From positions 1-64,000 of the IMG/VR virus record IMGVR_UViG_3300050821_006637: a stretch of DNA of 64,000 nucleotides; one strand, 5' to 3'. Positions 1 through 64,000 of the stretch are shown one piece after another. The notes beneath the pieces were generated by a model that was not told the DNA's origin, ran no database searches, and was given only the letters and a program-made list of their open reading frames with translations. The first letter of the stretch is position 1. Each line of letters begins with the position of its first letter. The translations under genes and the position numbers were made by a program. The DNA comes from a virus.

Positions 1-211
1 TGGTGCCCCTCAAGCGGGTGGTATGCCAGGTGGTGGTATGCCTCCTGCTCTCGGTGCTGGAGCTGGTGGACCAACTCCTCCTTCTCTTCCAGGCAAAAGT
101 TTGCCTCTGCGAAAGACTGAAATCCCCCAACCTATAAAAGAGAGAATGAAGATATATAGAAAATCCCTCGCAGAGGAATTAGATAAGGAGTTGTCTAATG
201 GAAGGCACTGA
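1..211 (+). CDS. 3' end of an upstream gene (Gly/Pro-rich tail, possibly portal-associated); partial
   Basis: Frame is open from base 2 (GGT GCC CCT CAA GCG GGT GGT ATG...), so the 62-aa track ORF is probably a C-terminal fragment; two KSL motifs. Portal identity is only a guess. Confidence 0.5.
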   Translation, partial: GAPQAGGMPGGGMPPALGAGAGGPTPPSLPGKSLPLRKTEIPQPIKERMKIYRKSLAEELDKELSNGRH

Positions 212-1247
212 AATGGCTGGAATAAAGCCAGGATATAGAAGCAAAGAACCCTCTGAGATATTTAACTCCCGTCCTCAACCGGGTCCTGGTCTCTCTGCTG
301 GTGCGATGGGACCGAAGAAAGAAACCCCTGCTCTGGGTATGGATGGAATGATGGAGCCAGAGGAGAAGTCTCTTTCCAGAGATGACCTTTTGCTTTCCGT
401 TCGTAAGATGCGAAAGTATATGGATGGAAAGTTAGAGGAGAACGAAAAGAAGCATCAAAAACTTTATGGAGATGCAGTTACTCTCATCAAAGCAATGACA
501 CAGGAAATTAAGAATCTTAAAGATGAAATATCCTCATATAAGAAAGTTTTGACAGATTCCTCTTCTACTCAAAGTAAGTTACAGGGAGAGCAGAAGTCTT
601 TGAGAGTAGATGTGGATACAAGGAATGATGTATTCCGTAAGTCTATCATAGATATGATGGAAAAGCAGTTTAGTGATTTATACGTGTATACAGACAAGAA
701 ATTCCAAGCAACAACGGCTGAGAATGCTGCGGGTGTGGAAAATCTTAACAAGGCTTTCAATATGGGCTTAGAGGCCGCAGAGCCTCGTTTCAAAACCCTC
801 ATCAATAATCAATTTGAACACGTCCTCGCCCCTGCGATTAAAGCCTTGATTCAAGGGATGCCAGTGCCAATTGTCAATGTCCCTGAGAATGCTATTAAAT
901 CGGCAGATGTCCAAGTCAATGTTCCTGCTCCACAGATTACGAATAATTTGGAAAATGTGAAATTGTTACTTTCTGAGAAGTCTTTTAATCTTAATGTTGA
1001 ACAACCTGCTCCACACGTTCATTTGCCAGAAGGTCTGGTTAAGAATGAGGCGGCGATTGTAAATGTTCATGTTCCTCCACAGCCAGAACAGAAGACACCT
1101 CAAGTCAATGTTCATGTGCCGGAGCAACCCACGCCAGAAGTAATTGTCAATAATGTTCCTAGAAGGAAGGTGATGAAGACATTTGAGTATTATCCGGATG
1201 GCAGACCATCAAAGGTTCTGGAAGAAGATATGCCAGAGGATAAGTGA
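198..1247 (+). CDS. Coiled-coil protein with C-terminal (P/A/V)xVNV repeats, probably head-associated
   Basis: 349-aa ORF; heptad-rich middle, repeated IVNV/VNVP/VNVHVP; several KS/KA-hydrophobic motifs. Confidence 0.65.
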   Translation: MEGTEMAGIKPGYRSKEPSEIFNSRPQPGPGLSAGAMGPKKETPALGMDGMMEPEEKSLSRDDLLLSVRKMRKYMDGKLEENEKKHQKLYGDAVTLIKAMTQEIKNLKDEISSYKKVLTDSSSTQSKLQGEQKSLRVDVDTRNDVFRKSIIDMMEKQFSDLYVYTDKKFQATTAENAAGVENLNKAFNMGLEAAEPRFKTLINNQFEHVLAPAIKALIQGMPVPIVNVPENAIKSADVQVNVPAPQITNNLENVKLLLSEKSFNLNVEQPAPHVHLPEGLVKNEAAIVNVHVPPQPEQKTPQVNVHVPEQPTPEVIVNNVPRRKVMKTFEYYPDGRPSKVLEEDMPEDK

Positions 1248-1466
1248 ATGTCAACTCCTAGTTCTGCTGTCAAAGTATCTGGTCCTTTGAATTTAGGAAG
1301 TGGACAAGTTCTTTCTCAGAACTTCCAGTTAGGGTCTTCACAGGCGACTTTGATTATTCATGGTCCTTTAGTTCTTGGTAATGGGAAATCCATTTCTGCT
1401 AGTTTGAATCTAATCCCACCAGTTATATCTGTCGGTTTCCGTGACGTGATGGGTATTACCTTGTGA
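1248..1466 (+). CDS. Small hypothetical virion-type protein with internal repeat (GPLxLGxG x2)
   Basis: 72-aa ORF abutting the previous stop. Confidence 0.55.
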   Translation: MSTPSSAVKVSGPLNLGSGQVLSQNFQLGSSQATLIIHGPLVLGNGKSISASLNLIPPVISVGFRDVMGITL

Positions 1467-1512
1467 TTACCTTATGATAATCTAGTAATAGGATAGAGCG
1501 GGATAGGAGAAA

Positions 1513-4500
1513 ATGCAGTCGCCATTTCTATTAGTTGGTAATCCTGTAGTAGGGGCGTCTGGTCCTGCTCCTATCTTGAATGGTTTTACGATTAATGGAG
1601 ACCCTTCAACTGCGACGGCGGCTCCTGGTGTCAATATGACACTGGATTGGGATGTTAGTGGAGCGACGAATGTTCAACTCACTACGGGAAGCAATTATGC
1701 TTGGTCTAATTGGTCTGCCACAGGCACTACTTCTGTAAATGCGAATGGCAGTAGAAACTTCTTCCTTCGTGCTAGTAGTGATGGAGGAGTTACTTGGCCT
1801 ACTTTCGCTGCTGTTCACTCTATTGTCACTCAAACTACTAGCGCTCCTAATCTCAGTGGTATAGGAAGATATGATAACTTCACCCGTGCCAATAGCTCTT
1901 CGTCTTTAGGTTCTCCGTCGGATGGAGGTTCTGCTTGGACTGCTTTGACTGGCACTTGGGGGATATCTAGTAACCAAGCTATTAATATCACAGGAGGAAC
2001 GAATAATATAGCGGTCTTATCTTCTACTTTTTCAGATGTATCTGCCACGTTCACGTTACCGACATATACTTTTGGTGTCACTCAAGTAGGAGTCGTAGTA
2101 AGAGCTAGTGACGCAAACAACTTTATCTTTCTTGAGGCAGCTCAGGGTATTTTCTTAAAGAAATATGTTGCTGGTAGTCTTAATCAAATCATCGCCACAG
2201 GTTCTCCCGCCAGTGGCGATAGGTATCAAATCGTCTGCATCGGCAGTACGATTACTTGTTATCAAAACGGAGTCCTTCTTTTCATTGTCACAGATTCTTT
2301 CAACCAAACAGCAACAAATCATGGATTATATGCAAATACGGATAATACGACACCTTTAACAGATTTCGCTGCCCTGGATGCCTCCAAGTGTTTAGACCCG
2401 CAACTCGCTATTCCAGACTTCTGTCTGAATCCGACGACACATAGCACTAAGACAGGAAGTTGGTTTGACTCTACGGTCTGGAGCGGAGGTTCCGTTCCTG
2501 GTTCCTCAGATGTTGCTGTAATACAGAATGGACACATTGTCACAGTAGATGGATTCTCCGACGTTCCTGTCAATGGGATAGGTGTCCAATCTGGTGGTTC
2601 TTTAGAATTTGCTACAAATGCCAAAGTCCGTCTAACTGCTTGTCAAGTCGTAGTCTATGATACAGATGGCTCGCACGGACAAGGTTATTTTGAGATAGGG
2701 AATAGTGGAAATCCTGTCAATCCAACATCCATCCAAGACCAGACAGCTTGTCTAGCATTAGCGAGTGCTCCTTATGCTCAAGCAGACTTCATGCACTGGG
2801 GAGCTGGTCTCTACGTCTTTGGAAAAGCTAGAACCTATGGACAACCCACTTCTCCTGGATACGTTCGTTTAGCCACGGCTCCTCAAGCAGGAGATAGAAC
2901 CCTTTCACTTTCTAGTCCTGTTACTGGTTGGACACAAGGAGACAGACTCTATATTCCGGATACCACCGCGAGGACGGATGCGGCTATCTATGACCCGACT
3001 AGCTACTATGATGTATTGATGTTAGAGGGCGTCTCTCCAAATGGGTTGACATTGACAGTTTCTACTATCACAGGAACTGGTCTGTACTATAGTCATCCAG
3101 GCTCATCTGTAGTAGACAACCCCGCAGCCCCGCCAGAGTATTTACCTCATGTAGTGAATATGAGTCGTTGGGCATCCATCCGAACAACAGACCCGACGGA
3201 CATTAATCGTCCTCATGTATTCTGTGGTAATCGGGCGGATGTTGATTTCGAGTATACGACATTCCACAGCACAGGGAGGGCGGCTCCGTTTCCCGGGGCA
3301 GGAGTGCAGTTTAATCGTCTGTGGGGTCCGTTCCCAGTACGGGCAGACGGGTATCAATTTTCCATCACAAATTGTTCTGTGCTAGACCCTTTTCCTGTCC
3401 CATCCTTAGATGCTGCTAGTGCTCGTTGGGGTATTGTAATTAGCGAATCTGGATGGGGATTAGTGCAGGATAATGTCGTCATCAATTGGGGAGGAGCTGG
3501 GATTACTCCTAGAAATGGCAATGAACGACAGAACACTGTCAATAGGAACTTTGTTGGCTTGATTCGAGGCAATGGAGACCGTTCCGATCAGACAGGCAAT
3601 CCAGCCAACAATGGGGCTTTCAATCATCCAGAGAATCAAGGTCCTGGGAACGGAGTGTGGTGCCGGAATGCTGACCAGATAGTCACTAACAATGTCGTCG
3701 CCGATTGTCGTTCTATCGGTTCATTCTATGCTTACAGCTTTTCCGTCACTCCATTGTCTGAGGGAGGGACGAATCAACTATCAGTACAGAAATACACCCC
3801 AGCATACCAAGGAGCAAATCCCTATTCTGGTAATCCAGCGGATATTTATACGGTATCTACCCCTTTTGGGACGAATTACTTTAGTCCTATAGGCATTCCA
3901 ATCCGTAATATTTCAAATAATGAAGGCTACTCTTCAACCAACTGCATGACGATTTGGTTCGTCCTGCCTTCTGACATCGTAACAGATGCATTTTCAGCCT
4001 CTCTGTATGGTTACTTTGTTCCTGGAGTTGGAGGTGCGGGGGCAAATGGAACGATTCAGAGTTTGACTGGGTGGACTCTCTATCAGTGGGGGATATTTCT
4101 CTACCCAACGACAAATGTAACGATAGATGGATGTATATTTAGAGGATGTGTAACAGATAACTCTCATCGTCCTCCACGCGGTATTCATTCGGATGACTAT
4201 TGTTCTTGGAATTTGACTGTTTCTAATTGTGATATACGAAATTTTGATGTGGGTTTGATTCCCGCTTATTTTGGACAATATGATATAACGTTCGAGGATT
4301 GCCATTTAGTCAACAAGGAGAACATTTTGATTCAACCACTGACGAGTTCCATTGGTTCCGTATTCACAACTGGGAATTGGGTGTTGAATGTCCCAAATCA
4401 ATTGCTTGGCGGTCCTCGTTCTTACGCTATCAATAATTGCACTTATGCCGTCTGGCCTGGATTTCCGTTAGTAACCATATACGGAAGTAATCAACCATTT

Positions 4501-4920
4501 GGTTCTACTGCTGGAGGTGTTTCTCTGGCTGGAGATGGTTGGACGTCCCCAGTTTCTATCGCTGTGACAGACCATCAAGGTGTGGCAAATGATGATTTTT
4601 CAATGTTCCTCTACACTACGGAACCAAATCGTCAATTATCTCCAAATTTCCCATCTAACTTCGTAGTAAGTGTCCCTCAGTTCAATCTTACGAATGCTCA
4701 ATCATATGATAAGTTTAATAATGACGGGACGATTAAAAAGATGGCAAGTAGACTAGCTATGAATACTCCTGGTTTGAGTTTTGTTGGTCAAATACGTCCT
4801 CCCCAGTGGGGGGTGAGACCAGATGTTTACGGATTCATAAGTGTGAATCCGGGACCTTATCCTACTCGCTATTCACCGGCTACATCCATGAGACGCTTAC
4901 ATACTACACGAGGGGTTTAG
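1513..4920 (+). CDS. G8-domain / parallel beta-helix protein with N-terminal Ig-like and lectin-like domains; candidate receptor-binding protein or depolymerase
   Basis: GGAGA RBS; G8 signature KTGSWFDSTVWSGGSVPGSSDVAVIQNGHIVTVD; beta-helix repeats (VQDNVVIN, VTNNVVAD, TIDGCIF, VSNCDI); DNFTRAN...W..TGTWGISSNQA lectin-like segment. Confidence 0.75.
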   Translation: MQSPFLLVGNPVVGASGPAPILNGFTINGDPSTATAAPGVNMTLDWDVSGATNVQLTTGSNYAWSNWSATGTTSVNANGSRNFFLRASSDGGVTWPTFAAVHSIVTQTTSAPNLSGIGRYDNFTRANSSSSLGSPSDGGSAWTALTGTWGISSNQAINITGGTNNIAVLSSTFSDVSATFTLPTYTFGVTQVGVVVRASDANNFIFLEAAQGIFLKKYVAGSLNQIIATGSPASGDRYQIVCIGSTITCYQNGVLLFIVTDSFNQTATNHGLYANTDNTTPLTDFAALDASKCLDPQLAIPDFCLNPTTHSTKTGSWFDSTVWSGGSVPGSSDVAVIQNGHIVTVDGFSDVPVNGIGVQSGGSLEFATNAKVRLTACQVVVYDTDGSHGQGYFEIGNSGNPVNPTSIQDQTACLALASAPYAQADFMHWGAGLYVFGKARTYGQPTSPGYVRLATAPQAGDRTLSLSSPVTGWTQGDRLYIPDTTARTDAAIYDPTSYYDVLMLEGVSPNGLTLTVSTITGTGLYYSHPGSSVVDNPAAPPEYLPHVVNMSRWASIRTTDPTDINRPHVFCGNRADVDFEYTTFHSTGRAAPFPGAGVQFNRLWGPFPVRADGYQFSITNCSVLDPFPVPSLDAASARWGIVISESGWGLVQDNVVINWGGAGITPRNGNERQNTVNRNFVGLIRGNGDRSDQTGNPANNGAFNHPENQGPGNGVWCRNADQIVTNNVVADCRSIGSFYAYSFSVTPLSEGGTNQLSVQKYTPAYQGANPYSGNPADIYTVSTPFGTNYFSPIGIPIRNISNNEGYSSTNCMTIWFVLPSDIVTDAFSASLYGYFVPGVGGAGANGTIQSLTGWTLYQWGIFLYPTTNVTIDGCIFRGCVTDNSHRPPRGIHSDDYCSWNLTVSNCDIRNFDVGLIPAYFGQYDITFEDCHLVNKENILIQPLTSSIGSVFTTGNWVLNVPNQLLGGPRSYAINNCTYAVWPGFPLVTIYGSNQPFGSTAGGVSLAGDGWTSPVSIAVTDHQGVANDDFSMFLYTTEPNRQLSPNFPSNFVVSVPQFNLTNAQSYDKFNNDGTIKKMASRLAMNTPGLSFVGQIRPPQWGVRPDVYGFISVNPGPYPTRYSPATSMRRLHTTRGV

Positions 4921-4932
4921 AAGGAGTTTGAT

Positions 4933-5421
4933 ATGACAACTCAAAAAGTCGTTTATGGAAGTGGAGTGCCTATTCCTATTACTATAGGTTCCCTTGTCAA
5001 TAACGCAGCTAGACAGAGTGCTGCTGTAAATAATTCTTCTGGTCTGTATTTGGACGCATTGGCGAGTGTGACTGTCAAAGCTCCTACAACTGGCGTGAGC
5101 GGTAATTCTTTGGTGAATGTTTATGTGGCTGGTTCGATAGACGGAACTACGTGGCCTGGAGAAGGCTCTGGGAATCTGGATGGTGTGAATGGTATTGATG
5201 CGACCATTACATTAGAGGCTCCGACGAATTTGATATTATTGTCACAAATCACAACGCCAACCGCCAGCGGTTCTTATGTGTCAGAGCCTTCAAGTCTTGC
5301 TTCGGTATTTAATGGAATAATACCTCCCAGTTGGAGTCTTATCGTACAGAACTTAACGGGACAGACTCTTCAGAGTGGAAGTTCTGCGAGTTACATTGGA
5401 ATTAATACGACTTCTGTTTAG
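4933..5421 (+). CDS. Beta-rich virion protein, paralog A
   Basis: AAGGAG RBS; 162 aa; shares NNAARQSAAV and DGTTWPGEGSGN with the next gene. Confidence 0.75.
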   Translation: MTTQKVVYGSGVPIPITIGSLVNNAARQSAAVNNSSGLYLDALASVTVKAPTTGVSGNSLVNVYVAGSIDGTTWPGEGSGNLDGVNGIDATITLEAPTNLILLSQITTPTASGSYVSEPSSLASVFNGIIPPSWSLIVQNLTGQTLQSGSSASYIGINTTSV

Positions 5422-5459
5422 GAGTAATCTCTCCCACAAAGAAATGAGGAGAGTTTTGT

Positions 5460-5951
5460 ATGGCGACGACACAGAAAATATCCTATGGTGGAAATACTAG
5501 CATCACAATCACTGTGGGTGCATTGGCTAATAACGCAGCTAGACAGAGTGCCGCTGTAGATAATACCTCTAATCTGTACTTAGATGCACTACTTACAGTC
5601 TCCATCAATGCTCCTACATCTGGTTTATCTACTCCTTTCTTGGTCAATATCTATCTTGCCGGTTCCTTTGACGGAACTACGTGGCCTGGAGAGGGTTCGG
5701 GTAATCCGGATGGAGTCACTGGGATAGATTCCGCTATCACATTAGACAGCCCAACTGATTTGATATTGGTAGGACAAATAGCGATGCCGACGGCGAGCAA
5801 GACTTATGTGACGGAGCCCATCAGTGTTGCATCAGCTTTTGCTGGATTAATGCCGATTAAGTGGAGTATTATCATTCAGAATACTTCGGGTGGAACTTTA
5901 CAGACTGGCAGTGTGGCTCATTACAATGGGATTTATACGACTTCTGTCTAA
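5460..5951 (+). CDS. Beta-rich virion protein, paralog B
   Basis: 163 aa; tandem duplicate of 4933..5421. Confidence 0.75.
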   Translation: MATTQKISYGGNTSITITVGALANNAARQSAAVDNTSNLYLDALLTVSINAPTSGLSTPFLVNIYLAGSFDGTTWPGEGSGNPDGVTGIDSAITLDSPTDLILVGQIAMPTASKTYVTEPISVASAFAGLMPIKWSIIIQNTSGGTLQTGSVAHYNGIYTTSV

Positions 5952-5976
5952 TAGACATTGAACTAATGGGAAGAAT

Positions 5977-7290
5977 ATGGCTACTAATCCTACGGCTCAG
6001 TGGTGGGTGCGGAACGATGGTAATGATGGCAATGGTGGAGGTTACGACTCTGGGATAGGTGGGGCTGCGACGAACTATTCCGACCAGGCAGCGGCACAAG
6101 CGTCGTGGGCGACTCTCACTTTAGCTGCTGGCACATTAACTGATGCTGGAGCAACTGGGTTATTCACTGCTCTTATGATAGGTAACGCTGTCAATGTTCC
6201 AGGCCAGGGTTATTATTGGATTACAGCATTCACCAATAGTAATACTGTCACGGTTACGGCAGGCACGGGAGCTACCACATCCTTCACAACGCAGCCCGGA
6301 AAACTAGGAGGAGCATTCCGCAATCCGTCGAATCTTTCCAATGGTGGCTCGGTTTCTGCTCCGGCGACTACTACGGCTCTGGTATCTGGCAATAAGGTCA
6401 ATGTACGAGCATCTGGTTCCGGTTCTGTCGGGTCTCCAGATTATACGCAAACGGGCTATGCAGAATTCCCAAACGGAGACACTACAAATGGATATATTTC
6501 ATGGGTAGCATATAACGGAACTCCGTATCTCAAGGGCGATGGTCTAGTCTTCCATATTCTAACCTATCACAAGATGGTTGGGTTGTATATAACCACATCA
6601 GGTTCTTCTAATGGGGCATTTGGGATTATAAACTATGTCACCATTTGTACTTTCATTTCTTGCACTATTGACGCTAATAACCAAGCCTGCACAGGTATCT
6701 TCACCCAGTCTGGAGGTGGTCAAGGTGCCCTAACTGTTATTGGGTGTAATCTTGTTGGTGGAGGAACTACGAGTCTCAATGGTGCTCAAGTACAGGGTTA
6801 TGGGGAGGAGTTCAAGAATTGTGCGATACACGGATGGGGCAGTTGGGGCATTTTGGAAAATGCAGACCCAACTGGTGTCAACGTAGTAAATTGTGCTGTC
6901 TATGGGAATACCGCAGGTGGTATTTCCCTCACTACAACGAGTGTTGAACTAGGGACTATTGACGGTTGCACTATTGATGCTAATGGTGGTGATGGAGTAC
7001 AGATTAATAGTACCGCAGCAGCAGTTTGGACTCGCATTCTCAATAACAACATTACGAACAATGGTGGATATGGCATCAATGTAGCAGCAGGGACGACGAC
7101 GACGAACAATGCAGCGATTGCTTTTGCTGACTATAACAACGTCTTCAATAATACGACTGCCAACTATCATAATATCAGTGCTGGAACACATGACCTAAGT
7201 GTTAATCCAAACTATACAAATGCCTCAACGGGTCATTTTACTCCGGCAAATGTGGCTCTAATCGCAGCGGCTCCTATCGGATTTGCATAA
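5977..7290 (+). CDS. Right-handed beta-helix (pectin-lyase-like) virion protein
   Basis: Repeats FISCTIDAN, FKNCAIHG, VVNCAVYGN, IDGCTIDAN, ILNNNITNNGGYGI; DYNNVFNN...NPNYTNA terminal motif. Confidence 0.75.
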   Translation: MATNPTAQWWVRNDGNDGNGGGYDSGIGGAATNYSDQAAAQASWATLTLAAGTLTDAGATGLFTALMIGNAVNVPGQGYYWITAFTNSNTVTVTAGTGATTSFTTQPGKLGGAFRNPSNLSNGGSVSAPATTTALVSGNKVNVRASGSGSVGSPDYTQTGYAEFPNGDTTNGYISWVAYNGTPYLKGDGLVFHILTYHKMVGLYITTSGSSNGAFGIINYVTICTFISCTIDANNQACTGIFTQSGGGQGALTVIGCNLVGGGTTSLNGAQVQGYGEEFKNCAIHGWGSWGILENADPTGVNVVNCAVYGNTAGGISLTTTSVELGTIDGCTIDANGGDGVQINSTAAAVWTRILNNNITNNGGYGINVAAGTTTTNNAAIAFADYNNVFNNTTANYHNISAGTHDLSVNPNYTNASTGHFTPANVALIAAAPIGFA

Positions 7291-7303
7291 GGATTTGCGT
7301 GAT

Positions 7304-7441
7304 ATGAATAATCTTTATATCGGTGCGGTGCAGGTCGGTGGATTGTGGATTGGAGCTGTTCAACCAGCCTCTACGTCCGCTTTTCATCCGTTCGCAATTT
7401 ATCTTAAAAAACAGGGACTTATAGGTTCTGGAGTCTACTAA
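7304..7441 (+). CDS. 45-aa ORF with two IGAVQ motifs (below the ORF-track cutoff)
   Basis: Hand translation MNNLYIGAVQVGGLWIGAVQPASTSAFHPFAIYLKKQGLIGSGVY; TAATG overlap with the next start. Confidence 0.55.
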   Translation: MNNLYIGAVQVGGLWIGAVQPASTSAFHPFAIYLKKQGLIGSGVY

Positions 7442-9129
7442 TGTTTTCAGTTGCGATTAGTGGTCAACACCTGGGCTTCAACTTCATCAGTGCTCTCTCT
7501 GGCACTCCTTTGACTGGATTGTCTGGTCTTATTTCAGGCTATAAATCTATAGATGGTGCTGCTCAAGCTGGTATCAGTGGATTTGTGACTGAATTAGCTT
7601 TCGGTCAATATCAAGCGAATCTTTTTAGCCCTGATGTCAGTGGAAAGATAATCACTTTCTACTTCACTGGTGCAAGTGGTGCTGTTCCTGTTGAAAAGAC
7701 TGTCGTTACCACCCTCAATGTCAGTGGTCAAATCTATCCAGCATCTGGCATCAATGCTGTAGTCCCATCCGCCACTCTAAGTGGAGTGACGGCTAATTCT
7801 GGTCTCTTCGTGTCGGTGCCTATTTCTTCTATCAGTGGAGTGAATGTCGTTGCTTCTCAAGCCAGCGGAACTACTTTCCTCGCCTCGGGTAGTTTCTTAT
7901 TCGGTAGTGGGCAGTTTTATCTGGCTAGTGGGACGGATTTCTTGCCATCGGGCTCTATCTTTGCTACGACCTTTGCGAGTGGTGTCTTGGCTGGAAGTGG
8001 ACAGATATTCTTGGCTTCTGGGACACCACTATTCTACTCTGGCCTCTATTATGTGGCTTCTGGGTCTGTTACAGCTTCTGTTAGTTCTGGTTCTCTTTAC
8101 TTAGCCAGTGGTTCTATCTTTAAGAATACATTTGCGAGTGGAGTATTAGGTACTTCCGGAGGATTGCCGACTGCTTGGGGTGGTTCTGGTGCTGTTACCG
8201 ACGGACAGAATTTGGATAAGACTGGTTATACATTACTCAGTGGTCAATCCTACACAGCATCTGGCATCAATGTGACAGTTCCTCCTGCCACTCTAAGTGG
8301 AGTGACTCCCTCCTTCTCTCCAGCAGTCTTCAGTGGTATCTTCAGTGGGAACTTTGTAGTTGTCGGTTCTGTCCTCAGTGGTGTCTTCAGTGGACAACAG
8401 GTAACTCTTACCAGCGGACAATCTTATACGGCAAGTGGAATCAATGCGACGGCGACTGTTCTGTCTGGTCAAGTCTATCTTAACAGCGGTTATGTTCTCT
8501 CCAATAGTGGGCAGTTCTACGTCGCTTCCGGTTCTGTTGCAGCAACTGCTAATTCTGGCCTCTTCGTGTCGGTGCCGATTTCTTCTATCAGTGGTGTAAA
8601 CGTCGTTGCTGCTCAAGGCAGTGGGACTACTTTCCTCGCATCTGGGCAAGCAGTTTATCTGTATTCTGGTCAATCTGTTAATGTCTATTCTGGACAATTG
8701 AGTGGACAACCAGTTACTACAGGGTCTGGTCTTTTTGTTTCTGTACCAATCTCTTCTATTAGTGGAGTGAATTCTGTCGTTCCAGCATCGACTCTAAGTG
8801 GGGTAATTGCAAATTCCGGTCTTTTTGTCAGCGTGCCTATCTCCTCAATTAGTGGAGTCAATGCTGGCAATGTCTCCGTTGCCAGTGGTCAAGTGTTCTT
8901 AGCTAGTGGATGGCCTCAACAGGTTCTTACCTATAACTTCTCTGGGCTTCCAAATAATCCCGTCCACACGATGGTCAATGCTCTTCGAAAGTTGATTGAC
9001 AGATGGGATACGACGACGAATAGTGGGCAGTTGACAGTTTATCTGGAAGACGCTGCTTCGGTGGCTTATATGCAGCCGTTGACGAGTCAATCTGGTGCGG
9101 CTCCAGTAACAGCCCTTGGGGATTCCTAA
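7441..9129 (+). CDS. Ser-Gly-rich repetitive virion (fibre-like) protein
   Basis: 562 aa with roughly 57 SG dipeptides by hand count; SGLFVSVPISSISGVN occurs four times. Confidence 0.75.
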   Translation: MFSVAISGQHLGFNFISALSGTPLTGLSGLISGYKSIDGAAQAGISGFVTELAFGQYQANLFSPDVSGKIITFYFTGASGAVPVEKTVVTTLNVSGQIYPASGINAVVPSATLSGVTANSGLFVSVPISSISGVNVVASQASGTTFLASGSFLFGSGQFYLASGTDFLPSGSIFATTFASGVLAGSGQIFLASGTPLFYSGLYYVASGSVTASVSSGSLYLASGSIFKNTFASGVLGTSGGLPTAWGGSGAVTDGQNLDKTGYTLLSGQSYTASGINVTVPPATLSGVTPSFSPAVFSGIFSGNFVVVGSVLSGVFSGQQVTLTSGQSYTASGINATATVLSGQVYLNSGYVLSNSGQFYVASGSVAATANSGLFVSVPISSISGVNVVAAQGSGTTFLASGQAVYLYSGQSVNVYSGQLSGQPVTTGSGLFVSVPISSISGVNSVVPASTLSGVIANSGLFVSVPISSISGVNAGNVSVASGQVFLASGWPQQVLTYNFSGLPNNPVHTMVNALRKLIDRWDTTTNSGQLTVYLEDAASVAYMQPLTSQSGAAPVTALGDS

Positions 9130-9144
9130 GTGGGGAAGTAAGGA

Positions 9145-9612
9145 ATGCCAGAAGCAGGCTTTTCTAGTTTGACAGATTTCACTGGTCTTCCTGTGGGAGA
9201 CGGCAACTCCGTTCCCCCACCAGTTCTAGCACCAGGATTTCTTAGTCTTTTAGACTTCACTGGTCTTCCAATCGGTGCGGGAAGTTTCATTCCGTCCGCT
9301 CCACCTGTTGCTGGATTTTTGGGTCTTTTAGATTTTACTGGATTGCCGACGGGAGCAGGGATAGGCTCTCCCGTCCCTCCTGTCATTCCTCATGGTCATG
9401 GGTTCCGTGGTGCTGGACGTCATCTGACATACATCATGCGTATGGCTCAACAGATGAGGCAACAGAAGCAGAAGAGGCAGTTAGTAGAAAGAGTATTAGA
9501 GCAGGTAACCTATACTAAGAGAGTATTGGAAGAAGGTTGGCGAGCAGAGCAACAATACAGGAAGAATCTTGCTGTCGTACAGACGTATTCGATTCTTTTA
9601 GCAGAGGTTTAG
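9145..9612 (+). CDS. Hypothetical protein with 3x GFxxLxDFTGLPxG repeats and a helical C-terminus
   Basis: 155-aa ORF; repeats visible in translation. Confidence 0.65.
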   Translation: MPEAGFSSLTDFTGLPVGDGNSVPPPVLAPGFLSLLDFTGLPIGAGSFIPSAPPVAGFLGLLDFTGLPTGAGIGSPVPPVIPHGHGFRGAGRHLTYIMRMAQQMRQQKQKRQLVERVLEQVTYTKRVLEEGWRAEQQYRKNLAVVQTYSILLAEV

Positions 9613-9631
9613 AGGAAAGTGAGGTGCCAGT

Positions 9632-10729
9632 ATGTTACTGGAACCAATCTATGGAATTGTCGTTTCGGACGGCTATGGGGATTTCTTAGATACATCTCTC
9701 TCCTATAATCGTCCGCTCTTTTCCAGATGCGTAGTCGTCACTTCTCCAAAGGATAAGGAAAGCCAACGAGTAGCAGGGAAACACAACTGCGAACTCGTCA
9801 TTACGGAGGATGGAGGGAAGACAGGTAGCACACACGATGCGATGCCAGAGTTTGGCGTAGACTCACCTATCACTCGTGCTTTCAATAAAGGGGCGATGAT
9901 AGAAAGAGGACTCCAACAACTTCCACAAAGAGGATGGAGGCTTCATTTTGATAGTGATGTCGTCTTTCCTGGCAATATCCGTCAAAGATTAGGTGATGCG
10001 GATTTAGACCCTTCCTGCATTTATGGCTGTGACAGAATGAATGTGCTGGGATGGGACGGATGGCAGAAACTCCTCGCCAGTGGATGGGCGAGTAAAGGCT
10101 TTGAACATCACCATTTCCTCACTCATTCCATTAATCGCCACGAAATCGGTTCACGTCTTATCTATGGCGACCAGGGTTGGGTTCCCATAGGTTTCTTTCA
10201 ACTTTGGCATTCTTCTGCAGAATATTCTGGTATTTATAGAACTCGTCCCTACCCTACTGGGAGCAATAACGCTGCACATGATGATGTTCAATTTGCATTA
10301 AGATTTGATAGAAAGAAAAGAATCTTCCTTCCCGAATTCATGGTCGCCCATCTCTGTACAGAAGATACATCGTACGGAAAGAATTGGAATGGAAGGATAA
10401 CGAAGAAATTCGGTCCACCGGATAAAAAGGAAGACCCGAGGAAAGAGAGTGGGAAGGCAGAGTTACAAATGACAAAGAAGCCTCTGCCACCAGAAGAAAA
10501 TACCTCCAACTCTCATTGCCAGGGAAGTGGTCCTGTCGGTCCTTTCCCCACTTGGGGTGAGTTGAAGATTCTTGCAAAGATACTTGGATGGCAATCTTCT
10601 ACTGTCGTCTTCCTGTTTCACATTACCTGGGGTAGGATAGAACAGGCTGCTCTAAAGCTCAAGTGGAATGATAATACACCCCTTACTATTGCGAACTTAA
10701 TAGCTCTATTTAGGGAAGTAGAGTCATGA
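9632..10729 (+). CDS. GT-A fold glycosyltransferase-like protein
   Basis: YGDFL..SL..N, VVVTSPKD, FNKGAMIERGL, WRLHFDSDVV (DxD), GFFQLWH, DVQFA motifs. Confidence 0.75.
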   Translation: MLLEPIYGIVVSDGYGDFLDTSLSYNRPLFSRCVVVTSPKDKESQRVAGKHNCELVITEDGGKTGSTHDAMPEFGVDSPITRAFNKGAMIERGLQQLPQRGWRLHFDSDVVFPGNIRQRLGDADLDPSCIYGCDRMNVLGWDGWQKLLASGWASKGFEHHHFLTHSINRHEIGSRLIYGDQGWVPIGFFQLWHSSAEYSGIYRTRPYPTGSNNAAHDDVQFALRFDRKKRIFLPEFMVAHLCTEDTSYGKNWNGRITKKFGPPDKKEDPRKESGKAELQMTKKPLPPEENTSNSHCQGSGPVGPFPTWGELKILAKILGWQSSTVVFLFHITWGRIEQAALKLKWNDNTPLTIANLIALFREVES

Positions 10730-10914
10730 AAGTAAGGATGAGGACGATGAAGATAGCAAATGACCACGCTCGTTTCTGTCGGGCGTGGAAATGGATGGTA
10801 GAGGTGGTGGGAGAGGAAGAGGCGGCGAGGATGAAGAATTCCGTGGTTCCCTGTCCTTCTTTGCTTCCATATTCTGTGTGTAATTCTGTACCGATGCCGA
10901 GGGGAGTTGGATAA
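10726..10914 (+). CDS. Hypothetical protein
   Basis: ATGA overlap with the upstream gene. Confidence 0.45.
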   Translation: MKVRMRTMKIANDHARFCRAWKWMVEVVGEEEAARMKNSVVPCPSLLPYSVCNSVPMPRGVG

Positions 10915-10928
10915 GGAGTAGACTAAAG

Positions 10929-11129
10929 ATGGGGATGGCAAGTAGACCGATAGATGGTGGACCATATACGGAAATCTGGGACAGAGCCTATGAAAAAGAT
11001 GCAGGCGGAATAACTAACCAGACAAAAGGTCTGGTTATAACTTTCTATCGTAATGGAGAATCCTTTGAAAGGATATCGTCTTTGGTAGGTGTTACTTTTG
11101 AAGAGATTGAGAAAATAGTAAACGAGTGA
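10929..11129 (+). CDS. Hypothetical protein, possible C-terminal HTH
   Basis: GGAG RBS; SFERISSLVGVTFEEIEKIV. Confidence 0.5.
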   Translation: MGMASRPIDGGPYTEIWDRAYEKDAGGITNQTKGLVITFYRNGESFERISSLVGVTFEEIEKIVNE

Positions 11130-11139
11130 GGAGACGCAG

Positions 11140-11544
11140 ATGCCGAAACTTTATTCCATTGATGTTGATGAGACGTTGGAGATAAGCAGAGGTCCTGTTT
11201 CCATCCAAAGTCTACGAGATTTGAAAGCGAGTGGACAGATAGTTGGGCTGTGCGGAAATTGGGCTCTCTTCTGTCAAAGAGTGCCCGATTGGCATAACAT
11301 AGTATCTTTCGTCAATTGTGGCTTAGTCCAGTTTGAGTATCAAGGACAGATTATTGGAGATAAGGCTTGGTTTCTGCGAAACCTGCAAACCTATGTAAGA
11401 GCGGATGAATATATTCACGTTGGAAATTGCCTTAATGAGAAGAACTCTTTAGGATTCATCTGTGGGAGTGACGATAAGGGAGCAGCGGAGAAGGCGGGAT
11501 GGAGATTCATTAAGGAAGATGACTTTGCCAAAGGAGTAAGATGA
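11140..11544 (+). CDS. HAD-superfamily hydrolase-like protein
   Basis: SIDVDETL motif I; HVGN...DDKGAAEKAGWRFI motif IV-like. Confidence 0.7.
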   Translation: MPKLYSIDVDETLEISRGPVSIQSLRDLKASGQIVGLCGNWALFCQRVPDWHNIVSFVNCGLVQFEYQGQIIGDKAWFLRNLQTYVRADEYIHVGNCLNEKNSLGFICGSDDKGAAEKAGWRFIKEDDFAKGVR

Positions 11545-11849
11545 AACTCGCCTCAATATCTGCGGAAGCCGTCGCCACTTGCCTCTGTTGCGGATGGGAA
11601 CAGAAGCCTCCTATGCTACGATTAGTTCACTCCACCAGAAAGAAAGAGGAAATACCCCTCTCCAAAAAGATAGAATTAGCAGAACAATCCGTTCTCGCTC
11701 ATCTGCGAGATGCACATGATAGGTTAATGTTGACGAAAGAAAAGATAGATTTGGGTGAAGAGGGGGTTAGGTTAGATTACCACGGAAGACGACCAGAGAA
11801 GAGTTTAGAGATTGCTTTAACGCGAGGCGGAAGGAAGTGGGGTAGATAA
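11541..11849 (+). CDS. Hypothetical protein with CxxC...HxxxxH
   Basis: ATGA overlap; CLCC and HLRDAH. Confidence 0.55.
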   Translation: MKLASISAEAVATCLCCGWEQKPPMLRLVHSTRKKEEIPLSKKIELAEQSVLAHLRDAHDRLMLTKEKIDLGEEGVRLDYHGRRPEKSLEIALTRGGRKWGR

Positions 11850-12508
11850 TGGCAGGAGAGATTCAATTTAGTTTCGTAACGAGCAAAGTAACATATGCAC
11901 TCGTCCGTAATACGAATGCCCTCATCTACTCCCCAGCATTCGGTGGCTTCTCTGGCTATTCCTCTCCACTTTATTCTGGCTACGCTATCCCTTGCACAGA
12001 GCAGGGAGCATCTGCCTATTATGTTGGAAACTTTCCTTCCGTTTCTCCAGGCGTCTACAACGTCGTTTCAAAGCAAGCCGTCACTGGTGTTCCACTTGAG
12101 TCAGACCCGACGACGGACGAAGGTGAAATAGAATGGGGTGGTAGTGGCGTCGTTCCCCTCGTCAATATCGCTGCTTCTGGTATCCCAGAAACCATCCAAC
12201 TGAGACGAAGTTGGATGGTGAGGAATTATCCTGTCTATCTTCGTAGCAGTGCAGATAATGTCAATCCGTTCGTTAGTGGCTCTGTTTCTGGGATGGTGAG
12301 CCAGGATGGAGGAAATGCGGTTTCCTTGCAGAGTGGGTCTTTTACACCAGTGATAGGAATCCCAGGGCTTTATAATTTGCAGAGCTTGACGAGTGGCGAT
12401 TTAAACGCCGGAACGATTACTCTATTATTCCAAGGAACCATCTCTGGTGGTGGTGTATCTTCTCCCCTAGTTCAATCTTTTGTCCTTCAAAACCAATCTG
12501 GTTCTTAG
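11849..12508 (+). CDS. Ser-Gly-enriched two-domain virion protein
   Basis: C-terminal half (SQDGG...GLYNL..LTSGDLN..TITLLF) resembles the N-terminal domain of 7441..9129 (SIDGA...GQYQANL..DVSG..ITFYF). Confidence 0.7.
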   Translation: MAGEIQFSFVTSKVTYALVRNTNALIYSPAFGGFSGYSSPLYSGYAIPCTEQGASAYYVGNFPSVSPGVYNVVSKQAVTGVPLESDPTTDEGEIEWGGSGVVPLVNIAASGIPETIQLRRSWMVRNYPVYLRSSADNVNPFVSGSVSGMVSQDGGNAVSLQSGSFTPVIGIPGLYNLQSLTSGDLNAGTITLLFQGTISGGGVSSPLVQSFVLQNQSGS

Positions 12509-12514
12509 GAGTGA

Positions 12515-12715
12515 GTGATGGAAATCTCATATGACCCGTTTCCTATGGCTCTTGGTGTAGTCAACTTCCCTGCCAATATCTATGTAGATGAGCCTCAAGT
12601 CGTCGGTCCGCAGCAGAACTTAGCGCAAGGGGACTACGATAATAGTATTCATATCCAAGGCTCTGCCGCTGGAATTAACATCTTCCCTCAACTATTGAGT
12701 TGGGGTGGAAACTAG
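12515..12715 (+). CDS. Hypothetical protein
   Basis: GGAG RBS, 66 aa. Confidence 0.5.
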   Translation: MMEISYDPFPMALGVVNFPANIYVDEPQVVGPQQNLAQGDYDNSIHIQGSAAGINIFPQLLSWGGN

Positions 12716-12953
12716 AAAGAGAAGAAAGATGTCCTCCTTCCAACTCGGTATCTATGGTGTTCCTCATCGGCGGAGAATTGTGCAGTCCTGTGGAGAAATA
12801 ACACAGCAGGAGGTGATTGGTACGTGCCCCATCTGTAGTTCTCCAATTCTAGCACCACGTCAAGTTGTCCCAAATCAACCGCCTTACGTTCGTTACACTT
12901 GTCAGTGCGCCCAGAGAAACAAAGATATTAGAAACTTGATGTTGACGAAGTAA
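12705..12953 (+). CDS. Small zinc-finger-like protein
   Basis: CPIC...CQC. Confidence 0.55.
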   Translation: METRKRRKMSSFQLGIYGVPHRRRIVQSCGEITQQEVIGTCPICSSPILAPRQVVPNQPPYVRYTCQCAQRNKDIRNLMLTK

Positions 12954-12987
12954 GAACTTGCGATTTTTATTTTCGCTCGCTAACCTC

Positions 12988-13010
12988 CGGTATATAGGAC
13001 GTATATACGT
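12988..13010 (+). promoter_or_regulatory. Putative operator/promoter: palindrome ACGTATATACGT plus GTATATA direct repeat
   Basis: Perfect 12-bp palindrome at 12999-13010 directly upstream of an RHH gene. Confidence 0.5.
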
Positions 13011-13022
13011 GGATAGCAAGCG

Positions 13023-13211
13023 ATGCCAAAGTTTCTCCTCAATCTTACCAGCGGACAATATAGTCAACTCCAGTGTCTTTCTCAACGATATGACATTCCA
13101 ATGGCTGTCTATGTGCGACAGGCATTGGATGAATATTTGATAAAGAAGCCTCAATTGCACTGGGTCGCTAGTGGTATGAGTTATGATGCGAGCATTGGGT
13201 ATGAACATTAG
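13023..13211 (+). CDS. Ribbon-helix-helix DNA-binding protein
   Basis: KFLLNL beta strand, QYSQLQCLS helix, PMAVYVRQALDEYL helix. Confidence 0.75.
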   Translation: MPKFLLNLTSGQYSQLQCLSQRYDIPMAVYVRQALDEYLIKKPQLHWVASGMSYDASIGYEH

Positions 13212-13213
13212 GA

Positions 13214-13567
13214 GTGGTGATGCCTAAGAAGAAATGGACTACTTACTACAAGTGGACGGATTACTATGGAGCCATTCGCAAAGTCACCTTCCACGTAGAT
13301 GAGGAGGGAAATTATAACGGCTTCTTGTGTGAAGATATTGGTGCTGGAATCTGTGGGATGGATGAGAGTAAATGGCCTCCTCCAGCGAATCATTACTGGG
13401 ATACAGAGGAAGAGGCACGGAAAGGAATCGTAGAGAATTTGAAGGAACTTTTATCTAAGGATAATGCCGTAGTAGAATGGATGAAGAATGCTATAAAAGA
13501 CCTGAAAGATAATCATATTTATCCTCTGGTACAGCGAATCAAAGAATTTGAGAAGAGAGCAAAATGA
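13214..13567 (+). CDS. Hypothetical protein
   Basis: GGAG RBS, 117 aa. Confidence 0.6.
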   Translation: MVMPKKKWTTYYKWTDYYGAIRKVTFHVDEEGNYNGFLCEDIGAGICGMDESKWPPPANHYWDTEEEARKGIVENLKELLSKDNAVVEWMKNAIKDLKDNHIYPLVQRIKEFEKRAK

Positions 13568-13845
13568 CCCCTCCTCGCACTCTTCGTCGCAAACTTCAAA
13601 AGAAGAAGAAGGCGAAGCCTTATAGGAAGTGCCCGAAGTGTGGGAAAAGAATGACGATGGATTTGTATACGGATGACACTGGTACTCCTAGGTTGTGGAA
13701 ATTGTGCATTGAATTAGGAGTCGTGGTCAAAGGTGAAAGACTTTGGGATTGTAATCGTGGTAGTTCTTGTGGATACAAAGAAGAACTCTTTTGGAAATCG
13801 CCGTGTGGTGGAATGGCAGACGCTTCTCTCACTAAGGAAACTTAG
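13564..13845 (+). CDS. Zinc-ribbon hypothetical protein
   Basis: CPKCG...C....SCGY; 3' end overlaps the tRNA-like element. Confidence 0.5.
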   Translation: MTPPRTLRRKLQKKKKAKPYRKCPKCGKRMTMDLYTDDTGTPRLWKLCIELGVVVKGERLWDCNRGSSCGYKEELFWKSPCGGMADASLTKET

Positions 13846-13914
13846 GCAGAGGGTAGGGAGAGACTCGGCATATGACGGGTCAATCCTGTGAGGGTTCAAA
13901 TCCCTCCACGGCGT
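13799..13914 (+). ncRNA. tRNA-like RNA (class II/Leu-like D and T arms) without a canonical anticodon loop
   Basis: Acceptor CGCCGTG/CACGGCG; D arm TGGTGGAATGGCAGACGC; T arm GAGGG-TTCAAAT-CCCTC; central 65 nt form longer stems including CTAAG-GAAA-CTTAG; no encoded CCA. Confidence 0.75.
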
Positions 13915-13944
13915 CTTTGGTTTAGAGTAAAGGGAGACGGAAGA

Positions 13945-14184
13945 ATGAAAGCGAAGCAATTAAGACAACTATTGGAGAGTGTGCCAGGTGATGAGGAGAT
14001 ATTTGTCAATATCAATCATCCTTATGACCATTCTGGCAGTTATTTAGAGTCTGTGAAAGAATTAGAGTGTCTGCCAGTCTATCACTCTTGCAACAGGGTC
14101 TGTGTCGCCAATGCACATATCTCAAAAGACCATATTCTTGGTTATTCTTGGATTCTTGTTACGATAGCCGGATTGGGAGACTAA
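13945..14184 (+). CDS. Hypothetical protein (MKAKQLRQLLESVPGDEEIFV)
   Basis: ATG 13945 after GGGAGA RBS; N-terminus of a type common in small phage proteins. Confidence 0.6.
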   Translation: MKAKQLRQLLESVPGDEEIFVNINHPYDHSGSYLESVKELECLPVYHSCNRVCVANAHISKDHILGYSWILVTIAGLGD

Positions 14185-14187
14185 GAG

Positions 14188-16020
14188 ATGAGTGGAAGCT
14201 GGGAGATTAAGGAGAGGCAGAAAGTCCTCCTCTGTACTATTCACACAGAGGCGACTTCTATCCACTGGGCTGCTGGATTCAAGAACCTCATCATTCCAGG
14301 TTCCTTCCACTTTGTGAGCGGAATGCCGTTTGACCACGCACGGAACGCTTGCGTCCAAACTCTTCTAAATTCTCCTTATGAGTATCTCTTCTTTTTAGAC
14401 AGCGATGTGATACCACCGCCCGATGCGATACTCCGTCTTCTGGCTCACAACCAACCGATTATGAGCGGAATGTATTGTCGTCGGTCACCTCCTCACTCCG
14501 TGCCTGTGATGATGAAGAATCATCAATGGGTGACGAAGTTTCCAATGGGTTCCGTGGTGGAGGTGGAATTGGTAGGAGCGGGGTGCTTGCTCGTTCATCG
14601 CTCTGTGTTTGAAAGAGTTCCAGCACAGAGACCGGGTAAGAATTGGTTTGATTGGCGGGTTGACCAAAAAGGACATATGCCCGACCCTCTGTGTTTGAGT
14701 GAAGATTACACTTGGTGTTTCCCCCCAAATACGTGGGTGATTGGGGACCATCCAAAGAAGATAGCTGATGTGAAGGTGGGAGACCGAGTTGTCACACATA
14801 CAGGTTCCACACGTAGAGTGCTGGACAGGAGCAGCCGACTTTATTCTGGAGATATGACACGTTTGCATGTTTGTTATCTTGGAAGGATAGAAGCAACGCC
14901 AAGTCATAAATTTTATGTGAGGACAACAAGGCCAGCAGGTAGAACTGTTAGGATTCCAGATTTTATGGCATGTTATATGGATGGAGTGCAGACAGTTGCA
15001 GAAGTCACTACCAAAAAGACGTTATGGGTCGAATCTAAGGATATCCAAGTTGGAGACTGGCTCTATGTTCCCAAGGTGTCGATTCGTAAAGGGGCGGGGT
15101 TAAAGACTACAAATCTTGGTCATCATATTAGTACACAGAAATTGATACAGTTCCCGGATGGATTATATGGATACAGTAGGACTAGGAAAACGGCGTTGCG
15201 GTTGCCTGGGAGATTGGAGATTACACCAAACTTGTGCCGTCTTCTTGGATACTATATTGCGGAAGGTATGTCAACAAAAACGTATGCAAGTTTTGGGTTC
15301 AATGCAAATGAGGAAAAGACGCTAGTTAAAGATACCCAAGAAATCTTATCTGAAGTATTCGGTGCTAAATCAAAATATTATGTAAAAGGGAATGGGATAA
15401 ATTTGTATGTCCCGTCCAAATTACTGGCTCGTTTGTTAGCGTCTCTGTGTGGTAACGGGTCTAGTAACAAACATCTCCCTAGATTCTGGCACAAGTTGAA
15501 TAGGGAATGTTTGACGGAACTTTTGAAAGGATATTGGTGGGGCGACGGGTGTTTTAGTGATGGTGGATTTTCGATGAGGACCATTTCAGAAAGATTAGCA
15601 AAGGAATTGCAAGCGGCATTTCTTCGTCTTGAAGTTTTGACTAGCATCTGTTACCAAAAGAGTCAGAATGCGTATGATCTTCTAGTTCCAGTAGAGTTAG
15701 GTATGCGATTCCGAAGCATTGTTGGATATTCTGGAAAGGTCACGTTGCCACAGAATCAGATATTTCGAGAAACTAATACACATTTTCTGGTGCGAGTCAA
15801 TAAGGTAGAAACTTTTGGTTATGAAGGGTTGGTGCATAATCTTAAAGTGGCTGGGGTTGAATCATATACGGCGAATGGAGCAGCAGTCCATAATTGCTAT
15901 CATGTAAGGCAACACGGCTATCGTATATTAGTAGATAGTTCGGTTCGCTGCCGTCACGTTGGGATGGCAGAGTTTGATTATGGCTCCGTCCTCCCAGCTC
16001 AAGTCCCTGCTGCTGCCTAA
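14188..16020 (+). CDS. GT-A (GT2-like) glycosyltransferase interrupted by an intein
   Basis: DHARN, YLFFLDSDV (DxD), VGAGCLLVHRSVFE, SEDYTW|intein|CYHVRQHGYRILVD..VRCRHVG; spliced product about 217 aa. Confidence 0.9.
   Translation: MSGSWEIKERQKVLLCTIHTEATSIHWAAGFKNLIIPGSFHFVSGMPFDHARNACVQTLLNSPYEYLFFLDSDVIPPPDAILRLLAHNQPIMSGMYCRRSPPHSVPVMMKNHQWVTKFPMGSVVEVELVGAGCLLVHRSVFERVPAQRPGKNWFDWRVDQKGHMPDPLCLSEDYTWCFPPNTWVIGDHPKKIADVKVGDRVVTHTGSTRRVLDRSSRLYSGDMTRLHVCYLGRIEATPSHKFYVRTTRPAGRTVRIPDFMACYMDGVQTVAEVTTKKTLWVESKDIQVGDWLYVPKVSIRKGAGLKTTNLGHHISTQKLIQFPDGLYGYSRTRKTALRLPGRLEITPNLCRLLGYYIAEGMSTKTYASFGFNANEEKTLVKDTQEILSEVFGAKSKYYVKGNGINLYVPSKLLARLLASLCGNGSSNKHLPRFWHKLNRECLTELLKGYWWGDGCFSDGGFSMRTISERLAKELQAAFLRLEVLTSICYQKSQNAYDLLVPVELGMRFRSIVGYSGKVTLPQNQIFRETNTHFLVRVNKVETFGYEGLVHNLKVAGVESYTANGAAVHNCYHVRQHGYRILVDSSVRCRHVGMAEFDYGSVLPAQVPAAA
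14716..15894 (+). mobile_element. Intein with LAGLIDADG homing endonuclease (393 aa)
   Basis: Block A CFPPNTWV, block B ATPSHKFY, LLGYYIAEG and LLKGYWWGDG, block F/G VHNLKV...YTANGAAVHN followed by Cys+1. Confidence 0.92.
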
Positions 16021-16034
16021 AATCTAAAAAGGAG

Positions 16035-16340
16035 ATGAAGATGTCCACGTCTGCCGAATTCCAAACTCTGTGCCAGGAACTCCTTAAGATGAATGAGGAG
16101 CATGAATTGCAGTATGATGTTGAACTAGAAGCAAGGAAAAAGAGGAATTATCTCCAGGATGAGATTACCAAAAAGGAGAAGGAACTCGCCGTCAGTGCCT
16201 TGGAACTAGGATGGGTGAGTAAAGAAGACGCTTTCAGTTCCAGGCTCCGTCTGCCTGATGGAAAGGTCTTGGACTTGAGACTAGCTGAGAATCGTTTGAT
16301 AGTGGAAGAACGTAGATTGATTGATTTAGGAGATAAATGA
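16035..16340 (+). CDS. Hypothetical coiled-coil protein
   Basis: AAGGAG RBS, 101 aa. Confidence 0.6.
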   Translation: MKMSTSAEFQTLCQELLKMNEEHELQYDVELEARKKRNYLQDEITKKEKELAVSALELGWVSKEDAFSSRLRLPDGKVLDLRLAENRLIVEERRLIDLGDK

Positions 16341-16654
16341 TGGAAGGTGTTCAAACTTTCGTTCACTTTGATTTGAAAGAACTTAAAGAATGTCTTGGGG
16401 ATGATAAGAAACTCCGTAATCTCATTAAGAGCAAACTTTGTGATATGGCGGAGATTTGTTTCCTGGAACCAGGGTTCGTCCTCCCCTTCGTGCCAGAAGT
16501 CCTTGACAAAGTAAAAGAGGAGATAGGGAAGATGAAGTTTGGACCGAGAGAATATTATCCTCTGGTACAGCATAATGAATTACGGATTCAGTTAACGATG
16601 CCGACGGCGGGGAAGGTCGGGGTTCTTTTCTGGGCAGCGAAAGTGGTCGTATAA
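16337..16654 (+). CDS. Hypothetical protein
   Basis: ATGA overlap, GGAG RBS. Confidence 0.6.
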   Translation: MMEGVQTFVHFDLKELKECLGDDKKLRNLIKSKLCDMAEICFLEPGFVLPFVPEVLDKVKEEIGKMKFGPREYYPLVQHNELRIQLTMPTAGKVGVLFWAAKVVV

Positions 16655-16671
16655 GGAGCAAATGATGGAAG

Positions 16672-16938
16672 TTGAAACACAACGAGAATTGGTTCTGTAT
16701 TATATACGTTACTTTTGGAACCACTTATCCGTTGACTTATGAATACGGAACTGCCAAAGGTGAGCGACAGGATATTGAACTTGCCTTGGTTCACAAGTTT
16801 CAACATCCATCATATAGAGAACAAGAAGGTTTCAGATATTGTGTCGCTACTAGGGAATGGAATGTCGGTCGTCGATTTGTGGAATGGGAATTAGGGTTTT
16901 CAAAGAAACCAGTGAAAGAATTGATGCAAGTATCATGA
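16672..16938 (+). CDS. Hypothetical protein (start uncertain)
   Basis: Fills the gap; the best RBS/ATG (16662) is in another frame. Confidence 0.4.
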   Translation: MKHNENWFCIIYVTFGTTYPLTYEYGTAKGERQDIELALVHKFQHPSYREQEGFRYCVATREWNVGRRFVEWELGFSKKPVKELMQVS

Positions 16939-17366
16939 ACGTTGACGAATACCTCAAAGCACGCACGGGTGAAGCTTCCAAATACTGGATGGACAGAGTC
17001 GGCTGTCTTATCGCCAGTCATACTGATGAAGAGACCAACGCCTCCCGTTGTGATGATTGGATGATGGATTTGTCTACTCTTCTGTGGAACAAAGTGAAAC
17101 CTCTTCCCTGTTACGACTGGTCTAAGCAGGATGAGAACATCGTCTGTGCCTCCCTCATGGGTCTTATCCTTACTCTTTGGTCTACACGAGTCATCCGTGC
17201 CAAGAGCTTTGACCCCAGACGTCCAGTGGAAGTAAGAAAAGGTATGATGAAACGATTGTGGGAATACCGAGATTTGAGCCATGAGGCAATGTGGGGTTCA
17301 AGCAAGGACAAAGAATTCTTTCCACTCCAAGAGTGGGAGTGTCCGTTCACTGGTGAAAAGATATGA
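16935..17366 (+). CDS. Hypothetical protein
   Basis: ATGA overlaps at both ends. Confidence 0.6.
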   Translation: MNVDEYLKARTGEASKYWMDRVGCLIASHTDEETNASRCDDWMMDLSTLLWNKVKPLPCYDWSKQDENIVCASLMGLILTLWSTRVIRAKSFDPRRPVEVRKGMMKRLWEYRDLSHEAMWGSSKDKEFFPLQEWECPFTGEKI

Positions 17367-18082
17367 AAAAAATTCTCTTCGTCTCCGTTCTATTCCTCTT
17401 CCCTTCGTCTCTCTTTGCAGAGACGATAGAGGAATGGACGAAACCATCTTCCGTTCGTGTCCGTAAGATGTACGGACGAAGTGCCGACTGCGGTTCTGGC
17501 ACTGTCGTCTATACGGATAAGAAAAGTTATCTGGTTCTCACCTGCTTCCACGTAGCACGACCAGATAAGCAAGGGACTCTTCAAGTCCAAGCCACAGATG
17601 AACGATGGCTACCAGCAGATATCGCTTCCCAGTGGCAAGGACATGACCTGGCTCTTCTCTATGTGAAAGACCCAGAGCACAAAGTCCTTGCGTCCAAAGT
17701 GGCAGATGCAGAAGACTATGAGAATGGGCTTCAAGTCTGCAAGTGTGGTTATCCAGGTGCGGGACCGAGGGATGTAAGAACAGGGACGAGTAGAGGCGAT
17801 AAGAGTATGGGAGAGGACACTTCCTGGGTGACTGTCAATTATTCCCTTCTCTCACGGAGTGGAGACTCCGGTGGTGGATTATTTAGACAGAGAGACCACG
17901 CTTTGATAGGAGTGGTATGGGGTGGAAGGGAAGACCTCCACCTCGCCTGTGCTACTCATGTAATGAGTATTCAAATGATGATGAGCAGTGCGAGGGAGAA
18001 CGGCTGGATAGTCACTCAAGGGGTCAAGAAGAAGCAGATAGTAAAGAAGCAGAAGCCCCCTCAATCTGTCCTTTCGAAGTAA
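17363..18082 (+). CDS. Secreted trypsin-like (S1) serine protease
   Basis: Signal peptide MKKILFVSVLFLFPSSLFA; triad motifs LTCFHV, DLALL, RSGDSGGGLF. Confidence 0.9.
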   Translation: MKKILFVSVLFLFPSSLFAETIEEWTKPSSVRVRKMYGRSADCGSGTVVYTDKKSYLVLTCFHVARPDKQGTLQVQATDERWLPADIASQWQGHDLALLYVKDPEHKVLASKVADAEDYENGLQVCKCGYPGAGPRDVRTGTSRGDKSMGEDTSWVTVNYSLLSRSGDSGGGLFRQRDHALIGVVWGGREDLHLACATHVMSIQMMMSSARENGWIVTQGVKKKQIVKKQKPPQSVLSK

Positions 18083-18093
18083 AGAGGTGATTT

Positions 18094-18357
18094 ATGTGTG
18101 TAGTGAGTATGGTGTATGATTACTATCAGGATAAATGGAAACAGCCATTCGTACTTCCAACTTATCCTTCTTGGATAGTTCCTCTTTCTATTCCTCCTCA
18201 ACTCACACCAGAAGAGTTGCAGGATTTACGGAAGTTATTAGAACGGGCTAAGAAGTACGATGAAGAGAACAACCAGAAGGATTGTGAGTTAGAGGAGAAG
18301 AAAAAGAAGTTGAGAGAATTGGCAGCAGAGTTAGGTGCCAAGGTAGATTTTCTATGA
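18094..18357 (+). CDS. Hypothetical protein
   Basis: GAGGTG RBS; MCVVSMVYDYY...AKKYDEENNQKDCE. Confidence 0.65.
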   Translation: MCVVSMVYDYYQDKWKQPFVLPTYPSWIVPLSIPPQLTPEELQDLRKLLERAKKYDEENNQKDCELEEKKKKLRELAAELGAKVDFL

Positions 18358-18632
18358 AGAAGATGAAATACTTTGCAAAGAAGGAGCCTTGGCTTCCAAA
18401 GGAAGGGCAGGTAGTTGCGGATGGAGGGATGTTTGAGGCTTGGTTTGCCCCAGGTACGGAGTGCTTTTTGATAGACGATTATCGCCCCCAATGGGATGCG
18501 GGTCTATTCCGTGGTCTCCGTATCTGTGAGAATCCAGAAGCAGAGTGCGGTCTGCCAGTAGGAACGCACAGAGAGAATGATGAAGAGATTTGTAGTTTTG
18601 ATGAGTTTGAGATAATAGAAATAGACGAGTGA
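18354..18632 (+). CDS. Hypothetical protein
   Basis: ATGA overlap. Confidence 0.6.
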   Translation: MKKMKYFAKKEPWLPKEGQVVADGGMFEAWFAPGTECFLIDDYRPQWDAGLFRGLRICENPEAECGLPVGTHRENDEEICSFDEFEIIEIDE

Positions 18633-18850
18633 TGGACGAAGAAATCTGGTATATGGATTGCTACTCCTTCCACGCTGCCTGTGGTGACCTTTTCCCTGTC
18701 CACTCTTACCACGGAAATGATTTGGAGTATTTGATGAAGAAGGGGAAGGAGTTGCTAGAGAGGGACTCAAGTGGCGTAGATAAGGTTTCCTTTGCTAGGA
18801 CGAGTGATGGTTGCAATCCAATAGAGATAGAGCAGGAGATAGAACCTTGA
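18629..18850 (+). CDS. Hypothetical protein
   Basis: GTGA overlap. Confidence 0.55.
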   Translation: MMDEEIWYMDCYSFHAACGDLFPVHSYHGNDLEYLMKKGKELLERDSSGVDKVSFARTSDGCNPIEIEQEIEP

Positions 18851-18852
18851 AG

Positions 18853-19959
18853 ATGCGAATAGCAGTTATCTCCTCATCCGTCTTTCCTGTTGGTGGGCAT
18901 CAAGGACTTCCGGGATATGGAGGATTGGAATCGATTGCCTGGTGGTGTGCTCGGGGTCTCGCTGCGAAGGGACACGACGTCACCCTCATCGCTCCACAAG
19001 GTTCGACGTGTCCTGGTGTGGAAGTTTTTGAATGTCTTCCTCCTGGTGGCTTTGCAGAGCAGCATCATTATGGAGGATGTGTCTATAATGATGCCAACGG
19101 ACAGCCTATTCAGTGGGCTGGGTACTGGCAGAAACTTTTAGAACTACAGGAGAAGGGTGACTTCGTAATTCTCGACCATAGTTGGAATAAGATGAGTGCC
19201 CTCTTAAAGATGGAGGGACGTCTTTCCAAGACGCCTATCCTTGGCGTCTGTCATGCTCCTGTGTCAACAATGTACTCTTCTCTCCCCCCAGAAGGCATAG
19301 TCTCTTTCGTGTGCATCTCAGATGACCAGAAGGCACACTTTGAGGCACTCCACTCTCCGAGGACTGCTCGTCGTGTCTATAACGGAATAGACTTGGATTT
19401 CTATCGTCCTATAGAGACACCCGGGAGTGATAGATACTTATTTCTGGCGAGATTTAGTTCAATAAAAGGACCGGACATCTGTCTTAAGGTGTGTAATGAA
19501 GCAGATGTTGGATTGGATTTAATAGGGGATTCAACGATTACCCAAGAGCCTCAGTATTACAATTATTGTTGCTCTTTGGCAGATGGTGTAAAGAGGAGAG
19601 TAGTGGGAAGCGTGCCTAGAGGTGAGGCTGTCTGGTGGTACTCCCAAGCTAGGGGGTTCCTCCACCCAATAGGAAATAGATTCCGAGAACCATTTGGTCT
19701 AGCACCAGTAGAAGCCCAAGCGTGTGGTTGCCCAGTCTTGTCTTTTAATTTTGGAGCACTACGGGAGACTGTCAAGCACGGAGAAACAGGCTTCTTAGTT
19801 AAGACGGAAAAGGAGATGTTAGAGGTGATTAAAAGCAGTGCTTTGGATAGTTTGAGCAGACAAAGATGCCGAGAATGGGCATCCCAGTTTTCCATTCAAA
19901 ATATGATTCTCGGATATGAGAATCTGTGCCAAAGAGCCTTAGATGGGGAGGTTTGGTAA
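18853..19959 (+). CDS. GT-B (GT4-like) glycosyltransferase
   Basis: MRIAVIS..YGGLE, GHDVTL, VYNGID, RFSSIKG, EPFGLAPVEAQACGCPV (Ex7E), ETVKHGETGFLV. Confidence 0.92.
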   Translation: MRIAVISSSVFPVGGHQGLPGYGGLESIAWWCARGLAAKGHDVTLIAPQGSTCPGVEVFECLPPGGFAEQHHYGGCVYNDANGQPIQWAGYWQKLLELQEKGDFVILDHSWNKMSALLKMEGRLSKTPILGVCHAPVSTMYSSLPPEGIVSFVCISDDQKAHFEALHSPRTARRVYNGIDLDFYRPIETPGSDRYLFLARFSSIKGPDICLKVCNEADVGLDLIGDSTITQEPQYYNYCCSLADGVKRRVVGSVPRGEAVWWYSQARGFLHPIGNRFREPFGLAPVEAQACGCPVLSFNFGALRETVKHGETGFLVKTEKEMLEVIKSSALDSLSRQRCREWASQFSIQNMILGYENLCQRALDGEVW

Positions 19960-20153
19960 TGACGGAATCTCAACTTGAATACACTACGATGTCCGACACT
20001 CCTTTCACAGAGGAGAAAAAGATACTAAGGATTAGAAATTGTGAAAAGAAGCAATATTTGGAAATAGAGGAACAGGATGTAGAGAATCTTGTTTATAGTC
20101 TCAGGGAAGTATTCCCTGGCAAGTGGTGGGGGACGTGGGATGAAAACTATTGA
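19959..20153 (+). CDS. Hypothetical protein
   Basis: TAATG overlap. Confidence 0.5.
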   Translation: MTESQLEYTTMSDTPFTEEKKILRIRNCEKKQYLEIEEQDVENLVYSLREVFPGKWWGTWDENY

Positions 20154-20373
20154 TGAAATTGCCGATAAGTTAGAAGTCGTCGTCATAGAGTTGGAACGGC
20201 GGTACACCGAAGCTAGAGGAATAGAAGTGACTGAACTCCCACCAGAGAAACTTTCTCCCTATTGCTTCTGTGCTGGAATGCTCTTCGCCTTTGGTTGGTT
20301 GATGGAGGATGAGAAAGTTGACCCTCTTATCCAGGCTATCGGACTTACGGATTTGATGGAGAAGTTCAAATAA
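20140..20373 (+). CDS. Hypothetical protein
   Basis: ATG 20140 in track ORF 20089..20373. Confidence 0.5.
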   Translation: MKTIDEIADKLEVVVIELERRYTEARGIEVTELPPEKLSPYCFCAGMLFAFGWLMEDEKVDPLIQAIGLTDLMEKFK

Positions 20374-20541
20374 TGAAGAAGGTGCGATTGAATAGAATGG
20401 AAATGGAAGCTGTTAAGACGGCACTTCGTTTCTATAGTGAACATCTGCGAAAGCCGATAGAACCCTGTTCTGGGACTGCTATCCAATTAAGGACTTATGT
20501 GGTAGACCCCCTCCTCCGAAAACTTGAGGATTTGTTTAAAG

Positions 20542-20958
20542 ATGACAGATGACGATTTAGTAGACCTTGTCTTCGTCACTACGAACCAAAACTTCCTTCC
20601 TGTCATCCTCCACAGAAAGATGGCGAGTGAGATTATTATGAACTGGTTTGAGGAGAGGGAACGAGTAAGGAGTAAAAGATTCCTTCCTCTCCTCTGGTTC
20701 CGTGCTTTCTGTTCTTGGCTAAGACCTTCTACGGCGATTTATAGTGAACACAATAGAGAGACGAATGAATCTTTCGTCTTCTGGGCAGTTGATACTAAAG
20801 AGGTCATCGGTATGTATGTGAGGGAGAGGGAACCCTCTCCTCATCAACTTTTAGCAGAAAGTCAAAAACGGATTGCCGATGCGATTGAGAATCAAGGAAA
20901 GAAGTTAGATGAAGGTGACGAGTGGAAGAATGGAGGAGGAGAAGAGGATGACAGTTAA
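20542..20958 (+). CDS. Hypothetical protein, weakly similar to 33177..33497
   Basis: LVF...VIL....A..I...WAVD.KEVIGMYV pattern. Confidence 0.55.
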   Translation: MTDDDLVDLVFVTTNQNFLPVILHRKMASEIIMNWFEERERVRSKRFLPLLWFRAFCSWLRPSTAIYSEHNRETNESFVFWAVDTKEVIGMYVREREPSPHQLLAESQKRIADAIENQGKKLDEGDEWKNGGGEEDDS

Positions 20959-21160
20959 AGACTTAATCGTGCAGTTGCAGTATCTAGACCCAGATGCTCT
21001 GGTCGTCATTCGGGAATCCGTTGGTGGGGAGTGGTGGTATTGGAATGCAGCAAGAGCCACTATAGGAATGGATGTCCGTGTCCGTTCTGTGAATAGACCC
21101 GACAATGCACAGGGTCCGTTTCGTGTTGTTTATCTAACTTTGGACAAGAAGGAGAATTGA
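20948..21160 (+). CDS. Hypothetical protein (MTVKDLIVQLQYLDPDALVV)
   Basis: N-terminus of a type common in small phage proteins. Confidence 0.6.
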   Translation: MTVKDLIVQLQYLDPDALVVIRESVGGEWWYWNAARATIGMDVRVRSVNRPDNAQGPFRVVYLTLDKKEN

Positions 21161-21162
21161 AG

Positions 21163-21465
21163 ATGGCTAGAACGAATCTTAAGTACACGAAAAGATACAC
21201 GATGAGGAATGACCTCGTTCTTCTGCGAAGGACGATAGAAAAGGTCGGCGGTCTGGTTATGCCAGATTTGGCGAGTGAAGGAAAAATCTATACCGTCATC
21301 GGTATGGGTCCAAAAGTCGAGAATCTAGAAATTGGAGACGTCATCCTCCTTTTCGCAGAAAAGGGTGACCCATTCTTCAATATCCCAGAAGAAGAGGATT
21401 TGCTATCCGTCCGAGAAAAGAACATCGGTTGCGTGGTAACGAAGCACCTGGCAGAAGAGGAATAG
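21163..21465 (+). CDS. groES: GroES-like co-chaperonin
   Basis: NDLVLLRR, GGLVMPD mobile loop, TVIGMGP, LEIGDVIL, VREKNIGCVV. Confidence 0.8.
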   Translation: MARTNLKYTKRYTMRNDLVLLRRTIEKVGGLVMPDLASEGKIYTVIGMGPKVENLEIGDVILLFAEKGDPFFNIPEEEDLLSVREKNIGCVVTKHLAEEE

Positions 21466-21470
21466 AAGTA

Positions 21471-21683
21471 ATGGCTGCGGACACTGGATTTATTTACTTT
21501 TATACAGATAGTAGGAGTGGTTCTAACTCTTTTCAAGAGATTTGGAAGACGGATGAGGAAGCCAAGGTATGGGCGAAAGGATTGCGGGAGACCTGTTCCC
21601 CTGCACCAGAAAGTTATTTATTGACTACGCCAGCAGAGGACTTCCAAATCAGAGTAGTAGATGGGGTTAGAAAGGCTTCCTAA
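21471..21683 (+). CDS. Hypothetical protein
   Basis: ATG 21471 within the track ORF. Confidence 0.5.
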   Translation: MAADTGFIYFYTDSRSGSNSFQEIWKTDEEAKVWAKGLRETCSPAPESYLLTTPAEDFQIRVVDGVRKAS

Positions 21684-21725
21684 ATGTCTTCCTTGCATGT
21701 TGAGAGTGGAATTGGAGAAGTGGGT

Positions 21726-21978
21726 ATGAGAATTTTATTCTCTTCTGTTCTCTTCTGTTCTCTTCGTTTGTCTGGGGTGTGCTTCCAATGTTAAGAAAGA
21801 CATCCCTGTGGTTGAGGTTGATATAATGAACAAGGAAGCGGAGAAATCACAGCAAAGAGGTTTGATGAAACGAGTCAAGGATTTAGAGGAAGAAGACTCA
21901 GATAAGAATGTATTGATACAGCAATTGCAGCAGGCTGTTGGTGATTTGCAGGTTCGGGTTGGAAATTTGGAGAAGTAG
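21726..21978 (+). pseudogene. Coiled-coil lipoprotein gene frameshifted by a 10-bp tandem duplication
   Basis: Removing one TCTTCTGTTC unit (21741-21760) gives MRILFSSVLFVCLG|CASNVKK...VGNLEK* ending at 21978, flush with the next ATG. Confidence 0.7.
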
Positions 21979-23091
21979 ATGAGCCTCCTCTTTCTTACCG
22001 CAGATGAACTCGGTTCCTGGACAGGAGGTTCGACAGTCGCTAGCCAGGAATGCTTGGCGCTTAAGGAGTTCGCTGACCAGTCTGTCCGCCAGAGGAGAGA
22101 CGCCACGCTATCCTCTGTCAAAGTGTTGAGCAGAAGGGAATTGGGTTCCACTTTAGAGGAGCCATGGAAGTGGGATGAGGTAGCATTGAAGAGGTTAGAT
22201 GAGACGGCTACCATCCCACGTCTCTGTCACGTCTATTCTGGCACGTTTTCTAAAACCATCAAATGGTTGAAGGAACAGGGGACGAAGGTCACTTGGACGA
22301 TTGCTGCCCATGACGTCGCCATCTCCAAGCGAGAACACGAAAAGTTAGGATTGCCGTTTCCTTATCTCCATCTCACAGAAAAGGCTTTGTGGAAAAGATA
22401 TATCTCGGGCTACGCGATGGCAGATGTGATTATCTGCCCTGGTTTGGAACCAGCAGGGGTCGTAAGGAGATATGGGGAGGAATTCTTACAGAAAAGAATA
22501 GAAATCATCCCTCACGGATGTCATCTACCAGAGGAGATAAAGCCTCTCCCAAAGACTTTTGTTGTAGGGTACTGCGGTGCCATTTGCGGCGGCGACAAGG
22601 GGGTTAGATACTTACTTGAGGCGTGGAAGCGGCTTAACTACACCGACGGCTCTCTGTTAGTCATAGCGGGCAAAGATAGCGTTTCTCCGTGGACTCGTCA
22701 TCTGTTGAATACCTATGGAGGGGGTTCGGTTCACTTGGCAGGATGGCAGAAAGACATGAGTGATTTTTATAATTCTATTTCTTTATTCGTCTGTCCCGCA
22801 GCGACGGAAGGCTTTAATTTAGAAGTAGTTGAGAGTCTTGCTCATGGTCGTTCTGTTCTCTGTTCGAAGAATGCTGGAGCAGCGGATTTGACGCCAGAAG
22901 GTTGGCGGGTTCCTGCGTGTGATGTGGATGCTTTGGTGGATAGGATAAGGATGGCTAGAAACGCAGTAGAAAGTTCTTATAGTTTTGATTGGCAGGGAAG
23001 TTGGAAAGAAAGAGCAGTAGATTACACTTGGGAGAAAGTCCGCGGAATGTACAAATCCCTTTGGACGGAGGTCTTATATGGAAAAGAGTAA
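21979..23091 (+). CDS. GT-B (GT4-like) glycosyltransferase
   Basis: ADVIICP, IEIIPHG, DKGVRYLLEAW, EGFNLEVVESLAHG (Ex7E), YTWE. Confidence 0.9.
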   Translation: MSLLFLTADELGSWTGGSTVASQECLALKEFADQSVRQRRDATLSSVKVLSRRELGSTLEEPWKWDEVALKRLDETATIPRLCHVYSGTFSKTIKWLKEQGTKVTWTIAAHDVAISKREHEKLGLPFPYLHLTEKALWKRYISGYAMADVIICPGLEPAGVVRRYGEEFLQKRIEIIPHGCHLPEEIKPLPKTFVVGYCGAICGGDKGVRYLLEAWKRLNYTDGSLLVIAGKDSVSPWTRHLLNTYGGGSVHLAGWQKDMSDFYNSISLFVCPAATEGFNLEVVESLAHGRSVLCSKNAGAADLTPEGWRVPACDVDALVDRIRMARNAVESSYSFDWQGSWKERAVDYTWEKVRGMYKSLWTEVLYGKE

Positions 23092-23614
23092 GATGAAACC
23101 TGGACTTTACTGGATTAAAGACGGCAAAGAATGGGACGTCTGTCGCATCTGTGTAGGTGCCAGAGGAGTATATGTCCAGTGGATTGGGGATGAGGTAGAA
23201 AGCACGCTGGAGAATGTTTTGCGAAAGGGTATGGAGTTCGGTCCACCTCTCCATCCTTTTGACAAGGAGCCATATCCACCAATGATGATTAATCCTTCTG
23301 TAGAGTTGAATATGAAGGAAGTGACGGGGAGAGACCCACTGCCAGAAAGTGAGATTGATAGAATCAGGAAAGAATTTGAGGATGCTTTCACAGGTCCAGA
23401 AGCCAGAGGCCGCCTCTATGTCGCTGCTCCAGGGTCCAAGGTTCATTATAGTTCCCCACCCAAAGAATCTTTTATGGAAGAGGTGGAGGAGAAGGGAAAA
23501 TTAATAGCAGATTGGTCTCCCGACTCGATGCTCTACGAATATGAAGGAAAGAAGTACGAAATCTACTATGCTCGTAAGGCGGTAGATTACTTAGAACACA
23601 AAGGAGGAGAATGA
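23078..23614 (+). CDS. Hypothetical protein
   Basis: GGAGG RBS; KPGLYW motif. Confidence 0.6.
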   Translation: MEKSKMKPGLYWIKDGKEWDVCRICVGARGVYVQWIGDEVESTLENVLRKGMEFGPPLHPFDKEPYPPMMINPSVELNMKEVTGRDPLPESEIDRIRKEFEDAFTGPEARGRLYVAAPGSKVHYSSPPKESFMEEVEEKGKLIADWSPDSMLYEYEGKKYEIYYARKAVDYLEHKGGE

Positions 23615-23817
23615 TGTTGACAACGTCCTGTCGTAAGAATCCGAAGACGGGCAGAATTGAGATGACGATTCTTTTGGACTTGCCAGAGGATGCTGTAGAT
23701 TGGGATAGAGGCAAGATTATGGGTTTCTGGGTTAAGGAAGGACAGACCACAGGGGTCTTGCAGATTTGCGAACATCTCTCCTCCCTTCGTACTCTTCATG
23801 GAAAGGAGAAGAAGTGA
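23611..23817 (+). CDS. Hypothetical protein
   Basis: GGAGGA RBS, ATGA overlap. Confidence 0.55.
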   Translation: MMLTTSCRKNPKTGRIEMTILLDLPEDAVDWDRGKIMGFWVKEGQTTGVLQICEHLSSLRTLHGKEKK

Positions 23818-23990
23818 ACTGGGAAGATAGTCAAGTGGAATGTGCCTGGTGTGGCTGTGAGCACATCTCTCAGGAAGTACAGATAGAGGAGAAACCCACT
23901 GCTCTCTGTTACGATTGTGCGGAGCGACACAGGAAAGAGCAGAAGGGACTGGCGGAGATTAGTTTCACATATAAGCGAAGGTGTTTTTAG
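23814..23990 (+). CDS. Small zinc-finger protein
   Basis: GTG start after AAGGAG; CAWC...CYDC. Confidence 0.55.
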   Translation: MNWEDSQVECAWCGCEHISQEVQIEEKPTALCYDCAERHRKEQKGLAEISFTYKRRCF

Positions 23991-23991
23991 A

Positions 23992-24348
23992 ATGGCGACT
24001 GAGAAGGTAATAGAAGCCATACCGAAGTCCCTCGTCGCTGGTCCTTATACCTATCAAATAAGTTTTGATGGAGAGGCTTCCTATGATTATTCTTACTATG
24101 GTGTCTGTCTCTATATGAGCAAAAGGCTCAAATTAGACCCAAGACAAGCGGATACAGAACTTCCACAGACTCTGTTGCACGAGGCTCTTCACGCATTGGG
24201 TCATGCTTATCAAATAGAAGAGTGGGATAGGCATAAGACGAATGACCAAGGGAAAGTAACAGATAAGATAGATTTGATGGCATCGGCTCTTCTTACGTTT
24301 ATCCGTCAAAATCCAAAAGTCATTCAATGGCTACAAGAACAACGTTGA
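23992..24348 (+). CDS. HExxH zinc-metallopeptidase-like protein
   Basis: YGVCLY...LKLD...QTLLHEALHAL. Confidence 0.7.
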   Translation: MATEKVIEAIPKSLVAGPYTYQISFDGEASYDYSYYGVCLYMSKRLKLDPRQADTELPQTLLHEALHALGHAYQIEEWDRHKTNDQGKVTDKIDLMASALLTFIRQNPKVIQWLQEQR

Positions 24349-24367
24349 AAAGAGCAAAAATAGAGAA

Positions 24368-24586
24368 ATGAAAGTTTTCATCGTCGTCCTCCATGAGGAT
24401 TATGAAGTGGAATGTGGAAGAGCAGACGCCACCGAATCCACCATCATGGGTGTCTTCGCTTCTAGGGAAGAGGCGGAGGTGCTCGTTGCGAGTAAGCCGA
24501 GAGTGATAGTGGATGGAATTGAACTGAACTATGCGAGTTCAGATTATAATAGGAAGTATCTTATAGAAGAATGGGAGATAAGATGA
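24368..24586 (+). CDS. Hypothetical protein (MKVFIV...IMGVFASREEAE...IEEWEI)
   Basis: Pattern typical of small phage proteins. Confidence 0.65.
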   Translation: MKVFIVVLHEDYEVECGRADATESTIMGVFASREEAEVLVASKPRVIVDGIELNYASSDYNRKYLIEEWEIR

Positions 24587-24969
24587 CAGAACAAGAAGCA
24601 CGGAGAATTGCTGGACAAGCGTGGTGTGCGGACAGCACGAAAGATAAAGTGATGGATATAGAACTGGCGATGGAATTCGCTAGGATATTGAAAAGAGAAG
24701 TAAATCAAAAGGAAGACCTTGCCAGTGGATGGGTAGACGAAGCAAAAGCATGGCTGGAGGCTGCTAGACAGCACTGCAAGAACGAAGAGTATTATCGTAA
24801 TCTTGTCCAGCAGATAGGCTCCTTGTTCGGTGATGTAGCTTATATCTCGGATGATGGAAGTAAGCAGGACGGCATACTCTGTGCCAAGGTGCCAGAGTTA
24901 GTGAAGGAGGCACTTGAGAGGATGAATCCCAATCTTTCTTCATCCTTGCCTAGAGGTGGATATTTCTAA
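24583..24969 (+). CDS. Hypothetical protein
   Basis: ATGA overlap, GGAG RBS. Confidence 0.6.
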   Translation: MTEQEARRIAGQAWCADSTKDKVMDIELAMEFARILKREVNQKEDLASGWVDEAKAWLEAARQHCKNEEYYRNLVQQIGSLFGDVAYISDDGSKQDGILCAKVPELVKEALERMNPNLSSSLPRGGYF

Positions 24970-25189
24970 GATGACTCCAGACCAATTGGCACGGCAAACC
25001 GATTTATTCCGCCTTCGTAGCGAAGTGGATGGACTTGGCGAGGAGTTGAAGTGGGCTATCAAAAAGGAACGTGCTTTGACAAAGGAGATGTTGAACAAGG
25101 GAGAATTGTGCAAGTTGTGTGAAGGACACGGAGGTTCACTACTCTATCCCTGTCCAACCTGTCACAATAGTGGAGGATTGTTAGAATGA
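24956..25189 (+). CDS. Hypothetical protein with DnaJ-like CxxCxGxG motif
   Basis: CKLCEGHG...CPTCHNSG. Confidence 0.55.
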   Translation: MDISKMTPDQLARQTDLFRLRSEVDGLGEELKWAIKKERALTKEMLNKGELCKLCEGHGGSLLYPCPTCHNSGGLLE

Positions 25190-25389
25190 CTTCCATTCCC
25201 TCGCCTCTATTTTGGATGTGGCAAATCCCAGACTTCCTGCGTGAAATAGATAGAGTGAAAGAAGCACTCCAAACAGATGAAATCAAAGATTTCCGTCTCT
25301 GGCTGGCAGAAAGATGGGGAGTGAATTTAAATAGAGAAGAGATGAAGGACGGAATAAGAATAAAATCATGCACGAAGCGCATCAGTTAA
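25186..25389 (+). CDS. Hypothetical protein
   Basis: ATGA overlap. Confidence 0.45.
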   Translation: MTSIPSPLFWMWQIPDFLREIDRVKEALQTDEIKDFRLWLAERWGVNLNREEMKDGIRIKSCTKRIS

Positions 25390-26108
25390 CTTTTCCAAGA
25401 ACCAGTAATCCCTTGGTTTCTGTCCTCCTTCCCACTAGAGGACGAAGTGAATGGTTATTGAAGTCCGTAGATAGTTTGCATAGTCAAGCCGTCCACAAGG
25501 ATAAGATAGAATATCTCTTTCGTGCCGACCCAGATGACTTGGAAACGATTTCTACTTGTTCTAGGTTAGTCAATACTCTCCCCAATGCGGTTCTTAATGT
25601 AGAGCCACGGGGAAGAGGTTATTTGGATATGCACTTTTGGATTTCCAAACTCGCTAGCATGGCTCGCGGAGATTGGCTACTAATTTGGAATGATGATGCG
25701 ATGATGAAGACACCCCATTGGGATGACCTGTTGCTCAATGGCTCTGTTCAATGTTGGCACAAGTGCCCAGATGTTTATATGTATGTCTTACCGAGTAGAG
25801 GGCGTCCTGGTTGTTATGAGTTCATGTTTCTTCGTCGTTCGGTGACACAGATACTCGGGCACTGGTCTCTTTCTCCACATAATGACAATTGGATAATGCG
25901 GGTGATGTTAGGAGTGAATTCTGTCTGTGGTATACCGATAGAAGTAGACCATTTAAGTGATAGGATGACAGATAAGATTAGGGAGGAGACTGTCGCTGCC
26001 TATGGAGATGGACAATTGGCGAGGGAAACTTTGGAATCTCCGTGGGCGCAGAAGGCTATAGAAGAAGATATTAGGAAGTTAGCAGAGCACATTCAAAAAA
26101 ATGTCTAA
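25368..26108 (+). CDS. GT2-family glycosyltransferase
   Basis: VSVLLPTRGR, EYLFRADPDD, ARGDWLLIWNDDA, HNDNWI. Confidence 0.88.
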   Translation: MHEAHQLTFPRTSNPLVSVLLPTRGRSEWLLKSVDSLHSQAVHKDKIEYLFRADPDDLETISTCSRLVNTLPNAVLNVEPRGRGYLDMHFWISKLASMARGDWLLIWNDDAMMKTPHWDDLLLNGSVQCWHKCPDVYMYVLPSRGRPGCYEFMFLRRSVTQILGHWSLSPHNDNWIMRVMLGVNSVCGIPIEVDHLSDRMTDKIREETVAAYGDGQLARETLESPWAQKAIEEDIRKLAEHIQKNV

Positions 26109-27900
26109 GCTCAAATTAGCTCTGGCACAATTTGGAAACTCCTACGGAGGACAGCAGGCGTTGCCCTTGAGCGTAGGGTGTCTGTGGTCTTACGCCAAGA
26201 AGGAAGGTTTGAGCACGGAATATGAAAATCCTGTCTTCCTATACAAAAAGGAAGCAGTTTCCAAGGTAGTGGCTAGAATACCTGAGGATGTAGATATAGT
26301 AGCCTTTTCGGCTTATATTTGGAACTGGAGGTTTTCAAGGGCTGTAGCGGAGGCGATTCTTGAAAAGTCACCCAAAGCGGCTATCGTCTATGGCGGCGTT
26401 CATGTACCAGACTCACCGACAGAGGAGTGGTGGCAACAACATATAGAATGTGACTATGTGCTGCGAGGAGAGGGGGAACTCTCCTTTGCTTCTTTTCTAC
26501 AACAATTCGCAGCAAAGGATTCACAGAGAGACTGGAGCAAGGTGCCAGGGCTGTCCATACGGGGATTAAATACAGAGAGGAAACAACCACCAGTAAATGA
26601 TTTAACTAGTCCCTATTTGGACGGAACGTTTGACAGTCTTCTTCCCTTGGAAGAGAAATGGACAGGCTTGCAAGAATCCGATCGTGGATGTCCCTACTTT
26701 TGTTCTTTCTGTATGTGGGGCGATTCTGCTCTCAACAAAATACGCCAGTTTCCTATGAATAGAGTAACGGAAGAGATAACTTGGTTCGGCAAGAATCGTG
26801 TGGAATTTGTTGAGGGAGCGAATGCTAACTTTGGAATCTTACCCAGGGATGTACAGATAGCCGAGCACCTGGCTAAGACGAAAGAGAAGTACGGATTCCC
26901 ACAGAAATACAGAGCCGCCTTCGCCAAGTATTCCAATAAGAGAATAATGGACCAAGTCTTTTCTGTCGCCTCTATTCTCAATAAGAGCGGACAACTCAAA
27001 GCCGTCACCCTCGCTCTGCAAAGTACAGATGATGGAGTATTGGAATCTATTGATAGAAAAAACATCTCAATGTCTGGTTTCCAAGAGTTGCAGGAAAGAT
27101 ATAAGAAAGATGGAATCCCCACTTATATAGAATTAATCATGGGTCTGCCTGGGGAAACTTACTCCTCCTTCAAGGCAGGTATAGATAAAATCCTCAATGC
27201 AGGAGGACATGAAGGACTCTCTATCTACCAGTGTGTGATTCTTCCTAATTCTGAGATGGACAACCCAGAATATATTAAGAAGCACGGGCTCCAATCTGTC
27301 CCTATGCGGGCGATGCTCCTCCACGGAACTCCAAATAAAGAGTGTCCAGATGAGGTGCAGGAGACTGTCATCGCCACGAATTCTATGCCACACGAGGATT
27401 GGAAGAAGACGTGGTTTCTGTCCTGGGCTTTACAGACCTTTCACTCTACTCACTTAACCCAGTGGTGGGCAAAGGAGCAGAGTGCCCTTGGCACGCCCTA
27501 TTCGTGCTTCTACGAGCGTTTGATAAGGACAGCCGAGCAGTGGCCCGAGTCGGTGCTCGGGCGTGTCTATGCCCATACCAGTGCGTTGCTTGAGGCGGCG
27601 ATTCAAGGAGGTAGTTGGGACAACGTCCTTCCTGGATTTGGGGACATAAGTTGGCCTCCGGACGAGGGAGCCTTCCTTATGATTGCCAAAGAACTCCATC
27701 TATTCTACAGCCAGATGAAACTTCTAAAAGATATGCCTGTCCAGCAGTGGGAATATGGACCTCCCGAGATTCCCCAAGGGAAGGAAGAGGCATATGGAAA
27801 GGTATTCTGGTACTCACGTAAAGGTGACTTGATTGGAAGTTTGAGAAAGTTCATTGAGGAATGTAAAGAGGAAAGTAAGAGGAGACTCTGTGATGACTAA
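26101..27900 (+). CDS. Cobalamin-binding radical SAM enzyme
   Basis: N-terminal B12-binding-type segment (AFSAYIWN, VYGGVH, LRGEGE); RGCPYFCSFC (CxxxCxxC); ELIMGLPGET. Confidence 0.92.
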   Translation: MSKLKLALAQFGNSYGGQQALPLSVGCLWSYAKKEGLSTEYENPVFLYKKEAVSKVVARIPEDVDIVAFSAYIWNWRFSRAVAEAILEKSPKAAIVYGGVHVPDSPTEEWWQQHIECDYVLRGEGELSFASFLQQFAAKDSQRDWSKVPGLSIRGLNTERKQPPVNDLTSPYLDGTFDSLLPLEEKWTGLQESDRGCPYFCSFCMWGDSALNKIRQFPMNRVTEEITWFGKNRVEFVEGANANFGILPRDVQIAEHLAKTKEKYGFPQKYRAAFAKYSNKRIMDQVFSVASILNKSGQLKAVTLALQSTDDGVLESIDRKNISMSGFQELQERYKKDGIPTYIELIMGLPGETYSSFKAGIDKILNAGGHEGLSIYQCVILPNSEMDNPEYIKKHGLQSVPMRAMLLHGTPNKECPDEVQETVIATNSMPHEDWKKTWFLSWALQTFHSTHLTQWWAKEQSALGTPYSCFYERLIRTAEQWPESVLGRVYAHTSALLEAAIQGGSWDNVLPGFGDISWPPDEGAFLMIAKELHLFYSQMKLLKDMPVQQWEYGPPEIPQGKEEAYGKVFWYSRKGDLIGSLRKFIEECKEESKRRLCDD

Positions 27901-29614
27901 ACCGATTATCGGGTTCCTTGGCGTCGGCAAATTAGGTTTGCCTCTGGCTGTCTCTATCGCTATGAAGGGACACAAGGTTCTGGCTTATGATGTGAATCCA
28001 GGCTTGATGAAGAAGCAAATCTGGCCTCATAGAGAGACTGGACCCGACGGAACTGGAGACTTCCAACCTTACTTGGATTCTGCAGATATTACTTTCTGTC
28101 CGTTAAAAGAGGTCGTGCAGGGAAGTGACATTATTTTCTTGTGTGTGCAGACGCCACACGGAGCGGAATATGAAGGCATTACGAGGTTGCCGTTTTCTAG
28201 GGCAGACTTTGACTATAAGTATCTAAGAGAAGTCGCCCAGCAGGTATCTGAGTATGTTACGCCTCAACAAGCTGTATCTGTCATCTCTACGGTACTTCCA
28301 GGTACGATGAGGAGAGAAGTTCTTCCCTTTTTGCCAGAGGCAGTCTATAATCCTGCTTTCCCTGCTATGGGGACTGTGATGAGGGATTTTTTAGAGCCGG
28401 AGTTCATCCTCTTGGGTGGGACACCTGGTCCGTCTGTCACAAAGCTCAAGGACTTCTATTTCCATCTACTCAATAGGTTCTGTACTGTGATAAGTATTGA
28501 AAGTGCAGAATTGTCCAAGTGTGCGTACAATACTTTCGTATCTATGAAAGTGACAGTCACCAATATGCTGGCAGAGGTAGCCCATAAGATACCTGGGTGC
28601 AATATAGATGAAGTGAGTAGGGTTCTCACGTCTGCGACGAGGAGGGTTTGTTCTCCTGCTTATATGCAAGGAGGGATGGGAGACGGCGGAGCGTGTCTAG
28701 CAAAAGGAACCCTTGTTCGGGTACGAGACGGATGGAAAGTAATAGAACAGATACAGCCTGGGGAGTGGGTTCTGGGTCTAAATGAGAAGACAAATGAGCC
28801 AGCTTGGAATTGTGTGGAAAAGGCTATCTGTAAGGGTAAACAGCAAGTCCTTCGTGTCAAGTTTGACGACACGGAAGTGAAAGCCACACCAGACCATAAG
28901 TTCTTTGTCTCTCTGGGTGCTGCTCCCCATAATTGGATGAAATTGGAGGATACAATCACCAGGAAGAATGTCGGTGGGCAATATGTAGAAGGACACCGAT
29001 TTTTGGGGATTAGATTGCTGGATGAACGTCCGTTTCTAATTGAATCTTGCTCTATGAAAAATGACGTGACAGCGGAGGTGTGGGATTTGTATAATGCATG
29101 TCCCCATCATAACTTCTATGCCAATGGTATCTTAGTTTCAAATTGTCATCCCAGAGACAATATCGCTATGTCCTGGCTCGCAGAAAAGTTGAAACTTTCT
29201 TCTAATCTTTTTGACAAAGTGATGGAAGCCAGAGAATGGCAGACGGAGTGGTTGGCAGACCTTTTCTGTACACACGGAAAAGATATGCCGAAGTATCTCC
29301 TCGGCAAAGCCTACAAAGCCGATAGTGCTATCGTTGCTGGTTCTGCATCTGTCCTCCTTGCCAACATCCTCTACGAAAGACAAATAGACTTCGCACATTG
29401 GGACCCCTATATTGACATAGATGACGAGGATGAGGTAGGGGAGTTCCCAGTTAAGAATCCCTTTGCAGAAGAGAAAGCGTGCTTCTTCATCGGCACACAG
29501 CATTCTATCTTTCGAGAATATAAGTATGCTCCAGGTTCTGTGATTTTAGACCCATTTAGATATATCCCAGAACAACCAGGAGTAAAGATAATACCAATAG
29601 GAGTAGGGAGATGA
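27893..29614 (+). CDS. UDP-glucose/GDP-mannose 6-dehydrogenase family protein with mini-intein
   Basis: GVGKLGLP Rossmann motif, CVQTP, STVLPGT, YNP, SAELSKCAYNTF, GGA|intein|CHPRD, LGKAYK. Confidence 0.92.
   Translation: MTKPIIGFLGVGKLGLPLAVSIAMKGHKVLAYDVNPGLMKKQIWPHRETGPDGTGDFQPYLDSADITFCPLKEVVQGSDIIFLCVQTPHGAEYEGITRLPFSRADFDYKYLREVAQQVSEYVTPQQAVSVISTVLPGTMRREVLPFLPEAVYNPAFPAMGTVMRDFLEPEFILLGGTPGPSVTKLKDFYFHLLNRFCTVISIESAELSKCAYNTFVSMKVTVTNMLAEVAHKIPGCNIDEVSRVLTSATRRVCSPAYMQGGMGDGGACLAKGTLVRVRDGWKVIEQIQPGEWVLGLNEKTNEPAWNCVEKAICKGKQQVLRVKFDDTEVKATPDHKFFVSLGAAPHNWMKLEDTITRKNVGGQYVEGHRFLGIRLLDERPFLIESCSMKNDVTAEVWDLYNACPHHNFYANGILVSNCHPRDNIAMSWLAEKLKLSSNLFDKVMEAREWQTEWLADLFCTHGKDMPKYLLGKAYKADSAIVAGSASVLLANILYERQIDFAHWDPYIDIDDEDEVGEFPVKNPFAEEKACFFIGTQHSIFREYKYAPGSVILDPFRYIPEQPGVKIIPIGVGR
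28694..29143 (+). mobile_element. Mini-intein (150 aa, no endonuclease)
   Basis: CLAKGTLV start, ATPDHKF block B, VWDL...HNFYANGILVSN end, Cys+1. Confidence 0.9.
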
Positions 29615-29886
29615 GCGCCGAATCCACTAGCCCTGATTGCGGTGAATCCTTTCTACACGTCCATCATTGTGAAGGTTGTGGGAAGTGGCGGTGTGAACGT
29701 TGCCAAGAGAAACATAATAGCCATTCCTCTTGTTCCATAATCTCGGCAGCCGAGAAACTGCAGAAAGCCGCTCGTGCCGTTTGTATGGAGGCACATATGT
29801 CCATAGAAAGAATTCCAAATTCCCTTCACCGAACGATATACGAATTAGGCATCGCCCACGATGCCTTTTTAGATGCGCGAGGTTAA
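29611..29886 (+). CDS. Cys/His-rich hypothetical protein
   Basis: CEGC...CERC..KH. Confidence 0.55.
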   Translation: MSAESTSPDCGESFLHVHHCEGCGKWRCERCQEKHNSHSSCSIISAAEKLQKAARAVCMEAHMSIERIPNSLHRTIYELGIAHDAFLDARG

Positions 29887-29887
29887 G

Positions 29888-30067
29888 ATGACCTTCCTAC
29901 CAGCAGATTTCAATCTTCCAAAATGCGTCACGTGCGGAAAAACGCAACTCTGCGATTTCTGTCTTCGCTATAAGATTGATAATCGGTTATCATTTTCAAA
30001 AGATGCGAAGTGGGAACCGATGAAAGGACATTGCTTGGATGGAGTATCTGTTAAAAAGGTAAGATAG
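29888..30067 (+). CDS. Small Cys-rich protein
   Basis: GAGG RBS; CVTC...CDFC. Confidence 0.5.
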   Translation: MTFLPADFNLPKCVTCGKTQLCDFCLRYKIDNRLSFSKDAKWEPMKGHCLDGVSVKKVR

Positions 30068-30119
30068 CCGCTATACTTAGAGTGAGGGAGACCATCTACA
30101 GATTCTGTGGGATTCTGCT

Positions 30120-32933
30120 ATGCCTGTTGTCACAGACGTAAGAGACCATTTGAGATTGCCACCGAGGGTCTCTCCTTCTCTCTTCAAGCCGAAGTTTAAG
30201 AAATCCCTTCCTCCAGCCCTTCGATTTACAAAAAGATACTTCAAACCAGTCTATTGGTGGAAGTCTTTTGACTATAAACGAAAAGCAGCGGATGGCTCTG
30301 ACGCTAGTGCAGAATCTCTTTCTCCGGAAACTCCGGAACCGATTGAACCGCCGAAAGAGGCACCGAAAGAGGAGAAGAAACCGAAAGGGTATTCTAAGGC
30401 TGAGTTAGCTGACCCCGCTTTGTTGGAAGCGAGGAAACAAGCTAAACGAGAGGCACAGAAGGCAAGACAAGAGGCTAAGAAGACCGGAACGTATGTTCCT
30501 AAAAAAACTGGTGCTCGTCAAGGTATGACTCCGGAGCAAAAGGCGGAAAGAGAACGGGAAAGAAGAAGGGCACAGAAAGAAGGAACGGAGTTAACTACTT
30601 CCACTGGGGAATCCACCGAGCAACACGCCGAACGTCTTGCCAATACGAATGAGGAATTAAAATTACAAGCACGGAAAGTCACCCAGAATCGAAGAGGGTG
30701 GGAAACACCGGAGGATTTTAAGGAGCGAGTAGATACAATTGTAGATAGAAGAATGGCTTCCCTGAAGAGACCAAAGAAACGAGCTATAGTCGAAAAGCAA
30801 ATTCTAAATGAGATTATCCAATCAGGGGAAAAGAATAGAGGTTATACGGAAGAGCAGTTAGATGAGGAACTCGGTAAGCGGGTAGATAAAGAAGCTGAAA
30901 AGAAGTATGGGAAGCCGCCCTCTGAGATAATGGCTTTGGCTGAGAAGGATGATTATCTGGCTCTTGAACTAGCTGAACTGATAGACAGAGTCCGTTCCCA
31001 AATCAAACGAGAGTGGTCCTATAAAAAGAAACCTACTCTCGCTCCCAAAGGTACAGACAAAGCCAGAGCGTGGCAAGGACTTGAGCCAGCAGAAAGAGTG
31101 GAAGGGGAAGTGAGCCCCCATCCTGAAGAGATGCCTGTCGCTTCTACAGACCAACCCAATAGATTCGTTCCTTCTACGGAATTATCAAAAGAGGGAGAAG
31201 GGACTAAGAAACCTAGCAGGATGCCCCCCTTTATTCCGCCTCCTCTAAAAGGGAAACCAGGCTCAAAGCCCCGTCGTGGAGAAACACAGCCTCAATTAGA
31301 CCCATCCGTAAATCCACAGATTCCCCTTGAGGATTTACCTGGAACGACTCCTATTCCTACAGATTTTGGACGTGGGTCAACAGAGCACGGCACTCCGTTC
31401 ATTCCCCAACCGGAAAGAGGGAAGCCTGGTTCGAAACCTCGGCACGGAGAAACAATCTCTCATGTCCCGCAGATTCCTCTTCACGATATTCCTGGAACGG
31501 CACGTCCCAATCCACAGGCTGCTTCTGTGGGTTATGGACAAGAGCGGACGCCTTCCAATCAAGGAGGCAATGTCGCCACCTCTATTCCACCAGAATCTGA
31601 AGACCCTCTGGCTATGGAGAAGATGCCCGAATACAGAGCCAATAAAAGAAAGTTAGAATCGGCATTCCAAGGTGGTGGGGAGTCTGGTTGGGGTTTCTCC
31701 GTTCCTTTCACAGAAAGAACAGCCTTCCCCCAGAGAATTAGACCAAAAGAAGGCGGAGGAATGGAACGAGTCCCCTTGAACGAATTTCCCAATGTTCAAG
31801 CACAGACACCAGAGAATCTAGAGGCCATAAAAGAAAGATATAGAACAGAATACCCTCCCCACCCTGTCGATCCTATATCTGGGAAGCCAATAACTCCTTT
31901 GAAACCACCTGAAATTAGAAGGAAACGCACTGCTTCCAGAGAGACAGAATACATTCCATTCAATGCTTCACCCAAAGATTTACCATTGGAAGTCCGTGAA
32001 GCATTAGGAGTGGATTGGAATAAGCCTCTTGGACGACAAAGTAAAGAAGCCAAAGACAATGAAGATACCTTTCTTTCTTTACTTAGTACAGAAGGAATGC
32101 CACAGGGATTGGTGGAAGGACCACCAGAGTCCAATGGTGATGTTACAGAAGGTGTTCAATATGCAATAAATAAGAAGTGGGGGAAACAAGTTTCCTTCTC
32201 TTATGTTATCCATAAGACGAAAGTAGAACCAGGAGAACCCCAACCTCCAGAGACGATGTCTGCAAGAGAGTTGAGAGAGACACTTCTGGGTATGAATCCA
32301 GAATATCCGATTGAGATGCTCCCAGATATTATTTCAGTTAAGAGGAGGAATGTCTTCGTTGCTACAGGTGGAATGGGTAAGAAGAAACGGGGGAAGCCTA
32401 CGGAAGCCCTTGTGATGAAGATGCCTGCCGGTAGCCGCGAAAGATATATGGATGGTGTTGCTTCTGAATTGGGACTTAATGTAGAAAGAGAAGACATTCG
32501 TCAGAAGATACAAGCCCAATTGGCGAATGAAGACCCGATGCTTTTCCAGTATCTGCTACGGAAAATGGGAGCCAGTGCAGAGGAAGCAGCGAAAGCGACA
32601 GCACAATACATAGGTGAGGCAGAAACCAATAAACTCTTCCGTGCCTACAGACAACGGACAGGGGATACGTCAAGATGGTTTAGCTCCCGTCGTGGAGCTG
32701 GGGAAGAGAACGCAGCTAAGAAACGACGAATGGCTGCTGCTCAACAAGCACATGAAACAGGTGAAGAGAATGCAGAACGTCTGCGACGTATGCAAGCTGG
32801 ACAAGTTGGTGGAATGGAACGCAGACGAGACCAGGCAGAGATAGATAGACGCAAGGAAGCTGAAAGGATTTATCAGCAGAAGGAAGCCCAGGAAAGATTG
32901 AAACGTGAACAAGGGTTAAGTGGGGGTCTTTAA
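30120..32933 (+). CDS. Large charged, Pro/Glu-rich, largely disordered protein; candidate internal head protein
   Basis: 937 aa; basic N-terminal leader with KKSL/KSF/RKAA; internal duplication PFIP..GKPGSKPR.GET...PQIPL.D.PGT. Confidence 0.7.
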   Translation: MPVVTDVRDHLRLPPRVSPSLFKPKFKKSLPPALRFTKRYFKPVYWWKSFDYKRKAADGSDASAESLSPETPEPIEPPKEAPKEEKKPKGYSKAELADPALLEARKQAKREAQKARQEAKKTGTYVPKKTGARQGMTPEQKAERERERRRAQKEGTELTTSTGESTEQHAERLANTNEELKLQARKVTQNRRGWETPEDFKERVDTIVDRRMASLKRPKKRAIVEKQILNEIIQSGEKNRGYTEEQLDEELGKRVDKEAEKKYGKPPSEIMALAEKDDYLALELAELIDRVRSQIKREWSYKKKPTLAPKGTDKARAWQGLEPAERVEGEVSPHPEEMPVASTDQPNRFVPSTELSKEGEGTKKPSRMPPFIPPPLKGKPGSKPRRGETQPQLDPSVNPQIPLEDLPGTTPIPTDFGRGSTEHGTPFIPQPERGKPGSKPRHGETISHVPQIPLHDIPGTARPNPQAASVGYGQERTPSNQGGNVATSIPPESEDPLAMEKMPEYRANKRKLESAFQGGGESGWGFSVPFTERTAFPQRIRPKEGGGMERVPLNEFPNVQAQTPENLEAIKERYRTEYPPHPVDPISGKPITPLKPPEIRRKRTASRETEYIPFNASPKDLPLEVREALGVDWNKPLGRQSKEAKDNEDTFLSLLSTEGMPQGLVEGPPESNGDVTEGVQYAINKKWGKQVSFSYVIHKTKVEPGEPQPPETMSARELRETLLGMNPEYPIEMLPDIISVKRRNVFVATGGMGKKKRGKPTEALVMKMPAGSRERYMDGVASELGLNVEREDIRQKIQAQLANEDPMLFQYLLRKMGASAEEAAKATAQYIGEAETNKLFRAYRQRTGDTSRWFSSRRGAGEENAAKKRRMAAAQQAHETGEENAERLRRMQAGQVGGMERRRDQAEIDRRKEAERIYQQKEAQERLKREQGLSGGL

Positions 32934-32955
32934 GAAGTTTTAGGAGACGCACATC

Positions 32956-33180
32956 ATGGATTCTGTTCCAGACTCGTGCTTCTGCACGAATCCTATCCAA
33001 TTCATCGCTAGTCCTACCGAATCTGCTCTACGACAGCAGGTTTACGATGAGACGAAGCAATCCGTCATCCAATTCATCACAAAAGTAGCCGCCTGTTGGA
33101 CGGATGATGTCATCGTGTCCAATGTATTGGATTCCTTGATTTGGGAACTTAATAATGAAGTAGAAGGAGATGAGAAATGA
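32956..33180 (+). CDS. Hypothetical protein
   Basis: GGAGA RBS. Confidence 0.55.
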   Translation: MDSVPDSCFCTNPIQFIASPTESALRQQVYDETKQSVIQFITKVAACWTDDVIVSNVLDSLIWELNNEVEGDEK

Positions 33181-33497
33181 AACGAATGATTTTGACTGTT
33201 GTCTTCAAGCACGCTTCTCAACCATTACAGATAATGTTGCCAGATGGAGAGGCACAGAGTCTCGTCCGTGCTTTCACGTCTGGTGCGAAGGCAGGTTATG
33301 CTCATGGCTATGTGAAAGAGGAGGACTTCACTTATTCTTTTGATTGGAGTGAAGTCGCTGCTCTTTATTTGAATAATTTGGAACTTTTGCAGAAGGCACA
33401 CGCAGAAGCACAGAAGCAACAGATGGCGGGAAAGCCGAGTCTTCCCCCTGGAAAGGGTTTTGGACCAGATTACTTTGGACAGAGTGGGAGGAATTAG
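33177..33497 (+). CDS. Hypothetical protein
   Basis: ATGA overlap, AAGGAG RBS. Confidence 0.6.
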   Translation: MKRMILTVVFKHASQPLQIMLPDGEAQSLVRAFTSGAKAGYAHGYVKEEDFTYSFDWSEVAALYLNNLELLQKAHAEAQKQQMAGKPSLPPGKGFGPDYFGQSGRN

Positions 33498-33499
33498 AG

Positions 33500-33922
33500 A
33501 TGAGTGATTTCAAACCAGGTGACGTAGTTAGATTGAAGAGTGGTGGCCCGAAGATGACTTTGGGGAACTTTGTCGAGATGGGTGGCAACCCTAGAACAGC
33601 CTATTGTTCTTGGTTTGATGGTGGAAAGATGGATACTGCTGCGATATTTCTCCATTGTTTGGAAAAGGTAGAGGAAGAAAGGAGTTGTGAGCCTAGAGTA
33701 GAATATCGTGCTCTTCCCTATGGTGGCAAGTTGTTGGAAGGAGCCAAAGGAACACACGTAAGCGATGTGATTGCCTATACTCTGCAGGAAGGTTATGATG
33801 GTTTCGTTTTCAATGATGTCATCGTCCGTGTGTGGAAAGATTGTACTATCGGAGAATTGATGGAAGAATATAATCGACTCCACAAATTGAAGTACGAACA
33901 GATGTATGGAAAAGGAAAGTAG
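33500..33922 (+). CDS. YodC/DUF2158-like domain protein
   Basis: FKPGDVVRLKSGGPKMT...CSWFDG. Confidence 0.75.
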   Translation: MSDFKPGDVVRLKSGGPKMTLGNFVEMGGNPRTAYCSWFDGGKMDTAAIFLHCLEKVEEERSCEPRVEYRALPYGGKLLEGAKGTHVSDVIAYTLQEGYDGFVFNDVIVRVWKDCTIGELMEEYNRLHKLKYEQMYGKGK

Positions 33923-33940
33923 AAAGAATAGGAGACGAAG

Positions 33941-34714
33941 ATGAAACAGATAGACGTAGGCACGTTTGAAACGACCCTCCACGGACTCCCCTTCCTCTGT
34001 AGTGACGATGCTGCTGTAGGCAGGGTAATCAAAAAGAATGAATATGAATTGAGTGAAATCTACACCATCACTCAAGCTATCAAGCCTGGAGATGTTTTCG
34101 TTGATGCTGGAGCAAACGTCGGCATCTTTACAACCCTCGCTGCCAAACTCGTTGGCTCTACTGGCAGAGTGTTCTCTTTTGAACCAGACCCCTTCAATCA
34201 AAAGATTCTTCGTACCAACGTAGAAAAGAATGGTTTTGGGGATAGAGTGCATATTCATAACGCCGCTGCTGGTGCGAAACAAGGATGGAAGTTCCTCTAT
34301 CAAAGCATCAACAATACTGGTGACCACAGAACCTGGAACGACGGGAAAGAGGAACGACCGACGGCTTCTGTAGAAGTACAATCCATTGATGATGTTTTGA
34401 AGGATTGGCAGAGGATTGATGTTCTCAAGGTTGATGTCCAAGGGGATGAGATGAATGTGCTTCGGGGAGCAGAGCAAGTGATTGACCGCTCCCTCGGTAT
34501 GTTTTTATCCATAGAATATTGGCCTTACGGATTAACACAGAATGGAAGTTCCCCAGTTGAGTTTGCCGACTGGCTGTTCTCTCGCTTCGTCTGTTATGTG
34601 ATGTATCCACAGCAAGCTGGGATGATGCAATCTTGCACGAAGGAAGCCTTGTTGAATGTTTTTGGACATAACGATGACCAAGTATTGAATCTTTGGTGTG
34701 TTAGAAGGCGATAA
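33941..34714 (+). CDS. FkbM-family SAM methyltransferase
   Basis: VFVDAGANVG, VFSFEP, IDVLKVDVQGDEMNVLRGA. Confidence 0.92.
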   Translation: MKQIDVGTFETTLHGLPFLCSDDAAVGRVIKKNEYELSEIYTITQAIKPGDVFVDAGANVGIFTTLAAKLVGSTGRVFSFEPDPFNQKILRTNVEKNGFGDRVHIHNAAAGAKQGWKFLYQSINNTGDHRTWNDGKEERPTASVEVQSIDDVLKDWQRIDVLKVDVQGDEMNVLRGAEQVIDRSLGMFLSIEYWPYGLTQNGSSPVEFADWLFSRFVCYVMYPQQAGMMQSCTKEALLNVFGHNDDQVLNLWCVRRR

Positions 34715-34740
34715 TAAAGTAGGAAAGAGGAGACGCTAAG

Positions 34741-36468
34741 ATGTTGAATTTCGTTAAGCAAGATGGTTGGAAGGTACTTGAACTAGGTAATGGAGGAGCT
34801 TCTCTCCCCAATATTGATGTAAGAGTGGATAAGAACCCTGTGGAGGGAGTCACTCACTTCTCTGCTAACTTAGATGCGGACGAGTGGCTGGAAATCGGCA
34901 GTGATGCCTTTGACCTCGTTGTCTGCCAGTGCTTTACAGAAGTAGCCACTCATCCTCTCTCTTTCCTCAAGCAAGTCCTCCGTATCCTCAAGCCAGGAGG
35001 GAATATTCTCTTTGAGGCGGAATATAGGAATGAAGTGGAGGAGGGTTCTTCTGTCCTCACTCCTTCTAAAGCCTCCAAGTTATTCACCTCTGCTGGATTC
35101 AAAGATGTCCTCCTTATGCCTGTTAGTGAAACGAGGATGAGCATAGAGGCGGAGAAGGGTTTGGGGGGGAAGCCTGTCGCCCAAGTGCCCGTAAACCCCC
35201 TAGAAAATGCACCAAACGTGCGAGGAGACACTCAAACACCCCAAGGGGTGTCAACCACCACCTTGCCTGTTGAGGCTGTTTCACAGCCTCCTACGCAACC
35301 GAGTAAGCCAGCGAGTGAGATTTACAACAGAAAGTATTTTGAGAGCTACCAAGGAGGAGGCTTTCTATGGGATTTTCCTTCCAATGAACTCATCGCACGG
35401 AAACTCGTATCCACTTACTCTCCACAAAGTGTCCTTGAACTCGGTTGCTCACGCGGATATGTAATCAAGCGTCTCCAGGATAGAGGAATCCGTGTCCAAG
35501 GAGTGGACGTTAGCAAGCACGCTTGGATGACGAGGGTCTGCGACCCGATTATTATCCATGACTTATTGGAATCGCCGTGGCCTCTCGGAAAGCAGGAATT
35601 TGATTTATGCTTTACGCAGAATCTGTTAGAGCACATTCCGGAAGCAAAGTTAGAAGTATTCGTAGAAGAGCTAAAGCGGGTTTCCAAGAGAGGCGTCCAC
35701 GCTATCGTCTTCCAAGGAACCCCAGCTCAATTGGATTCCACACGCTGCACACTCAAAACCAAGGATTGGTGGAAACGAATATTACCAGAGACGCATGAGG
35801 TAGTTGACCCGACGGAATTGACTGGTGATGGGACTCTGCCAGAGGACTATGTGAAGGGAGACGGGAAGATAAAGTTGAATCTCGGATGTGCCTTCACTAT
35901 GTATCATAACGGGTGGCAGAGTCTGGACGTGATAGATGCCATTGGATTTTCGCAGGCTTTTGGATACAACTTCAAGCGGCACGATATCAATCAAGGTCTC
36001 CCGTACTCCACTGGGGTAGTTGACTGCATCCAACTTCATCACGTGTTGGAGCACTTTTCTTACGCAGATGGTTTGAAGTTGTTAAGGGAGTGCAGAAGGG
36101 TGATACGGACAGACGGAGCGATGAGGATAGTAGTGCCTTCGACAAAGAAATTGTGTGAACTTTACGCCAGTGTATCTACCCATTTGCGAAAACTGGAAGA
36201 GTTTGATGAAGTAAATGAAGGTTGTTCTAAATCAGTTACAGACTCACAGCGTCTTTGGTCTGTATTAGGAGAAGGGCATCGTGCGTTTTATGATTTGGAA
36301 ACAGCAGAGTATTTACTCAAGGAAAGTGGCTGGACTCCTTACTTATCTGCTTTCCGGTCCTCTTCGTCATCTGGGCACATTGCTCTCCAACAGATACAGA
36401 GAGAATGTGTGGAGTATGATTACGGCGGATTGAGCCTCTTCGTCAATGCTCTTCCTTCTGTGGGTTGA
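34741..36468 (+). CDS. Protein with three tandem class I SAM-methyltransferase domains
   Basis: Three motif-I copies (VLELGNGG, VLELGCSRG, KLNLGCA); RILKPGG, LLEHI, HVLEH..RRVIRTDG. Confidence 0.85.
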   Translation: MLNFVKQDGWKVLELGNGGASLPNIDVRVDKNPVEGVTHFSANLDADEWLEIGSDAFDLVVCQCFTEVATHPLSFLKQVLRILKPGGNILFEAEYRNEVEEGSSVLTPSKASKLFTSAGFKDVLLMPVSETRMSIEAEKGLGGKPVAQVPVNPLENAPNVRGDTQTPQGVSTTTLPVEAVSQPPTQPSKPASEIYNRKYFESYQGGGFLWDFPSNELIARKLVSTYSPQSVLELGCSRGYVIKRLQDRGIRVQGVDVSKHAWMTRVCDPIIIHDLLESPWPLGKQEFDLCFTQNLLEHIPEAKLEVFVEELKRVSKRGVHAIVFQGTPAQLDSTRCTLKTKDWWKRILPETHEVVDPTELTGDGTLPEDYVKGDGKIKLNLGCAFTMYHNGWQSLDVIDAIGFSQAFGYNFKRHDINQGLPYSTGVVDCIQLHHVLEHFSYADGLKLLRECRRVIRTDGAMRIVVPSTKKLCELYASVSTHLRKLEEFDEVNEGCSKSVTDSQRLWSVLGEGHRAFYDLETAEYLLKESGWTPYLSAFRSSSSSGHIALQQIQRECVEYDYGGLSLFVNALPSVG

Positions 36469-36492
36469 GAGTTAACTAGAAAAGGAGATGAA

Positions 36493-36927
36493 ATGATTCA
36501 TTCTATTCAAGTTGGATGTGATGAGGATGGAGACAGAGGAGTGGTTCTTTACGAAGGTCCAGAATTCGTTAATCTGTCTAAGTTGAGTGATGATTTCTAC
36601 AAAAGATTCGTCGTGCCTGAATCTGACTATCCTGAATGTGATGCTCCACTCCTCCCTCAAGAACCTCGGAATGACAATTCTGTTTCTTGTTGTTCTGGTT
36701 TCTTTACTGGATTCGAATTTAAGAATTACGATCACCAGTCAAAGGAATACAAGGCATACGAAAAGGAATGTAATAGAATAAGGAATGCCTGGGTTAAGGA
36801 ACGAGAAGACAGAATAAAAGAGGCGAAGAAGACCTATCCTGGAAAGGAACTTTTTGATATGTTCCTTTCCTACTTGGAAATTGAGCACGGATTCAAAAAA
36901 GTTCCGTGTAGGGAGTGGAACCTCTAA
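36493..36927 (+). CDS. Hypothetical protein
   Basis: AAGGAG RBS, 144 aa. Confidence 0.6.
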   Translation: MIHSIQVGCDEDGDRGVVLYEGPEFVNLSKLSDDFYKRFVVPESDYPECDAPLLPQEPRNDNSVSCCSGFFTGFEFKNYDHQSKEYKAYEKECNRIRNAWVKEREDRIKEAKKTYPGKELFDMFLSYLEIEHGFKKVPCREWNL

Positions 36928-36939
36928 ATCCATCACAGA

Positions 36940-36997
36940 TTGACCCCTACCCCACTCTATCCATAAACTAGAGTGGGGTATTTTATTTACTGGGGTC
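36940..36997 (+). terminator. Perfect 12-bp hairpin plus T-tract, overlapping a sigma70-like promoter
   Basis: TACCCCACTCTA (36948-59) / TAGAGTGGGGTA (36969-80) then TTTTATTT; TTGACC-N18-TAAACT overlaps it. Confidence 0.55.
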
Positions 36998-37003
36998 TCT
37001 TTC

Positions 37004-40000
37004 ATGTCTCCCAAACCTCTTCCTCGCTTACCTAGTGTCCGTCCCTCTCCATATCGAACCAAATCCCTCTCTAAAGCCTGGGGACATTCCAGCGAATATT
37101 CCCCCGACCTCTATTCTGCGATGGATTTTGATGGTGATGTGAAACGAGGCTTGATACCAGTAAAGAACATCGCCCAACCGAATGACTTCTGGTGTCATCC
37201 CTGCTGTGTGGCGATGATTTGTCACTACTGGGGAGTAGGACCGAAAAACGTCGCCTCTATCGCCAAAGCCCTCGGCACGACAAGGAAGTATTCCACAGAC
37301 CCCAGAAAAGAAGTTCAATTCTACAAATCTCTCGGATTACAAGTAGAAGATAAGCATGAGATGACTTTGGAGCATCTCATGCACTATTGGAAGATTGGAT
37401 GGCCTTGTCAAATACTTTTACAAGAATATGGAGACCCGACAGAGGAGGAGAAACATCCCGACGCCAAGAAACACGGAGCTACGAGTAAGGATGACGAGGC
37501 TGCCTATGACTACGGACACTCTGTCGTCTATGTGGGAGGACCAGCTCTTGGTCTCATCTTTTGCCAAGATCCCAGCCTCGAAAATATTATGAGTAACGAA
37601 GGGGGTGACGAGGCGAAGGGGTTGATGCCCATTCCTGTTTTGAAGTTCCTCAAGGTATGGCACGACAGAGACCAGTGGGGTCATCAATATGTGCGATATG
37701 GAATCGCCGTCGGTCCTCCTCGTTGTGTTTCAACTAAAGGACTCAAGTCTCAAGTCGTTGCCGTCCCTGGTCGCTCTAACCAGCAGATAGCCAAGACACC
37801 ATTGAGCGGAGGAAATCTTTTTGGGCAGACTCCTGAGACGGAGGAAATGCGTCCTGTCTGGTACGGAACTGGAGAGGGGAGGAATCCAAAGAACCCAGAA
37901 TTGACGGAAGACCACCCAAAGCACAGATTGAAGAGTTTAGAGAAGAGTGATGGACATAAGCCTACTCTTGCTGTTGACTTAGATGGAACCCTCGCCGAGT
38001 ATGATGGATGGAAGGGAGAGGAGCACTTTGGAAAACCTCGTCAAGGTGCCAAAGATGCGATGCAAGCCTTCAAGCAAAGAGGCTACGAAATCATCATCTT
38101 TACGACACGAGGCAACACAGAATTAGTCCGTCAATGGTTGAATGAGAATGGAATAGTCTTTGATTACATAAATGAGAATCCCCACCAGCCAGAAGGTTCC
38201 AACGACGGAAAGCCGATTGCCGACCTTTATATAGATGACAGAGCAGTGGATGCCAGAGGCGAGTGGAGTAAGATAGTCTCCGAAGTTGAAAGAAGGCTAC
38301 GAAGTAAGCCAGAGGAAAAGAAATCAAAGTTCTCCTCCACGCAGTTCAACCTCGCAGAAGCAGGCTATCCCCGCTCCCAAGGTTCTCCCCTTGAAAAGAT
38401 AAAAGAACTCCAAGATAGAATCTCGGATGACGATTTGGCGGATGATGGTAAAGAGAAGGAGCACCACGTCACCTGTCTCTATGGTATTCATTCTGAGAAC
38501 CCAGAAGAAGTGAAGAAGGTGGTAGAGCACTGGGTGAGGCATCATTCAAGGACTATCTATGCCAAGTTAGGTGAAGTCTCCATCTTTGCAGGTGGTGAGG
38601 ATAAAGATTACGATGTGATTAAGATTGACGTGGAGAGTGAGGATTTGCACTCTTTGAATAAGATACTCAAAGAAAGTTTAGAGCACACGGACACCCATCC
38701 TACTTATCATCCACACTTGACGCTTGCCTATGTGAAGAAGGGGATGGGAGAGCAGTACGCTCAAGGTTTGAATGGGATGTGGAGTCCTGGGCACGAACTC
38801 CTCTTCCACAAACTCCATTTCTCAGATAAGGATAGAAAGCACACGATAATTGACCTTTGGGACTTGGCGAAGAATGAAGTCCCTTCCAAGTGTCTCCTCT
38901 GCGGCAGTCATAAAATCAAGGCTTTCCAAGATGGTGAGCCAGGATGGAGATGCACAGAAGCTCCTTGTGAGTGGTCGTTGACTCAAGCGGGAGCACCGAA
39001 TGACCATATGGAGGCTCCTGGCGGGATGACTGTCATCCAAAACCAGGAACCTTGGGAACGGAGCGGAGGAGAGAATCAACACTGGGAGAGGGACGGACAA
39101 CTCTTTTACTTCGGTCCCTCATTCCAAAATCCTTCGTATCCAAACTATCCTAGAAAGAAGGATTTGGATGAAGCCGAGGGTACACAGCAGCCGAAAACAG
39201 AGGAACCGAAGCAAGTAGAACAGCCAGAACAGGCAAGACAACCAGAGCAACAACCATCTGTTCCAGTTGAAAGGTCAAATCAATCTATAGAACCACTACA
39301 ACAGGATAAAGTAGAATCTGCCCCAGTGCAACAGGATGACTCGGAAGAAATTCATCATACCATTGGAAAATGGATAGATGACAGATATGCGGATAAATTT
39401 GCTGAATATGCGTCGGCTGTTCCACAGGTTCGTAACTGGTTGAAATGGGTTGGACAGCAACCAGCTTCTGGAGAAAGCGGTATTAATGAGGCTGTTTGGG
39501 TAGAGGATGCAGATGTAGTTTCCAATATGGTGATGGCATCCCAACAGAATCCAGCCATCCTTAATGAAATCCGTCCTGGCTTTGGGCATATGAAGATAAG
39601 AGAGGAAAAACAGAAACAGCAGCAGGCAACCCTTCCACTTCTCGTCCCAATAAAAGACCCTAAGAACTTCGGACAGATTTTGAATAGAGGACAAACGGCT
39701 GGAGGATTGGCGATTCCTCTAAACATTAGTATGGAGAAGCGTTCCTATCCTCCAGAGATTGGGCAGTTCGTTGTTTTTAGAAACCCAGAAGGAGAAACCA
39801 TTCAACTTGGCAGGATAAAAGATGTCCAGCCAAGAGAGAACAAGTGGGATATTAAGATAGAGCCGCAGTATAGACAAGAGTTTGAAAAGGATGAACTGGA
39901 GGCTTATGAAAATGGGCTCAATGCAGGGTACTCCCCAACTGACGAACTACCATTCCCAAAGGAACCTAAACTTGCTCAACTCTTTTATGCAGGGGTGTAT

Positions 40001-43000
40001 GACCGACGGAACTATCGTATTCCGGGTTCTGCCCTCGGTACACCTGCTTGGGGAGGTGACGTAAGAGAGTTTTGGGATGGATGGTATGCTTTGGAATCAC
40101 ATCGTTCCATTTTTTCCTATCTAAAACATTATAGACCAGATATCCTAGATGAAAGTGACCCTAGTTCTGCTAATACATTGGCAACCCAATTAAATCCAAT
40201 AGTAGAAGAATCATGGTTTCAGGAATTAAGAAAGAATCCTTATGCTGGGAAATTAGATTACGAACGGATAGTAGAAGGAGTCATCAACACTAGATTCCCA
40301 AAAGCCTCTAAATCCCTCCATATCAAATCTCAACAGACTTGTCCCGACGGCACTCCTCGCGACAGAAACACGAATAGTTGTGACGGACATAATGTTCCTA
40401 TCGTCACAGAAATGGGAATAGAGCAGGGAGACCATCACATTGGTGGGGAGATCCCCTCAAGTGGCAAAGGTTATATTCAGCCAGGATTAGATGCCTCTGC
40501 GGGCATTCCCAATGATTATCCACAAGAATGGGTCTTCTACCTCCAAGCCTATAACCGATGGCGAGTGAAGCCTGATATATTAGGTGAGAGAAGATTGCGG
40601 ATGGGGTATGAGAGGAGAAAGTCTCCGCAGGATATGGCATTACAGAATGATGAGGAGTGGAGATTAAAGGAGCAGAATAATACCTTTGAAAGCCAGATGG
40701 AATTAGTTAAGAACCCGATGGGGAATGCTTTAGAGCAGGTGATGGAAAAGAGAATCACTTGTCCCAATGGCACTCCTCGTCCTTATGGCAGTGACACCTG
40801 TTCTGGCAGACAAGCAGATTCATGGGATGGAGTAGTAGATAAGAATAACAAGCCTGGATGGGCAGAATATCCAGACTATGCTCCTGTCTCTGGTGTTGAT
40901 ACACGGAAGCCAAAGGACAGAGAAGAACCTGTCGTTGGACGAAGAAGATTCTTTAATAAAAAGGATATGGAGGAAGGACAATCTGCACAGCCAGCAGAAC
41001 CGAAGGTAGAAGAACCCAGCACTCCTCATGGATGGGGAACTGCGGGGGATGAGCCTGTTGCTCCTATTCCACACGAGATACCGGAAGATGAGAATCCTCC
41101 TTCTCCAGCACAAGGGATGAGGAGGATGTATAGAGGAACTAGAGGGGGTGAACTGCCACACGAACACGCCTACTTCTCAGACGAAAGAGGGCTTCCAGGC
41201 GTCGCTCGTGCCTTCGCTAAAGTTCCTGGCAGACGATTAGTCTATGTGGATGTGCCAGAAGAGATAGCACAGCAAGGATTACAGACAGGAGCAGTGACAG
41301 AGGGAGAATATAAATTACCAGAGGAGTACAGACGCCAAGTTCGGTATATGAAGTTCTTTAGTACGAAACGTGCGCCATATCCGAATCAACATCTCTGCCC
41401 CGATGGAACTCCTATGCCTCCAGGCACTGGGACGTGTGCTGGAAGAGAAGGTTGGGTTCCGTGGACAGAAGAGCAGAGGCAGCAGTTCACTTTGCAGGAG
41501 CCACCGAAAGGACCGAAGCCTTATCAACAAGCACCGATGAGGGGGAAGTACCCAAACAATCCTTCTGTTCGTCTGTCTCCCTACTCTACGAAACATTTGG
41601 ATGAGCAGGGTGGAGAAGTTCCACCCAGAGGACAGATGAAGGAAGCGGAGAAGTATGACTTCGTCACCCTGCCTAAAGATGTTTCTGGGACGAACTGCGG
41701 AAATTGTCTATTCGTCAAGGAGAAAGGGGAGGGACACATCTGTGGTCATCCCAAGCTCTATGGCTTGCCAGTGAATGAGAACAACTGCTGTGCGTTATGG
41801 GATGCGAAGAGTACGATGCGAGCGTGGGAAAAGAAACTCTGTCCCAACGGCACTCCTCTTCCTCGTGGCATTGGCACTTGTGCAGGACGTGGATTGCCAA
41901 TGCACTTTCACGATAACGAAAATTATAATTCCGTTGCAGCAGGACCAGACCACGTAGAAAGTCCCGAAGTGCTTGAGGGACAGGATTGGAAGTCTTTAGA
42001 GAAAGCGATGTCCTGGCTCGCCTCCGGGAGCGGAGGTGATTTAGTAGATGAACCAGAATGGAAAGGTCCTCGTCCCAAGAAAGTCAAGTCCTCTCCTTAT
42101 TCAAAGATGCTTTACAGAACCAAGGCAGAACCTCCGTATACGGGTGTATTCAAAGATTCATTGGGACGGAATACCTGTTATCAAAACGGAGTCAAAGTTT
42201 CCTGCGTCCAAATGGGCATAGAGGAAGACCCAGAGCCAGAACAAAGTAATTCCCTCTTGGCAGGCACTCAACACGCGGGAGGGGCAGCGAGTAATGAATC
42301 CCCGACGATGTATGGAGGGGCCGGAGGTTCCGTCACTCAAGTAAGATACGCTTTGATATTTGATAGTAAGGGTAGGCTGTTGGTGAATGAGGAGGATATG
42401 GAGTTGGGAGGATTCGTTTGGCAGATTCCAGGCACCACGGAACAGGAGGTAGAGAAGGGGATAAAAGAGCAGACGGATTTGAAAGTGAACTTATTTGGAA
42501 AGTTGGGAGATGCTGGTAGTGGACAAGGGTATTATCTATTTGAAGTGAAGGAACAGAAGAGACAGGGACGAAAGGCACTTGAGCCAATAGAGCCTGCGGA
42601 ACCAGAGGAGCCCAAAGAGACGGAGACAGAATCGCCGAAAGAACAAAAGACAGAGGAGCCATCTTCTTTCTCTCCACCTGTGCAGAATGAACCAGTAGAA
42701 AGGGACTGGGGTGATGATTTTCCAGAAGAGGGGTCATATGGTCTAAGGATGCCCGAGCCTAAACCTTCTCAACTAGAAGTTCAACAAGAGATAGATGCAG
42801 AGCCATCTTGGGGCGAATCCCCACGGACGGAGGAATTACAGTTAATCTATCAACACGCTGAGCAGTATAAAACACAAAGAGCACAAACAAGTAATTATGA
42901 TATTGAATTACCAAGTGACGAGGAAATAGCTACAGGACAGTACGAGTCATTTGGAACTGGAAGTCTCCATCAACTAGAAATCGGTAAGCTAATCATTAAT

Positions 43001-43708
43001 GGGGCGTCTTATTTTACGAAAGGATTGCCAAAAGACAAGACTGTTAATGAGATAATGGCTAATAGATTAGGTCACATTGCTGGGGTTCCTGTCCCGTCTG
43101 TCCGGCAAGTTAATTTGATGCATCTGCCTCGAGAATCTGAAGCACCCGATATAGCTATTCTAACGCCGTGGCTAGAGGGACAGACAGTAGAAGAGATAAT
43201 GACTGGGGTTTCTACTCTAACAGAAGAAATGGGCAGTGATAGAAGTTATGGAATGGATTTCCTAGAACAAATCGTCCAACCAGGAGATGTAGACTTACAG
43301 ATACTCTTTTCCTTTTTAGCAGGATTACAAGATAGGCATTTGGGAAATTATATGGTTTCTGGAGGTAGATTAATCTCCATTGACCATGAATGGATGAGAC
43401 GGGATGACACTCAAGAAAAGTTCCATAGCATTGGAGAAGATGACTTGTTATTCCTTTTATCCCAACAGATGTATGGTTCACCTCCTTATAGGGTAGATGA
43501 CATTCCTTTGAGTCAAGATATTGCTAAGATACTAGCTTCTAAAAAGGAGGAATATATTGCAGCGTGGAAAGAGGTAGACCCAACAGAATTAGGATTAGAT
43601 TCTTTCTTAAAACGACTAGAGGTACTTGAGAGATTTAGCGAATCTGAGGATAATACCTATAAGACCCTATCCTCAATCTCTAGACAGATATTCGGAATAC
43701 CAAAATGA
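37004..43708 (+). CDS. 2234-aa polyvalent effector protein: C39 peptidase, HAD phosphatase, 2H phosphoesterase (Acb1-like), ART-like, HiPIP-like, degenerate Nudix-like, C-terminal HipA/PI3-4-kinase-like
   Basis: QPNDFWC...GHSVV...QDP; VDLDGTL...FTTR...KP.ADLYIDDRA; HVTCLYG and HPHLTLAY; MYRG..YFS..EGEY; CGNC..C..CALW; NEIMANRL...DRHLGN...IDHE. Confidence 0.85.
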   Translation: MSPKPLPRLPSVRPSPYRTKSLSKAWGHSSEYSPDLYSAMDFDGDVKRGLIPVKNIAQPNDFWCHPCCVAMICHYWGVGPKNVASIAKALGTTRKYSTDPRKEVQFYKSLGLQVEDKHEMTLEHLMHYWKIGWPCQILLQEYGDPTEEEKHPDAKKHGATSKDDEAAYDYGHSVVYVGGPALGLIFCQDPSLENIMSNEGGDEAKGLMPIPVLKFLKVWHDRDQWGHQYVRYGIAVGPPRCVSTKGLKSQVVAVPGRSNQQIAKTPLSGGNLFGQTPETEEMRPVWYGTGEGRNPKNPELTEDHPKHRLKSLEKSDGHKPTLAVDLDGTLAEYDGWKGEEHFGKPRQGAKDAMQAFKQRGYEIIIFTTRGNTELVRQWLNENGIVFDYINENPHQPEGSNDGKPIADLYIDDRAVDARGEWSKIVSEVERRLRSKPEEKKSKFSSTQFNLAEAGYPRSQGSPLEKIKELQDRISDDDLADDGKEKEHHVTCLYGIHSENPEEVKKVVEHWVRHHSRTIYAKLGEVSIFAGGEDKDYDVIKIDVESEDLHSLNKILKESLEHTDTHPTYHPHLTLAYVKKGMGEQYAQGLNGMWSPGHELLFHKLHFSDKDRKHTIIDLWDLAKNEVPSKCLLCGSHKIKAFQDGEPGWRCTEAPCEWSLTQAGAPNDHMEAPGGMTVIQNQEPWERSGGENQHWERDGQLFYFGPSFQNPSYPNYPRKKDLDEAEGTQQPKTEEPKQVEQPEQARQPEQQPSVPVERSNQSIEPLQQDKVESAPVQQDDSEEIHHTIGKWIDDRYADKFAEYASAVPQVRNWLKWVGQQPASGESGINEAVWVEDADVVSNMVMASQQNPAILNEIRPGFGHMKIREEKQKQQQATLPLLVPIKDPKNFGQILNRGQTAGGLAIPLNISMEKRSYPPEIGQFVVFRNPEGETIQLGRIKDVQPRENKWDIKIEPQYRQEFEKDELEAYENGLNAGYSPTDELPFPKEPKLAQLFYAGVYDRRNYRIPGSALGTPAWGGDVREFWDGWYALESHRSIFSYLKHYRPDILDESDPSSANTLATQLNPIVEESWFQELRKNPYAGKLDYERIVEGVINTRFPKASKSLHIKSQQTCPDGTPRDRNTNSCDGHNVPIVTEMGIEQGDHHIGGEIPSSGKGYIQPGLDASAGIPNDYPQEWVFYLQAYNRWRVKPDILGERRLRMGYERRKSPQDMALQNDEEWRLKEQNNTFESQMELVKNPMGNALEQVMEKRITCPNGTPRPYGSDTCSGRQADSWDGVVDKNNKPGWAEYPDYAPVSGVDTRKPKDREEPVVGRRRFFNKKDMEEGQSAQPAEPKVEEPSTPHGWGTAGDEPVAPIPHEIPEDENPPSPAQGMRRMYRGTRGGELPHEHAYFSDERGLPGVARAFAKVPGRRLVYVDVPEEIAQQGLQTGAVTEGEYKLPEEYRRQVRYMKFFSTKRAPYPNQHLCPDGTPMPPGTGTCAGREGWVPWTEEQRQQFTLQEPPKGPKPYQQAPMRGKYPNNPSVRLSPYSTKHLDEQGGEVPPRGQMKEAEKYDFVTLPKDVSGTNCGNCLFVKEKGEGHICGHPKLYGLPVNENNCCALWDAKSTMRAWEKKLCPNGTPLPRGIGTCAGRGLPMHFHDNENYNSVAAGPDHVESPEVLEGQDWKSLEKAMSWLASGSGGDLVDEPEWKGPRPKKVKSSPYSKMLYRTKAEPPYTGVFKDSLGRNTCYQNGVKVSCVQMGIEEDPEPEQSNSLLAGTQHAGGAASNESPTMYGGAGGSVTQVRYALIFDSKGRLLVNEEDMELGGFVWQIPGTTEQEVEKGIKEQTDLKVNLFGKLGDAGSGQGYYLFEVKEQKRQGRKALEPIEPAEPEEPKETETESPKEQKTEEPSSFSPPVQNEPVERDWGDDFPEEGSYGLRMPEPKPSQLEVQQEIDAEPSWGESPRTEELQLIYQHAEQYKTQRAQTSNYDIELPSDEEIATGQYESFGTGSLHQLEIGKLIINGASYFTKGLPKDKTVNEIMANRLGHIAGVPVPSVRQVNLMHLPRESEAPDIAILTPWLEGQTVEEIMTGVSTLTEEMGSDRSYGMDFLEQIVQPGDVDLQILFSFLAGLQDRHLGNYMVSGGRLISIDHEWMRRDDTQEKFHSIGEDDLLFLLSQQMYGSPPYRVDDIPLSQDIAKILASKKEEYIAAWKEVDPTELGLDSFLKRLEVLERFSESEDNTYKTLSSISRQIFGIPK

Positions 43709-43905
43709 AGATAGAAGTTCACTTTCGAGACCAAATTATCGGCACAGGCACCAGCCGAGGGAATGAAGTCTTTTGGGAAGGTGAAGGCTCCAACCGAATA
43801 AAAATGATTGCCGCCCATTATGAACGACAAGGGTTCAAAGGAGACGTTCTACTCCAAAAGATGTTAGAAAGACTCCAAGGAATGTGGTGGGCTCAAGAAA
43901 TATGA
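43705..43905 (+). CDS. Small protein coupled to the kinase domain; putative immunity protein
   Basis: ATGA overlap with the upstream stop; resembles 47458..47712. Confidence 0.6.
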   Translation: MKIEVHFRDQIIGTGTSRGNEVFWEGEGSNRIKMIAAHYERQGFKGDVLLQKMLERLQGMWWAQEI

Positions 43906-46900
43906 ACTTCCTCTCCCTCAAAGAAATTGAATTTCGTCTAAAAGAAACCGACAATCCCGAATGGATTGAACGGGCTACTCCCCTTTTGAAAGAAGCCTTC
44001 CGCCAATGGCGTCATCTTCACTCAAAATCTGCGAGTCGCTCTCCACAAGGGAAGGAAATGGCTTCTGTCCATCCTTCTCCTTACTCAAAGATGCTTTATT
44101 CTAAGAAAGCCCGTCCAAAAGTCACTTTTACTGGCAGACAGACGGATGCACAAGGACGGCAGACTTGCTTTAGAGGTGGAAAACACGCTCCATGCGAGGA
44201 ATTTGGCGGACAGAATCAAGGATGGACGGGAGTAGAGCAAGAGCACTTACAGAAGGAGGGAGAAAAGGACTTAGAAACGACGGAAATAGAGCAGAAGAAG
44301 CCAAAACTACCTGAAAAAGTGGGCGAAAATCCGCAGATACAGCAACCAGAACAGCCAGAAGCAGAAGAAAGGGCGAAAATACAGCCAAATCCGTCAAAAG
44401 TAGAAGGATTTACGGAGGAACAGCCAGAACAGGTGAAAACCACAGAGGAGCCGAAGAAACCGCTTCCAAGTTCTCCGTCTACGAAACCTATTTCCAAATT
44501 TAAGATATCTTCGGAAAACGCCAAGTTAAATCCTTATTTTGATGATGGGTATTGGGAGGAGATTAAGGAGTCCATACGGGGTTTAATTTCGAGTGGAAGT
44601 GAATCTTCTATACAAACTCAAGATATAACACAGGACCAAACGGCTGGTATCCTCGCTTCATTTGTTGGGGCTCCTCCTAATTCTACTATACAAGTGTTCG
44701 ATGTTAGCCAGAAGAGTGGGGGACGTTACACTACCCTTGATGTGACGAATCCTATGTTTAAGAATTGTGTAAGAACTCTACTCGTCCGTTCAAATGGCAC
44801 TAAGGAGATAAGGAATGAAGAATTAGTCCTAAAGCCGCAATACAGAAACAATGGCGAGGGGTCTAACATCTTTTATGCTCAAGTGCAAAATGCGGCTGCT
44901 TATGGGTTCTCGGAAATATCTACTTCAGCGGGTAGTGGACGAGATATGAACGGGGTTACTACATGGCCACTGCTGGGTTATGATGCTTCTATCCAAGAAC
45001 TTTTTGATGGGTTAAGAAATCCTGAATCCTATGACTATTTTAAAAGAATTTTCCCAAACGCATACAGCATAAGTGAAATTATTGAGTCGCCCGAGGTGCC
45101 TTTATCTAAAGACCAGTTGCGTCAGGTTAATTATTCACTGGCTTCCTTGGCACAATGGCGGGGTTTGCCTTACACTAAGAAAAATGTTGTGAATGGAAGG
45201 GATTGGTGGAAGGCTTTTATACAGCAAAGTCGTCATCTTACTATTTCTGTTGATATGACATTTAACCTACATGAAGGCTCTACCTCCCGTAGGATTTTAG
45301 AAGCCTATATGAAACAACGTCAAAGGAGAACCAAGGCAATGGATATGCCGAAAGAAGATTATGAGGACATTAACTTAGCCCCGTGGGAGGAAGAAGCCTT
45401 AGAACGTGCGTGGGATAGTTTGGATAAGCAAACTTACGGACAGAAAGGTCTTCCTCCACTCCCCGACCAGACAGAAACTACTCTTAAATCTCCTCCCAAG
45501 GTTCCTCAATCTCGCTTCCATTCCTTCTTCCACGAACATAAAGCACTCGGAGAACGGAAAGCACCTCCTGCTCCAGGCAAGTATCCCAGTGACCTCAATG
45601 TCTCTAAGGTCACTTCCAATCCCTTACCCAATGCCCATCCGCCAGGAGAGCAACCACCCCCAGTTCCAGAGAATTCCGTCCAACACGGAGCACCAGATAC
45701 GGCTGCTCTCCAACAGATAGAACGATTGGTTGGAGAAAGGGGACAGGGGACTGGATTAGCACACGAAATCCGTGCCCATCAAGTGGATGCGTCTATCCTC
45801 CAGCAATTCCAAGCACACGGAGTTGCCTCACTCACGGACTTATCTAGCTTTCTAAGACAGCAAGGAGAAGCGGATTCTGCGAACTTAACAGAATTCCACG
45901 ATGATGAGTCTCCTTTCGTGGTTTTGAGTCAACCTCAACAGCAGATAAGTGGACAGAATGCGCCTTCCGTGGTAGTGGGGAAGCCATATGATAGAGTTAT
46001 CCATCTTTTAGAGGAGGCATTCCCTGGAGTTCACTTCTTGCCAGTGGAAGAGGCGGCGAATCAGTTGAAAGAGGCGGCTCAGAGCAATCCGTTGCCAGCA
46101 GCGAAAAGTTTTGGACAGAAGTCTAACTCTGTTGTTGACAACACGAACACGAAGTTGCCGCGGATGCCGAGTCACCAGACACAGAGTACGAGCAAGCCGG
46201 GAGGTGCCCAGCAACAGCCCCAGCAAGCCCCTACACAAGCCCCACAAGCTGTTCAACCAGTGCAACAGGCTATACCAGCACCTTTGGCACAGACGCAGTC
46301 TACAACACATTTCCAGCCCCAAATACAGCAACCTGTTGAACAATCTGCTCAACCACTAAACCAAGCGTCAGTTGAGCCAATTCAACAAATCGAAGCTCCA
46401 CTCACTGGGACACAAGATTCCGGTGCTCTAAATCTTTCTCCAGAAGGACCGAATGCTTATTATGACTATGCGTCTGCTTCACTCTACGGAGAAAAGATGG
46501 CAGAGCAGGCGCAGAAACTTTATGAACAACAAGGACTGCCTTATGAAGAAGCTGCCTCTCTAGCAAAGGATGCTTATAATCAAGCAGTGGACGAATGGAA
46601 TCAAGCACGATGGAACGAAAAGGGAATGAATGAAGCCCCCCTCCCAGAAGGAGAAACCCTAACTTCTCTTACTACAGAAATAGGACGTTTTCTTAGTACG
46701 GCACCAGAAGTGAAGAAAGAAAAACTTGGGAAAGGCGAGAATGGTGCTTGGAACGTAGAAGTAGAAGGTGGTTATCGTGGTGTGCAGAAATTAGGGAGAG
46801 ATGAAGCTTTTGATGCCGAAAGAACCACTGGGATTAAAAGTGGAACTATGTATCGCAGAGAAATTGCAACGAGTTCCGTAGCTAAAGCCATCCTTGGAGA

Positions 46901-47465
46901 TAAATTTAATCTAGTACCGGAAACCGTCCTCCGTCTCCAGAATGGAGCTCCAGGCAGTATGCAGAGTTATGTTGAAAACTTTAGAGCAGCGAGTGAAGTT
47001 GACTCAAAAATAGCTTATGGCAATAATCGAGAAGCCCTCCAATGGGCTTGGGTTTTGGATTACTTGACAGGAAACACAGATAGACATTTAGGTAATCACG
47101 GAATAAATGAATCTGGAGAATTAGTGTTGATAGACAATGGTTTGAGTATGCCGAGCAGAACAGCACGATTTGAAAGAATGTTTGAGTACCGAGCGGCGAA
47201 TATCCTTGCCCAAGGTATTACTAAAGATATAAAGCTGCCCGATGTCGCTTCCATCAAAGATAAATGGGCGACACTTGAAAAGATATTCATAGAATGTGGA
47301 ATAGATGAAAGGGCGATAAATTTGGCTAAATATAGATGGAACGATTTAGTTCTATTCTCTGGTCGTGCGTGTAGAGACGTTCCGTCTCTTTCTGGTAATA
47401 CGACTATGTACGGAATGTATACGAAACAGATAGACCTATTGAAAGCAAGAGGGATAAATGCTTAA
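43902..47465 (+). CDS. Polyvalent effector protein: GNAT acetyltransferase-like domain and C-terminal HipA/PI3-4-kinase-like domain
   Basis: LKPQYRNNGEGS...NGVTTWPLLGYD (GNAT motifs A/B); LGKGENGA, RREIA, LVPETV, GSMQSYV, LDYLTGNTDRHLGN, LIDNGL. Confidence 0.85.
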   Translation: MNFLSLKEIEFRLKETDNPEWIERATPLLKEAFRQWRHLHSKSASRSPQGKEMASVHPSPYSKMLYSKKARPKVTFTGRQTDAQGRQTCFRGGKHAPCEEFGGQNQGWTGVEQEHLQKEGEKDLETTEIEQKKPKLPEKVGENPQIQQPEQPEAEERAKIQPNPSKVEGFTEEQPEQVKTTEEPKKPLPSSPSTKPISKFKISSENAKLNPYFDDGYWEEIKESIRGLISSGSESSIQTQDITQDQTAGILASFVGAPPNSTIQVFDVSQKSGGRYTTLDVTNPMFKNCVRTLLVRSNGTKEIRNEELVLKPQYRNNGEGSNIFYAQVQNAAAYGFSEISTSAGSGRDMNGVTTWPLLGYDASIQELFDGLRNPESYDYFKRIFPNAYSISEIIESPEVPLSKDQLRQVNYSLASLAQWRGLPYTKKNVVNGRDWWKAFIQQSRHLTISVDMTFNLHEGSTSRRILEAYMKQRQRRTKAMDMPKEDYEDINLAPWEEEALERAWDSLDKQTYGQKGLPPLPDQTETTLKSPPKVPQSRFHSFFHEHKALGERKAPPAPGKYPSDLNVSKVTSNPLPNAHPPGEQPPPVPENSVQHGAPDTAALQQIERLVGERGQGTGLAHEIRAHQVDASILQQFQAHGVASLTDLSSFLRQQGEADSANLTEFHDDESPFVVLSQPQQQISGQNAPSVVVGKPYDRVIHLLEEAFPGVHFLPVEEAANQLKEAAQSNPLPAAKSFGQKSNSVVDNTNTKLPRMPSHQTQSTSKPGGAQQQPQQAPTQAPQAVQPVQQAIPAPLAQTQSTTHFQPQIQQPVEQSAQPLNQASVEPIQQIEAPLTGTQDSGALNLSPEGPNAYYDYASASLYGEKMAEQAQKLYEQQGLPYEEAASLAKDAYNQAVDEWNQARWNEKGMNEAPLPEGETLTSLTTEIGRFLSTAPEVKKEKLGKGENGAWNVEVEGGYRGVQKLGRDEAFDAERTTGIKSGTMYRREIATSSVAKAILGDKFNLVPETVLRLQNGAPGSMQSYVENFRAASEVDSKIAYGNNREALQWAWVLDYLTGNTDRHLGNHGINESGELVLIDNGLSMPSRTARFERMFEYRAANILAQGITKDIKLPDVASIKDKWATLEKIFIECGIDERAINLAKYRWNDLVLFSGRACRDVPSLSGNTTMYGMYTKQIDLLKARGINA

Positions 47466-47712
47466 AGTTCCTTTCTATAAGAATGCAAACTTCGCCCAGG
47501 AACTAATAGGATGGATTGTCCTTCGAGATAATCACCTCTCTGTCTATCCGTCTGATGCCCTGTCTCTGAAAGCCATCTTAGAGGGTCCTGTCATCAATAA
47601 AGATAACGAAGTTATCCTGTCGACAGAGGACCCCGAAGCCTGGTTGAAGGCACTTCCTCTCTTCTATCGCGGTTCGTACTTCTGGGCTGGCAAAGCCGAA
47701 GAGGAAGAGTGA
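47458..47712 (+). CDS. Small protein coupled to the kinase domain; putative immunity protein
   Basis: 8-nt overlap with the upstream gene; C-terminal WLKALP..YRGSYFWA similar to LLQKML..LQGMWWA. Confidence 0.6.
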   Translation: MLKVPFYKNANFAQELIGWIVLRDNHLSVYPSDALSLKAILEGPVINKDNEVILSTEDPEAWLKALPLFYRGSYFWAGKAEEEE

Positions 47713-47802
47713 TGAAGACTAAACATTTCTTGCCTTAAACATCACATCTAATCTATCGTTCCTATAGGGTCTTTCTTTTCTTCCTATTAGGAGACTATAG
47801 CC

Positions 47803-48027
47803 GTGCCTCAAATTAATCCACAGACTGGAATCCCAGAACCTTTGTCGCAGACTCCGGAGGAGAGTTTTCGAGCGACTTTGGACGACGTGATTCTGGTTAT
47901 TCAAAAGTTGGCTCCACTCAGTGCCGATTTGGATAGTTTGGTTGAAACTCTTCAATTCGCACTGAAGAATGATTCTCAGTTGAATATGATTCTTCATTTG
48001 GTTCGTCCGGTGGGGTTGAAAAGGTAA
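47803..48027 (+). CDS. Hypothetical protein
   Basis: AGGAGA RBS, GTG start. Confidence 0.6.
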   Translation: MPQINPQTGIPEPLSQTPEESFRATLDDVILVIQKLAPLSADLDSLVETLQFALKNDSQLNMILHLVRPVGLKR

Positions 48028-48100
48028 ATTACTAATAGAGGGGTGCTTGGTTGCTATACTATAGTAGGGTTTCAGCAATTTCCTATTATAGGAGACAATC

Positions 48101-49162
48101 ATGCAGGCAACAAAGAGAACTGGTGTTTATCTTTGGAAGTGCTTAGTGTCTGGGAAATGTTATGTTGGAAGTGCTTCTATCTCTTTTAAGGACAGGAAGA
48201 AGAGTCATTTAAGTGATTTACGAAGGGGAATTCATTATAATCGGTATTTTCAGGCTGCTTGGAATAAGTATGGTGAAGACACGTTTGAGTATTGGGAATT
48301 AGAAGTATGTCCTCCAGACCAGTGTATTGAAAGGGAGCAGTATTGGCTAGATTTGTATCAGGCAGCTGATTCTAGATATGGGTACAATTTATCCCCAACT
48401 GCTGGAAACTGCCGTGGCGTCATAAAAAGTGAGGAGGCAAGAGCCAAGCATTCCGTATTGATGAAGAAAAGATATGAAGACCAAGAAGAAAGAGAAAAAA
48501 CAAGGCTCTGCACAAAAGAGGCATATGACGACCCTGGGTTAAGGGGAAAGATTTCTCAAGCAGTAAGAGCAGCAAATGAACGACCAGGGATTGTAGAGAA
48601 AAGGGCTGCTGCGGTTAAAAAGTCTTATGAGGACTTCCCTCTTCGTAAGAAAAAGAAGGCTGAAGAAGGTCTAGAGAATTGGAATAAGGCAACAGAAGAG
48701 GAGAAGAAAAGTCGGTTATCTGGTCTTGTTGCTTGTTGCACGGATCCAGAACTCAAGAAGAAGAAAACTGAAGCCGTTCGTGCTGCTTGGGAAAATAAAA
48801 CAGATGAAGAGAAAGCGGCTTACGCAGAAAAGAAAAGAAAAGATTTATCCAGTCCAGAGGTAAGGAAGAGGATTTCTGAAGGATGTAAGAAAGGCTGTGC
48901 TATACCAGGACAAAAGGAACGGAAATCTAAAGCCACTGCCGAAGGATGGAAAGACCCTGAGAGTAGGGCGAAGAGGATAGAAGGGCTTAAAAGAGCCGCT
49001 GCCACTAATAAGAAAGCGGCGGAAAAGCGTGTCGCAGGGATTAAAGCAGCCTGGGCAGACCCTGAGAAACGAGCGAAGCGGTTAGCGGCTATTAAAGAAG
49101 GTTGGGCGAGAAGAAGAGAAAGATTAAAAGAAGAGAAAACCAAGGTTCCAAAGGATGAATAA
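48101..49162 (+). CDS. GIY-YIG homing endonuclease with basic helical repeats
   Basis: TGVY..KCYVGSA..R...H, EREQYW, YGYN; repeated (W/Y)xDPExRxK. Confidence 0.9.
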   Translation: MQATKRTGVYLWKCLVSGKCYVGSASISFKDRKKSHLSDLRRGIHYNRYFQAAWNKYGEDTFEYWELEVCPPDQCIEREQYWLDLYQAADSRYGYNLSPTAGNCRGVIKSEEARAKHSVLMKKRYEDQEEREKTRLCTKEAYDDPGLRGKISQAVRAANERPGIVEKRAAAVKKSYEDFPLRKKKKAEEGLENWNKATEEEKKSRLSGLVACCTDPELKKKKTEAVRAAWENKTDEEKAAYAEKKRKDLSSPEVRKRISEGCKKGCAIPGQKERKSKATAEGWKDPESRAKRIEGLKRAAATNKKAAEKRVAGIKAAWADPEKRAKRLAAIKEGWARRRERLKEEKTKVPKDE

Positions 49163-52100
49163 AGAAGTTCTATCTCTGTTAGATGCAAGGGAAAAGGATT
49201 TCCCTTTCCTCGACTCGAGTCAATATAGTTACAAATTAGCAGGAGGATCATACGGGCATGACGTCCCAGTCGCCATTCGAGATTTGGATATAGATGAAAA
49301 AACGATGAGCCTGTGGATTCCCGTTTGTGACGGCAATCGCAGAGATGGAGTAGGAGATTTGCTCGATGTCCTTGGAATTGACACTTCTAGGCATAAAAAG
49401 AACCCCATATGTTTATTAGATCATGGGAAACAGATTCCACTTCCAATTGCAAGAGCCAGAGAAGACCCCAAAGATGAGGAATCTTACACCTTTCGAATAA
49501 ATCCTGGGGAAAAGACGGCAGGATGTAGGGCATATTTTTATCAAGGAAAAGAGAATTGTGATGAAGTATTAGGATGCAAACAATTTGAGCACGGGATTCT
49601 ATGTCACCAATTGTTCCATATGGCGGCAAACGGGTTTTTGAACTCAGGTTCCATAGGCTACCAAATAATTTCTGCCGACCCACTTCCAGAAGATCCATAT
49701 CGTGGCATACCACGAGGGATGCATCTACAAAGGATACTTGCCCTCGAGAATTCTTTAGTCGTTTTGCCGGCCTCTCAGGATACTGTAGGAAAGTCCACTA
49801 ATACAGATGTATACCCCTACTCCGCCAAGCACTTGGAGGCTTGGGAATACACCCAAAAATCTCGCATCTGTGGCTCCCCTCCCTCCCCCTACTTAATCAA
49901 AGCCTTCAGTTCCTTCGCTCCTCCTCATAAGGCACAAGTGGTAGGTGGCTATGATTCTAAAGGAATGAGAACTATTATAGAAGATAGTTCTGGTAATCCT
50001 AGAGTCACTTCTAAACCATTAGGGAAAGGAGGAGTTGAAGATACTGCAAAGGATTTGTCTATTCATACAAAGTCGGCAGAAGCAATATTACACGGAAAAC
50101 CACACCCCCCAGGATGTAAATGTGCCAAGTGTATCAAGGAACTCCCATCCAAAAAGTCCTGTTCTTGTGATTCCTGCTCCAAAGGTCACTCGTGTCCTTG
50201 CGACACGAAAACCAAGGGAGTGAAGGACTTAGAGAATCAACCTGCTTCTGCTCTTCCTGAGAAGCCGACGACGAAGCCTGTTCCCACGTCACAATCTGCT
50301 CCGGGTTCTCCGCAACCAGCACAGCAGACGAAAACACCGAAACAGGCTGCGAATGTAGGACAACAGACTCCTCGTAACTTAACTCCTGCTCCTGCTCCAG
50401 TTCCTTCTCAACAGCAAGGACAGGCATCGCAGCAAGCGTCCGTTCAAAATACTCCACAAGGACAGATAATAAATCCAGTTACGCCTAATGCCGCTCTCTC
50501 TGGCCTAAGTACTGGAGCAGTGGAGATACCACAAGGGCAGCAGATTCCTCTCGCTCCGGTTCCTACTTTCAATCCTGCTCAACCTCAAAGAAATCCTGTC
50601 CAAAACACACCGCAAGGACAGACCCCTCCGCCTCTACCGAAACCAAAGTATCCCTACTCTCTACCTGTTCCCCCTGGTCAGCAAGCTGAACAAGCTCCAC
50701 AAACCTCTGGTCCTCCTCCACTTACGCCTGAAAGACTTGCGGCTACGCAAAGAACGAATTTCAACCCCAAGAATCTTCATCTGAAGAAAGTCGATTACTC
50801 CAAGTTAACACCAGAGCAAGCGACGAAGAAAGCCACGCAAGCGGCTCTAGCTGCTGGTGCGAATAAAAAGCAAGCACAACAGATTGCGAAGCAAGTCGTA
50901 GAACAGATGAAGAGGATGGGGAATAGACAACATCGTCAACAGCGGAATGCTAGATGGACGCCCCAAGGACCGAAATCCTTGGATATGAATTTCCATATCA
51001 AGTCTCTCCGCTCTAAATATGGAAAGAAGTCCTTACCGAATACAGGTAGGAAGTTTGAGGCGACGCCAGATGGGTCTTCACTTACACCGAAACTTCGTGG
51101 TGCCCCCAAGGTTCCTGGTCCCAAGCCAGTTGGAGAAGGTGCTTCACAGACACCTCCTGTCACTCCTAAACAAGACCCTACTTTCAAACCAGTGAAAGAA
51201 ACACCACCAGGAAATATTGAGGCGTATAGAAACGTCGGTGACGCCTCCAGTGGTGCATCAAATAACGAATCTAGAGAACCTCTCACGGAAGGAAGTATTC
51301 TGCCAGAGGAAGGATTTGAAGAATACCAGGAATGGACTCCAGAGAGTAATGAAGTAGGAGAGGAAGGAAGTGGAGAAGCACAAGAATATTTAGAACCAGA
51401 CCACATTGATTTATGGATAGGAAATCACGTAGCCAATCTTGTGGATTCTGGTGCCTTAGAAAATTGGAATAAGGAAGATGGTTTTGATGCCTCTATTACA
51501 GAAATAATGGATCAAATTAGTGACGAGGCAAGAGCAGAAGGGTTTGAGGGTGAAGAATATATCAAGATTATGGATGGGGTAATAGAAAACCTTCGGCTCG
51601 TATGGCTTGATACATTTGGAGATTGGGGTGGTGAAGGAATCGGACCTTTTGAAAAATCCCTCCGCTCCAAATATGTGAACAAAGATTCAAAGAAAGAAAA
51701 GAACCCTCCAGCCAGACGAAATAAGAAGACTGCCAATCGTCATATGGCAGCAGGAATAAATTCTGCTTTGGATAAAAGTGCTGGACTTAAACATCTGGGA
51801 GTTCCTAGTATGAACATAGGGAACATAGGAATCAAATGGTTAGATAAAAAAAGTCTTCTGGGACTACGAGACAAGTATAAGACGGCGAAGGGAAGACTGA
51901 AGCGACACAGGAAAGGTTCCCCTTCCAAGGCTTCTGTCCACGTATCCAGTAAAGACCTTGATAAATTAAGAAAAGACGCCGAATCTAAAGGCGTTGCCGT
52001 CAAGTGGAGAAGTGATGATGGAAAAGGGATGGCGAAAGTCCTTTTAGAAGGTGATGGCGGCGTCATAGAAAAGTTGGCGAATGCTCACGGGAAACTGAGG

Positions 52101-54998
52101 AAGAAGAGTCTTATGGGTAGTGAAGCCAAAGACTTTACTGATACGAAGAAGCCTTTGGGACCGATTGGAACCCTTCCAGGTACTACTCCAAGCCGTGAAA
52201 GAGAAACCCTCCAGGAAGCTCCTCTCACCGAAGGTGAGTTAAGTACGGAAAGACCTGGCGAGCCAGAAGCAACGGATGTATTGACAGCCCATAAAGAGGA
52301 AAAGAATATGAAGGTGAAGACGAAGGCTGCCGACCCGTTGACGGACCCCAATATGCCTCTCCCAGAAGAAGGAACGGAAGATTCCCTCCCCCTTGAGGGA
52401 AACCCAGACCTCGGTGCCACAGATGAGATGGGTGGAGACCTTGGTGATGAAGAAGACTTAGGTGATATGGGTGGTGATGAGTTTGATATGGGTGGACTGG
52501 ATGAAGGTCCCGAAGCTGGTGGATTAGGCGAAGAGGGTTCTGGCGAAGAACCCTACGGAATGCAGGTGATGCGTCGTCTGTGGGATGACACCGCTGGTCT
52601 CCTCCACGAGTATGACCAGTTTATGGAACACTTGGAAGACGAAGCCACTCGTGGTCTCCTCCAGTCAATGCTTGAGTATCTGTCTTCCCACTTGGAACGA
52701 TTGGAAAGCCACGTAGCCAGTCATCCTCGCTACGGAGAATTTCCGGGTCTTGGTGGTGAAGAGGGTGAAGAAGGAGCCGAAGGGGAGATGGGTGAGGAGG
52801 CTCCTGGCTTGGAACCAGAAGAAGGTGAAGACGTAGAAGCCTCCAGTGGACAGAGAGAAGAGCCGACACCAGAAGAAGCTTTGATGGGAATGGCACCAGA
52901 TGCCGCTCAAGGTATTCCTGGTCCTTTTAAGAGTTTAGGAAGCGTGAAGGGTCGCTTAACGAAAGAGCAATACTTCGCTCGTGTCAAGGCTTTGAAAGGT
53001 CTTCACAAGACGAAAGCCATTGATGGCGGAGAGATGCCGCACGATGACGCCTCTTCAACCCAAGGTGAAATCCAAGGGATGAATGAAGAGGCGACGAATG
53101 GAGCCGAGACTCCTCCTGGCTTTGACCACGAGCATAAGAACCTCACCACTCTCGCTACGCTCGCTCGTCTCCGTAAGGATTTGATGGGAATGGGCGCTGG
53201 CGACCAGGAGGGTGAAGAAGAATTGCAGAAGCGACTGTCTCTCATCTCTAAGATTAAAAAGATTGAGTCCTTGGTGACAGACAAGGCGGAAGAGATTCCT
53301 GGTAAAGAGAGTGAGATTATCACTGGGCAGACTGGAAAGAAGTCACAGCCTAGTGAGCATACGGATTTGACTCCTGAAAAAGCGGGACGAATGTTAGAAG
53401 AGAATGAAGCTAACGGAGAACCTTTAACCAAGAAGCAACGCGGCTTCTTTGGAGCGGTACGCGGGAAGAAGGATAAAAAAATGAGTAAGAAGTCTTTGCT
53501 GCAAGAGCGGGTCTCCCTGCGTAACCGCTGGAAGGCCATCAAACAACTCCACGCCAAACATCTTGATGAAGTTAATCAAGAGAAATCCCTCATCTCCTCT
53601 ATGTATAAAGGACTTGAATCCAAACAGGATATGAAGTCCGTGCAAGAGAAGCAATGGCTCCATAAAAGATTCAAGGCTCTTGAAAAGAACCTTGACCCGT
53701 ATTCTCAAGAGAAGACCTACATCGTCTCTCGCTTCAAGGACTTGAACTACTCCTTGAAGAAAGAATACAACTGGGAACCTGGAGCGGAAGACAAGAAGGC
53801 GAATGATACCGTCAAGGCTTTCGCCAAGAAGTTCAACTCCAACCACAAGAATCTTTTGGGTGAGGCGAGGAAGTTTCTCACGGAACTCAAGTCTGTCTCC
53901 CCAATGGCTTTCGGTGACCCGCATCGCCAAGAAGCGTACCACCTTTCCAAGTGCTTGCACCAGATTATCGGTGATGTTTGTGGGAAAGGTTCCGTCCAGG
54001 CTGGATTGCAGAACTTGGCTAAGACGCTCGTCACAGAAGAGATGCCTGCGGAAGTTGGGAATAAGCCGAAGGGACCTTCCAAATACAATCCTAACGGCGA
54101 GCCGATGCAGCAGTGGGAAGAGTCGGAATCCGTCGTCAAGGGTAAGAAGAATGTTTCTTACGAATTCCCAGAACTTGCCAAAGAGAGGGAAGAAGTAAAC
54201 GTAGAGCACCCGAACTCCAATCCACAGGCGAAGCCACACGATGAGCATATGCCATACCACGAGGGAGAGCATCTTCCCATCGGTGGTGTGAATGCGAAGG
54301 GAATTGGCGAGCGAGGTAGCTTCCCTGAGATGTGTGAGGAAGATGGTGTTGTCAACCTCACCGACCCGAAGGGACCTTCCAAATACTCTCCAGGCAAAGA
54401 ACCCCTCCAGCAGTGGAAGGAAACCCTCGTCAAAGGTCTCCAGTCCATCGGTCAAACCGCCAACTTCTTTAAGATGCTGTCGTATAAGAAGGACTTCGGC
54501 GACGATGACCAGGAGATGGCTGGGAAGTTCGTCCTCATCCTTGCCCCCATTGAATCCCTCGCTGGTCATCTCGGTATGGAAGCCGAGGAAGGACTTGAGG
54601 GATTAGAAGAAGGTCCCTTCGGTATGGATGAAGGGTTAGAAGGTGAGTGGATGGAAGAGGAGATGGAAGAGCCAGAGCACGCTGACATCGCTAATGAAAT
54701 GGGCGAAGAGATGGGTGGAGAGGGAACTCCTGGCGAGTTGATGGAGGAAGAAGAGGGTGAAGAGGAAAATGAAGAGGAGGCTGCACACCCAGAGGCTCCT
54801 GGTGAGATAGGTGAGAAGAAACAGAAGAGCCTCGCTCACGCAACTACGAAGGAAGGTTCCAATGGCAAGATGCCTAAAAGGGGTGGAATGAGTGAGAAAG
54901 ATTTGAATGGTGTGATGACGGACAATATGCACCAGACACAGACGCTTTTGAATCTGCAACAGAGTTTACAGAACCTGTTGTCGAGATTACCGAATTAA
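49155..54998 (+). CDS. HK97-type prohead protease with about 1730-aa C-terminal extension (scaffold/cargo polyprotein)
   Basis: RDGVGD, NPICLLDHG (His), SGSIGY (Ser), LENSLVVLPA within the first ~210 aa; directly upstream of the capsid gene. Confidence 0.85.
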   Translation: MNKEVLSLLDAREKDFPFLDSSQYSYKLAGGSYGHDVPVAIRDLDIDEKTMSLWIPVCDGNRRDGVGDLLDVLGIDTSRHKKNPICLLDHGKQIPLPIARAREDPKDEESYTFRINPGEKTAGCRAYFYQGKENCDEVLGCKQFEHGILCHQLFHMAANGFLNSGSIGYQIISADPLPEDPYRGIPRGMHLQRILALENSLVVLPASQDTVGKSTNTDVYPYSAKHLEAWEYTQKSRICGSPPSPYLIKAFSSFAPPHKAQVVGGYDSKGMRTIIEDSSGNPRVTSKPLGKGGVEDTAKDLSIHTKSAEAILHGKPHPPGCKCAKCIKELPSKKSCSCDSCSKGHSCPCDTKTKGVKDLENQPASALPEKPTTKPVPTSQSAPGSPQPAQQTKTPKQAANVGQQTPRNLTPAPAPVPSQQQGQASQQASVQNTPQGQIINPVTPNAALSGLSTGAVEIPQGQQIPLAPVPTFNPAQPQRNPVQNTPQGQTPPPLPKPKYPYSLPVPPGQQAEQAPQTSGPPPLTPERLAATQRTNFNPKNLHLKKVDYSKLTPEQATKKATQAALAAGANKKQAQQIAKQVVEQMKRMGNRQHRQQRNARWTPQGPKSLDMNFHIKSLRSKYGKKSLPNTGRKFEATPDGSSLTPKLRGAPKVPGPKPVGEGASQTPPVTPKQDPTFKPVKETPPGNIEAYRNVGDASSGASNNESREPLTEGSILPEEGFEEYQEWTPESNEVGEEGSGEAQEYLEPDHIDLWIGNHVANLVDSGALENWNKEDGFDASITEIMDQISDEARAEGFEGEEYIKIMDGVIENLRLVWLDTFGDWGGEGIGPFEKSLRSKYVNKDSKKEKNPPARRNKKTANRHMAAGINSALDKSAGLKHLGVPSMNIGNIGIKWLDKKSLLGLRDKYKTAKGRLKRHRKGSPSKASVHVSSKDLDKLRKDAESKGVAVKWRSDDGKGMAKVLLEGDGGVIEKLANAHGKLRKKSLMGSEAKDFTDTKKPLGPIGTLPGTTPSRERETLQEAPLTEGELSTERPGEPEATDVLTAHKEEKNMKVKTKAADPLTDPNMPLPEEGTEDSLPLEGNPDLGATDEMGGDLGDEEDLGDMGGDEFDMGGLDEGPEAGGLGEEGSGEEPYGMQVMRRLWDDTAGLLHEYDQFMEHLEDEATRGLLQSMLEYLSSHLERLESHVASHPRYGEFPGLGGEEGEEGAEGEMGEEAPGLEPEEGEDVEASSGQREEPTPEEALMGMAPDAAQGIPGPFKSLGSVKGRLTKEQYFARVKALKGLHKTKAIDGGEMPHDDASSTQGEIQGMNEEATNGAETPPGFDHEHKNLTTLATLARLRKDLMGMGAGDQEGEEELQKRLSLISKIKKIESLVTDKAEEIPGKESEIITGQTGKKSQPSEHTDLTPEKAGRMLEENEANGEPLTKKQRGFFGAVRGKKDKKMSKKSLLQERVSLRNRWKAIKQLHAKHLDEVNQEKSLISSMYKGLESKQDMKSVQEKQWLHKRFKALEKNLDPYSQEKTYIVSRFKDLNYSLKKEYNWEPGAEDKKANDTVKAFAKKFNSNHKNLLGEARKFLTELKSVSPMAFGDPHRQEAYHLSKCLHQIIGDVCGKGSVQAGLQNLAKTLVTEEMPAEVGNKPKGPSKYNPNGEPMQQWEESESVVKGKKNVSYEFPELAKEREEVNVEHPNSNPQAKPHDEHMPYHEGEHLPIGGVNAKGIGERGSFPEMCEEDGVVNLTDPKGPSKYSPGKEPLQQWKETLVKGLQSIGQTANFFKMLSYKKDFGDDDQEMAGKFVLILAPIESLAGHLGMEAEEGLEGLEEGPFGMDEGLEGEWMEEEMEEPEHADIANEMGEEMGGEGTPGELMEEEEGEEENEEEAAHPEAPGEIGEKKQKSLAHATTKEGSNGKMPKRGGMSEKDLNGVMTDNMHQTQTLLNLQQSLQNLLSRLPN

Positions 54999-55081
54999 TT
55001 TTCACGGAAGCAAGTTCGAACGGAGACGGAATGTCGGTCCCAACTTAGAGGCCGGGGCCGGAACAGAAAGAGAAGAAGAAG

Positions 55082-56548
55082 ATGGCTGCTCCTACTTTTG
55101 AGACGGTAGCCCTGGCCACCCAGCAGAACGGCGAGGCTATCCAGTCGTTGAATAAAACCCTCGGGACTGTTGTTGATAAACTCTCCCGTATGCCAATGCC
55201 CGGACAACCGACGCCGGAACAAGCATTCGGTACTCCTTGGATTCGTAATGGTGAGAGTTCTTTGGATGACTCCAGAGGCTTCTCCTACCTCAAAATGATT
55301 GGGCACATCGCTGGCTTCGTCCCAGACGAGCAGTGCAAGCATGAGCGGAACCTCGCCATGAGAATGGCGAAGTGCCTCTATGCGGATGCTGGCAACGACG
55401 GCTATCAGTGGGCTTCTCAGAATCGCCTTGGTGAGAAGAAATTCCTCGCTCCACTCGCTCCTAACTTCCTCCAGGACAACTTCGTTGACCGGAGCTTCCG
55501 TCGTGAGATGAAGCAGATGGTCGCCGCAGGGACGGACGGAGCCGACCTGGGAGAAGCGAGCTGGATTAAGCGAAAGATGCTTTCCCAGCAATATGGGACG
55601 AAAGCCCTTTCTTGGTTGAATGAACTCACTGGTGGTGCTATCGTCGCTCCGCCTGAGATGGGTGAGTTGATTGAACTTCTGAGAAATAAAGAGGCTCTGG
55701 TCAATGCAGGAGCCAGAGTTGTTCCTCTACCTCCACAGGGTAGATTAAAGTATCCTCGCCAGACTTCTCCATCCAATACCTTCTGGGTTGGTGAGAACTC
55801 TCCTATCACAGAATCCATCGTCGGTACTGGTGAGATTACTCTGCAAGCTAAGAAGCTCGCAGTCCTCATCAAGGCACCGAACGAGTTGATTCGTTTTGCC
55901 TCACCTGCGGCAGAGGCGTTGCTCCGAGACGATATGACGAAGAGTTTGGCTCTTGGTTTGGATTTGGCTGGATTAGAGGGACAGGGGAGTGACGTCAAGC
56001 CTCGCGGTGTGATTAACTATCCTGGAATCAACAGAATCCAGTCCTCTCAGATTGGTGTTAACTCTGGTGGTGTGGTAGTTGGACAGGACATCTACCGAAT
56101 GATTGCTGCGGTAGAGGAAAGTGACGCGGAGTTCGAAGCGTACATCATGCGTCCGAAGACTCTGTATAAGTATTATCAGCTGCGAGCTGATGCCGTCGTG
56201 GCGGGTGATGCGGCTGGTCCGTATCTGTTCAACCTGATTAGAGAGGCACAGGATGACACGCCCGCTTCGTTGGCTGGTTATCCCGTGGTGAAGTCGACTC
56301 AGGTTTCTCAGACTCGTTCCTATGCGGCTGCGACAAATCTGACCTATGTGGTTGGTGGAATGTGGAGTGATATGCTCATCGGTATGTTCGGTGCGATTGA
56401 GTTCGCGGCGACCACGATGGGTGACACCGCTTTCGTCAATGACCAGACGTGGGTGCGTGGTATTCTGTCGGCGGACGTGCAGTTGAGGCACGAGGCGGCG
56501 TTCGTTTTACTTGACAATCTCAACACTCTAGTTACGGCGGCAAGCTAA
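55082..56548 (+). CDS. Major capsid protein, HK97 fold, with N-terminal delta domain
   Basis: GGAIVAPP, YPRQT, WVGENSPI, ITLQAKKLA, NELIR, LEGQG..PRGV, LAGYPV, D..LRHEAAF; likely maturation site GTK174|ALS. Confidence 0.93.
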   Translation: MAAPTFETVALATQQNGEAIQSLNKTLGTVVDKLSRMPMPGQPTPEQAFGTPWIRNGESSLDDSRGFSYLKMIGHIAGFVPDEQCKHERNLAMRMAKCLYADAGNDGYQWASQNRLGEKKFLAPLAPNFLQDNFVDRSFRREMKQMVAAGTDGADLGEASWIKRKMLSQQYGTKALSWLNELTGGAIVAPPEMGELIELLRNKEALVNAGARVVPLPPQGRLKYPRQTSPSNTFWVGENSPITESIVGTGEITLQAKKLAVLIKAPNELIRFASPAAEALLRDDMTKSLALGLDLAGLEGQGSDVKPRGVINYPGINRIQSSQIGVNSGGVVVGQDIYRMIAAVEESDAEFEAYIMRPKTLYKYYQLRADAVVAGDAAGPYLFNLIREAQDDTPASLAGYPVVKSTQVSQTRSYAAATNLTYVVGGMWSDMLIGMFGAIEFAATTMGDTAFVNDQTWVRGILSADVQLRHEAAFVLLDNLNTLVTAAS

Positions 56549-56663
56549 CTCAGTGTTTGAGTTGGGAACTGACGCAGCCTTATGTGTCAGTTGTACATCT
56601 GCGGTCTTCAGGTTGATAAGCGATAATAATATGTGTATCTCTTACCAGCCTGAAGACAAGCAG
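56547..56663 (+). promoter_or_regulatory. Three consecutive hairpins between the capsid stop and the endonuclease gene
   Basis: AACTCA/TGAGTT; AACTGACGCA/TGTGTCAGTT; GTCTTCAGGTTGATAAG/CTTACCAGCCTGAAGAC with an AT-rich loop. Confidence 0.55.
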
Positions 56664-56686
56664 CAGAAACACAAAGGGAGACTGAA

Positions 56687-57574
56687 ATGAGTTCTATTAC
56701 AGGGACGCTTTCTAAGGAACTTTGGAATCACAGACGGGACGTCATTATTTCTCGTTTCCAAACAGACGACCCGAAGGATATTGCTAGAGACCTTGGTATG
56801 GATTGGACGAGTGTATATCGTTGGGCACGAAAACTAGGTATTGCTCCTAAAGGCAATGTCCGTCGCGCCCATCGCAATCAGTCCTGCAACATCCATTACT
56901 TTGACCAGTGGTCGCCAAATATGGCATATATCCTGGGGTATCTTTTTGCAGATGGCTCAGTTACGGAAGCTGGTGTAACGGCAGATGCTACTGAAAGTGA
57001 CAAAGGTATTTTAGAATTCATCAAGGCGGAAACTAATTCGGTTTTGTCTATCAAAACATATGCCGGTACAAACGGGACGAAGACTTATTGTAGGATTCAT
57101 CTTAATAGTAAGGTTATAAGAAATAAGCTGGTTGAGTTAGGAATGAAGCCCTCTAAAACATACTTAGATGATCCGTATCCAAATGTTCCAGAAGAATTAA
57201 ATGGACACTTTGTTCGGGGATTCTTTGATGGAGATGGGAGTGCTAGTAAAGACGGAACTGAGATTAAATTTATAGGAACCATTAAATTTATCCGGGGTCT
57301 AATTGGCTCTCTTGTTCAATTAGCTGGTATGAAAGAAGCCAAAATCACTAAGTTTCTAGGAGAAAGAGCTACTTGGTGTGTTGTTCATTGGCACCACCGA
57401 GATGATATTGAAAGATTTTACCGTCACATTTATCCTGTAGACGGTTACGGGTTCTGTTTGGAACGTAAGCGGGCTAGGTTGGCGGGACGGCTCGCGAGAC
57501 CTTATCGTGTCAATTGTGTTCCGCCGGCTTTTAGACGCAAAGGAGGGATGGCTGAATGTCAGCAAATCTCTTAA
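56687..57574 (+). CDS. Free-standing LAGLIDADG homing endonuclease with N-terminal HTH
   Basis: DIARDLG..WTSVYRWARKLG; AYILGYLFADGSV; HFVRGFFDGDGS; LERK. Confidence 0.92.
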   Translation: MSSITGTLSKELWNHRRDVIISRFQTDDPKDIARDLGMDWTSVYRWARKLGIAPKGNVRRAHRNQSCNIHYFDQWSPNMAYILGYLFADGSVTEAGVTADATESDKGILEFIKAETNSVLSIKTYAGTNGTKTYCRIHLNSKVIRNKLVELGMKPSKTYLDDPYPNVPEELNGHFVRGFFDGDGSASKDGTEIKFIGTIKFIRGLIGSLVQLAGMKEAKITKFLGERATWCVVHWHHRDDIERFYRHIYPVDGYGFCLERKRARLAGRLARPYRVNCVPPAFRRKGGMAECQQIS

Positions 57575-58248
57575 TAGATTTGGGTAATACGGGTCATTTT
57601 AACCCGTCCCTAATCGCAGTCAATGGCCCGCAGTCTGGTACGGTTATTGGTCTACCTATTGATTTGGGTGACGCCAATACCTTTACCAATGTCTGGGTCG
57701 TTGCCAACGTTGCCAGCGGTCCTATTACGTTGCAAGTCCAGTGTAGTGATAGCCCTTCGGGCTTTATCCCCTGGGGTGGAGGAGTCCCCCCTAGTGGAAC
57801 CTTCACAGACCCCACCAGCGGTGCGGCTCAGTTGCCGACAAACTTTAATTCTGGTGGGCTTCTAATTATTAATTCTGGGACTTATGCCATTCCTGGAGGA
57901 GGAGCTCCATTTTCCGGTCAGCCTGGTGTTCCCGGTGGCTATGTGGCTGGCTATGCTCCGGCCTCCTATCCGTTCGGTGCCACTCCAGTTATAAATGGTA
58001 TGGGAGGAACTGCTTTCCTATTTAGTGGTTTGTTCCCAGAATTTGCCTCTGGTGGGATTGGTTTCGGAGGCTTCCAAAGAACCGGACAGTATGCCAGATT
58101 AAACCTGCTGGTTGGTTCTGGTGGCGGTAGTACAAGTGGTGGACAAGTCGTTGTCATCGGGGGATTCCTCTCTCAGAAACGCACCACGGGTTCTGGTGGC
58201 GGTTTCACGTGGCTTCCTCAATCCGGACCCAATGTCGCCAACGTGTAA
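57556..58248 (+). CDS. Gly/Ser-rich putative capsid decoration protein, paralog 1
   Basis: Position after the capsid gene; shared FTDPTSG, FQRxG.(Y/W)AR, GF.SQ, GGGF.W.P.SG. Confidence 0.7.
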   Translation: MSANLLIDLGNTGHFNPSLIAVNGPQSGTVIGLPIDLGDANTFTNVWVVANVASGPITLQVQCSDSPSGFIPWGGGVPPSGTFTDPTSGAAQLPTNFNSGGLLIINSGTYAIPGGGAPFSGQPGVPGGYVAGYAPASYPFGATPVINGMGGTAFLFSGLFPEFASGGIGFGGFQRTGQYARLNLLVGSGGGSTSGGQVVVIGGFLSQKRTTGSGGGFTWLPQSGPNVANV

Positions 58249-58260
58249 GGAAGGGGAAAC

Positions 58261-59013
58261 ATGAGCGCTAATCTTATTGTTGATGTAACGAATACCGCAA
58301 ACTATGAAGTTTCGGCATTTGCTAATACGAACAACCTCTCTGGTGCTACTACTATCGGGCAGATAGTAGACCTGTTGAATAGTGACACGTACTGCAACCT
58401 GTTCGTTGTAGCACCAGGAGTATCTGGCGTCATCCAGGTGCAGGTTCAATGCACAAACCAGTTGAATGACGCTGGGTCTGGGTCATTCTGGTCGGGTGGT
58501 GGTTTCCCTGTGTCGGGAGCTTTTACTGACCCAACGAGTGGGCTGCCACAACTGCCGACTGTCTTCCAGTCTGGTGGTAACGTCTACTTTAATAGTGGAG
58601 TTTATCAACTTCCAGGTGGGGGATTTCCTCCTACTTCGGGAGGTAATATCCAACCATTGGTTGGTGGTTATCCTGCTGGTTCTGTCCCATTTGGTCTTAC
58701 GCCGATTTATAATGCCCAGGGCGGGGCGTATCCTATTCCAGTTCTTTCTGGTGGTGGGACTGGTGGCACTAGCGGCGGTGTGCTGAGTGGCTTCTTCCCT
58801 GTCTTCGCTTCTGGTGGAATTGGCTTCGCTGCCTTCCAGCGGACGGGACGATGGGCAAGAGCTAACATCATAACGACTGCACTTACAGCAGTTTCCGGTA
58901 CAGCGACTACTCCAATCTTTGCCGGTTTTATCAGTCAATTGGACACAACTGGTTCTGGAGGAGGTTTCAGCTGGCTTCCTCAATCTGGTGGTGGGAACAC
59001 CGCCTCTGTCTAA
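58261..59013 (+). CDS. Gly/Ser-rich putative capsid decoration protein, paralog 2
   Basis: Same motifs as 57556..58248. Confidence 0.7.
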   Translation: MSANLIVDVTNTANYEVSAFANTNNLSGATTIGQIVDLLNSDTYCNLFVVAPGVSGVIQVQVQCTNQLNDAGSGSFWSGGGFPVSGAFTDPTSGLPQLPTVFQSGGNVYFNSGVYQLPGGGFPPTSGGNIQPLVGGYPAGSVPFGLTPIYNAQGGAYPIPVLSGGGTGGTSGGVLSGFFPVFASGGIGFAAFQRTGRWARANIITTALTAVSGTATTPIFAGFISQLDTTGSGGGFSWLPQSGGGNTASV

Positions 59014-59029
59014 GAAGTGTTTATCCAAG

Positions 59030-59074
59030 AGGGAGTGTGTGCTCACTGCCCAAGGGCACCACTCCCTTCTTTTT
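59030..59074 (+). terminator. Putative intrinsic terminator
   Basis: AGGGAGTG...CACTCCCT followed by TCTTTTT. Confidence 0.5.
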
Positions 59075-59088
59075 AAGAGGGATGTGAT

Positions 59089-59406
59089 ATGAGTGCCTAT
59101 AATGCACCTGTGATTCCAACACAGACGACACGCAGTATCAATATCGGTTGGGTTGGATTGCCGATGAATACCGCCAATCAGATTTTATCAGCCAATGCTA
59201 ATCGTGAGAAGGTCATTCTCAATGCTCCAATTGTTGGTGGTTGTAATATTTATCTAGATACCAGTAATACTGTTAGTCCCACCACGAGTTTCCTTATTAC
59301 TCCTCTTCCCGCTGGTGGTTTGGAGCTAGATTGGCCTACAGATATATGGGCTTATGCAGAAGCAGCTAATAACCACATAACATTTGCTGAGAGTGTTCTC
59401 AGTTAA
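59089..59406 (+). CDS. Small beta-rich virion protein
   Basis: QILSANANREKVIL...IYL..VS....IWA pattern typical of small head-associated proteins. Confidence 0.6.
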   Translation: MSAYNAPVIPTQTTRSINIGWVGLPMNTANQILSANANREKVILNAPIVGGCNIYLDTSNTVSPTTSFLITPLPAGGLELDWPTDIWAYAEAANNHITFAESVLS

Positions 59407-59416
59407 GGGGACAAAG

Positions 59417-60178
59417 ATGGCTCAGCAGATTGTAGACCTCGGATCACGGGCACAATTCGTGCCTTCCATAGTTGGTGCCAGTCCGTCCTCTGGTACTCTG
59501 GTCGGCTTTCCTGTGGATATGAAGGATGCTGATTCATACTGCAATGTTTGGGTCGTTACGACGTCATGTAGTGGTCCATTCCAAATCCAAGTACAGACAA
59601 CAGACACATTAAGTGGTTTGTTAGTTTCTGGTGGTGGAGTTGTTTCAGGCGCTTTCACCGACCCCACATCTGGACTGGCTTCCGTCTCAGTAGGAACTAC
59701 TTTTCCTACATGGTTCCAGTCTGGTGCAATCTTAACTATTAATTCTGGTTTATGGCCGACTATTGGTGGGGGGATGGCTCAATCGGCTGTCAGTGGTTTT
59801 CCGCTTAGTGGCGGAGTCACACAAGCCTATATGGGAGGATTCCCTCAAGGAACTTTCCCATACGGATTGACACCTACCATCCAGTTCATGGGCGGTACGG
59901 CTTTTGTACCGAACACACCGGGAATATCTGGTGTGGGGGCTGGTATCCCCCGCTTTAATTCTGGTGGTATGGCTGTTGCCGGATTTCAGAGGGTTGGTCA
60001 ATATGCTAGACTGCTCCTCCTCTCAGGTGGTACAAGCACCACGGTAATCGCTGGTTTCCTGTCTCAACTTATGGGCGGAGGCGGCGGGTTTTCCTGGAGT
60101 CCTGGCTCTGGTCTCTCTGGCGGTGTGGGAGGAACGGGATTCGTCGGTAATGGTGCAATTGGAATGCCACTTGTTTAG
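59417..60178 (+). CDS. Gly/Ser-rich putative capsid decoration protein, paralog 3
   Basis: Same motifs as the two genes above; ATG 59417 after AAGGGG. Confidence 0.7.
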   Translation: MAQQIVDLGSRAQFVPSIVGASPSSGTLVGFPVDMKDADSYCNVWVVTTSCSGPFQIQVQTTDTLSGLLVSGGGVVSGAFTDPTSGLASVSVGTTFPTWFQSGAILTINSGLWPTIGGGMAQSAVSGFPLSGGVTQAYMGGFPQGTFPYGLTPTIQFMGGTAFVPNTPGISGVGAGIPRFNSGGMAVAGFQRVGQYARLLLLSGGTSTTVIAGFLSQLMGGGGGFSWSPGSGLSGGVGGTGFVGNGAIGMPLV

Positions 60179-60194
60179 ACGAAAATTCAAGTAA

Positions 60195-60266
60195 ATTCCG
60201 CTTTCGTCTCCGGCGGAATAACACTCCCGGTGAGTCCCGCTCGTTGCGGAGGCAAGCCGGGAGTGA
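60195..60266 (+). promoter_or_regulatory. Intergenic hairpins
   Basis: ATTCCGC/GCGGAAT, and CACTCCCGG/CCGGGAGTG enclosing CCGC/GCGG. Confidence 0.45.
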
Positions 60267-60283
60267 GTTTGAGGGAAGAATAA

Positions 60284-60985
60284 ATGCTGTGGACTAACCT
60301 CACCAACTTGAAAAGTTTACTGGAGATAGACCAGAATGATAACAGCCAAAACTGGCTCCTCAATCATTTTAATGAGTGGGTGACGGATATATTAGAAACT
60401 TTACTCAACAGAAAATTCACCTATGCGACGAGGACGAGGTATCTGCAAGGCTCTGGTATCATCAAACTCCTCTACCCCTTCCGTCCCCTCTACCCCTTGG
60501 CACCGCCACCCCAAGCAGCGAGTATGCCCTTTAGCACGCTTACAGTAGCCATAGACCAGCAGGGAAACTTTGGGGAAGCCGTTGGTGCCTTTGCAGGCAC
60601 TCCCCTTATCTATGGCACAGATTACTGCCTTAAAATAGACCGAGATGATGGGGGAAGTGATGAGGCAATCCTCTATATGGTCGGTGGTTACTGGCCTCGT
60701 CCCGTCTGTCGTCAACCAGGACTCCTTTCCTCTTTCATCGGAACGGATTTAGGAAGTATTCAAGTAACGGCGACAGCGGGGTATACGATTGACACTCTCC
60801 CTGCTCAATTGAAGATGGCAGCGGAAATGATGGTTGCTAGATTGGCGTATATTATGCCGTTAGGAATGGAGACTACTTCCGAGAGTTACATAGATAGAAG
60901 CATTGCTTTGAGTCCCGAGGACAGGGACTATCTATATGGGATGGTGAAACACTTAGTTTGGCAGTTTCGGAATTGGAAGTTTTAG
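60284..60985 (+). CDS. Head-tail adaptor (HK97 gp6/SPP1 gp15-like)
   Basis: LTNLKSLLEI, ILETLLNRKF, IQVTATAGY, LPAQLKMAA; position after the capsid genes. Confidence 0.8.
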   Translation: MLWTNLTNLKSLLEIDQNDNSQNWLLNHFNEWVTDILETLLNRKFTYATRTRYLQGSGIIKLLYPFRPLYPLAPPPQAASMPFSTLTVAIDQQGNFGEAVGAFAGTPLIYGTDYCLKIDRDDGGSDEAILYMVGGYWPRPVCRQPGLLSSFIGTDLGSIQVTATAGYTIDTLPAQLKMAAEMMVARLAYIMPLGMETTSESYIDRSIALSPEDRDYLYGMVKHLVWQFRNWKF

Positions 60986-61006
60986 TTTTATTGTTGGGAT
61001 GGTAAG

Positions 61007-61432
61007 ATGCCTCTTAAAAAAAGAAACCAACACGTATTTCATCGTCGCCTGTATGCAGGTGAATTAGAGAAGGTCATCCTCCTGAAGCGGCTTGATGACC
61101 AGAATGAGGGGAGTGTAACGGCTTATCAACTTTTCCAATGTAGGAGAGGGAATATCACTAAGAGCGGTGAAGCCATTTACAAGGACACGGGTGCCTTCAC
61201 TTATCTTCAATGGTTGATACCTTGCACAGAGCTGAGAAGGGTTGGAGTCAACTACCTCAATGTGTTGGATAGAATAGTAGACCAATTTGGGATGTTCTGG
61301 CAATCGGAAAGCCCTGAAACAATCACCCTGGCAATCTTTGACAATTATTATGTTATCCCAGCAAGGAGGGTTGACCCATATCCAAATGAAATTTTAGTTG
61401 GCATCCCTGGCATTGAGCTTCCGTTACCTTAA
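61007..61432 (+). CDS. Putative head-closure/stopper protein
   Basis: Size, position after the adaptor, LDRIVD...W pattern. Confidence 0.55.
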   Translation: MPLKKRNQHVFHRRLYAGELEKVILLKRLDDQNEGSVTAYQLFQCRRGNITKSGEAIYKDTGAFTYLQWLIPCTELRRVGVNYLNVLDRIVDQFGMFWQSESPETITLAIFDNYYVIPARRVDPYPNEILVGIPGIELPLP

Positions 61433-62379
61433 TCTGGTAGTGGTCGTTTCTTTTTCTTTCGCATCCACGGCTTCAAAGAAGGGGTAGTAAGTGCTTCCAG
61501 CATATCCCAACCTGCTACTCGAACTCGATACCATACGTTGTCGTAATTAACCTTGTAGATTTCACACCATTCTTTCAAACACTTTGTTTCTCCATTAATA
61601 GTATATTGAGCGGCACTCTTCTTTCTATGAGAATCCTTCACTTTTTGGCTTCTTTTGGTTTCGTATTCTTGGTATGCTTCCGGGTTCTCTTTCAATTTGT
61701 CACGCCATTTGTGTTTACTAGAACCTTCCCCACCAAAAGGAGTTGTTAATGCTCGCTTTAAATCCCATTTCATCCATAGCCTCCACTTTACCAAACCAAA
61801 ATCTAATCCATAGGCTTCACACCATTCTGGTAGCGTTTTAGTTACTCCGTCTATCGTATAAGGTTTAGATAGAAATCTTTTCTTTCTATTCTCCAACATT
61901 GCCTTTCGTTTAATCGGGTCTTGCCAAGCCTTTTTAAGCCCTTCTGATAGAGACTCACTTGCCTTTCTTCTATTTTCAGGGTTAGAAAAGCGTTTTGCGG
62001 CTGCTTCATTTGACTTTTTTAATCTGATTTCCGTCCAAAGGTGGTTTTGATTAGTCCGCACTAAATCCAAATCAGAATTGAGAATAAATCCTCTGCCCAA
62101 CTCTTTTAAGAATTTCTGCTTACAAAGGAATTCTTGAAACTCCACTACATTGGGATGACATCTTCTATATATGATAGGAGAGAATGACTCACTATACTCA
62201 TTCCACATCTTTTGTAGACGTGGGGTTGTGTGCTTGTTCCTTCTCAATTTAGACAGATGCTCATTCCACCTATCTCGAAATCCTCTCTCAAAGAAGACCC
62301 CACCAATATAAACATATCTCTCACCTTCCACCCAAAACTCAAGCAAATATACCCCTGTTTCAAATAGTCTCATTGCCAT
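61429..62379 (-). CDS. GIY-YIG-like homing endonuclease with two C-terminal helical DNA-binding repeats
   Basis: TGVY...YVYIG..RWNEH..LRRNKH; repeats YTI(D/N)G.TK.L.EWCE.Y; the only convincing minus-strand gene. Confidence 0.85.
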   Translation of the reverse strand: MAMRLFETGVYLLEFWVEGERYVYIGGVFFERGFRDRWNEHLSKLRRNKHTTPRLQKMWNEYSESFSPIIYRRCHPNVVEFQEFLCKQKFLKELGRGFILNSDLDLVRTNQNHLWTEIRLKKSNEAAAKRFSNPENRRKASESLSEGLKKAWQDPIKRKAMLENRKKRFLSKPYTIDGVTKTLPEWCEAYGLDFGLVKWRLWMKWDLKRALTTPFGGEGSSKHKWRDKLKENPEAYQEYETKRSQKVKDSHRKKSAAQYTINGETKCLKEWCEIYKVNYDNVWYRVRVAGWDMLEALTTPSLKPWMRKKKKRPLPD

Positions 62380-62546
62380 TTTCTCCGTAAGTGTTGTAGT
62401 ACAATATCAAATAATTATCGCTTGTGCTAAAATCAATCATCTCAGATTTCATGGTGGATAAGAACTCTCTCTAATCCTTACACTACCAGTGGTGGGTTCC
62501 CACATCTATGTGAGAGGGCCTAGACTAAAAGAGTGGATAAAATATT

Positions 62547-64000
62547 ATGTTAATCGGTCCCTTTCAACTACTTTCCGGCTCTGTACAGAGTGGCAATACA
62601 GGGAATTCTGCCATTCTGTCGGGGAATCTCGGCAGTGGGCAGATAGGAAGTTTCCATCTGGCCAACGGAGCCGTATTGAGTGGAGATGTTGGACTCTTAG
62701 CTATCTCCAGTGGGAATCTCGGCACCCAAATCATCGGTGTCGTCCACATCCAATCTGGGGGACTAGGAAGCGGAGCACTCGCTTCCGGTGCTATCACCCC
62801 ACTCCTCTTTAGTGGACTAATCGTCAATCAATCGGGTTCCATCACGTCGGGACTCCTTGCTACGGCGAGTACGACAGCAGCAGTGGCGAGTGGAAACATT
62901 GCTAGTGGCTCTGTCGGTGCCGTACACTTCGCTAGTGGCATCAATTTCCTCTCTTCAGGGAGTGTGATAAGTGGCTACCTGGGTTCAGGCTCCGTCAACA
63001 GCGGAGCCATATCAAGTGGCATCATCGCTTGGTTTAACTTGTCCTCTGGAGCCGTTCGTTCAGGCAATCTGGCTCAAGGCTCCGTCTACAGCGGAATTTA
63101 TGCCCCTGCCAGCATCGGTACTATTCATGTTATCAGCGGAGGATTCCTGTCCGGGGCATATGGAAGCGGACAAGTCGGTCCGTTCATCCTTTCGTCAGGG
63201 GCGGTACAATCGGGCAATATCAGCAATAATGCCGTTCTGTCAGGGAACATCCAGGCTGGTCAGATATCTACGCAACATATCCAATCAGGTGGCTTTGCGA
63301 GTGGAGCGTTAGCGAGTGGAACTTTACTCGCCAATCAATTCGGTTCTGGGATTACTTTCGTCGGCAGTGGGTCGGTAGGCAGTGGAAGTTTAGCTTTCAA
63401 TTCGGTGTTATCTGGGAATATTGCCAGTGGGCAGATAGGTTCTTTCCATCTGGCGAATTTCTCTGTTCAAAGTGGAGACATAGCAAGTGGAGCAGTTACA
63501 TCGTTTGGGATTGCATCTGGTCAAATTTCTACTCTTCTGGTTGTTAGTGGTGGCTTCGGTTCTTCAGCGTATGGCAGTGGGTCGGTCGGGCGGTTCACAC
63601 TGGCACCTCTTTCGGTTTGGTCGGGGGCTCTTGGCTCTGGGTCCGTTACCTCCGGTATTATTGCCAGCGGTTCACTCGGCTTATCCCAAATTGTTAGCGG
63701 GGGTATCGGTAGCGGGTTACTATCTTCCGGAAGCGTCGGAAGTATCTTCCTGGGTGTCGGAGCTGTTCTATCAGGAAATGTTGGCTCAGGTGCAATTACA
63801 AATTTCCAAATCGCTTCAGGAACGATTGGAACGCTTTCCATCGTTAGTGGAGGACTCGGCAGTGGTTCCATCGCTAGTGGAACACTAACAGCTTTCAACT
63901 TCGCCAGTGGAGCCACCTTCCTCTCAGGCTCCATCGGTCCTGCTCAACTCTCCAGTGGTTCCGTCGGTAGCGGCGTCGTCGCCTCTGGTGCAATCCAAGG
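62547..64000 (+). CDS. Ser-Gly-rich 5/10-residue repeat fibre-like protein; partial, absent from the ORF track because no stop lies in the window
   Basis: Hand translation MLIGPFQLLSGSVQSGNTGNSAILSGNLGSGQIGSFHLANGAVLSGDVG...; the same frame reads SVGSGVVASGAIQ at the window end. Confidence 0.85.
   Translation, partial: MLIGPFQLLSGSVQSGNTGNSAILSGNLGSGQIGSFHLANGAVLSGDVGLLAISSGNLGTQIIGVVHIQSGGLGSGALASGAITPLLFSGLIVNQSGSITSGLLATASTTAAVASGNIASGSVGAVHFASGINFLSSGSVISGYLGSGSVNSGAISSGIIAWFNLSSGAVRSGNLAQGSVYSGIYAPASIGTIHVISGGFLSGAYGSGQVGPFILSSGAVQSGNISNNAVLSGNIQAGQISTQHIQSGGFASGALASGTLLANQFGSGITFVGSGSVGSGSLAFNSVLSGNIASGQIGSFHLANFSVQSGDIASGAVTSFGIASGQISTLLVVSGGFGSSAYGSGSVGRFTLAPLSVWSGALGSGSVTSGIIASGSLGLSQIVSGGIGSGLLSSGSVGSIFLGVGAVLSGNVGSGAITNFQIASGTIGTLSIVSGGLGSGSIASGTLTAFNFASGATFLSGSIGPAQLSSGSVGSGVVASGAIQ

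Follow-up and report, generated by a model that had tools for sequence, protein, structure and literature searches.

The stretch of DNA analysed here (the window, 64,000 nucleotides) belongs to an uncultured metagenomic virus, a phage with a genome of 89 kb. The features with which the analysis is concerned are as follows, with the basis of each assignment in brackets.

7441..9129, + strand: Ser-Gly (SG) repeat fibre protein, 562 aa (SG count, family, model)
11849..12508, + strand: SG-enriched protein of the fibre module, 219 aa (SG z 3.4, homologues)
14188..16020, + strand: first conserved gene of the sugar cluster, a weakly Anp1-like extein with a LAGLIDADG intein (Pfam)
18811..19959, + strand: GT4 glycosyltransferase 1, GT-B fold, predicted soluble (PF00534 at 9.9e-19, PF13439)
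21979..23091, + strand: GT4 glycosyltransferase 2 (PF13692 at 6.2e-20, PF00534 at 1.2e-13)
25368..26108, + strand: possible GT2-like protein, weak (PF00535, E 0.002, 18.5 bits against a cut-off of 23.3)
26101..27900, + strand: B12-dependent radical SAM C-methyltransferase (PF02310 and PF04055)
27854..29614, + strand: NDP-sugar 6-dehydrogenase interrupted by an intein (UDPG_MGDP_dh N-terminal, central and C-terminal domains, Intein/HINT)
33941..34714, + strand: FkbM-family methyltransferase (PF05050 at 5.1e-19; TIGR01444 at 1.5e-30, above cut-off)
34741..36468, + strand: multi-domain class I methyltransferase (Methyltransf_11, three stretches, 1.2e-24)
55082..56548, + strand: HK97-type major capsid protein (MCP), the SG-poor comparator (PF05065 at 2e-33)
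57556..58248, + strand: cement or decoration-like paralogue 1, predicted beta-sandwich (SG counts, family, model)
58261..59013, + strand: cement or decoration-like paralogue 2 (P0011 within the cement family; D/E/K/R 4.0%)
59384..60178, + strand: cement or decoration-like paralogue 3 (aligns with the cement family; probable start at the ATG at 59417)
62547..64000 in the window, the ORF running to 65048, + strand: five-residue-periodic SG fibre, 833 aa (SG count and periodicity)

SG and GS dipeptides were counted in 59 ORFs of the window and the expected number of SG was obtained from 300 shuffles per ORF. A large SG excess was found in six of the 59, given here as SG / GS / expected / z: 7441-9129 (57 / 12 / 13.0 / 14.0), 11849-12508 (10 / 4 / 4.1 / 3.4), 57556-58248 (14 / 3 / 4.4 / 5.4), 58261-59013 (16 / 4 / 4.4 / 6.6), 59384-60178 (15 / 2 / 5.8 / 4.6) and the window part of the last fibre, 62547-63998 (60 / 32 / 20.7 / 10.9). 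The remaining 53 ORFs had z values of at most 2.6, and the excess is absent from the enzymes, the giant internal proteins and the MCP (1 / 1 / 2.5). Over its whole length to 65048 the last fibre holds 96 SG and 45 GS with 31.3 SG expected; beyond the window, the corresponding figures are 35, 10 and 13.9 for ORF 71198-74557 and 5, 0 and 1.4 for ORF 79574-79978, and the tail-tube-like ORFs at 65491 and 66031 have 0 and 1 SG. Two further virion proteins, of beta-helix, tailspike-like type (1513-4920 and 5977-7290), are not SG-rich (9/17 and 6/6), which counts against reading SG as a glycan acceptor. The preliminary description of this DNA had spoken of several structural proteins loaded with SG; computed per protein as SG against GS and against expectation, the excess is present in all six ORFs that it named and is stronger than it had noted. 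It had also placed one of these genes at 59417, which is an internal ATG of the SG-rich ORF 59384-60178, though the probable start.

The serines of SG are split between two codon classes (AGY 118, TCN 130), hence the signal acts at the level of the protein. Serine precedes glycine in 248 of 476 cases in eight SG-rich proteins versus 65 of 841 in 15 other proteins, and 228 serines outside SG are left in the former. The observed/expected ratio is 3.26 for SG, with TG (0.49), NG (0.34) and DG (0.59) all depleted. The SG excess is serine-specific, lies at the protein level and is conserved family-wide. The SG-rich proteins are also very low in charged residues, D, E, K and R together making up 1.6-5.3% versus 20-34% in most others (20.1% in the MCP); family medians are 6.3%, 6.7% and 8.3%. 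Recent DNA duplication as the origin of the excess was rejected, since 7441-9129 has two short tandem arrays, 62547-64000 has none, and identity among the dispersed repeats is 60-86%.

The fibre protein at 7441 comprises an Ig-like N-terminal domain (residues 1-92), an uncharged shaft punctuated by SG (about 96-500) and a predicted C-terminal trimerisation domain (about 492-562). The SG are mostly 7 and 12 residues apart, and only five D/E/K/R, three of them D, occur in the 405 residues of the shaft; 105 homologues together hold 5251 SG and 813 GS, with 1104 SG expected. The model reaches a pLDDT of about 95 in the N-terminal domain, where seven of eight SG serines lie in coil, mostly 2-3 residues before a strand, and about 35 in the shaft; SG shaft models being of low confidence (pLDDT about 35-42), the loop placement of the serines covers this domain and the cement model described below. 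A prediction job with three copies of residues 300-562 scored 0.53, the best control scoring 0.00, with the interface at 492-562. In the calibration, 20 of 30 proteins whose solved structures pair two copies of one chain attained this mark, as did 1 of 23 whose structures hold a single chain; unlike the calibration, this job used three copies and an alignment of our own. Its runs share at least 51% of contacts, and partner pLDDT is 39 or more. The outcome supports a trimeric fibre joined through its C-terminal domain.

Homologues of the protein at 11849 are located just upstream of the sugar cluster in the relatives G001 and G003, and its type of N-terminal domain is fused to SG-repeat shafts in relatives, as in P0122, where it sits on a shaft of the 7441 type. 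In the 833-aa fibre at 62547, 74 of 95 SG intervals are of 5 (41 times), 10 (24 times) or 15 residues (9 times). The repeat unit is S-G-x-[IVL]-x, with I, V or L at +3 in 73 of 96 cases, and eight D/E/K/R occur within the first 700 residues. Searches of this fibre at E up to 1 gave no match to any Pfam family or to PDB sequences. Its homologues adjoin the pair of GT4 genes in L053.

The cement family numbers 128 homologues, in whose alignment about 11-12 SG columns hardly vary, and 120 of the homologues hold 1492 SG and 439 GS with 458 SG expected, at 8-16 SG each. All eight conserved SG columns mix codons across 26 cement genes (AGY 3-10, TCN 16-22). Paralogue 1 was modelled as a beta-sandwich (pLDDT 66) that places 13 of its 14 SG serines in coil, most of them two or three positions ahead of a strand. 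Its best Foldseek matches were small capsid chains of the Agrobacterium phages 7-7-1 and Milano, at a weak E of 0.018-0.12, and none was found at E 0.001 or better. The cement gene directly follows that of the MCP in about 20 loci. A profile search with the family in 1.84 billion sequences yielded 89 representatives and no remote relatives free of SG, the weakest being fragments. In no fewer than five unrelated proteins, SG is located in loops, usually 2-3 residues ahead of a beta-strand.

The sugar cluster was examined with Pfam over 42 ORFs of the window and, for some of them, with NCBIfam. Both GT4 enzymes are above cut-off. GT4 glycosyltransferase 1 matches solved GT-B enzymes over its full length at E 1e-19 and has orthologues of 48-49% identity in G001, G003 and L053; its nearest solved sequences are an unnamed glycosyltransferase and a UDP-glucose:tetrahydrobiopterin glucosyltransferase. 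GT4 glycosyltransferase 2 matches only C-domains of the glycogen synthase type among solved structures, has orthologues of 35-44% identity in the same three, and in relatives is always paired with the first. The gene at 14188 matched LAGLIDADG_3 at 6.3e-10 and Intein_splicing, and the mannosyltransferase family Anp1 at E 0.0034, below cut-off; its homologue in G003 is uninterrupted (221 aa, 55% identical) and likewise weakly Anp1-like. The preliminary description had counted five glycosyltransferases, of which the two GT4 enzymes stand; the candidates at 25368 (no NCBIfam match) and 14188 are weak, and no fifth was found in the 42 scanned ORFs.

It was right on the tailoring enzymes, namely the NDP-sugar 6-dehydrogenase (TIGR03026 at 8.8e-40), which proved to bear an intein, the B12 radical SAM enzyme (nearest to the NCBIfam KedN5 family at 9.2e-69, its 232 bits being below the cut-off of 700) and the methyltransferases, which are the FkbM-family protein and the multi-domain protein with three Methyltransf_11 stretches. 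No other enzyme of the locus is as well conserved as the latter, which has homologues of 34-38% identity in G001, G002 and G003 and others in L018 and L003. Judging from the enzyme families only, the product would be a methylated, uronic-acid-containing glycan, as had been proposed. There was no match of the UDP-xylose synthase, UDP-glucuronate decarboxylase or epimerase-family type in the 42 scanned ORFs. Elsewhere in the window, a PI3/PI4-kinase-like domain lies within 43884-47465.

The SG fibre genes (7441-12508) are directly followed by the sugar cluster (14188-36468), an order also seen in G001, G003 and L053 (and G000). The cluster is made up of the GT4 pair and variable NDP-sugar tailoring genes and recurs wherever the contigs of relatives span the region, that is, in every informative relative; orthologous GT4 pairs occur in G001, G003, G004, G010, G012 and G013. 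The pair is present in five of nine virus records with a cement gene, the four others being fragments 21-32% complete or the G002 contig, which starts inside a sugar cluster. Co-occurrence of SG-rich virion proteins and glycosyltransferase clusters is therefore seen, but the MCPs of all relatives fall in a single clade (59-69% identity), so that it represents one evolutionary event and not independent replication. No convincing membrane protein is found in the sugar cluster, and four genomes contain neither a tyrosine integrase nor a thymidylate-synthase-type hydroxymethylase (0 of 4 for each), which favours a soluble cytoplasmic acceptor other than hydroxymethylated DNA.

Sequences and models together identify SG as a strand-start turn motif common to the proteins on the outside of the virion in this phage clade, as these are assigned here: predicted trimeric fibres, the 833-aa five-residue-periodic fibre, three capsid cement-like paralogues and a tail protein. 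We tentatively favour, at somewhat less than even chances, the reading that this turn motif doubles as an O-glycosylation acceptor, in which case the SG serines may be the attachment points of a sugar coat. The loop serine would be glycosylated in the cytoplasm by the conserved GT4 pair, and the glycan would be extended and tailored by the variable neighbours (the NDP-sugar 6-dehydrogenase, the B12 radical SAM C-methyltransferase, the FkbM and class I methyltransferases and the GT2-like protein). The enzymes would recognise a short element of strand, SG loop and strand instead of a long sequence, much as the serines of bacterial adhesin repeats are recognised by the enzymes that hyperglycosylate them, and the coat would shield the outer proteins and compensate for their near lack of charged residues. 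The preliminary description had proposed SG as a selected O-glycosylation sequon; the bias is real, serine-specific and confined to outer virion proteins beside a conserved soluble cluster of glycosyltransferase and tailoring genes with no genes for host-surface export or DNA glycosylation, but the turn positions fit a structural role too. In the predicted structures the SG serines are mostly in coil in the cement and N-terminal domain models, and the shaft models are of low confidence.

Nearly as likely is a purely structural role, with SG as a tight-turn or strand-initiation motif of fibre and sandwich proteins that lack charge, are rich in beta structure and are in part trimeric, Ser being preferred over Asn and Asp as NG and DG are labile or charged, and the sugar cluster serving another use such as a change of the host envelope during infection or a small glycoconjugate. 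Serines just before strands, as in both usable models, are also what a structural motif looks like, and the regular fibre spacings (5/10/15 and 7/12), the trimer favoured by the homotrimer job and the depletion of NG and DG agree with it. The near-invariance of the serine across divergence down to 33% identity fits structural residues better than glycosites. GT4 glycosyltransferase 1 has its nearest solved relatives among enzymes acting on a small molecule, tetrahydrobiopterin, which again counts against the acceptor reading, as does the match of GT4 glycosyltransferase 2 to C-domains of the glycogen synthase type only. Three cultured phages with weakly matching fibres lack both PF00534 and PF00535 (0 of 3), and one of these fibres, from a Terrisporobacter phage, nevertheless has moderate SG repeats (14 against 4.2 expected, GS 10), a further point against the acceptor reading. 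The other two, also weak matches, have DG, AG or NA at the turn and SG near expectation, and a structural role leaves unexplained why the turn is S-G here instead. Nor does it explain why one dipeptide recurs in at least five unrelated folds of a single clade and not in the MCP, tail-tube-like or tailspike-like proteins, or how outer proteins manage without charged residues; and few other targets remain for a cluster that lacks membrane and export genes, integrase and hydroxymethylase.

It is improbable that the cluster glycosylates the virion at other Ser/Thr residues or terminal segments, with SG an unrelated structural feature. The 228 serines outside SG would be available, and PMC12619734 offers a phage precedent in which capsid and tail-tube subunits are reported to be glycosylated at their C-termini; the MCP here, however, is SG-poor and normally charged, the SG motif and charge depletion are shared oddities of the outer proteins, and the glycosyltransferase cluster adjoins the SG fibres. 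About as improbable, in our view, is that the SG serines receive a different serine-directed modification from nearby kinase-like or methyltransferase domains, or that the bias stems solely from selection for proteins that are chemically stable or have non-stick surfaces. The conservation of the multi-domain methyltransferase, the PI3/PI4-kinase-like domain and the depletion of NG and DG are in its favour, but the kinase-like domain is in giant proteins of a separate module, nothing ties either kind of domain to the SG proteins, and methylation of Ser hydroxyls in proteins is not known to us from any enzyme family.

The widest form of the acceptor reading is held slightly more doubtfully than the acceptor reading itself or its structural rival. 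It takes SG at strand starts as a sequon, structural and minimal, for an O-glycosylation system that would be widespread, though undescribed, among uncultured aquatic and groundwater phages, and in which the GT4 pair would load hundreds of loop serines on fibres and cement proteins. If true, the glycan coat would have taken over the solubilising role of the nearly lost charged residues and the rapidly diversifying tailoring genes would vary the glycan.

Several known systems invite comparison. Rfr-type pentapeptide repeats have the form A(D/N)LXX, and the triple-beta-helix repeats of T4 gp5 the form VXGXXXXX. The SG fibres resemble these in their short units (5, 7, 8 and 12 residues), a small residue or glycine at each corner, alternating hydrophobics and a predicted trimeric C-terminal domain, and the 62547 fibre has both the five-residue periodicity and the central hydrophobic residue of pentapeptide repeats. 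They differ in that the corner is almost exclusively Ser-Gly and that no Pfam repeat family matches, PF00805 and its relatives giving no profile match to the 833-aa fibre at E up to 1.

In animal proteoglycans, xylosylation sites are Ser-Gly in acidic contexts. The analogy, drawn in the preliminary description, extends to the dipeptide that carries the glycan (putatively here) and to a UDP-glucose dehydrogenase feeding the pathway, but fails on context, as the SG proteins are nearly devoid of acidic residues (1.6-5.3% charged) and no UDP-xylose synthase-type match was found in the 42 scanned ORFs.

Mycobacteriophages are reported in PMC12619734 (citing Freeman 2023) to carry glycans on the C-termini of capsid and tail-tube subunits. 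Both cases would involve a tailed phage with its own soluble glycosyltransferases and, as we interpret it, a particle that receives its coat in the cytoplasm, ahead of lysis. In the present phage the MCP is SG-poor, and the candidate targets, recognised from sequence alone, are fibres and cement-like proteins in which SG sites occur internally and number in the hundreds.

SdgA and SdgB, as PMC3794999 and PMC8561734 describe them, glycosylate Ser-Asp dipeptide repeats, are encoded beside their targets and protect these from proteases. The phage shares with them GT-B enzymes (PF00534, PF13692 and PF13439 matches) that putatively act on the serine of a much-repeated dipeptide, glycosyltransferase genes adjoining those of the targets, and a proposed protective role. 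Their sequon is Ser-Asp (minimally DSD) in the disordered acidic stalk of a secreted cell-wall protein, whereas here it would be Ser-Gly in uncharged, folded, beta-rich virion proteins, with no long Ser-Asp repeat and three D in the 405 shaft residues.

TibC and AAH, which act on TibA and AIDA-I, form a dodecameric heptosyltransferase family; those of the phage are of GT4 and GT2-like type, with no Glyco_transf_9-type match when the cluster proteins were scanned with Pfam. PMC4358343 has TibC heptosylating serines of TibA and not threonines, including Ser-313 in QNSGG. The resemblance would lie in cytoplasmic, serine-specific hyperglycosylation of a repetitive, beta-rich passenger, in TibA including a serine in an N-S-G-G turn (PMC4358343), and the preference for serine over threonine may have a counterpart in the phage proteins, where TG is depleted (0.49), SG is enriched (3.26) and the serines lie in loops in the models.

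SG and GS dipeptides were counted in 59 ORFs of the window, and each protein was shuffled 300 times. Six ORFs stood out over the shuffles (z 3.4-14.0), in agreement with the SG excess reported in the preliminary description, whose hand counts were reproduced by the computed recount.

Window ORFs with an excess of SG over shuffled sequences
7441-9129 (562-aa SG-repeat fibre protein): SG 57, GS 12, z 14.0
62547-63998 (fibre, part within the window): SG 60, GS 32, z 10.9
58261-59013 (cement-like paralogue): SG 16, GS 4, z 6.6
57556-58248 (cement-like paralogue): SG 14, GS 3, z 5.4
59384-60178 (cement-like paralogue): SG 15, GS 2, z 4.6
11849-12508: SG 10, GS 4, z 3.4

None of the remaining 53 ORFs exceeded a z of 2.6, and a single SG is present in the MCP. 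The complete 833-aa fibre, which reaches past the window, has 96 SG and 45 GS. Outside the window, a 1119-aa tail protein has 35 SG and 10 GS, all within its C-terminal two thirds, and a 134-aa protein has 5 and 0.

The serines of SG use both codon families (118 AGY and 130 TCN), serine precedes glycine in 248 of 476 cases in eight SG-rich proteins versus 65 of 841 in 15 others, Thr-Gly, Asn-Gly and Asp-Gly are depleted, and DNA tandem repeats are nearly absent. To judge from these sequence features, the bias is therefore serine-specific and under selection at the level of the protein. Chance or composition as its source was ruled out by the shuffles together with the GS and TG controls, and a DNA-level source (codon motif or recent tandem duplication) by the use of both serine codon families and the scarcity of DNA repeats.

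The three cement-like paralogues fall into a separate family that numbers 128 homologues, with 89 representatives among the 1.84 billion entries covered by a profile search, which found only the cement family itself and no remote SG-less relatives. The 120 members listed contain 1492 SG, against 439 GS and 458 SG expected, with 8-16 SG each. Some 11-12 of these dipeptides form nearly invariant columns at a mean identity of 33%, and both serine codon families occur in each of 8 conserved SG columns among 26 cement genes. For the 7441 family, the 105 members listed hold 5251 SG, 813 GS and 1104 expected. It has several alternative, interchangeable N-terminal domains, one being the domain type of the window 11849 protein. 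Domain shuffling can be seen in the homologous protein P0122, which joins an 11849-type N-terminal domain to a 7441-type SG shaft.

In relatives, a small SG-rich protein is encoded directly 3' of the multi-methyltransferase gene (SG/GS 10/1 at 57300-57905 in G001, 10/0 at 17526-18188 in G002, 9/1 at 37803-38414 in G003 and 10/0 at 449-967 of locus L003); window ORF 36493-36927, in the matching place, has 1 SG. Homologues of the tail-tube-like ORF 66031-66717, one of two paralogues, have a mild SG-over-GS bias in relatives (loci L002 6/0, L020 5/0, L023 5/1, L025 4/0 and L021 6/3), the copy in the genome itself having 1/1.

A second oddity common to the SG-rich proteins is the near-absence of charge. 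D+E+K+R account for 3.6% of 7441, whose shaft of 405 residues holds 5 charged residues, for 1.6% of the 833-aa fibre and for 4.0-5.3% of the three cement-like paralogues, compared with 20-34% in most other proteins (MCP 20.1%). Across 70 ORFs, observed/expected SG correlates negatively with charge (Spearman -0.39, p 8e-4), and the depletion is family-wide (medians 6.3%, 6.7% and 8.3%).

SG dipeptides in the 833-aa fibre are spaced 5, 10 or 15 residues apart in 74 of 95 intervals, with the unit S-G-x-[IVL]-x, while in 7441-9129 they punctuate strand-like units of 7 and 12 residues, to which its relatives add units of 4 and 8. A cement-like paralogue was modelled as a beta-sandwich (pLDDT 66) with 13 of 14 SG serines in coil and none in strand, and the N-terminal domain of 7441 as an Ig-like sandwich (pLDDT ~95) with 7 of 8 in coil, most of them preceding a strand by 2-3 residues. 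Given the periodicity in the fibres and the loop positions in both models, 'SG then beta-strand' is a grammar common to the fibres and two different sandwich domains.

As a monomer, the SG shaft of 7441 gave no fold (pLDDT ~35). Three copies of residues 300-562 scored 0.53 (best control 0.00). In a calibration from which the three-copy set-up differed, 20 of 30 proteins with structures solved as one-chain pairs attained that mark, as did 1 of 23 with single-chain structures. The runs agreed in at least 51% of contacts, with a partner pLDDT of at least 39, and confident contacts were confined to the C-terminal domain, 492-562. On these predictions, 7441 is probably a trimeric fibre. A sequence search of solved structures returned chance-level rows only for 7441 and no match for the 833-aa fibre; the ESM Atlas gave only unnamed viral clusters for 7441 (scores ≤0.84), and a fold search with its model gave only a generic Ig/filamin-like N-terminal domain (Z up to 8.0). 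Collagen-like GXY repeats were not seen in the SG protein sequences, and assignment of the fibre to the canonical pentapeptide family was rejected for want of a Pfam match.

The window makes up the first 64 kb of one virus record, which is linear, with a length of 89,066 bp and an estimated CheckV completeness of 85%. Its genes are ordered as follows.

Gene order in the window
1513-4920 and 5977-7290: beta-helix tailspike-like genes
7441-12508: fibre module
14188-36468: sugar cluster, 3' of the fibre module
37004-54998: three giant proteins (2234, 1193 and 1947 aa)
55082-56548: HK97-type MCP
57556-60178: three small (cement-like) paralogues
thereafter: head-tail adaptor, then the long fibre running beyond the window end

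Weak domains in the giant proteins are of 2'-5' RNA ligase/Acb1-like, C39-peptidase-like and PI3/PI4-kinase-like type; a GIY-YIG endonuclease ORF (48101-49162) sits among the genes for these proteins. A LAGLIDADG homing-endonuclease-like ORF (56687-57574) separates the MCP from the first cement-like paralogue; its homologues occupy the equivalent site in L015, L021 and L031 and are absent there in most other relatives. Directly after the 1119-aa tail protein, outside the window, comes an M14 zinc carboxypeptidase whose N-terminus is hydrophobic (L013:12574-13632, genome 74574-75632).

The phage collection contained no close cultured relative. Searched by tblastn with 7441, with the cement protein and with the 1119-aa tail protein, it gave no match; all MCP matches in it were below 30% identity, and nine of ten structural proteins had no PHROGs family. 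A genome-contig scan for the host yielded only two matches, both MAG contigs resembling binned phage DNA. MAGs labelled Parcubacteria, Patescibacteria and Phycisphaerales include contigs of the phage clade (L057, L058, P0075 and L061-L064). Several of these contigs come from assemblies with 'Hain-H14-01um' in their names, read here as denoting a small-size fraction of groundwater.

The sugar cluster was then annotated as below.

Enzymes of the sugar cluster
18811 and 21979: two GT4 glycosyltransferases (the GT4 pair), firm
B12 radical SAM C-methyltransferase: firm (232 bits to the KedN5 family)
27854-29614: NDP-sugar 6-dehydrogenase, intein-split, firm
FkbM methyltransferase and multi-domain methyltransferase: both firm
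25368: GT2-like protein, weak, below cut-off
14188: Anp1-like extein, weak

The dehydrogenase, radical SAM enzyme and methyltransferases named in the preliminary description were all borne out. Of its five glycosyltransferases, two are firm and two weak (25368 and 14188), and the fifth was not recovered, ten additional small ORFs containing no further glycosyltransferase. Inteins interrupt two of the cluster enzymes, 14188-16020 (with a LAGLIDADG domain) and 27854-29614. The G003 homologue of 14188-16020 is uninterrupted. Inteins are also present in radical SAM genes of relatives, namely those of G002 and probably those of G003.

No convincing transmembrane segments were found in the cluster proteins by a simple hydropathy scan, and four genomes contained neither a tyrosine integrase nor a thymidylate-synthase-type hydroxymethylase; a soluble cytoplasmic acceptor is therefore favoured. 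Glycosylation of hydroxymethylated DNA is disfavoured by the lack of such a hydroxymethylase, in a record that is 85% complete. Lysogenic conversion of the host surface is likewise disfavoured, on a search limited to tyrosine integrases and with the same incomplete record.

Loci with MCPs of 59-69% identity have an SG-rich cement gene immediately after the MCP, and the order SG fibres, 11849-type gene, sugar cluster, multi-methyltransferase, giant proteins, MCP and cement gene is conserved. The three records examined whole (G001, G002 and G003) have a GC content of 54-56%, versus 46% here. Where its contigs reach that far, the clade always carries a soluble glycosyltransferase and sugar cluster beside the fibres. 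The GT4 pair itself occurs in five of nine cement-bearing virus records (G001, G003, G004, G012 and G013); G005, G014 and G015 are only 21-32% complete, and G002 begins inside a different sugar cluster with radical SAM enzymes, a TPP enzyme, a DegT aminotransferase and a GT2-like gene. G002 was accordingly dropped as a GT4-less counter-example. An IS605 OrfB/TnpB-like gene with a Cas12f-like TNB domain lies inside its cluster (L046:12176-13303, minus strand). A sigma-70-like factor closes the G001 cluster (L041:13399-14100), with a weak homologue outside our window (genome 77756-78676, minus strand; 27% over 201 aa). The fibre-bearing record G010 (L053) has SG fibres (SG/GS 57/3, 9/1 and 95/32) followed by the GT4 pair. 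Tailoring genes vary between genomes, as would be expected of a diversifying glycan. Since all relatives come from one clade, the co-occurrence of SG proteins and cluster amounts to one association, not several. PF00534 was found in none of four outgroup MCP relatives (G006-G009, fragments 21-79% complete), whose covered loci have no SG-rich cement gene, a weak contrast at that completeness. The MAG G011 was uninformative, its 23 glycosyltransferase matches all being on other contigs.

In the outer virion proteins of this clade, SG is thus a motif under selection that is specific to serine and placed in loops, and two readings of it were weighed. That its serines are O-glycosylated is, from the sequences, a real possibility that stops short of probable. 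The loop serines would be the O-glycan acceptors, and the glycans would supply hydrophilicity, making sense of the charge depletion. Precedents support the proposal: TibC is described as hyperglycosylating serines only in adhesin repeats, including the serine in N-S-G-G (PMC4358343), SdgA/SdgB as glycosylating Ser-Asp dipeptide repeats, with genes adjoining those of their targets (PMC3794999; PMC8561734), and mycobacteriophage particles as carrying glycans (PMC12619734). Counting against it, the serines stand at classic turn positions, their invariance is what structure would give, the two GT4 enzymes look like ones that act on small molecules or polysaccharides, and the tailspike-like proteins have no SG bias. 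A purely structural motif is nearly as likely. GT4 and GT2 were absent from three cultured phages whose fibres weakly match the 833-aa fibre: two of these fibres have DG/AG/NA at the turn and SG near expectation, and the third has moderate SG (14 versus 4.2 expected) with 10 GS.

Glycosylation of the SG serines, if real, would turn the glycosylated virion from an oddity of a few mycobacteriophages into a design principle found across a clade of environmental phages, and a two-residue sequon legible from sequence would make glycosylated virions predictable from metagenomes. The solubility of outer proteins with 2-5% charged residues would also be explained, and the cement protein with the GT4 pair would offer a simple test system. 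Should SG be only structural, an SG-punctuated trimeric fibre and an SG-rich cement protein would still each define a large family of unknown structure, both with an unusual uncharged beta-strand grammar.

Our literature search found no description of a Ser-Gly sequon or motif on phage virions, which is not proof of absence. The analogy with animal proteoglycans drawn in the preliminary description did not hold: there is no acidic context around SG and no UDP-xylose synthase-type match among the 42 window ORFs scanned, so the putative phage system is not a member of proteoglycan xylosylation. Nor is it a member of SdgA/B, from which its dipeptide and context differ, or of BAHT, there being no heptosyltransferase-family match. 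In its working mode it would nevertheless most resemble SdgA/B and BAHT, and in its outcome, by analogy, the glycosylation of mycobacteriophage virions.

Follow-up and report, generated by a model that had tools for sequence, protein, structure and literature searches.

The Locus and Its Genes

The window analyzed here, a stretch of 64,000 nucleotides (IMGVR_UViG_3300050821_006637:1-64000), comes from an uncultured HK97-like phage of ~100 kb, for which the record extends to 89 kb and is about 85% complete. The genes considered, their parts and their positions are listed in table 1. All the open reading frames (ORFs) named in a preliminary description of this sequence are present on the plus strand, and all the site strings that it gave, including the capsid's GTK174↓ALS, are found in the sequences (the arrow marks the candidate cleavage point). 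Genes for a methyltransferase and a glycosyltransferase adjoin them. Neither a portal nor a terminase gene was found within the 89-kb record, so the case for a head module comes from the protease, capsid, and head-tail adaptor genes. Relatives keep the order polyvalent protein, protease, capsid gene: in L007 a polyvalent ORF lies upstream of the protease and capsid genes, and comparable ORFs are similarly placed in L014, L016, L018, L022, and L025.

Table 1. Features of the putative head-cargo locus (positions in the window; ↓, candidate cleavage point)
Feature	Position	Strand	Basis
937-aa protein, doubtful member of the system	30120..32933	+	Low-complexity, charged
2234-aa polyvalent (multi-enzyme) protein, proposed head cargo polyprotein	37004..43708	+	Pfam/PHROG domains
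N-terminal leader MSPKPLPRLPSVRPSPYRTK20↓SLSK24↓AW	37004..37075	+	Extended motif, similar leaders in homologues
C39-like cysteine peptidase module, aa 52-179	37157..37540	+	PF13529, below cut-off
C39-HAD linker with K245↓GL, K248↓SQ, K310↓SL, K314↓SD	37736..37945	+	pLDDT 23-31, no secondary structure
HAD-type phosphatase module, aa 318-438	37955..38317	+	phrog_1238 1.6e-25; PF24694 5.7e-5
2H phosphoesterase module, aa ~441-625, after EKK440↓SKF	38324..38878	+	PF13563 3.6e-7 (above cut-off); phrog_755
Linker with K639↓AF and K719↓DL, then acidic P/E/Q spacer	38918..39160	+	pLDDT about 25, no secondary structure
ASK1103↓SLHIK1108↓SQ at end of M4 module (aa 732-1095)	40310..40327	+	P0004 homology block ends at aa 1095
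K1320↓DM, then acidic spacer and putative ART-like module (aa ~1340-1450)	40961..40963	+	Sequence
VRLSPYSTK1530↓HL, then Cys-rich HiPIP-like module (aa 1546-1599)	41591..41800	+	PF01355 E 0.005, below cut-off
Capsid site and N-arm copy DWK1663↓SLEK1667↓AMSWLASGSGGDLVDEPEWKGPRP	41990..42073	+	Capsid-profile match E 0.006
SSPYSKMLYRTK1707↓AE, Cys knuckle, further module, GRK1857↓AL, acidic spacer	42122..42574	+	Shared homology block
C-terminal PI3/4-kinase/HipA-like module	42701..43705	+	PF00454 E 0.005, PF20613 0.061, both below cut-off
1193-aa second polyvalent protein	43884..47465	+	PF00454 above cut-off; motif excess
1947-aa protein (protease and extension)	49155..54998	+	HK97-type (S78) prohead protease at N-terminus
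Prohead serine protease domain, aa 1-249, ending SPPSPYLIK249↓AF	49155..49901	+	Relatives' PF04586, fold
Scaffold-like protease extension, ~1700 aa, with most of 35 motif matches	49902..54998	+	Motif counts
Major capsid protein	55082..56548	+	PF05065, 2e-33
Capsid delta (scaffolding) domain, ending YGTK174↓ALSWLNE	55082..55603	+	Site conservation, offset to Pfam model
Mature HK97-fold capsid protein	55604..56548	+	PF05065 2e-33; phrog_617 3e-39

The Capsid Site and the Prohead Protease

Residues K174, L176, S177, and W178 of the capsid protein are invariant in 6 relatives, and the K174↓ALSWLNE site is kept in 11 further ones (17 in total). It lies 10 residues before position 2 of the Pfam profile; in HK97 the corresponding K103↓S104 bond (FNK103↓SLGS), whose cleavage is experimentally established (PMC10275583), lies 9 residues before it. 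The agreement with HK97 K103↓S104-L in both sequence and position supports a role for the motif as the predicted capsid maturation site.

The N-terminus of the 1947-aa protein is a true prohead protease of the S78/assemblin fold, as its relatives, its structural model and its conserved residues support. Its relatives comprise 386 cluster representatives, and 16 of 21 relatives match PF04586, although the window's own domain gives no match to the Pfam S78 model even at E 10. With Foldseek alone the AF2 model has no significant match; in VIA-align its best match is T4 gp21 (Z 8.5), followed by the assemblins of HCMV, VZV, and KSHV; no unrelated chain scores above Z 3.7. Residues H90, S166, and E198, within the motifs DH90GK, GS166IGY, and LE198xSxVxxPA, are invariant among relatives, whose consensus at the end of the domain is CGKPLSPYLVK↓SL. 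No domain was found in the extension by Pfam or PHROG searches, and it is hypervariable across the 386 relatives (231-2377 aa in total).

A Directional Lysine Motif

Observed and expected numbers of K-[SAGD]-[LFMIA] were compared for each ORF, the 40 other ORFs of the window (11,082 aa) serving as controls. There are 17 matches in the 2234-aa protein (8.3 expected; p 0.0025), 11 in the 1193-aa protein (4.9 expected; p 0.007), and 35 in the whole 1947-aa protein (11.8 expected; p < 0.0005), or 63 against 24.3 (sd 4.9) when pooled. The excess persists under shuffling in blocks of 20, 40, or 80 residues; the reversed form occurs 34 times (24.6 expected), there is no enrichment when R or E is substituted at P1, and KSL alone is found 15 times where 2.0 are expected. 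A blind count of tripeptides in 137 related protease extensions places KSL at the top (380 against 37 expected, or 10x), with KAL, KDL, and KGL also at or near it, and in 5 independent polyvalent homologues KAL ranks second (4.8x) and KSL fourth (4.4x). The excess is seen too in the protease extensions of IMG/VR relatives; in more distant relatives the giant upstream ORFs are weakly enriched (KAL 3x; KSL not listed). The motif is thereby supported as real, directional, and family-wide. A few homologous positions, counted repeatedly, supply part of the family-wide KSL excess. Since several matches fall inside folded domains (K88, K108, K534, and K579 of the 2234-aa protein and K287 of the capsid protein), where they are unlikely to be real sites, the motif does not by itself define a site.

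A longer form, V-(R/P)-P-S-(P/R)-(F/Y)-x1-7-K↓, heads the polyprotein linkers and also closes the protease domain. Its SP(F/Y)...K↓ core occurs 7 times in the window (0.75 expected), never in the controls, and 12 times in homologues (0.98 expected). A profile of capsid residues 168-200 was used to search for copies of the capsid arm. No window ORF matched other than the 2234-aa protein, and stronger matches than its own (E 0.006) were obtained in P0003, P0005, P0158, P0004, an 844-aa ORF of L007, and polyproteins of L022, L014, L015, and L018. Copies of the capsid site with its N-arm are carried by 10 polyvalent proteins and 6 protease extensions. The DWK↓SLEK↓AM stretch, listed earlier simply as a pair of sites, had not been recognized as such a copy.

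The Giant Proteins and Their Modules

The 2234-aa protein opens with a leader of pLDDT < 30 that is devoid of secondary structure. Similar leaders begin P0005 and P0003 despite their different first modules, and we propose that this segment is a candidate propeptide or targeting signal with a terminal cut site. The C39-like module that follows is a sub-threshold match (PF13529, E 0.001, 20.1 bits against a 24-bit cut-off), but it is conserved in P0003, P0005, and P0160, and its conserved Cys and His motifs look intact. A C39-type peptidase embedded in this way might account for part of the cleavage instead. The site-bearing linkers are without predicted structure, in contrast to the confidently modeled 2H domain (AF2 pLDDT 79-93). 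The block at 42122..42574 is common to the 1193-aa protein, P0003, P0004, and P0005.

Candidate sites in the 1193-aa protein are K48↓SA, K75↓AR, K128↓DL, K484↓AM, K521↓GL, K553↓AL, K741↓SF, and K746↓SN. It contains a GNAT-like block (aa 256-521) and a kinase-like C-terminus (PF00454, 30.1 bits, above cut-off), and its blocks recur in P0004 and P0005, fused there to modules of the 2234-aa type. The domain labels assigned previously fare unequally: HAD, 2H, and the PI3/4-kinase-like domain of the 1193-aa protein are supported; C39_2, HiPIP, and the kinase of the 2234-aa protein correspond to Pfam matches that are all below cut-off; and for the ART-like module and the GNAT-like block no family match was found. 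The “about ten separate enzymes” foreseen was an overstatement, because only 5-6 modules carry any enzyme-family signal. The 937-aa protein was likewise too readily included. Three of its matches fall in the first 55 residues (K28↓SL, K48↓SF, K55↓AA), but overall the motif is not enriched (4 against 4.7 expected); the protein has no Pfam or PHROG family and a single, partial homologue, and its membership in the system is doubtful.

In the homologues P0003, P0004, and P0005, the same modules occur in a different order, an aspect absent from the preliminary description. Across these architectures, the HAD, 2H, and HiPIP-like modules retain a K↓S/A-L site on their upstream side, 4-18 residues away. 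In 4 of 5 homologues K↓(S/A)(L/F) precedes the HAD core by 12-13 aa, regardless of its upstream neighbor; in 7 of 9 instances of the 2H module a basic residue followed by (S/A/D)(L/F/I) precedes it by 4-14 aa; and the HiPIP-like module has a site 14-18 aa upstream in 4 of 7. Overall, a site lies no more than 40 aa upstream in 31 of 51 module instances (19 expected; p 6e-4), and 62% of motif lysines, against 43% of other lysines, lie ≤20 aa from the end of a homology block (Fisher p 6e-4). The association of the motif with boundaries is thus upheld, but the claim that it marks nearly every boundary was too strong, since the M4 and ART-like modules have no site ≤40 aa upstream of their anchors; some junctions have degenerate sites only (EKK↓SK, STK↓RA, RTK↓AE). 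This pattern supports the view that the giant proteins are of the polyvalent, multi-enzyme type and that the lysine site travels with their shuffled modules. P0005 carries ART-PolyVal (PF18760), the hallmark of a class of proteins predicted to be packaged in the head (PMC5512222).

A Model for Cargo Maturation

The same K↓S/A-L signal is present at the trimming site of the capsid and throughout the head protease, which makes it probable that this protease cuts the giant proteins. In the reading that we favor, with a probability of roughly 0.6, the block at 30120-56548 would be a head-assembly and head-cargo block of an HK97-like phage, and its cargo polyproteins would be cut by the maturation protease into separate enzymes within the head. 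The S78 protease with its ~1700-aa scaffold-like extension would be incorporated in the procapsid alongside the capsid protein, which brings its 174-residue delta domain, and the 2234- and 1193-aa proteins would be co-loaded via the N-terminal leader, the embedded copy of the capsid N-arm, or both. The protease would then act on K↓(S/A/G/D)-(L/F/M), cleaving behind the Lys; V-(R/P)-P-S-(P/R)-(F/Y)-x1-7 precedes the best of these sites. The delta domain would be removed at K174↓A175 and the protease domain freed at K249↓A250, while the extension would be digested into fragments with a mean length of about 55 residues, many of which could escape from the head because they are so small. The polyvalent proteins would be separated at module junctions into domain-sized proteins: the C39-like peptidase, HAD phosphatase, 2H phosphoesterase, HiPIP-like, and kinase-like products and several further modules. 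Retained in the head, these would enter the host with the DNA. The earlier reading is partly borne out: its core, cargo polyproteins cut by the maturation protease, has good in silico support from the motif, the protease, the capsid site, the shuffling and the gene order; we infer, from these sequence comparisons, cutting at these sites by this protease in the head and the injection of the products.

Two groups of known proteins come closest: the polyvalent proteins (Iyer et al. 2017) and the protease-processed ejection proteins of T4, phiKZ, and SPN3US. The former, described by Iyer, Burroughs, Anand, de Souza, and Aravind from phages and conjugative elements, are giants that string together numerous unrelated effector-type domains and undergo extensive domain shuffling, and their genes lie with late or virion genes of phages. 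Packaging in the head and injection are predicted for them, and release of the domains by embedded peptidases (MPTase) is proposed (PMC5512222). The proteins studied here share the multi-domain size and the shuffling, and their homologue P0005 the ART-PolyVal domain. Unlike in that model, the joints here are marked by the motif at which an HK97-type protease would mature the capsid. The window's proteins showed no MPTase, and in PMC5512222 the word “prohead” occurs in the reference list only.

In T4, gp21 processes IPI-III and Alt, the latter with a capsid targeting sequence (as cited in PMC9024508), and the prohead proteases of phiKZ and SPN3US (gp245) process internal or ejection proteins (PMC9026906, PMC5694885, PMC10052503). 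There, as proposed here, one short motif serves a single maturation protease in trimming the capsid, the scaffold, and proteins that are packaged for later ejection, and N-terminal propeptides act as loading signals. Those proteases are of the gp21 type and cut after Glu, whereas the present one is of the S78/HK97 type with putative Lys cleavage; for the most part they remove a propeptide from individual proteins, whereas here the candidate sites lie between the enzyme modules of polyproteins. With HK97 gp4/gp5, the system shares the protease family, the site (FNK↓SLGS and YGTK↓ALSW), its place relative to the fold, and a delta domain fused to the capsid protein. However, gp4 has 225 aa and no known cargo, compared with the ~1700-aa extension and the two multi-enzyme proteins that share the site here. 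In P2 gpO and lambda C/Nu3, too, a protease at the N-terminus is fused to a scaffold-like C-terminal part, which also undergoes processing; the present extension is 5-10 times longer, hypervariable, and dense in cut-site motifs. In P1, a short N-terminal signal sends DarB, a very large enzyme cargo, into the head; DarB is not reported to be split into modules (PMC9024508), and the signal here may instead be the capsid N-arm copy. If our reading is correct, an HK97-type protease, besides trimming the capsid, would separate polyvalent cargo enzymes at their module joints within the head.

Alternative Explanations

The strongest rival, which we consider unlikely but worth serious weight, is limited processing. 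The giant proteins would be packaged and lose only their leader (at K20/K24), with perhaps a cut at the capsid-arm copy; the other matches would be uncut linker, and the cargo would remain a few very large multi-enzyme proteins, as with N4 vRNAP and P1 DarB. Uncut packaging of large head proteins is indeed known (PMC5512222; DarB, PMC9024508), the protease extension shows a 3-fold motif excess but the two polyvalent proteins one of ~2-fold, and several junctions have degenerate or absent sites. Nonetheless, the persistence of sites at a fixed distance before the HAD, 2H, and HiPIP-like modules across shuffled architectures has no easy explanation if cleavage never takes place there.

Distinctly less probable is that the lysine motif and its SP(F/Y) prefix form a non-cleaved linker or docking cassette, the likeness to the capsid site reflecting shared binding and not cutting. 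Such a cassette might be a peptide that binds the capsid, DNA, or the protease, a sequon for modification by the adjacent methyltransferase or glycosyltransferase, or a recombination-prone joint that aids shuffling; even taken together, these options have only a small share of our confidence. The conserved stretch, ~10 residues on the P side and, in the capsid-arm copy, ~20 on the P' side, does exceed a typical protease subsite. But the capsid site falls exactly at the HK97 cut position, the protease domain ends in the same motif family-wide, and the density of motifs in the scaffold-like extension fits digestive removal.

We regard as very improbable a scheme in which the embedded C39-like peptidase, with its conserved motifs, cuts in cis or in trans, as in the autoprocessing model of Iyer et al. 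(2017), and the prohead protease trims only the capsid and itself. Published opinion favors embedded peptidases in polyvalent proteins (PMC5512222). However, P0004, the 844-aa ORF of L007, and the 1193-aa protein have linkers without a C39 module, and the motif abounds in the protease extensions of 137 relatives. Moreover, C39 peptidases are known to cut after Gly-Gly, not Lys. That the giant proteins are late cytoplasmic, non-virion multi-enzyme proteins with a lineage-specific sequence habit is scarcely credible: the lack of an identified portal gene nearby would suit it, but the motif is not enriched in the 40 other ORFs of the same phage (40 against 37.7 expected), the capsid-arm copies are confined to these proteins and the protease extensions, and the gene order beside the protease and capsid genes is conserved.

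The Polyvalent Proteins and Their Modules

The 2234-aa and 1193-aa proteins encoded in the window and their database homologues are polyvalent proteins sensu Iyer et al. 2017 (PMC5512222). Our principal reading of the locus, to which we assign a probability of roughly 0.6, is that a single predicted HK97-type protease would trim the capsid protein, free itself, digest its own extension, and separate these cargo polyproteins at their joints. As in the published polyvalent proteins (PMC5512222), at least two unrelated enzyme domains are joined in one chain in the 2234-aa protein, architectures are shuffled among relatives, and one homologue (P0005) contains PF18760, the ART-PolyVal domain. Five homologues (P0003, 2234 aa; P0004, 1867 aa; P0005, 3254 aa; P0158; P0160) have the same modules in another order, and modules of the 2234 type and of the 1193 type are mixed within one chain.

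The domain assignments are listed in the table. Pfam gave no usable match for the putative ART, GNAT, M4, M5, and alpha/beta modules, which leaves the ART and GNAT labels of the preliminary description unconfirmed; no MPTase was detected among the window proteins. Two kinds of small Cys "knuckle" lie directly after Lys sites, CP(D/N)GTPx7CxG and (F/Y)TGxFxDxxGRxxCxxxGxxxxC, and related CxxGxNPxRDxC forms are present in ORFs of the phage loci L004, L024, and L025. In P0159, a 517-aa homologue from JGI, the 2H module is preceded by joints of the form EVKR↓AL and PEVAR↓AL (the arrow marks the predicted cut); Arg may serve at P1 in this lineage.

Features of the capsid-proximal locus (nucleotide positions in the window unless stated otherwise)
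Feature	Position	Strand	Evidence or remark
937-aa low-complexity protein	30120-32933	+	one partial homologue in the search
Three small-to-medium ORFs	between the 937-aa and 2234-aa genes	+	two methyltransferase-like by eye
2234-aa polyvalent protein	37004-43708	+	
HAD module, 2234-aa protein			phrog_1238, 1.6e-25; supported
2H phosphoesterase module, 2234-aa protein			PF13563 above cut-off; supported
C39_2 module, 2234-aa protein			E 0.001; weak
HiPIP module, 2234-aa protein			E 0.005; weak
PI3/4-kinase module, 2234-aa protein			E 0.005; weak
Cys knuckle modules	40340-41890; 42122-42230; 44103-44200		
Capsid-arm copies	41990-42073 (aa 1663-1690 of 2234-aa protein); P0003 aa 1187-1208; P0005 aa 2433-2452; L007 ORF 415-2949, aa 320-342		
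1193-aa polyvalent protein	43884-47465	+	
Kinase-like domain, 1193-aa protein			PF00454 above cut-off
353-aa ORF	48101-49162	+	GIY-YIG homing endonuclease-like by eye; start GVYLW..YVGSA; 8-base overlap with protease start
1947-aa protein (protease and extension)	49155-54998	+	directly upstream of major capsid gene
Q/L/N-rich C-terminus, 1947-aa protein	~54900-54995		
Major capsid protein, 488 aa	55082-56548	+	PF05065 2e-33 (residues 185-478); phrog_617 3e-39
ORF after capsid gene	56687-57574		homing endonuclease-like by eye
Tandem paralogues ending ..TTGSGGG(F/Y)(T/S)..	57556-59013		
Head-tail adaptor	further downstream of capsid gene	+	phrog_442

Enrichment of the Lysine Motif

The preliminary description had proposed that capsid-maturation protease sites of the form K-[SAGD]-[LFMIA] punctuate these proteins, and every site string that it quoted was located in the sequences. 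When compared with the counts expected from residue shuffles, the motif is in excess in the 2234-aa protein (17 observed vs. 8.3 expected, p 0.0025), in the 1193-aa protein (11 vs. 4.9, p 0.007), and in the 1947-aa protein (35 vs. 11.8, p <0.0005, or about one match per 55 residues). Pooled, the three have 63 matches versus 24.3 expected (sd 4.9), as against 40 versus 37.7 in 40 other ORFs of the window (11,082 aa), and to this extent the proposed enrichment is borne out. It does not extend to the 937-aa protein, also claimed to bear the motif, in which 4 matches were observed and 4.7 expected; this protein is not counted as a member of the system.

The excess is the same when shuffling is confined to blocks of 20, 40, or 80 residues and is hence not a product of local composition. 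The motif is also directional, its reversed form occurring 34 times in the three pooled proteins versus 24.6 expected, and specific for Lys, because substitution of Arg at P1 yields 19 versus 14.8 and of Glu 32 versus 32.6. KSL alone was found 15 times versus 2.0 expected.

A blind test, in which all tripeptides were counted and no motif was named, was made on the tails of 137 relatives of the protease (108,619 aa). KSL proved to be the most enriched tripeptide (380 vs. 37 expected, 10.2x), followed among related forms by KAL (5.9x), KDL (4.3x), and KGL (2.9x), with the proviso that a few homologous positions, among them a conserved K↓SL..LRxKYxxKG element, account for part of the KSL-type excess. 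K[SA]L occurs at least twice in all 137 tails, with a median of five. Five homologues related to the 2234-aa protein (8,886 aa) likewise have KAL (4.8x) and KSL (4.4x) among their four most enriched tripeptides.

Candidate Sites at Module Joints

The sites had further been said to lie at nearly every domain boundary, and here the claim stands only in part. Motif lysines do fall preferentially near the ends of homology blocks, 62% of them being within 20 residues of such an end versus 43% of other lysines (Fisher p 6e-4; Mann-Whitney p 5e-4). When ten module anchors were mapped into all homologues, a site, defined as basic-[SAGDH]-[LFMIA] within 40 residues upstream, preceded 31 of the 51 module instances versus 19 expected (p 6e-4). 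Its distance is characteristic of the module: 12-13 residues upstream of HAD (4/5 instances), 4-14 upstream of 2H (7/9), and 14-18 upstream of the HiPIP-like module (4/7). This spacing is fixed regardless of the upstream neighbour, which argues that the site moves together with the module downstream of it. Among the mapped homologues, however, the M4 and ART-like modules have no site within 40 residues upstream of their anchors, and some joints carry degenerate sites only; "nearly every boundary" was therefore too strong. It might be supposed that only a few of the sites are used, and to this alternative, set against the fixed spacing of sites before the HAD, 2H, and HiPIP-like modules, we give a minor share of the probability.

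Residues 1-720 of the 2234-aa protein were also modelled with AF2. The model as a whole is poor (mean pLDDT 49), with the 2H module alone confident (79-93), so that the lack of secondary structure in the site-bearing stretches 1-63, 212-320, and 626-720 (pLDDT 23-31) is weak evidence on the linkers.

The best sites are preceded by a prefix V-(R/P)-P-S-(P/R)-(F/Y)-x1-7, as in VRPSPYRTK↓SL, VRLSPYSTK↓HL, VKSSPYSKMLYRTK↓AE, VHPSPYSKMLYSKK↓AR, and, at the end of the protease, SPPSPYLIK↓AF. This extended motif was found 7 times in four proteins of the window versus 0.75 expected and 12 times in the homologues versus 0.98, and the control ORFs contained none. Leaders of the SP(F/Y) type begin the 2234-aa protein, P0005, and P0003 despite their different first modules, and the shared N-terminal leader, to judge from its sequence, resembles a propeptide or a targeting signal.

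The Capsid Site and Its Copies

The 488-aa capsid protein, all of whose matches in cultured phages are below 30% identity, is by its profile matches an HK97-fold protein with a predicted cleavable delta domain ending at K174. The site, YGTK174↓ALSWLNE, is kept in six relatives (62-69% identity), in which K, L, S, and W are invariant, and in eleven more distant relatives with A, T, or D at P1', for a total of 17. In HK97 the capsid protein is known to be cut after K103 (K103↓S104; PMC10275583). Position 2 of the Pfam profile falls at residue 113 of HK97 gp5, nine residues after this cut (FNK↓SLGS), and at residue 185 of the window protein, ten residues after K174↓A175. The matching sequence and the matching offset from the Pfam capsid model together identify the motif of the preliminary description with the HK97 maturation site in both sequence and place. 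HK97 itself (L013) has further K↓(S/A)(F/I/A) matches beyond K103↓SL, at aa 193 and 217 in the C-terminal tail of gp4 and at aa 9 and 75 in the delta domain of gp5.

A 33-column profile of capsid residues 168-200, run with hmmsearch against sets of 685 and ~110 sequences, revealed copies of this capsid segment within the polyvalent proteins: P0003 (5e-7), the 844-aa ORF of the relative L007 (3e-6), P0005 (9e-6), P0158 (3e-4), P0004 (0.02), and the 2234-aa protein itself at DWKSLEK↓AMSWLASGSGGDLVDEPEW (E 6e-3). The profile also matched six relatives' protease extensions and the giant ORFs that precede the protease in L022, L014, L015, and L018; the genome has no further matching ORF. The match starts at the P1 Lys and takes in roughly the first 20 N-arm residues, K↓A(L/M)SWL..GGxLVAPP. 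In one single case (L018) Thr stands at P1' in the capsid site and in the copy alike, and in another (L024) a 405-aa ORF adjoining the protease starts M-ALSAIDTTLGGALVPP.

From its sequence, the capsid-arm copy may be a loading or anchoring tag. One could go further and see in the whole Lys cassette an uncut docking or modification element; such copies would suit that role, while the same cassette coincides with the maturation site in the capsid protein, and we think this alternative improbable. The GG of the arm was also considered as a double-glycine site for C39 and rejected, because N-arms of the HK97 type generally share GGxLVP and the hydrophobic spacing is unlike that of a double-glycine leader.

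The Protease and Its Extension

A search with residues 1-265 of the 1947-aa protein retrieved 386 cluster representatives among 1.84 billion proteins, all with an N-terminal match followed by a variable tail (total length 231-2377 aa). Neither the complete protein nor its N-terminal 260 or 382 residues matched a protease family in Pfam and PHROG scans. PF04586 (S78) has no match in the window's own protease domain, even at E 10, or in the whole 89-kb record, and is matched by 16 of 21 aligned relatives (42-51% identity; best 3.7e-6). Nothing was found with the family profile among PDB sequences or, by tblastn, with the domain among 50,697 cultured phage records; in IMG/VR a single-sequence query gave nothing, whereas an alignment query gave matches.

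The AF2 model of the domain has a pLDDT of 73. Foldseek found no significant match in the PDB (EBV protease at rank 4 and T4 gp21 at rank 33, with poor scores), and VIA-align placed T4 gp21 first (5jbl_A, Z 8.5, rmsd 3.1, 134 aligned residues), followed by the assemblins of HCMV (Z 5.5), VZV (4.7), and KSHV (3.8), with unrelated chains at 3.7 or less. On the modelled structure, the domain is thus assigned an assemblin/prohead-protease fold. DH90GK, GS166IGY, and LE198xSxVxxPA are invariant in the 21-sequence alignment, and by analogy H90 and S166 are the putative catalytic residues. The domain ends at SPPSPYLIK249↓AF (family consensus CGKPLSPYLVK↓SL), where the aligned site of L007 reads PCGYLVK↓SL.

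Several elements recur in the extensions. K↓SL-R-x-K-Y-x-x-K↓(S/A)L, which accounts for an 8.6x enrichment of KYR in the protease family, occurs at aa 616-630, 834-845, and 898-915 of the 1947-aa protein and also at the C-terminus of the polyvalent protein P0158. The repeat (K/T)P(K/S)GP(S/L)(K/D)Y(N/S)P(N/G)xEP(M/L)QQ(W/H) is found at aa ~1636-1650 and ~1738-1752, and in three copies in L007 (4265-7534). The C-termini of the 1947-aa protein and of the pre-capsid ORFs of L002-L007 share a similar amphipathic Q/L/N-rich stretch, which may be a scaffold end that binds the capsid or the delta domain.

Proposed Processing of Head Cargo

In the proposed mechanism, the HK97-type protease would cut the delta domain off the capsid protein, release itself from its extension, digest this scaffold-like extension with its 35 motif matches, and split the cargo polyproteins at the module joints. 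One motif, the predicted cleavage signal, is common to cargo, scaffold, and capsid protein, as in the internal proteins of T4 and the ejection proteins of phiKZ and SPN3US. In those three phages, ejection proteins are processed at a motif that they have in common with the capsid protein (PMC9026906, PMC5694885, PMC10052503). Polyvalent proteins and their predicted packaging in the head have also been published, with release by embedded peptidases proposed (PMC5512222). That the embedded C39-like module performs the cutting here seems very doubtful. The word "prohead" occurs in PMC5512222 only in its reference list, and in the literature searched we found no paper linking polyvalent proteins with prohead-protease sites.

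A wider reading, which we offer tentatively and at somewhat less than even odds, is that a large uncultured HK97-like clade, comprising 386 protease clusters at 50% identity, follows an in-capsid polyprotein strategy resembling that of RNA viruses. Each portable enzyme module would bring its own Lys cut-site cassette; an embedded copy of the capsid site and N-arm (K↓ALSWL..GGALVAPP) would serve in loading or anchoring, the interaction of the capsid N-arm being a general address label for head cargo; and from the products of one or two genes the maturation protease would make a dozen injected enzymes, a set that could be freely reshuffled.

If the cuts occur, polyvalent effector proteins would be joined to the processing of head cargo by maturation proteases, and the delivery of giant multi-enzyme proteins would be explained as that of small, separately active units. 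A signal as simple as K↓S/A-L behind an SP(F/Y) prefix would moreover help to foresee which proteins are injected, and where their mature ends lie, across a large uncultured phage group. N-terminal capsid-targeting signals have been published for T4 and P1 (PMC9024508), and, if the reading is true, comparable candidate tags for foreign cargo in HK97-type capsids would be offered by the cut-site cassette and by the capsid-arm copy.

Gene Order in the Window and in Related Loci

The window takes up the first 64 kb of a record of 89 kb (~85% complete by CheckV), across which the portal profile PF04860 found no match. Its upstream part holds glycosyltransferase genes and intein-bearing genes. The polyvalent genes adjoin those of the protease, capsid protein, and head-tail adaptor. 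We hold it highly improbable that the giant proteins are absent from the virion. In L007, a polyvalent ORF of 844 aa, whose linkers are the same, is followed by a 1089-aa protease-extension gene and then by the capsid gene (its product 67% identical to that of the window). The order of protease gene then capsid gene is kept in 13 further related loci from IMG/VR, whose protease-extension ORFs are likewise rich in K[SA]L (e.g., 11 vs. 0.8, 14 vs. 1.1, and 13 vs. 1.0) and have giant ORFs upstream, five of which share 2H or GNAT-like blocks with the window proteins; the motif enrichment in the giant ORFs of these more distant phages is weak.

In L014, L022, and L023, too, the capsid gene is followed by ORFs similar in size to the homing endonuclease-like ones of the window. 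Downstream of the capsid gene in L001-L006, as in the window, there are one to three of the tandem paralogues (~180-280 aa) with the TTGSGGG ending, and these may be decoration proteins.

What the first reader, a model, noticed from the sequence alone, without database searches (positions are those of the whole stretch)
42950..47712. Two kinase-toxin / immunity-like gene pairs in tandem
Seen: both giant proteins end in a HipA/PI3-4-kinase-like domain (DRHLGN...ID(H/N)), and each is overlapped at its stop by a 66- or 84-aa ORF. The two small ORFs resemble each other (K-x-x-(V/P)-x-F-like start, (I/L)IG, C-terminal L..(M/L)....G..WA). Established: a C-terminal toxin plus an adjacent small immunity gene is the layout of polymorphic toxins, including phage MuF toxins. 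Inference: a small kinase-inhibitor family that protects the producing cell until the kinase is packaged, after which it is delivered without its inhibitor.
Basis: partly seen in the sequence, partly recalled or inferred. Interest (0 to 1): 0.8.

Follow-up and report, generated by a model that had tools for sequence, protein, structure and literature searches.

The report
Phage kinase with dedicated small partner
Two giant cargo proteins of an uncultured soil phage each end in a kinase-like domain followed by a tiny coupled gene, and the second tiny gene belongs to an apparently undescribed family that follows this kinase in many other phages, as an inhibitor (immunity) gene would.

Summary
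The layout is real. Giant1 (37004-43708) and giant2 (43884/43902-47465) both end in DRHLGN...ID(H/N). A 66-aa and an 84-aa ORF overlap their stops (ATGA; 8 nt).

Kinase2 is a clear PI3/PI4-kinase-like domain, closest by sequence profile to solved type II PI4-kinases, not HipA. Kinase1 matches only over the catalytic loop.

The two small proteins show no significant pairwise similarity. But the 84-aa protein belongs to a family of about 85 aa (DPExW..LP..Y.GSY.RA) with no match in Pfam, PHROGs, NCBIfam or PDB sequences. This family starts right after the kinase gene in 52 of 72 viral loci fetched by the kinase. That is 46 of 62 non-redundant kinase ORFs, and 35 of 38 where the kinase is terminal. 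Three members found without reference to the kinase also follow one. The N-terminal architecture and the next gene vary. Tandem kinase-partner pairs recur in five other phage records.

The 66-aa protein is probably a divergent member (profile-profile P 3.6e-4; 0 of 300 shuffles reach it), but this is unproven.

A dedicated kinase partner is well supported. An inhibitor or immunity role is the best reading, but it is untested.

Earlier notes of this scan report similar kinase plus small-partner arrangements on other DNA.

The parts
37004..43708 (+). giant1, a 2234-aa multidomain (polyvalent-type) protein: C39-like peptidase, HAD phosphatase-like, 2H phosphoesterase (Acb1-like), C-terminal kinase-like domain
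   Evidence: ORF and translation. Pfam 2_5_RNA_ligase2 30.8 bits (cut-off 27); the other Pfam hits are below their cut-offs. PHROG phrog_1238 E 1.6e-25.
42833..43705 (+). kinase-like domain 1 (divergent): DRHLGN...IDH catalytic core
   Evidence: PI3_PI4_kinase 17.7 bits, below the cut-off. 14.7 bits over 36 residues against the family HMM built without window rows. Aligned with the family in A2.
43705..43905 (+). small1, a 66-aa ORF coupled at both ends (ATGA); a possible divergent member of the partner family
   Evidence: One homolog, P0005, at 67% identity. hhalign against the family: P 3.6e-4, 0 of 300 shuffles reach it. Negative: family HMM gives 2.2 bits and the rank test fails.
43884..47465 (+). 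giant2, 1193 aa (start at GTG 43884 or ATG 43902), with a C-terminal kinase
46617..47399 (+). kinase domain 2: PI3/PI4-kinase-like, with K, E, DRHxxN and IDN conserved
   Evidence: Pfam 30.5 bits against a cut-off of 27.1. Family HMM 194 bits. 1006 cluster representatives at E<=1e-3. Family profile against PDB sequences: PI4K type II at 3e-11.
47458..47712 (+). small2, 84 aa, a member of the kinase-linked partner family of about 85 aa
   Evidence: HMM built without it: E 3.2e-18, 64 bits, full length. 8-nt overlap with giant2.
48101..49162 (+). context: GIY-YIG homing endonuclease between small2 and the next giant gene
   Evidence: Pfam GIY-YIG 36.9 bits; phrog_314.
49155..54998 (+). context: giant3, 1947 aa, no family match
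55082..56548 (+). context: major capsid protein (HK97 type)
   Evidence: Pfam Phage_capsid 116 bits; phrog_617.

Best explanation
The stretch holds two tandem 'kinase plus dedicated small partner' modules inside the head-gene cluster of an uncultured phage of about 100 kb. Each giant multidomain protein is probably capsid cargo of the polyvalent or MuF-effector kind (inferred). Each ends in an atypical PI4K-II/FAM20-like kinase domain with the catalytic residues in place. The next gene is translationally coupled and encodes a small protein with no conserved polar catalytic-type residue, made together with the kinase.

Shown: the 84-aa protein belongs to a widespread family that tracks this kinase domain. 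It does so whatever lies N-terminal of the kinase and whatever gene follows.

Inferred: the partner binds the kinase domain and keeps it inactive in the producing cell, like the immunity protein of a polymorphic or MuF toxin. The kinase is later injected with the DNA and phosphorylates host targets.

My odds: dedicated functional partner of the kinase, about 0.85. Partner acts as an inhibitor or immunity protein, about 0.5. The 66-aa protein is a divergent member of the same family, about 0.65.
For: Linkage.
- Of 72 viral loci fetched through the kinase motif, 52 have the small-family domain on the same strand. It starts mostly -7 to +45 nt from the kinase stop.
- Non-redundant count: 46 of 62 kinase ORFs, 44 of 50 with kinase E<1e-20, and 35 of 38 where the kinase ends within 60 aa of the stop. 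That HMM contains these members; membership was first set by a 22-sequence HMM.
- In the 6236 ORFs of these loci, all hits at E<=1e-3 but two follow a kinase. One lies directly before a kinase gene; one is a weak minus-strand hit.

Reverse direction.
- A whole-record search of 5 phage records gave 6 family matches. Five lie directly after a kinase, one of them a second, previously unseen kinase. One lies directly before a kinase.
- A motif-only scan gave 2 new true members, both directly after a large ORF with a C-terminal kinase.

Variable surroundings.
- Kinase proteins are 200 to more than 5000 aa. Portal_Mu, Phage_Mu_F and 2H domains occur among 10 scanned.
- The gene after a standalone partner varies: scaffold 3, DUF2213 3, and one each of S78, Portal_Mu, Trypsin_2, Phage_tail_S and ATLF, of 29.

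Tandem pairs recur in L027, L049, L037, L040 and G001. Kinase paralogs are 34-66% identical and partner paralogs 27-59%.

Partner properties.
- No invariant column. The conserved positions are G, P, aromatic or aliphatic residues. Median pI is 5.6. This fits a binding protein rather than an enzyme.
- Fusion asymmetry: there are 0 kinase-then-partner fusions in 150 representatives or 77 locus ORFs. The partner is fused to the next protein in 14 of 47 members. This fits a partner that must stay separable from its kinase.

Precedent: a prophage MuF-type ADP-ribosyltransferase, Bxa, is neutralised by a binding immunity protein, Bsi (PMC11699363; abstract read).
Against:
- The phage's lifestyle is unknown. 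A lytic phage has less obvious need for immunity.
- The partner is fused to packaged-type proteins (MuF, ART) in 14 of 47 members, so it may enter the capsid and be delivered with the kinase.
- 16 of 62 non-redundant kinase ORFs lack a detectable partner, mostly distant kinases or kinases that are not terminal. In one record the partner lies before the kinase.
- The loci were mostly fetched through the kinase. The reverse-linkage sample is small (3 independent members), and only virus collections yielded it.
- For pair 1 of the window both halves are weak. Kinase1 matches over 36 residues only. Small1 is not found by the family HMM (2.2 bits) or by a rank test (0 family members among the top 25 of 6236 ORFs).
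- The kinase substrate is unknown. It could be a protein, lipid or sugar, so 'toxin' is an inference.
Confidence: 0.5

Rival explanations
1. The small protein is an assembly or packaging adaptor or chaperone. It docks on the C-terminal kinase domain to fold it or load it into the procapsid, or it chains one cargo protein to the next. It is not an inhibitor.
For: The partner domain is the N-terminal module of the next cargo protein in 14 of 47 non-redundant members. Of the 10 scanned, Phage_Mu_F occurs in 4, ADP-ribosyltransferase in 3 and 2H plus S78_2 protease in 1. Two kinase representatives and L040 carry it N-terminal of the next kinase. The pair sits in head-morphogenesis clusters. A shared linker motif follows the fused partner.
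Against: The family was seen only next to this kinase, not next to the other cargo domains in the same arrays. Most members (33 of 47) are free-standing proteins of about 85 aa with nothing to tether. A generic loader would not need one diverged copy per kinase paralog.
Confidence: 0.25
2. The small protein is an activator, a regulatory subunit or the substrate of the kinase. The conserved Y.GSY segment could be a phospho-acceptor or a pseudosubstrate.
For: Ser, Thr and Tyr are common in the C-terminal motif: Y70 in 32, S73 in 26 and Y74 in 33 of 48. Co-expression is strict.
Against: None of these positions is invariant. A free late-expressed activator could not act with an injected kinase in the next cell. 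No kinase-then-partner fusion was seen, although fusion is common for obligate subunits.
Confidence: 0.12
3. For pair 1 only: the 66-aa ORF is an unrelated orphan gene, and its position after a kinase-like domain is a coincidence.
For: BLASTP finds nothing and the shuffle tests are not significant. The family HMM gives 2.2 bits. Its own HMM ranks no family member among the top 25 of 6236 ORFs. Kinase1 itself is only marginally kinase-like.
Against: hhalign P is 3.6e-4, and 0 of 300 column shuffles reach the score (maximum 22.6 against 23.1). Its position and coupling match those in five other tandem-pair records. The C-terminal GMWWA matches the W variant of the family. Short members of 68-71 aa exist (L042, L073).
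Confidence: 0.33
4. The adjacency is inherited synteny with no functional tie between the kinase and the small gene.
For: All loci are phage head clusters, which keep their gene order.
Against: The pair stays together at about 30% kinase identity, while both the N-terminal architecture and the downstream gene change. It is duplicated as a unit.
Confidence: 0.05

Closest known systems
MuF polymorphic toxins of temperate phages with adjacent immunity genes (Jamet et al. 2017, PMC5576092; Bxa/Bsi/BAH, Alexei et al. 2024, PMC11699363)
   Same: An enzyme domain at the extreme C-terminus of a phage head-associated protein, directly followed by a small coupled gene. Kinase homologs fused to Portal_Mu and Phage_Mu_F exist.
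   Different: The window's giant proteins have no MuF match. The C-terminal domain is a kinase. 'Kinase' occurs 0 times in the main text of Jamet 2017 (supplements not seen). The lifestyle of this phage is unknown. The partner is often fused to the next effector. Toxicity and immunity are untested.
Polyvalent proteins of phages and conjugative elements (Iyer et al. 2017, PMC5512222)
   Same: Giant multidomain proteins (peptidase, phosphoesterase, kinase) thought to be delivered with the DNA. That paper describes a kinase clade in such proteins, with phage T7 kinase as precedent (passages read).
   Different: The passages I read mention no small partner gene. I could not test whether their kinase clade (described as Ser/Thr/Tyr-type lacking the C-terminal subdomain) is this PI4K-like family. 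Their alignment file is external.
Type II phosphatidylinositol 4-kinases and FAM20-type kinases (closest solved structures by sequence profile)
   Same: The catalytic core matches: GS.Q hinge, DRxxxN loop and IDNG. The family profile hits PI4K2B at 3e-11, PI4K2A at 4e-10 and C. elegans FAM20 at 3e-8.
   Different: Only about 70-100 residues align. The substrate of the phage domain is unknown. No fold comparison was possible.
HipA-type kinase toxins with small antitoxins, e.g. HipS in HipBST (recalled, no call)
   Same: A kinase toxin neutralised by a protein of about 100 aa encoded beside it.
   Different: HipA_C scores 14.8 bits against a cut-off of 30.5. The partner lies downstream, not upstream. 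The setting is a phage head cluster, not a chromosomal toxin-antitoxin locus.

Membership tests
PI3/PI4-kinase-like domain (Pfam PF00454) | Score at or above Pfam's gathering threshold (27.1 bits) | tested here: met
   Kinase2 scores 30.5 bits. All 10 scanned homologs pass. Kinase1 scores 17.7 bits and does not pass.
PI3/PI4-kinase-like domain (Pfam PF00454) | Catalytic loop DRHxxN and metal-binding Asp (DFG equivalent), plus N-lobe Lys and Glu | tested here: met
   K40, E64, D137, R138, H139, N142, I154 and D155 are invariant in the 18-row alignment A2, which includes both window domains. The N-lobe alignment of kinase1 is uncertain.
HipA kinase family (Pfam HipA_C) | Score at or above the gathering threshold (30.5 bits) | tested here: not met
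   Kinase2 scores 14.8 bits on HipA_C. Kinase1 scores 13.4 bits on HipA_2, whose cut-off is 27.
Kinase-linked small partner family (about 85 aa, unnamed) | Full-length match to the family profile, with DPExW/F..LP..Y.GSY.RA at the C-terminus | tested here: met
   Small2: E 3.2e-18 over model positions 2-83, using an HMM that excluded it.
Kinase-linked small partner family (about 85 aa, unnamed) | The same match for the 66-aa small1 | tested here: inconclusive
   The family HMM gives 2.2 bits. hhalign gives P 3.6e-4 over 36 columns, and 0 of 300 shuffles reach it. The rank test is negative.
Kinase-linked small partner family (about 85 aa, unnamed) | Gene starts directly after a gene ending in the kinase domain | tested here: met
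   Both window ORFs do. So do 52 of 72 loci and 46 of 62 non-redundant kinase ORFs.
MuF polymorphic toxin system | N-terminal MuF (Phage_Mu_F) domain | tested here: not met
   Giant1 and giant2 have no Phage_Mu_F match. The domain is present in relatives (P0024) and in proteins fused to the partner.
MuF polymorphic toxin system | Variable toxin domain at the extreme C-terminus | tested here: met
   The kinase ends within 60 aa of the C-terminus in 133 of 150 representatives, and in both window proteins.
MuF polymorphic toxin system | The toxin is harmful, and the downstream protein neutralises it specifically | not testable with these tools
   This needs expression and rescue assays. Co-folding was unavailable.
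Polyvalent proteins (Iyer et al. 2017) | Two to 15 conflict-type domains in one polypeptide of a phage or plasmid | tested here: met
   Giant1 has a 2H phosphoesterase (30.8 bits, above the cut-off), HAD (phrog_1238, E 1.6e-25), a C39-like peptidase (below the cut-off) and a kinase-like domain.
Polyvalent proteins (Iyer et al. 2017) | Packaged in the virion and delivered with the DNA | not testable with these tools
   Only the position supports this: the genes lie upstream of the capsid gene among head genes.

The most novel reading that the evidence does not exclude
A widespread, undescribed family of proteins of about 85 aa is the dedicated neutraliser of a capsid-delivered PI4K-like kinase effector of phages. 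The two form a kinase toxin-immunity module that duplicates as a unit. In many phages the module is daisy-chained, with the 'immunity' domain of one effector fused through a short linker motif to the next effector. Cargo arrays would then assemble as interlocked effector-inhibitor chains that are separated on packaging or ejection.
Probability: 0.4. Interest if true: 0.75.

Novelty: new variant of a known kind. Interest (0 to 1): 0.62.

Why it matters
Phage proteins injected with the DNA are the first weapons in an infection, and their targets and control are mostly unknown. This stretch points to a large family of virion-associated atypical kinases: 1006 cluster representatives at E<=1e-3. 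It also points to a small protein that almost always accompanies them.

- If the partner is an inhibitor, it gives a ready genetic handle. Kinase alone against kinase plus partner could be used to find what these kinases phosphorylate.
- It would be a new natural kinase-inhibitor fold.
- It would show that even non-MuF giant cargo proteins follow toxin-immunity logic.

The asymmetry of fusions (never kinase to partner, often partner to the next effector) suggests rules for how cargo arrays are built.

Tried and rejected
Searches that found nothing.
- Near and distant DNA search of the stretch against phage records found no match.
- Single-protein locus searches with either kinase domain in viral contigs found no relative.
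- A word-index protein search found only the query itself for small2. It found one homolog, P0005, for small1. With the family alignment it gave only 3 proteins, so it gives no estimate of family size.
- The protein atlas gave no usable hit for small2. For L021's member it held only a poor model (pLDDT 0.40), so its structural neighbours mean nothing.
- PDB sequence searches with either single kinase domain gave nothing significant. The family profile did.
- Both metagenome scans (small1 alignment; P0006) returned no relative. The contig of P0005 and the nearest relative phage could not be read.

Partial or misleading results.
- The scan of genome contigs for GNxDRHxGNW mostly hit a different kinase-like family in gut Firmicutes. 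Only L085 showed a kinase plus partner.
- The first motif-only scan for the partner (DPE.W..ALP) gave 3 known contigs and 2 chance hits.
- The promoter and terminator scan showed no more sites than shuffles.

Readings rejected.
- HipA membership.
- The small domain as simply the N-terminus of the downstream gene. Downstream genes vary while the upstream kinase is constant.

Literature. Six searches and passages of four papers gave no description of this kinase-partner pair. I did not see the supplementary domain tables of Jamet 2017 or the external files of Iyer 2017, and they may list such kinases.
Full report
WHAT IS THERE. The window is part of an 89-kb IMG/VR virus record, 85% complete by CheckV. 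It resembles no deposited phage at the DNA level. All large genes lie on the + strand.

The stretch belongs to a head-gene region:
- giant1, 37004-43708 (2234 aa);
- a 66-aa ORF, 43705-43905;
- giant2, 43884 (GTG) or 43902 (ATG) to 47465 (1193 aa);
- an 84-aa ORF, 47458-47712;
- a 388-nt spacer;
- a GIY-YIG homing endonuclease, 48101-49162;
- giant3, 49155-54998;
- an HK97-type major capsid protein, 55082-56548.

The 66-aa ORF starts in an ATGA overlap with giant1's stop. Its own stop forms a second ATGA with the ATG at 43902. The 84-aa ORF overlaps giant2 by 8 nt and is preceded by AGAGGG.

THE KINASES. Both giants end in DRHLGN...ID(H/N).

Kinase2:
- The isolated C-terminus of giant2 passes Pfam PI3_PI4_kinase (30.5 against 27.1 bits). 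It fails HipA_C (14.8 against 30.5 bits).
- An exhaustive HMMER search with it found 1006 cluster representatives at E<=1e-3 and 231 at E<=1e-10.
- In 133 of the 150 listed representatives the domain ends within 60 aa of the C-terminus. The host proteins range from about 200 to more than 5000 aa.
- All ten scanned representatives pass PI3_PI4_kinase. Two carry Portal_Mu, one of them also Phage_Mu_F, and one a 2H phosphoesterase.
- An 18-row alignment keeps K, E, DRH..N and ID invariant.
- Its profile hits type II PI4-kinases in the PDB sequence set (3e-11 to 6e-10), then FAM20-type kinases (3e-8), then Vps34 (2e-4).
So kinase2 is a bona fide atypical PI4K-II/FAM20-like kinase domain of a large, mostly phage-borne family.

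Kinase1 is much weaker. It scores 17.7 bits in Pfam. Against a family HMM built without the window rows it scores 14.7 bits over 36 residues around the catalytic loop, while kinase2 scores 194 bits.

Giant1 also carries a 2H phosphoesterase (30.8 bits, with a weaker Acb1 hit), a HAD-type phosphatase (phrog_1238, 1.6e-25) and a C39-like peptidase below cut-off. This is the make-up of a 'polyvalent' phage protein (Iyer et al. 2017; passages read).

THE SMALL PROTEINS COMPARED DIRECTLY. BLASTP finds no alignment at E<=100. Local alignment is at chance (z 0.2). Global alignment is marginal (z 1.6 to 2.1). Neither protein has a Pfam, PHROG or NCBIfam match. A word-index search found nothing but the query for the 84-aa protein. 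For the 66-aa protein it found one homolog, P0005 (63 aa, 67% identity), on a 3.1-kb contig.

THE KEY RESULT. The kinase alignment fetched 72 loci from viral contigs. In many of them an ORF of about 70-105 aa starts within a few bases of the kinase stop.

- All-against-all BLASTP of 37 such ORFs plus the three small proteins gave one cluster of 23 that includes the window's 84-aa protein.
- An HMM of the other 22 members scores the window's protein at E 3.2e-18 over its full length.
- The same HMM finds the domain on the same strand, directly after the kinase stop, in 52 of the 72 loci. The start lies mostly -7 to +45 nt from the stop, and +226 and +320 in two loci. One further weak minus-strand hit (L057) is not counted.
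- Collapsed at 90% kinase identity, 46 of 62 kinase ORFs have the domain. The count is 44 of 50 when the kinase match is strong and 35 of 38 when the kinase is terminal. It is 11 of 24 when more sequence follows the kinase, and 2 of 12 for distant kinases. That HMM includes the members themselves.
- In the 6236 ORFs of these loci every hit at E<=1e-3 follows a kinase, with two exceptions. One copy lies directly upstream of a kinase gene (L024), and one is the L057 hit.

The family (47 non-redundant members plus the window's) has a median length of 85 aa and a median pI of 5.6. It has no invariant residue. Its signature is built of G, P, aromatic and aliphatic positions...hhG.h....DPE.(W/F)h..LP..Y.GSYhRA.

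None of the libraries knows it:
- Pfam: no family matched by more than one of 48 members;
- PHROGs: 1 of 48, weak;
- PDB sequences: nothing below E 0.6;
- NCBIfam: 0 of 8 small proteins.

REVERSE DIRECTION. I needed members found without using the kinase.
- A search of five whole phage records (95-192 kb) with the family profile gave six matches. Four were the known ones after kinases. One was the copy upstream of a kinase. One was new, and it lies directly after a 1694-aa ORF whose C-terminus is a second kinase.
- A scan of viral contigs for the partner's own motif gave five stretches. Two were known contigs. One was a chance hit. Two were new true members, each directly after a large ORF ending in the kinase.
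- An earlier motif scan gave only known contigs and two chance hits.
So three of three independently found members follow a kinase. This sample is small.

WHAT VARIES AND WHAT DOES NOT. The N-terminal parts of the kinase proteins differ widely. Among 29 genes that follow a free-standing partner, Pfam finds scaffold (3) and DUF2213 (3). It finds one each of prohead protease S78, Portal_Mu, Trypsin_2, Phage_tail_S and ATLF.

In 14 of 47 non-redundant members the partner domain is the N-terminal module of a longer protein. Ten of these were scanned. Four hold Phage_Mu_F (one below cut-off). Three hold an ADP-ribosyltransferase. One holds 2H plus an XkdF-type protease. Two hold nothing known. In L040 and in two kinase representatives the partner domain sits N-terminal of the next kinase.

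No kinase-then-partner fusion was seen in 150 representatives or 77 locus ORFs.

Kinase-partner pairs occur twice per record in L027, L049/L050, L037, L040 and G001. The paralogs are diverged: kinases 34-66% identical, partners 27-59%. The window is the most diverged such case.

IS THE 66-aa PROTEIN A MEMBER?
Against:
- The family HMM gives 2.2 bits.
- Its own two-sequence HMM ranks no family member among the top 25 of 6236 ORFs.
- The family profile finds only the 84-aa gene in the phage's own record.
For:
- Profile-profile alignment of the protein plus P0005 against the family gives P 3.6e-4 over the N-terminal 36 columns (probability 36.8%).
- None of 300 column-shuffled controls reaches that score. 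The control mean is 10.0, sd 2.1, maximum 22.6, against 23.1.
- It sits exactly where the first partner sits in five other tandem arrays.
- Short members of 68-71 aa exist.
- Its C-terminal GMWWA matches the W variant of the motif, found in 7 of 48 members.
- Its own kinase is equally diverged.
I rate membership at about 0.65.

MECHANISM.
Shown: a conserved, translationally coupled two-gene unit made of a terminal atypical kinase domain and a small protein with no conserved polar catalytic-type residue, specific to it. The unit is duplicated as a whole and sits among phage head and cargo genes.

Inferred: the giant proteins are packaged and injected. This rests on relatives fused to portal and MuF, and on the polyvalent domain content. 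The partner binds the kinase domain.

The best reading is an immunity-like inhibitor that silences newly made kinase in the producing cell. Four observations fit it: immediate downstream position, one diverged partner per kinase paralog, a binding-type conservation pattern, and the absence of kinase-partner fusions. The experimentally shown Bsi inhibitor of the prophage toxin Bxa is a precedent (abstract read).

Against it: the partner is often fused to proteins that are themselves packaged-type. In those phages it probably enters the capsid. Activator or substrate roles cannot be excluded.

COMPARISON AND NOVELTY. The theme is known: phage cargo enzymes at C-termini with small downstream immunity genes, and polyvalent proteins with kinases (PMC5576092, PMC3482391, PMC5512222, PMC11699363).
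- In the passages and abstracts I read, no small partner of a phage kinase is described.
- 'Kinase' is absent from the main text of the MuF-toxin paper.
- The polymorphic-toxin survey lists only a lantibiotic-type peptide kinase.
- Six literature searches found nothing closer. Supplements were not seen.

Earlier AI notes of this scan report MuF or giant head proteins on other genomes that carry a kinase, often with an ADP-ribosyltransferase. They also report small partner genes and 'daisy-chained' partner-effector fusions. My results agree with them, and I tested the linkage and the fusions independently here.

I class the finding as a new variant of a known kind: a new kinase-partner family within the logic of phage-delivered effectors and immunity.

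Noticed in passing
L015, L026, L030, L037, L047, L058, L060 (residues just after the fused partner domain): Where the partner domain is fused to the next cargo protein, a short shared motif follows it within about 10-40 residues. It reads roughly (Y/W)(D/S)E.(Q/H)PRD..G(R/K)(F/W)(S/T).GGG and is often followed by a Gly run. It may be a module boundary or a processing or loading signal. An earlier scan note on another genome describes a similar leader.
   Followed up: partly
window 47713-49162: A GIY-YIG homing endonuclease gene sits between small2 and giant3. The spacer before it holds two copies of CCTATTA(TA)GGAGAC (47783 and 48082), each just upstream of a start codon. Chance expectation is 0.01. 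This may be a duplicated ribosome-site or promoter region linked to the endonuclease insertion.
   Followed up: partly
window 37004-43708 and 43884-47465: Giant1 residues 1687-1738 and giant2 residues 55-108 share a segment (SPYSKMLY...GR.TC..G; BLASTP E 6e-8). Giant1 also repeats CP(D/N)GTP...TC(A/S)GR four times. Their function is unknown. Other first-reader notes read the SPY motif as a capsid-targeting or cleavage signal.
   Followed up: no
window 37004-43708 (residues about 315-580): Giant1 carries a HAD phosphatase-like domain and a 2H phosphoesterase with a weak Acb1 (anti-CBASS) match. A kinase homolog (P0011) and a partner-fused protein (L029) carry 2H domains too.
   Followed up: partly
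window 27854-29614: A UDP-glucose dehydrogenase gene appears to be interrupted by an intein-like insert. Intein_splicing and PT-HINT match residues about 287-356, both below their cut-offs.
   Followed up: no
L180 (genome contigs locus): One open frame spans the whole 8-kb locus and holds four successive matches to the kinase profile (E 3e-10 to 6e-25). This looks like a giant protein with repeated kinase-like domains in a bacterial assembly.
   Followed up: no
L079-L198 (genome contigs): A separate family of kinase-like proteins shares the GNxDRHxGNW loop but little else with the phage kinase. Its members mostly have open frames of about 350-400 aa and come from gut Clostridia and Lachnospiraceae. 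They score E of about 1e-5 to 1e-6 against the profile and have no small partner.
   Followed up: partly
L024 / G002:C1:97728-97979: This is the one exception to the gene order. The partner gene lies directly upstream of the kinase ORF, with no kinase before it and no partner after it.
   Followed up: partly
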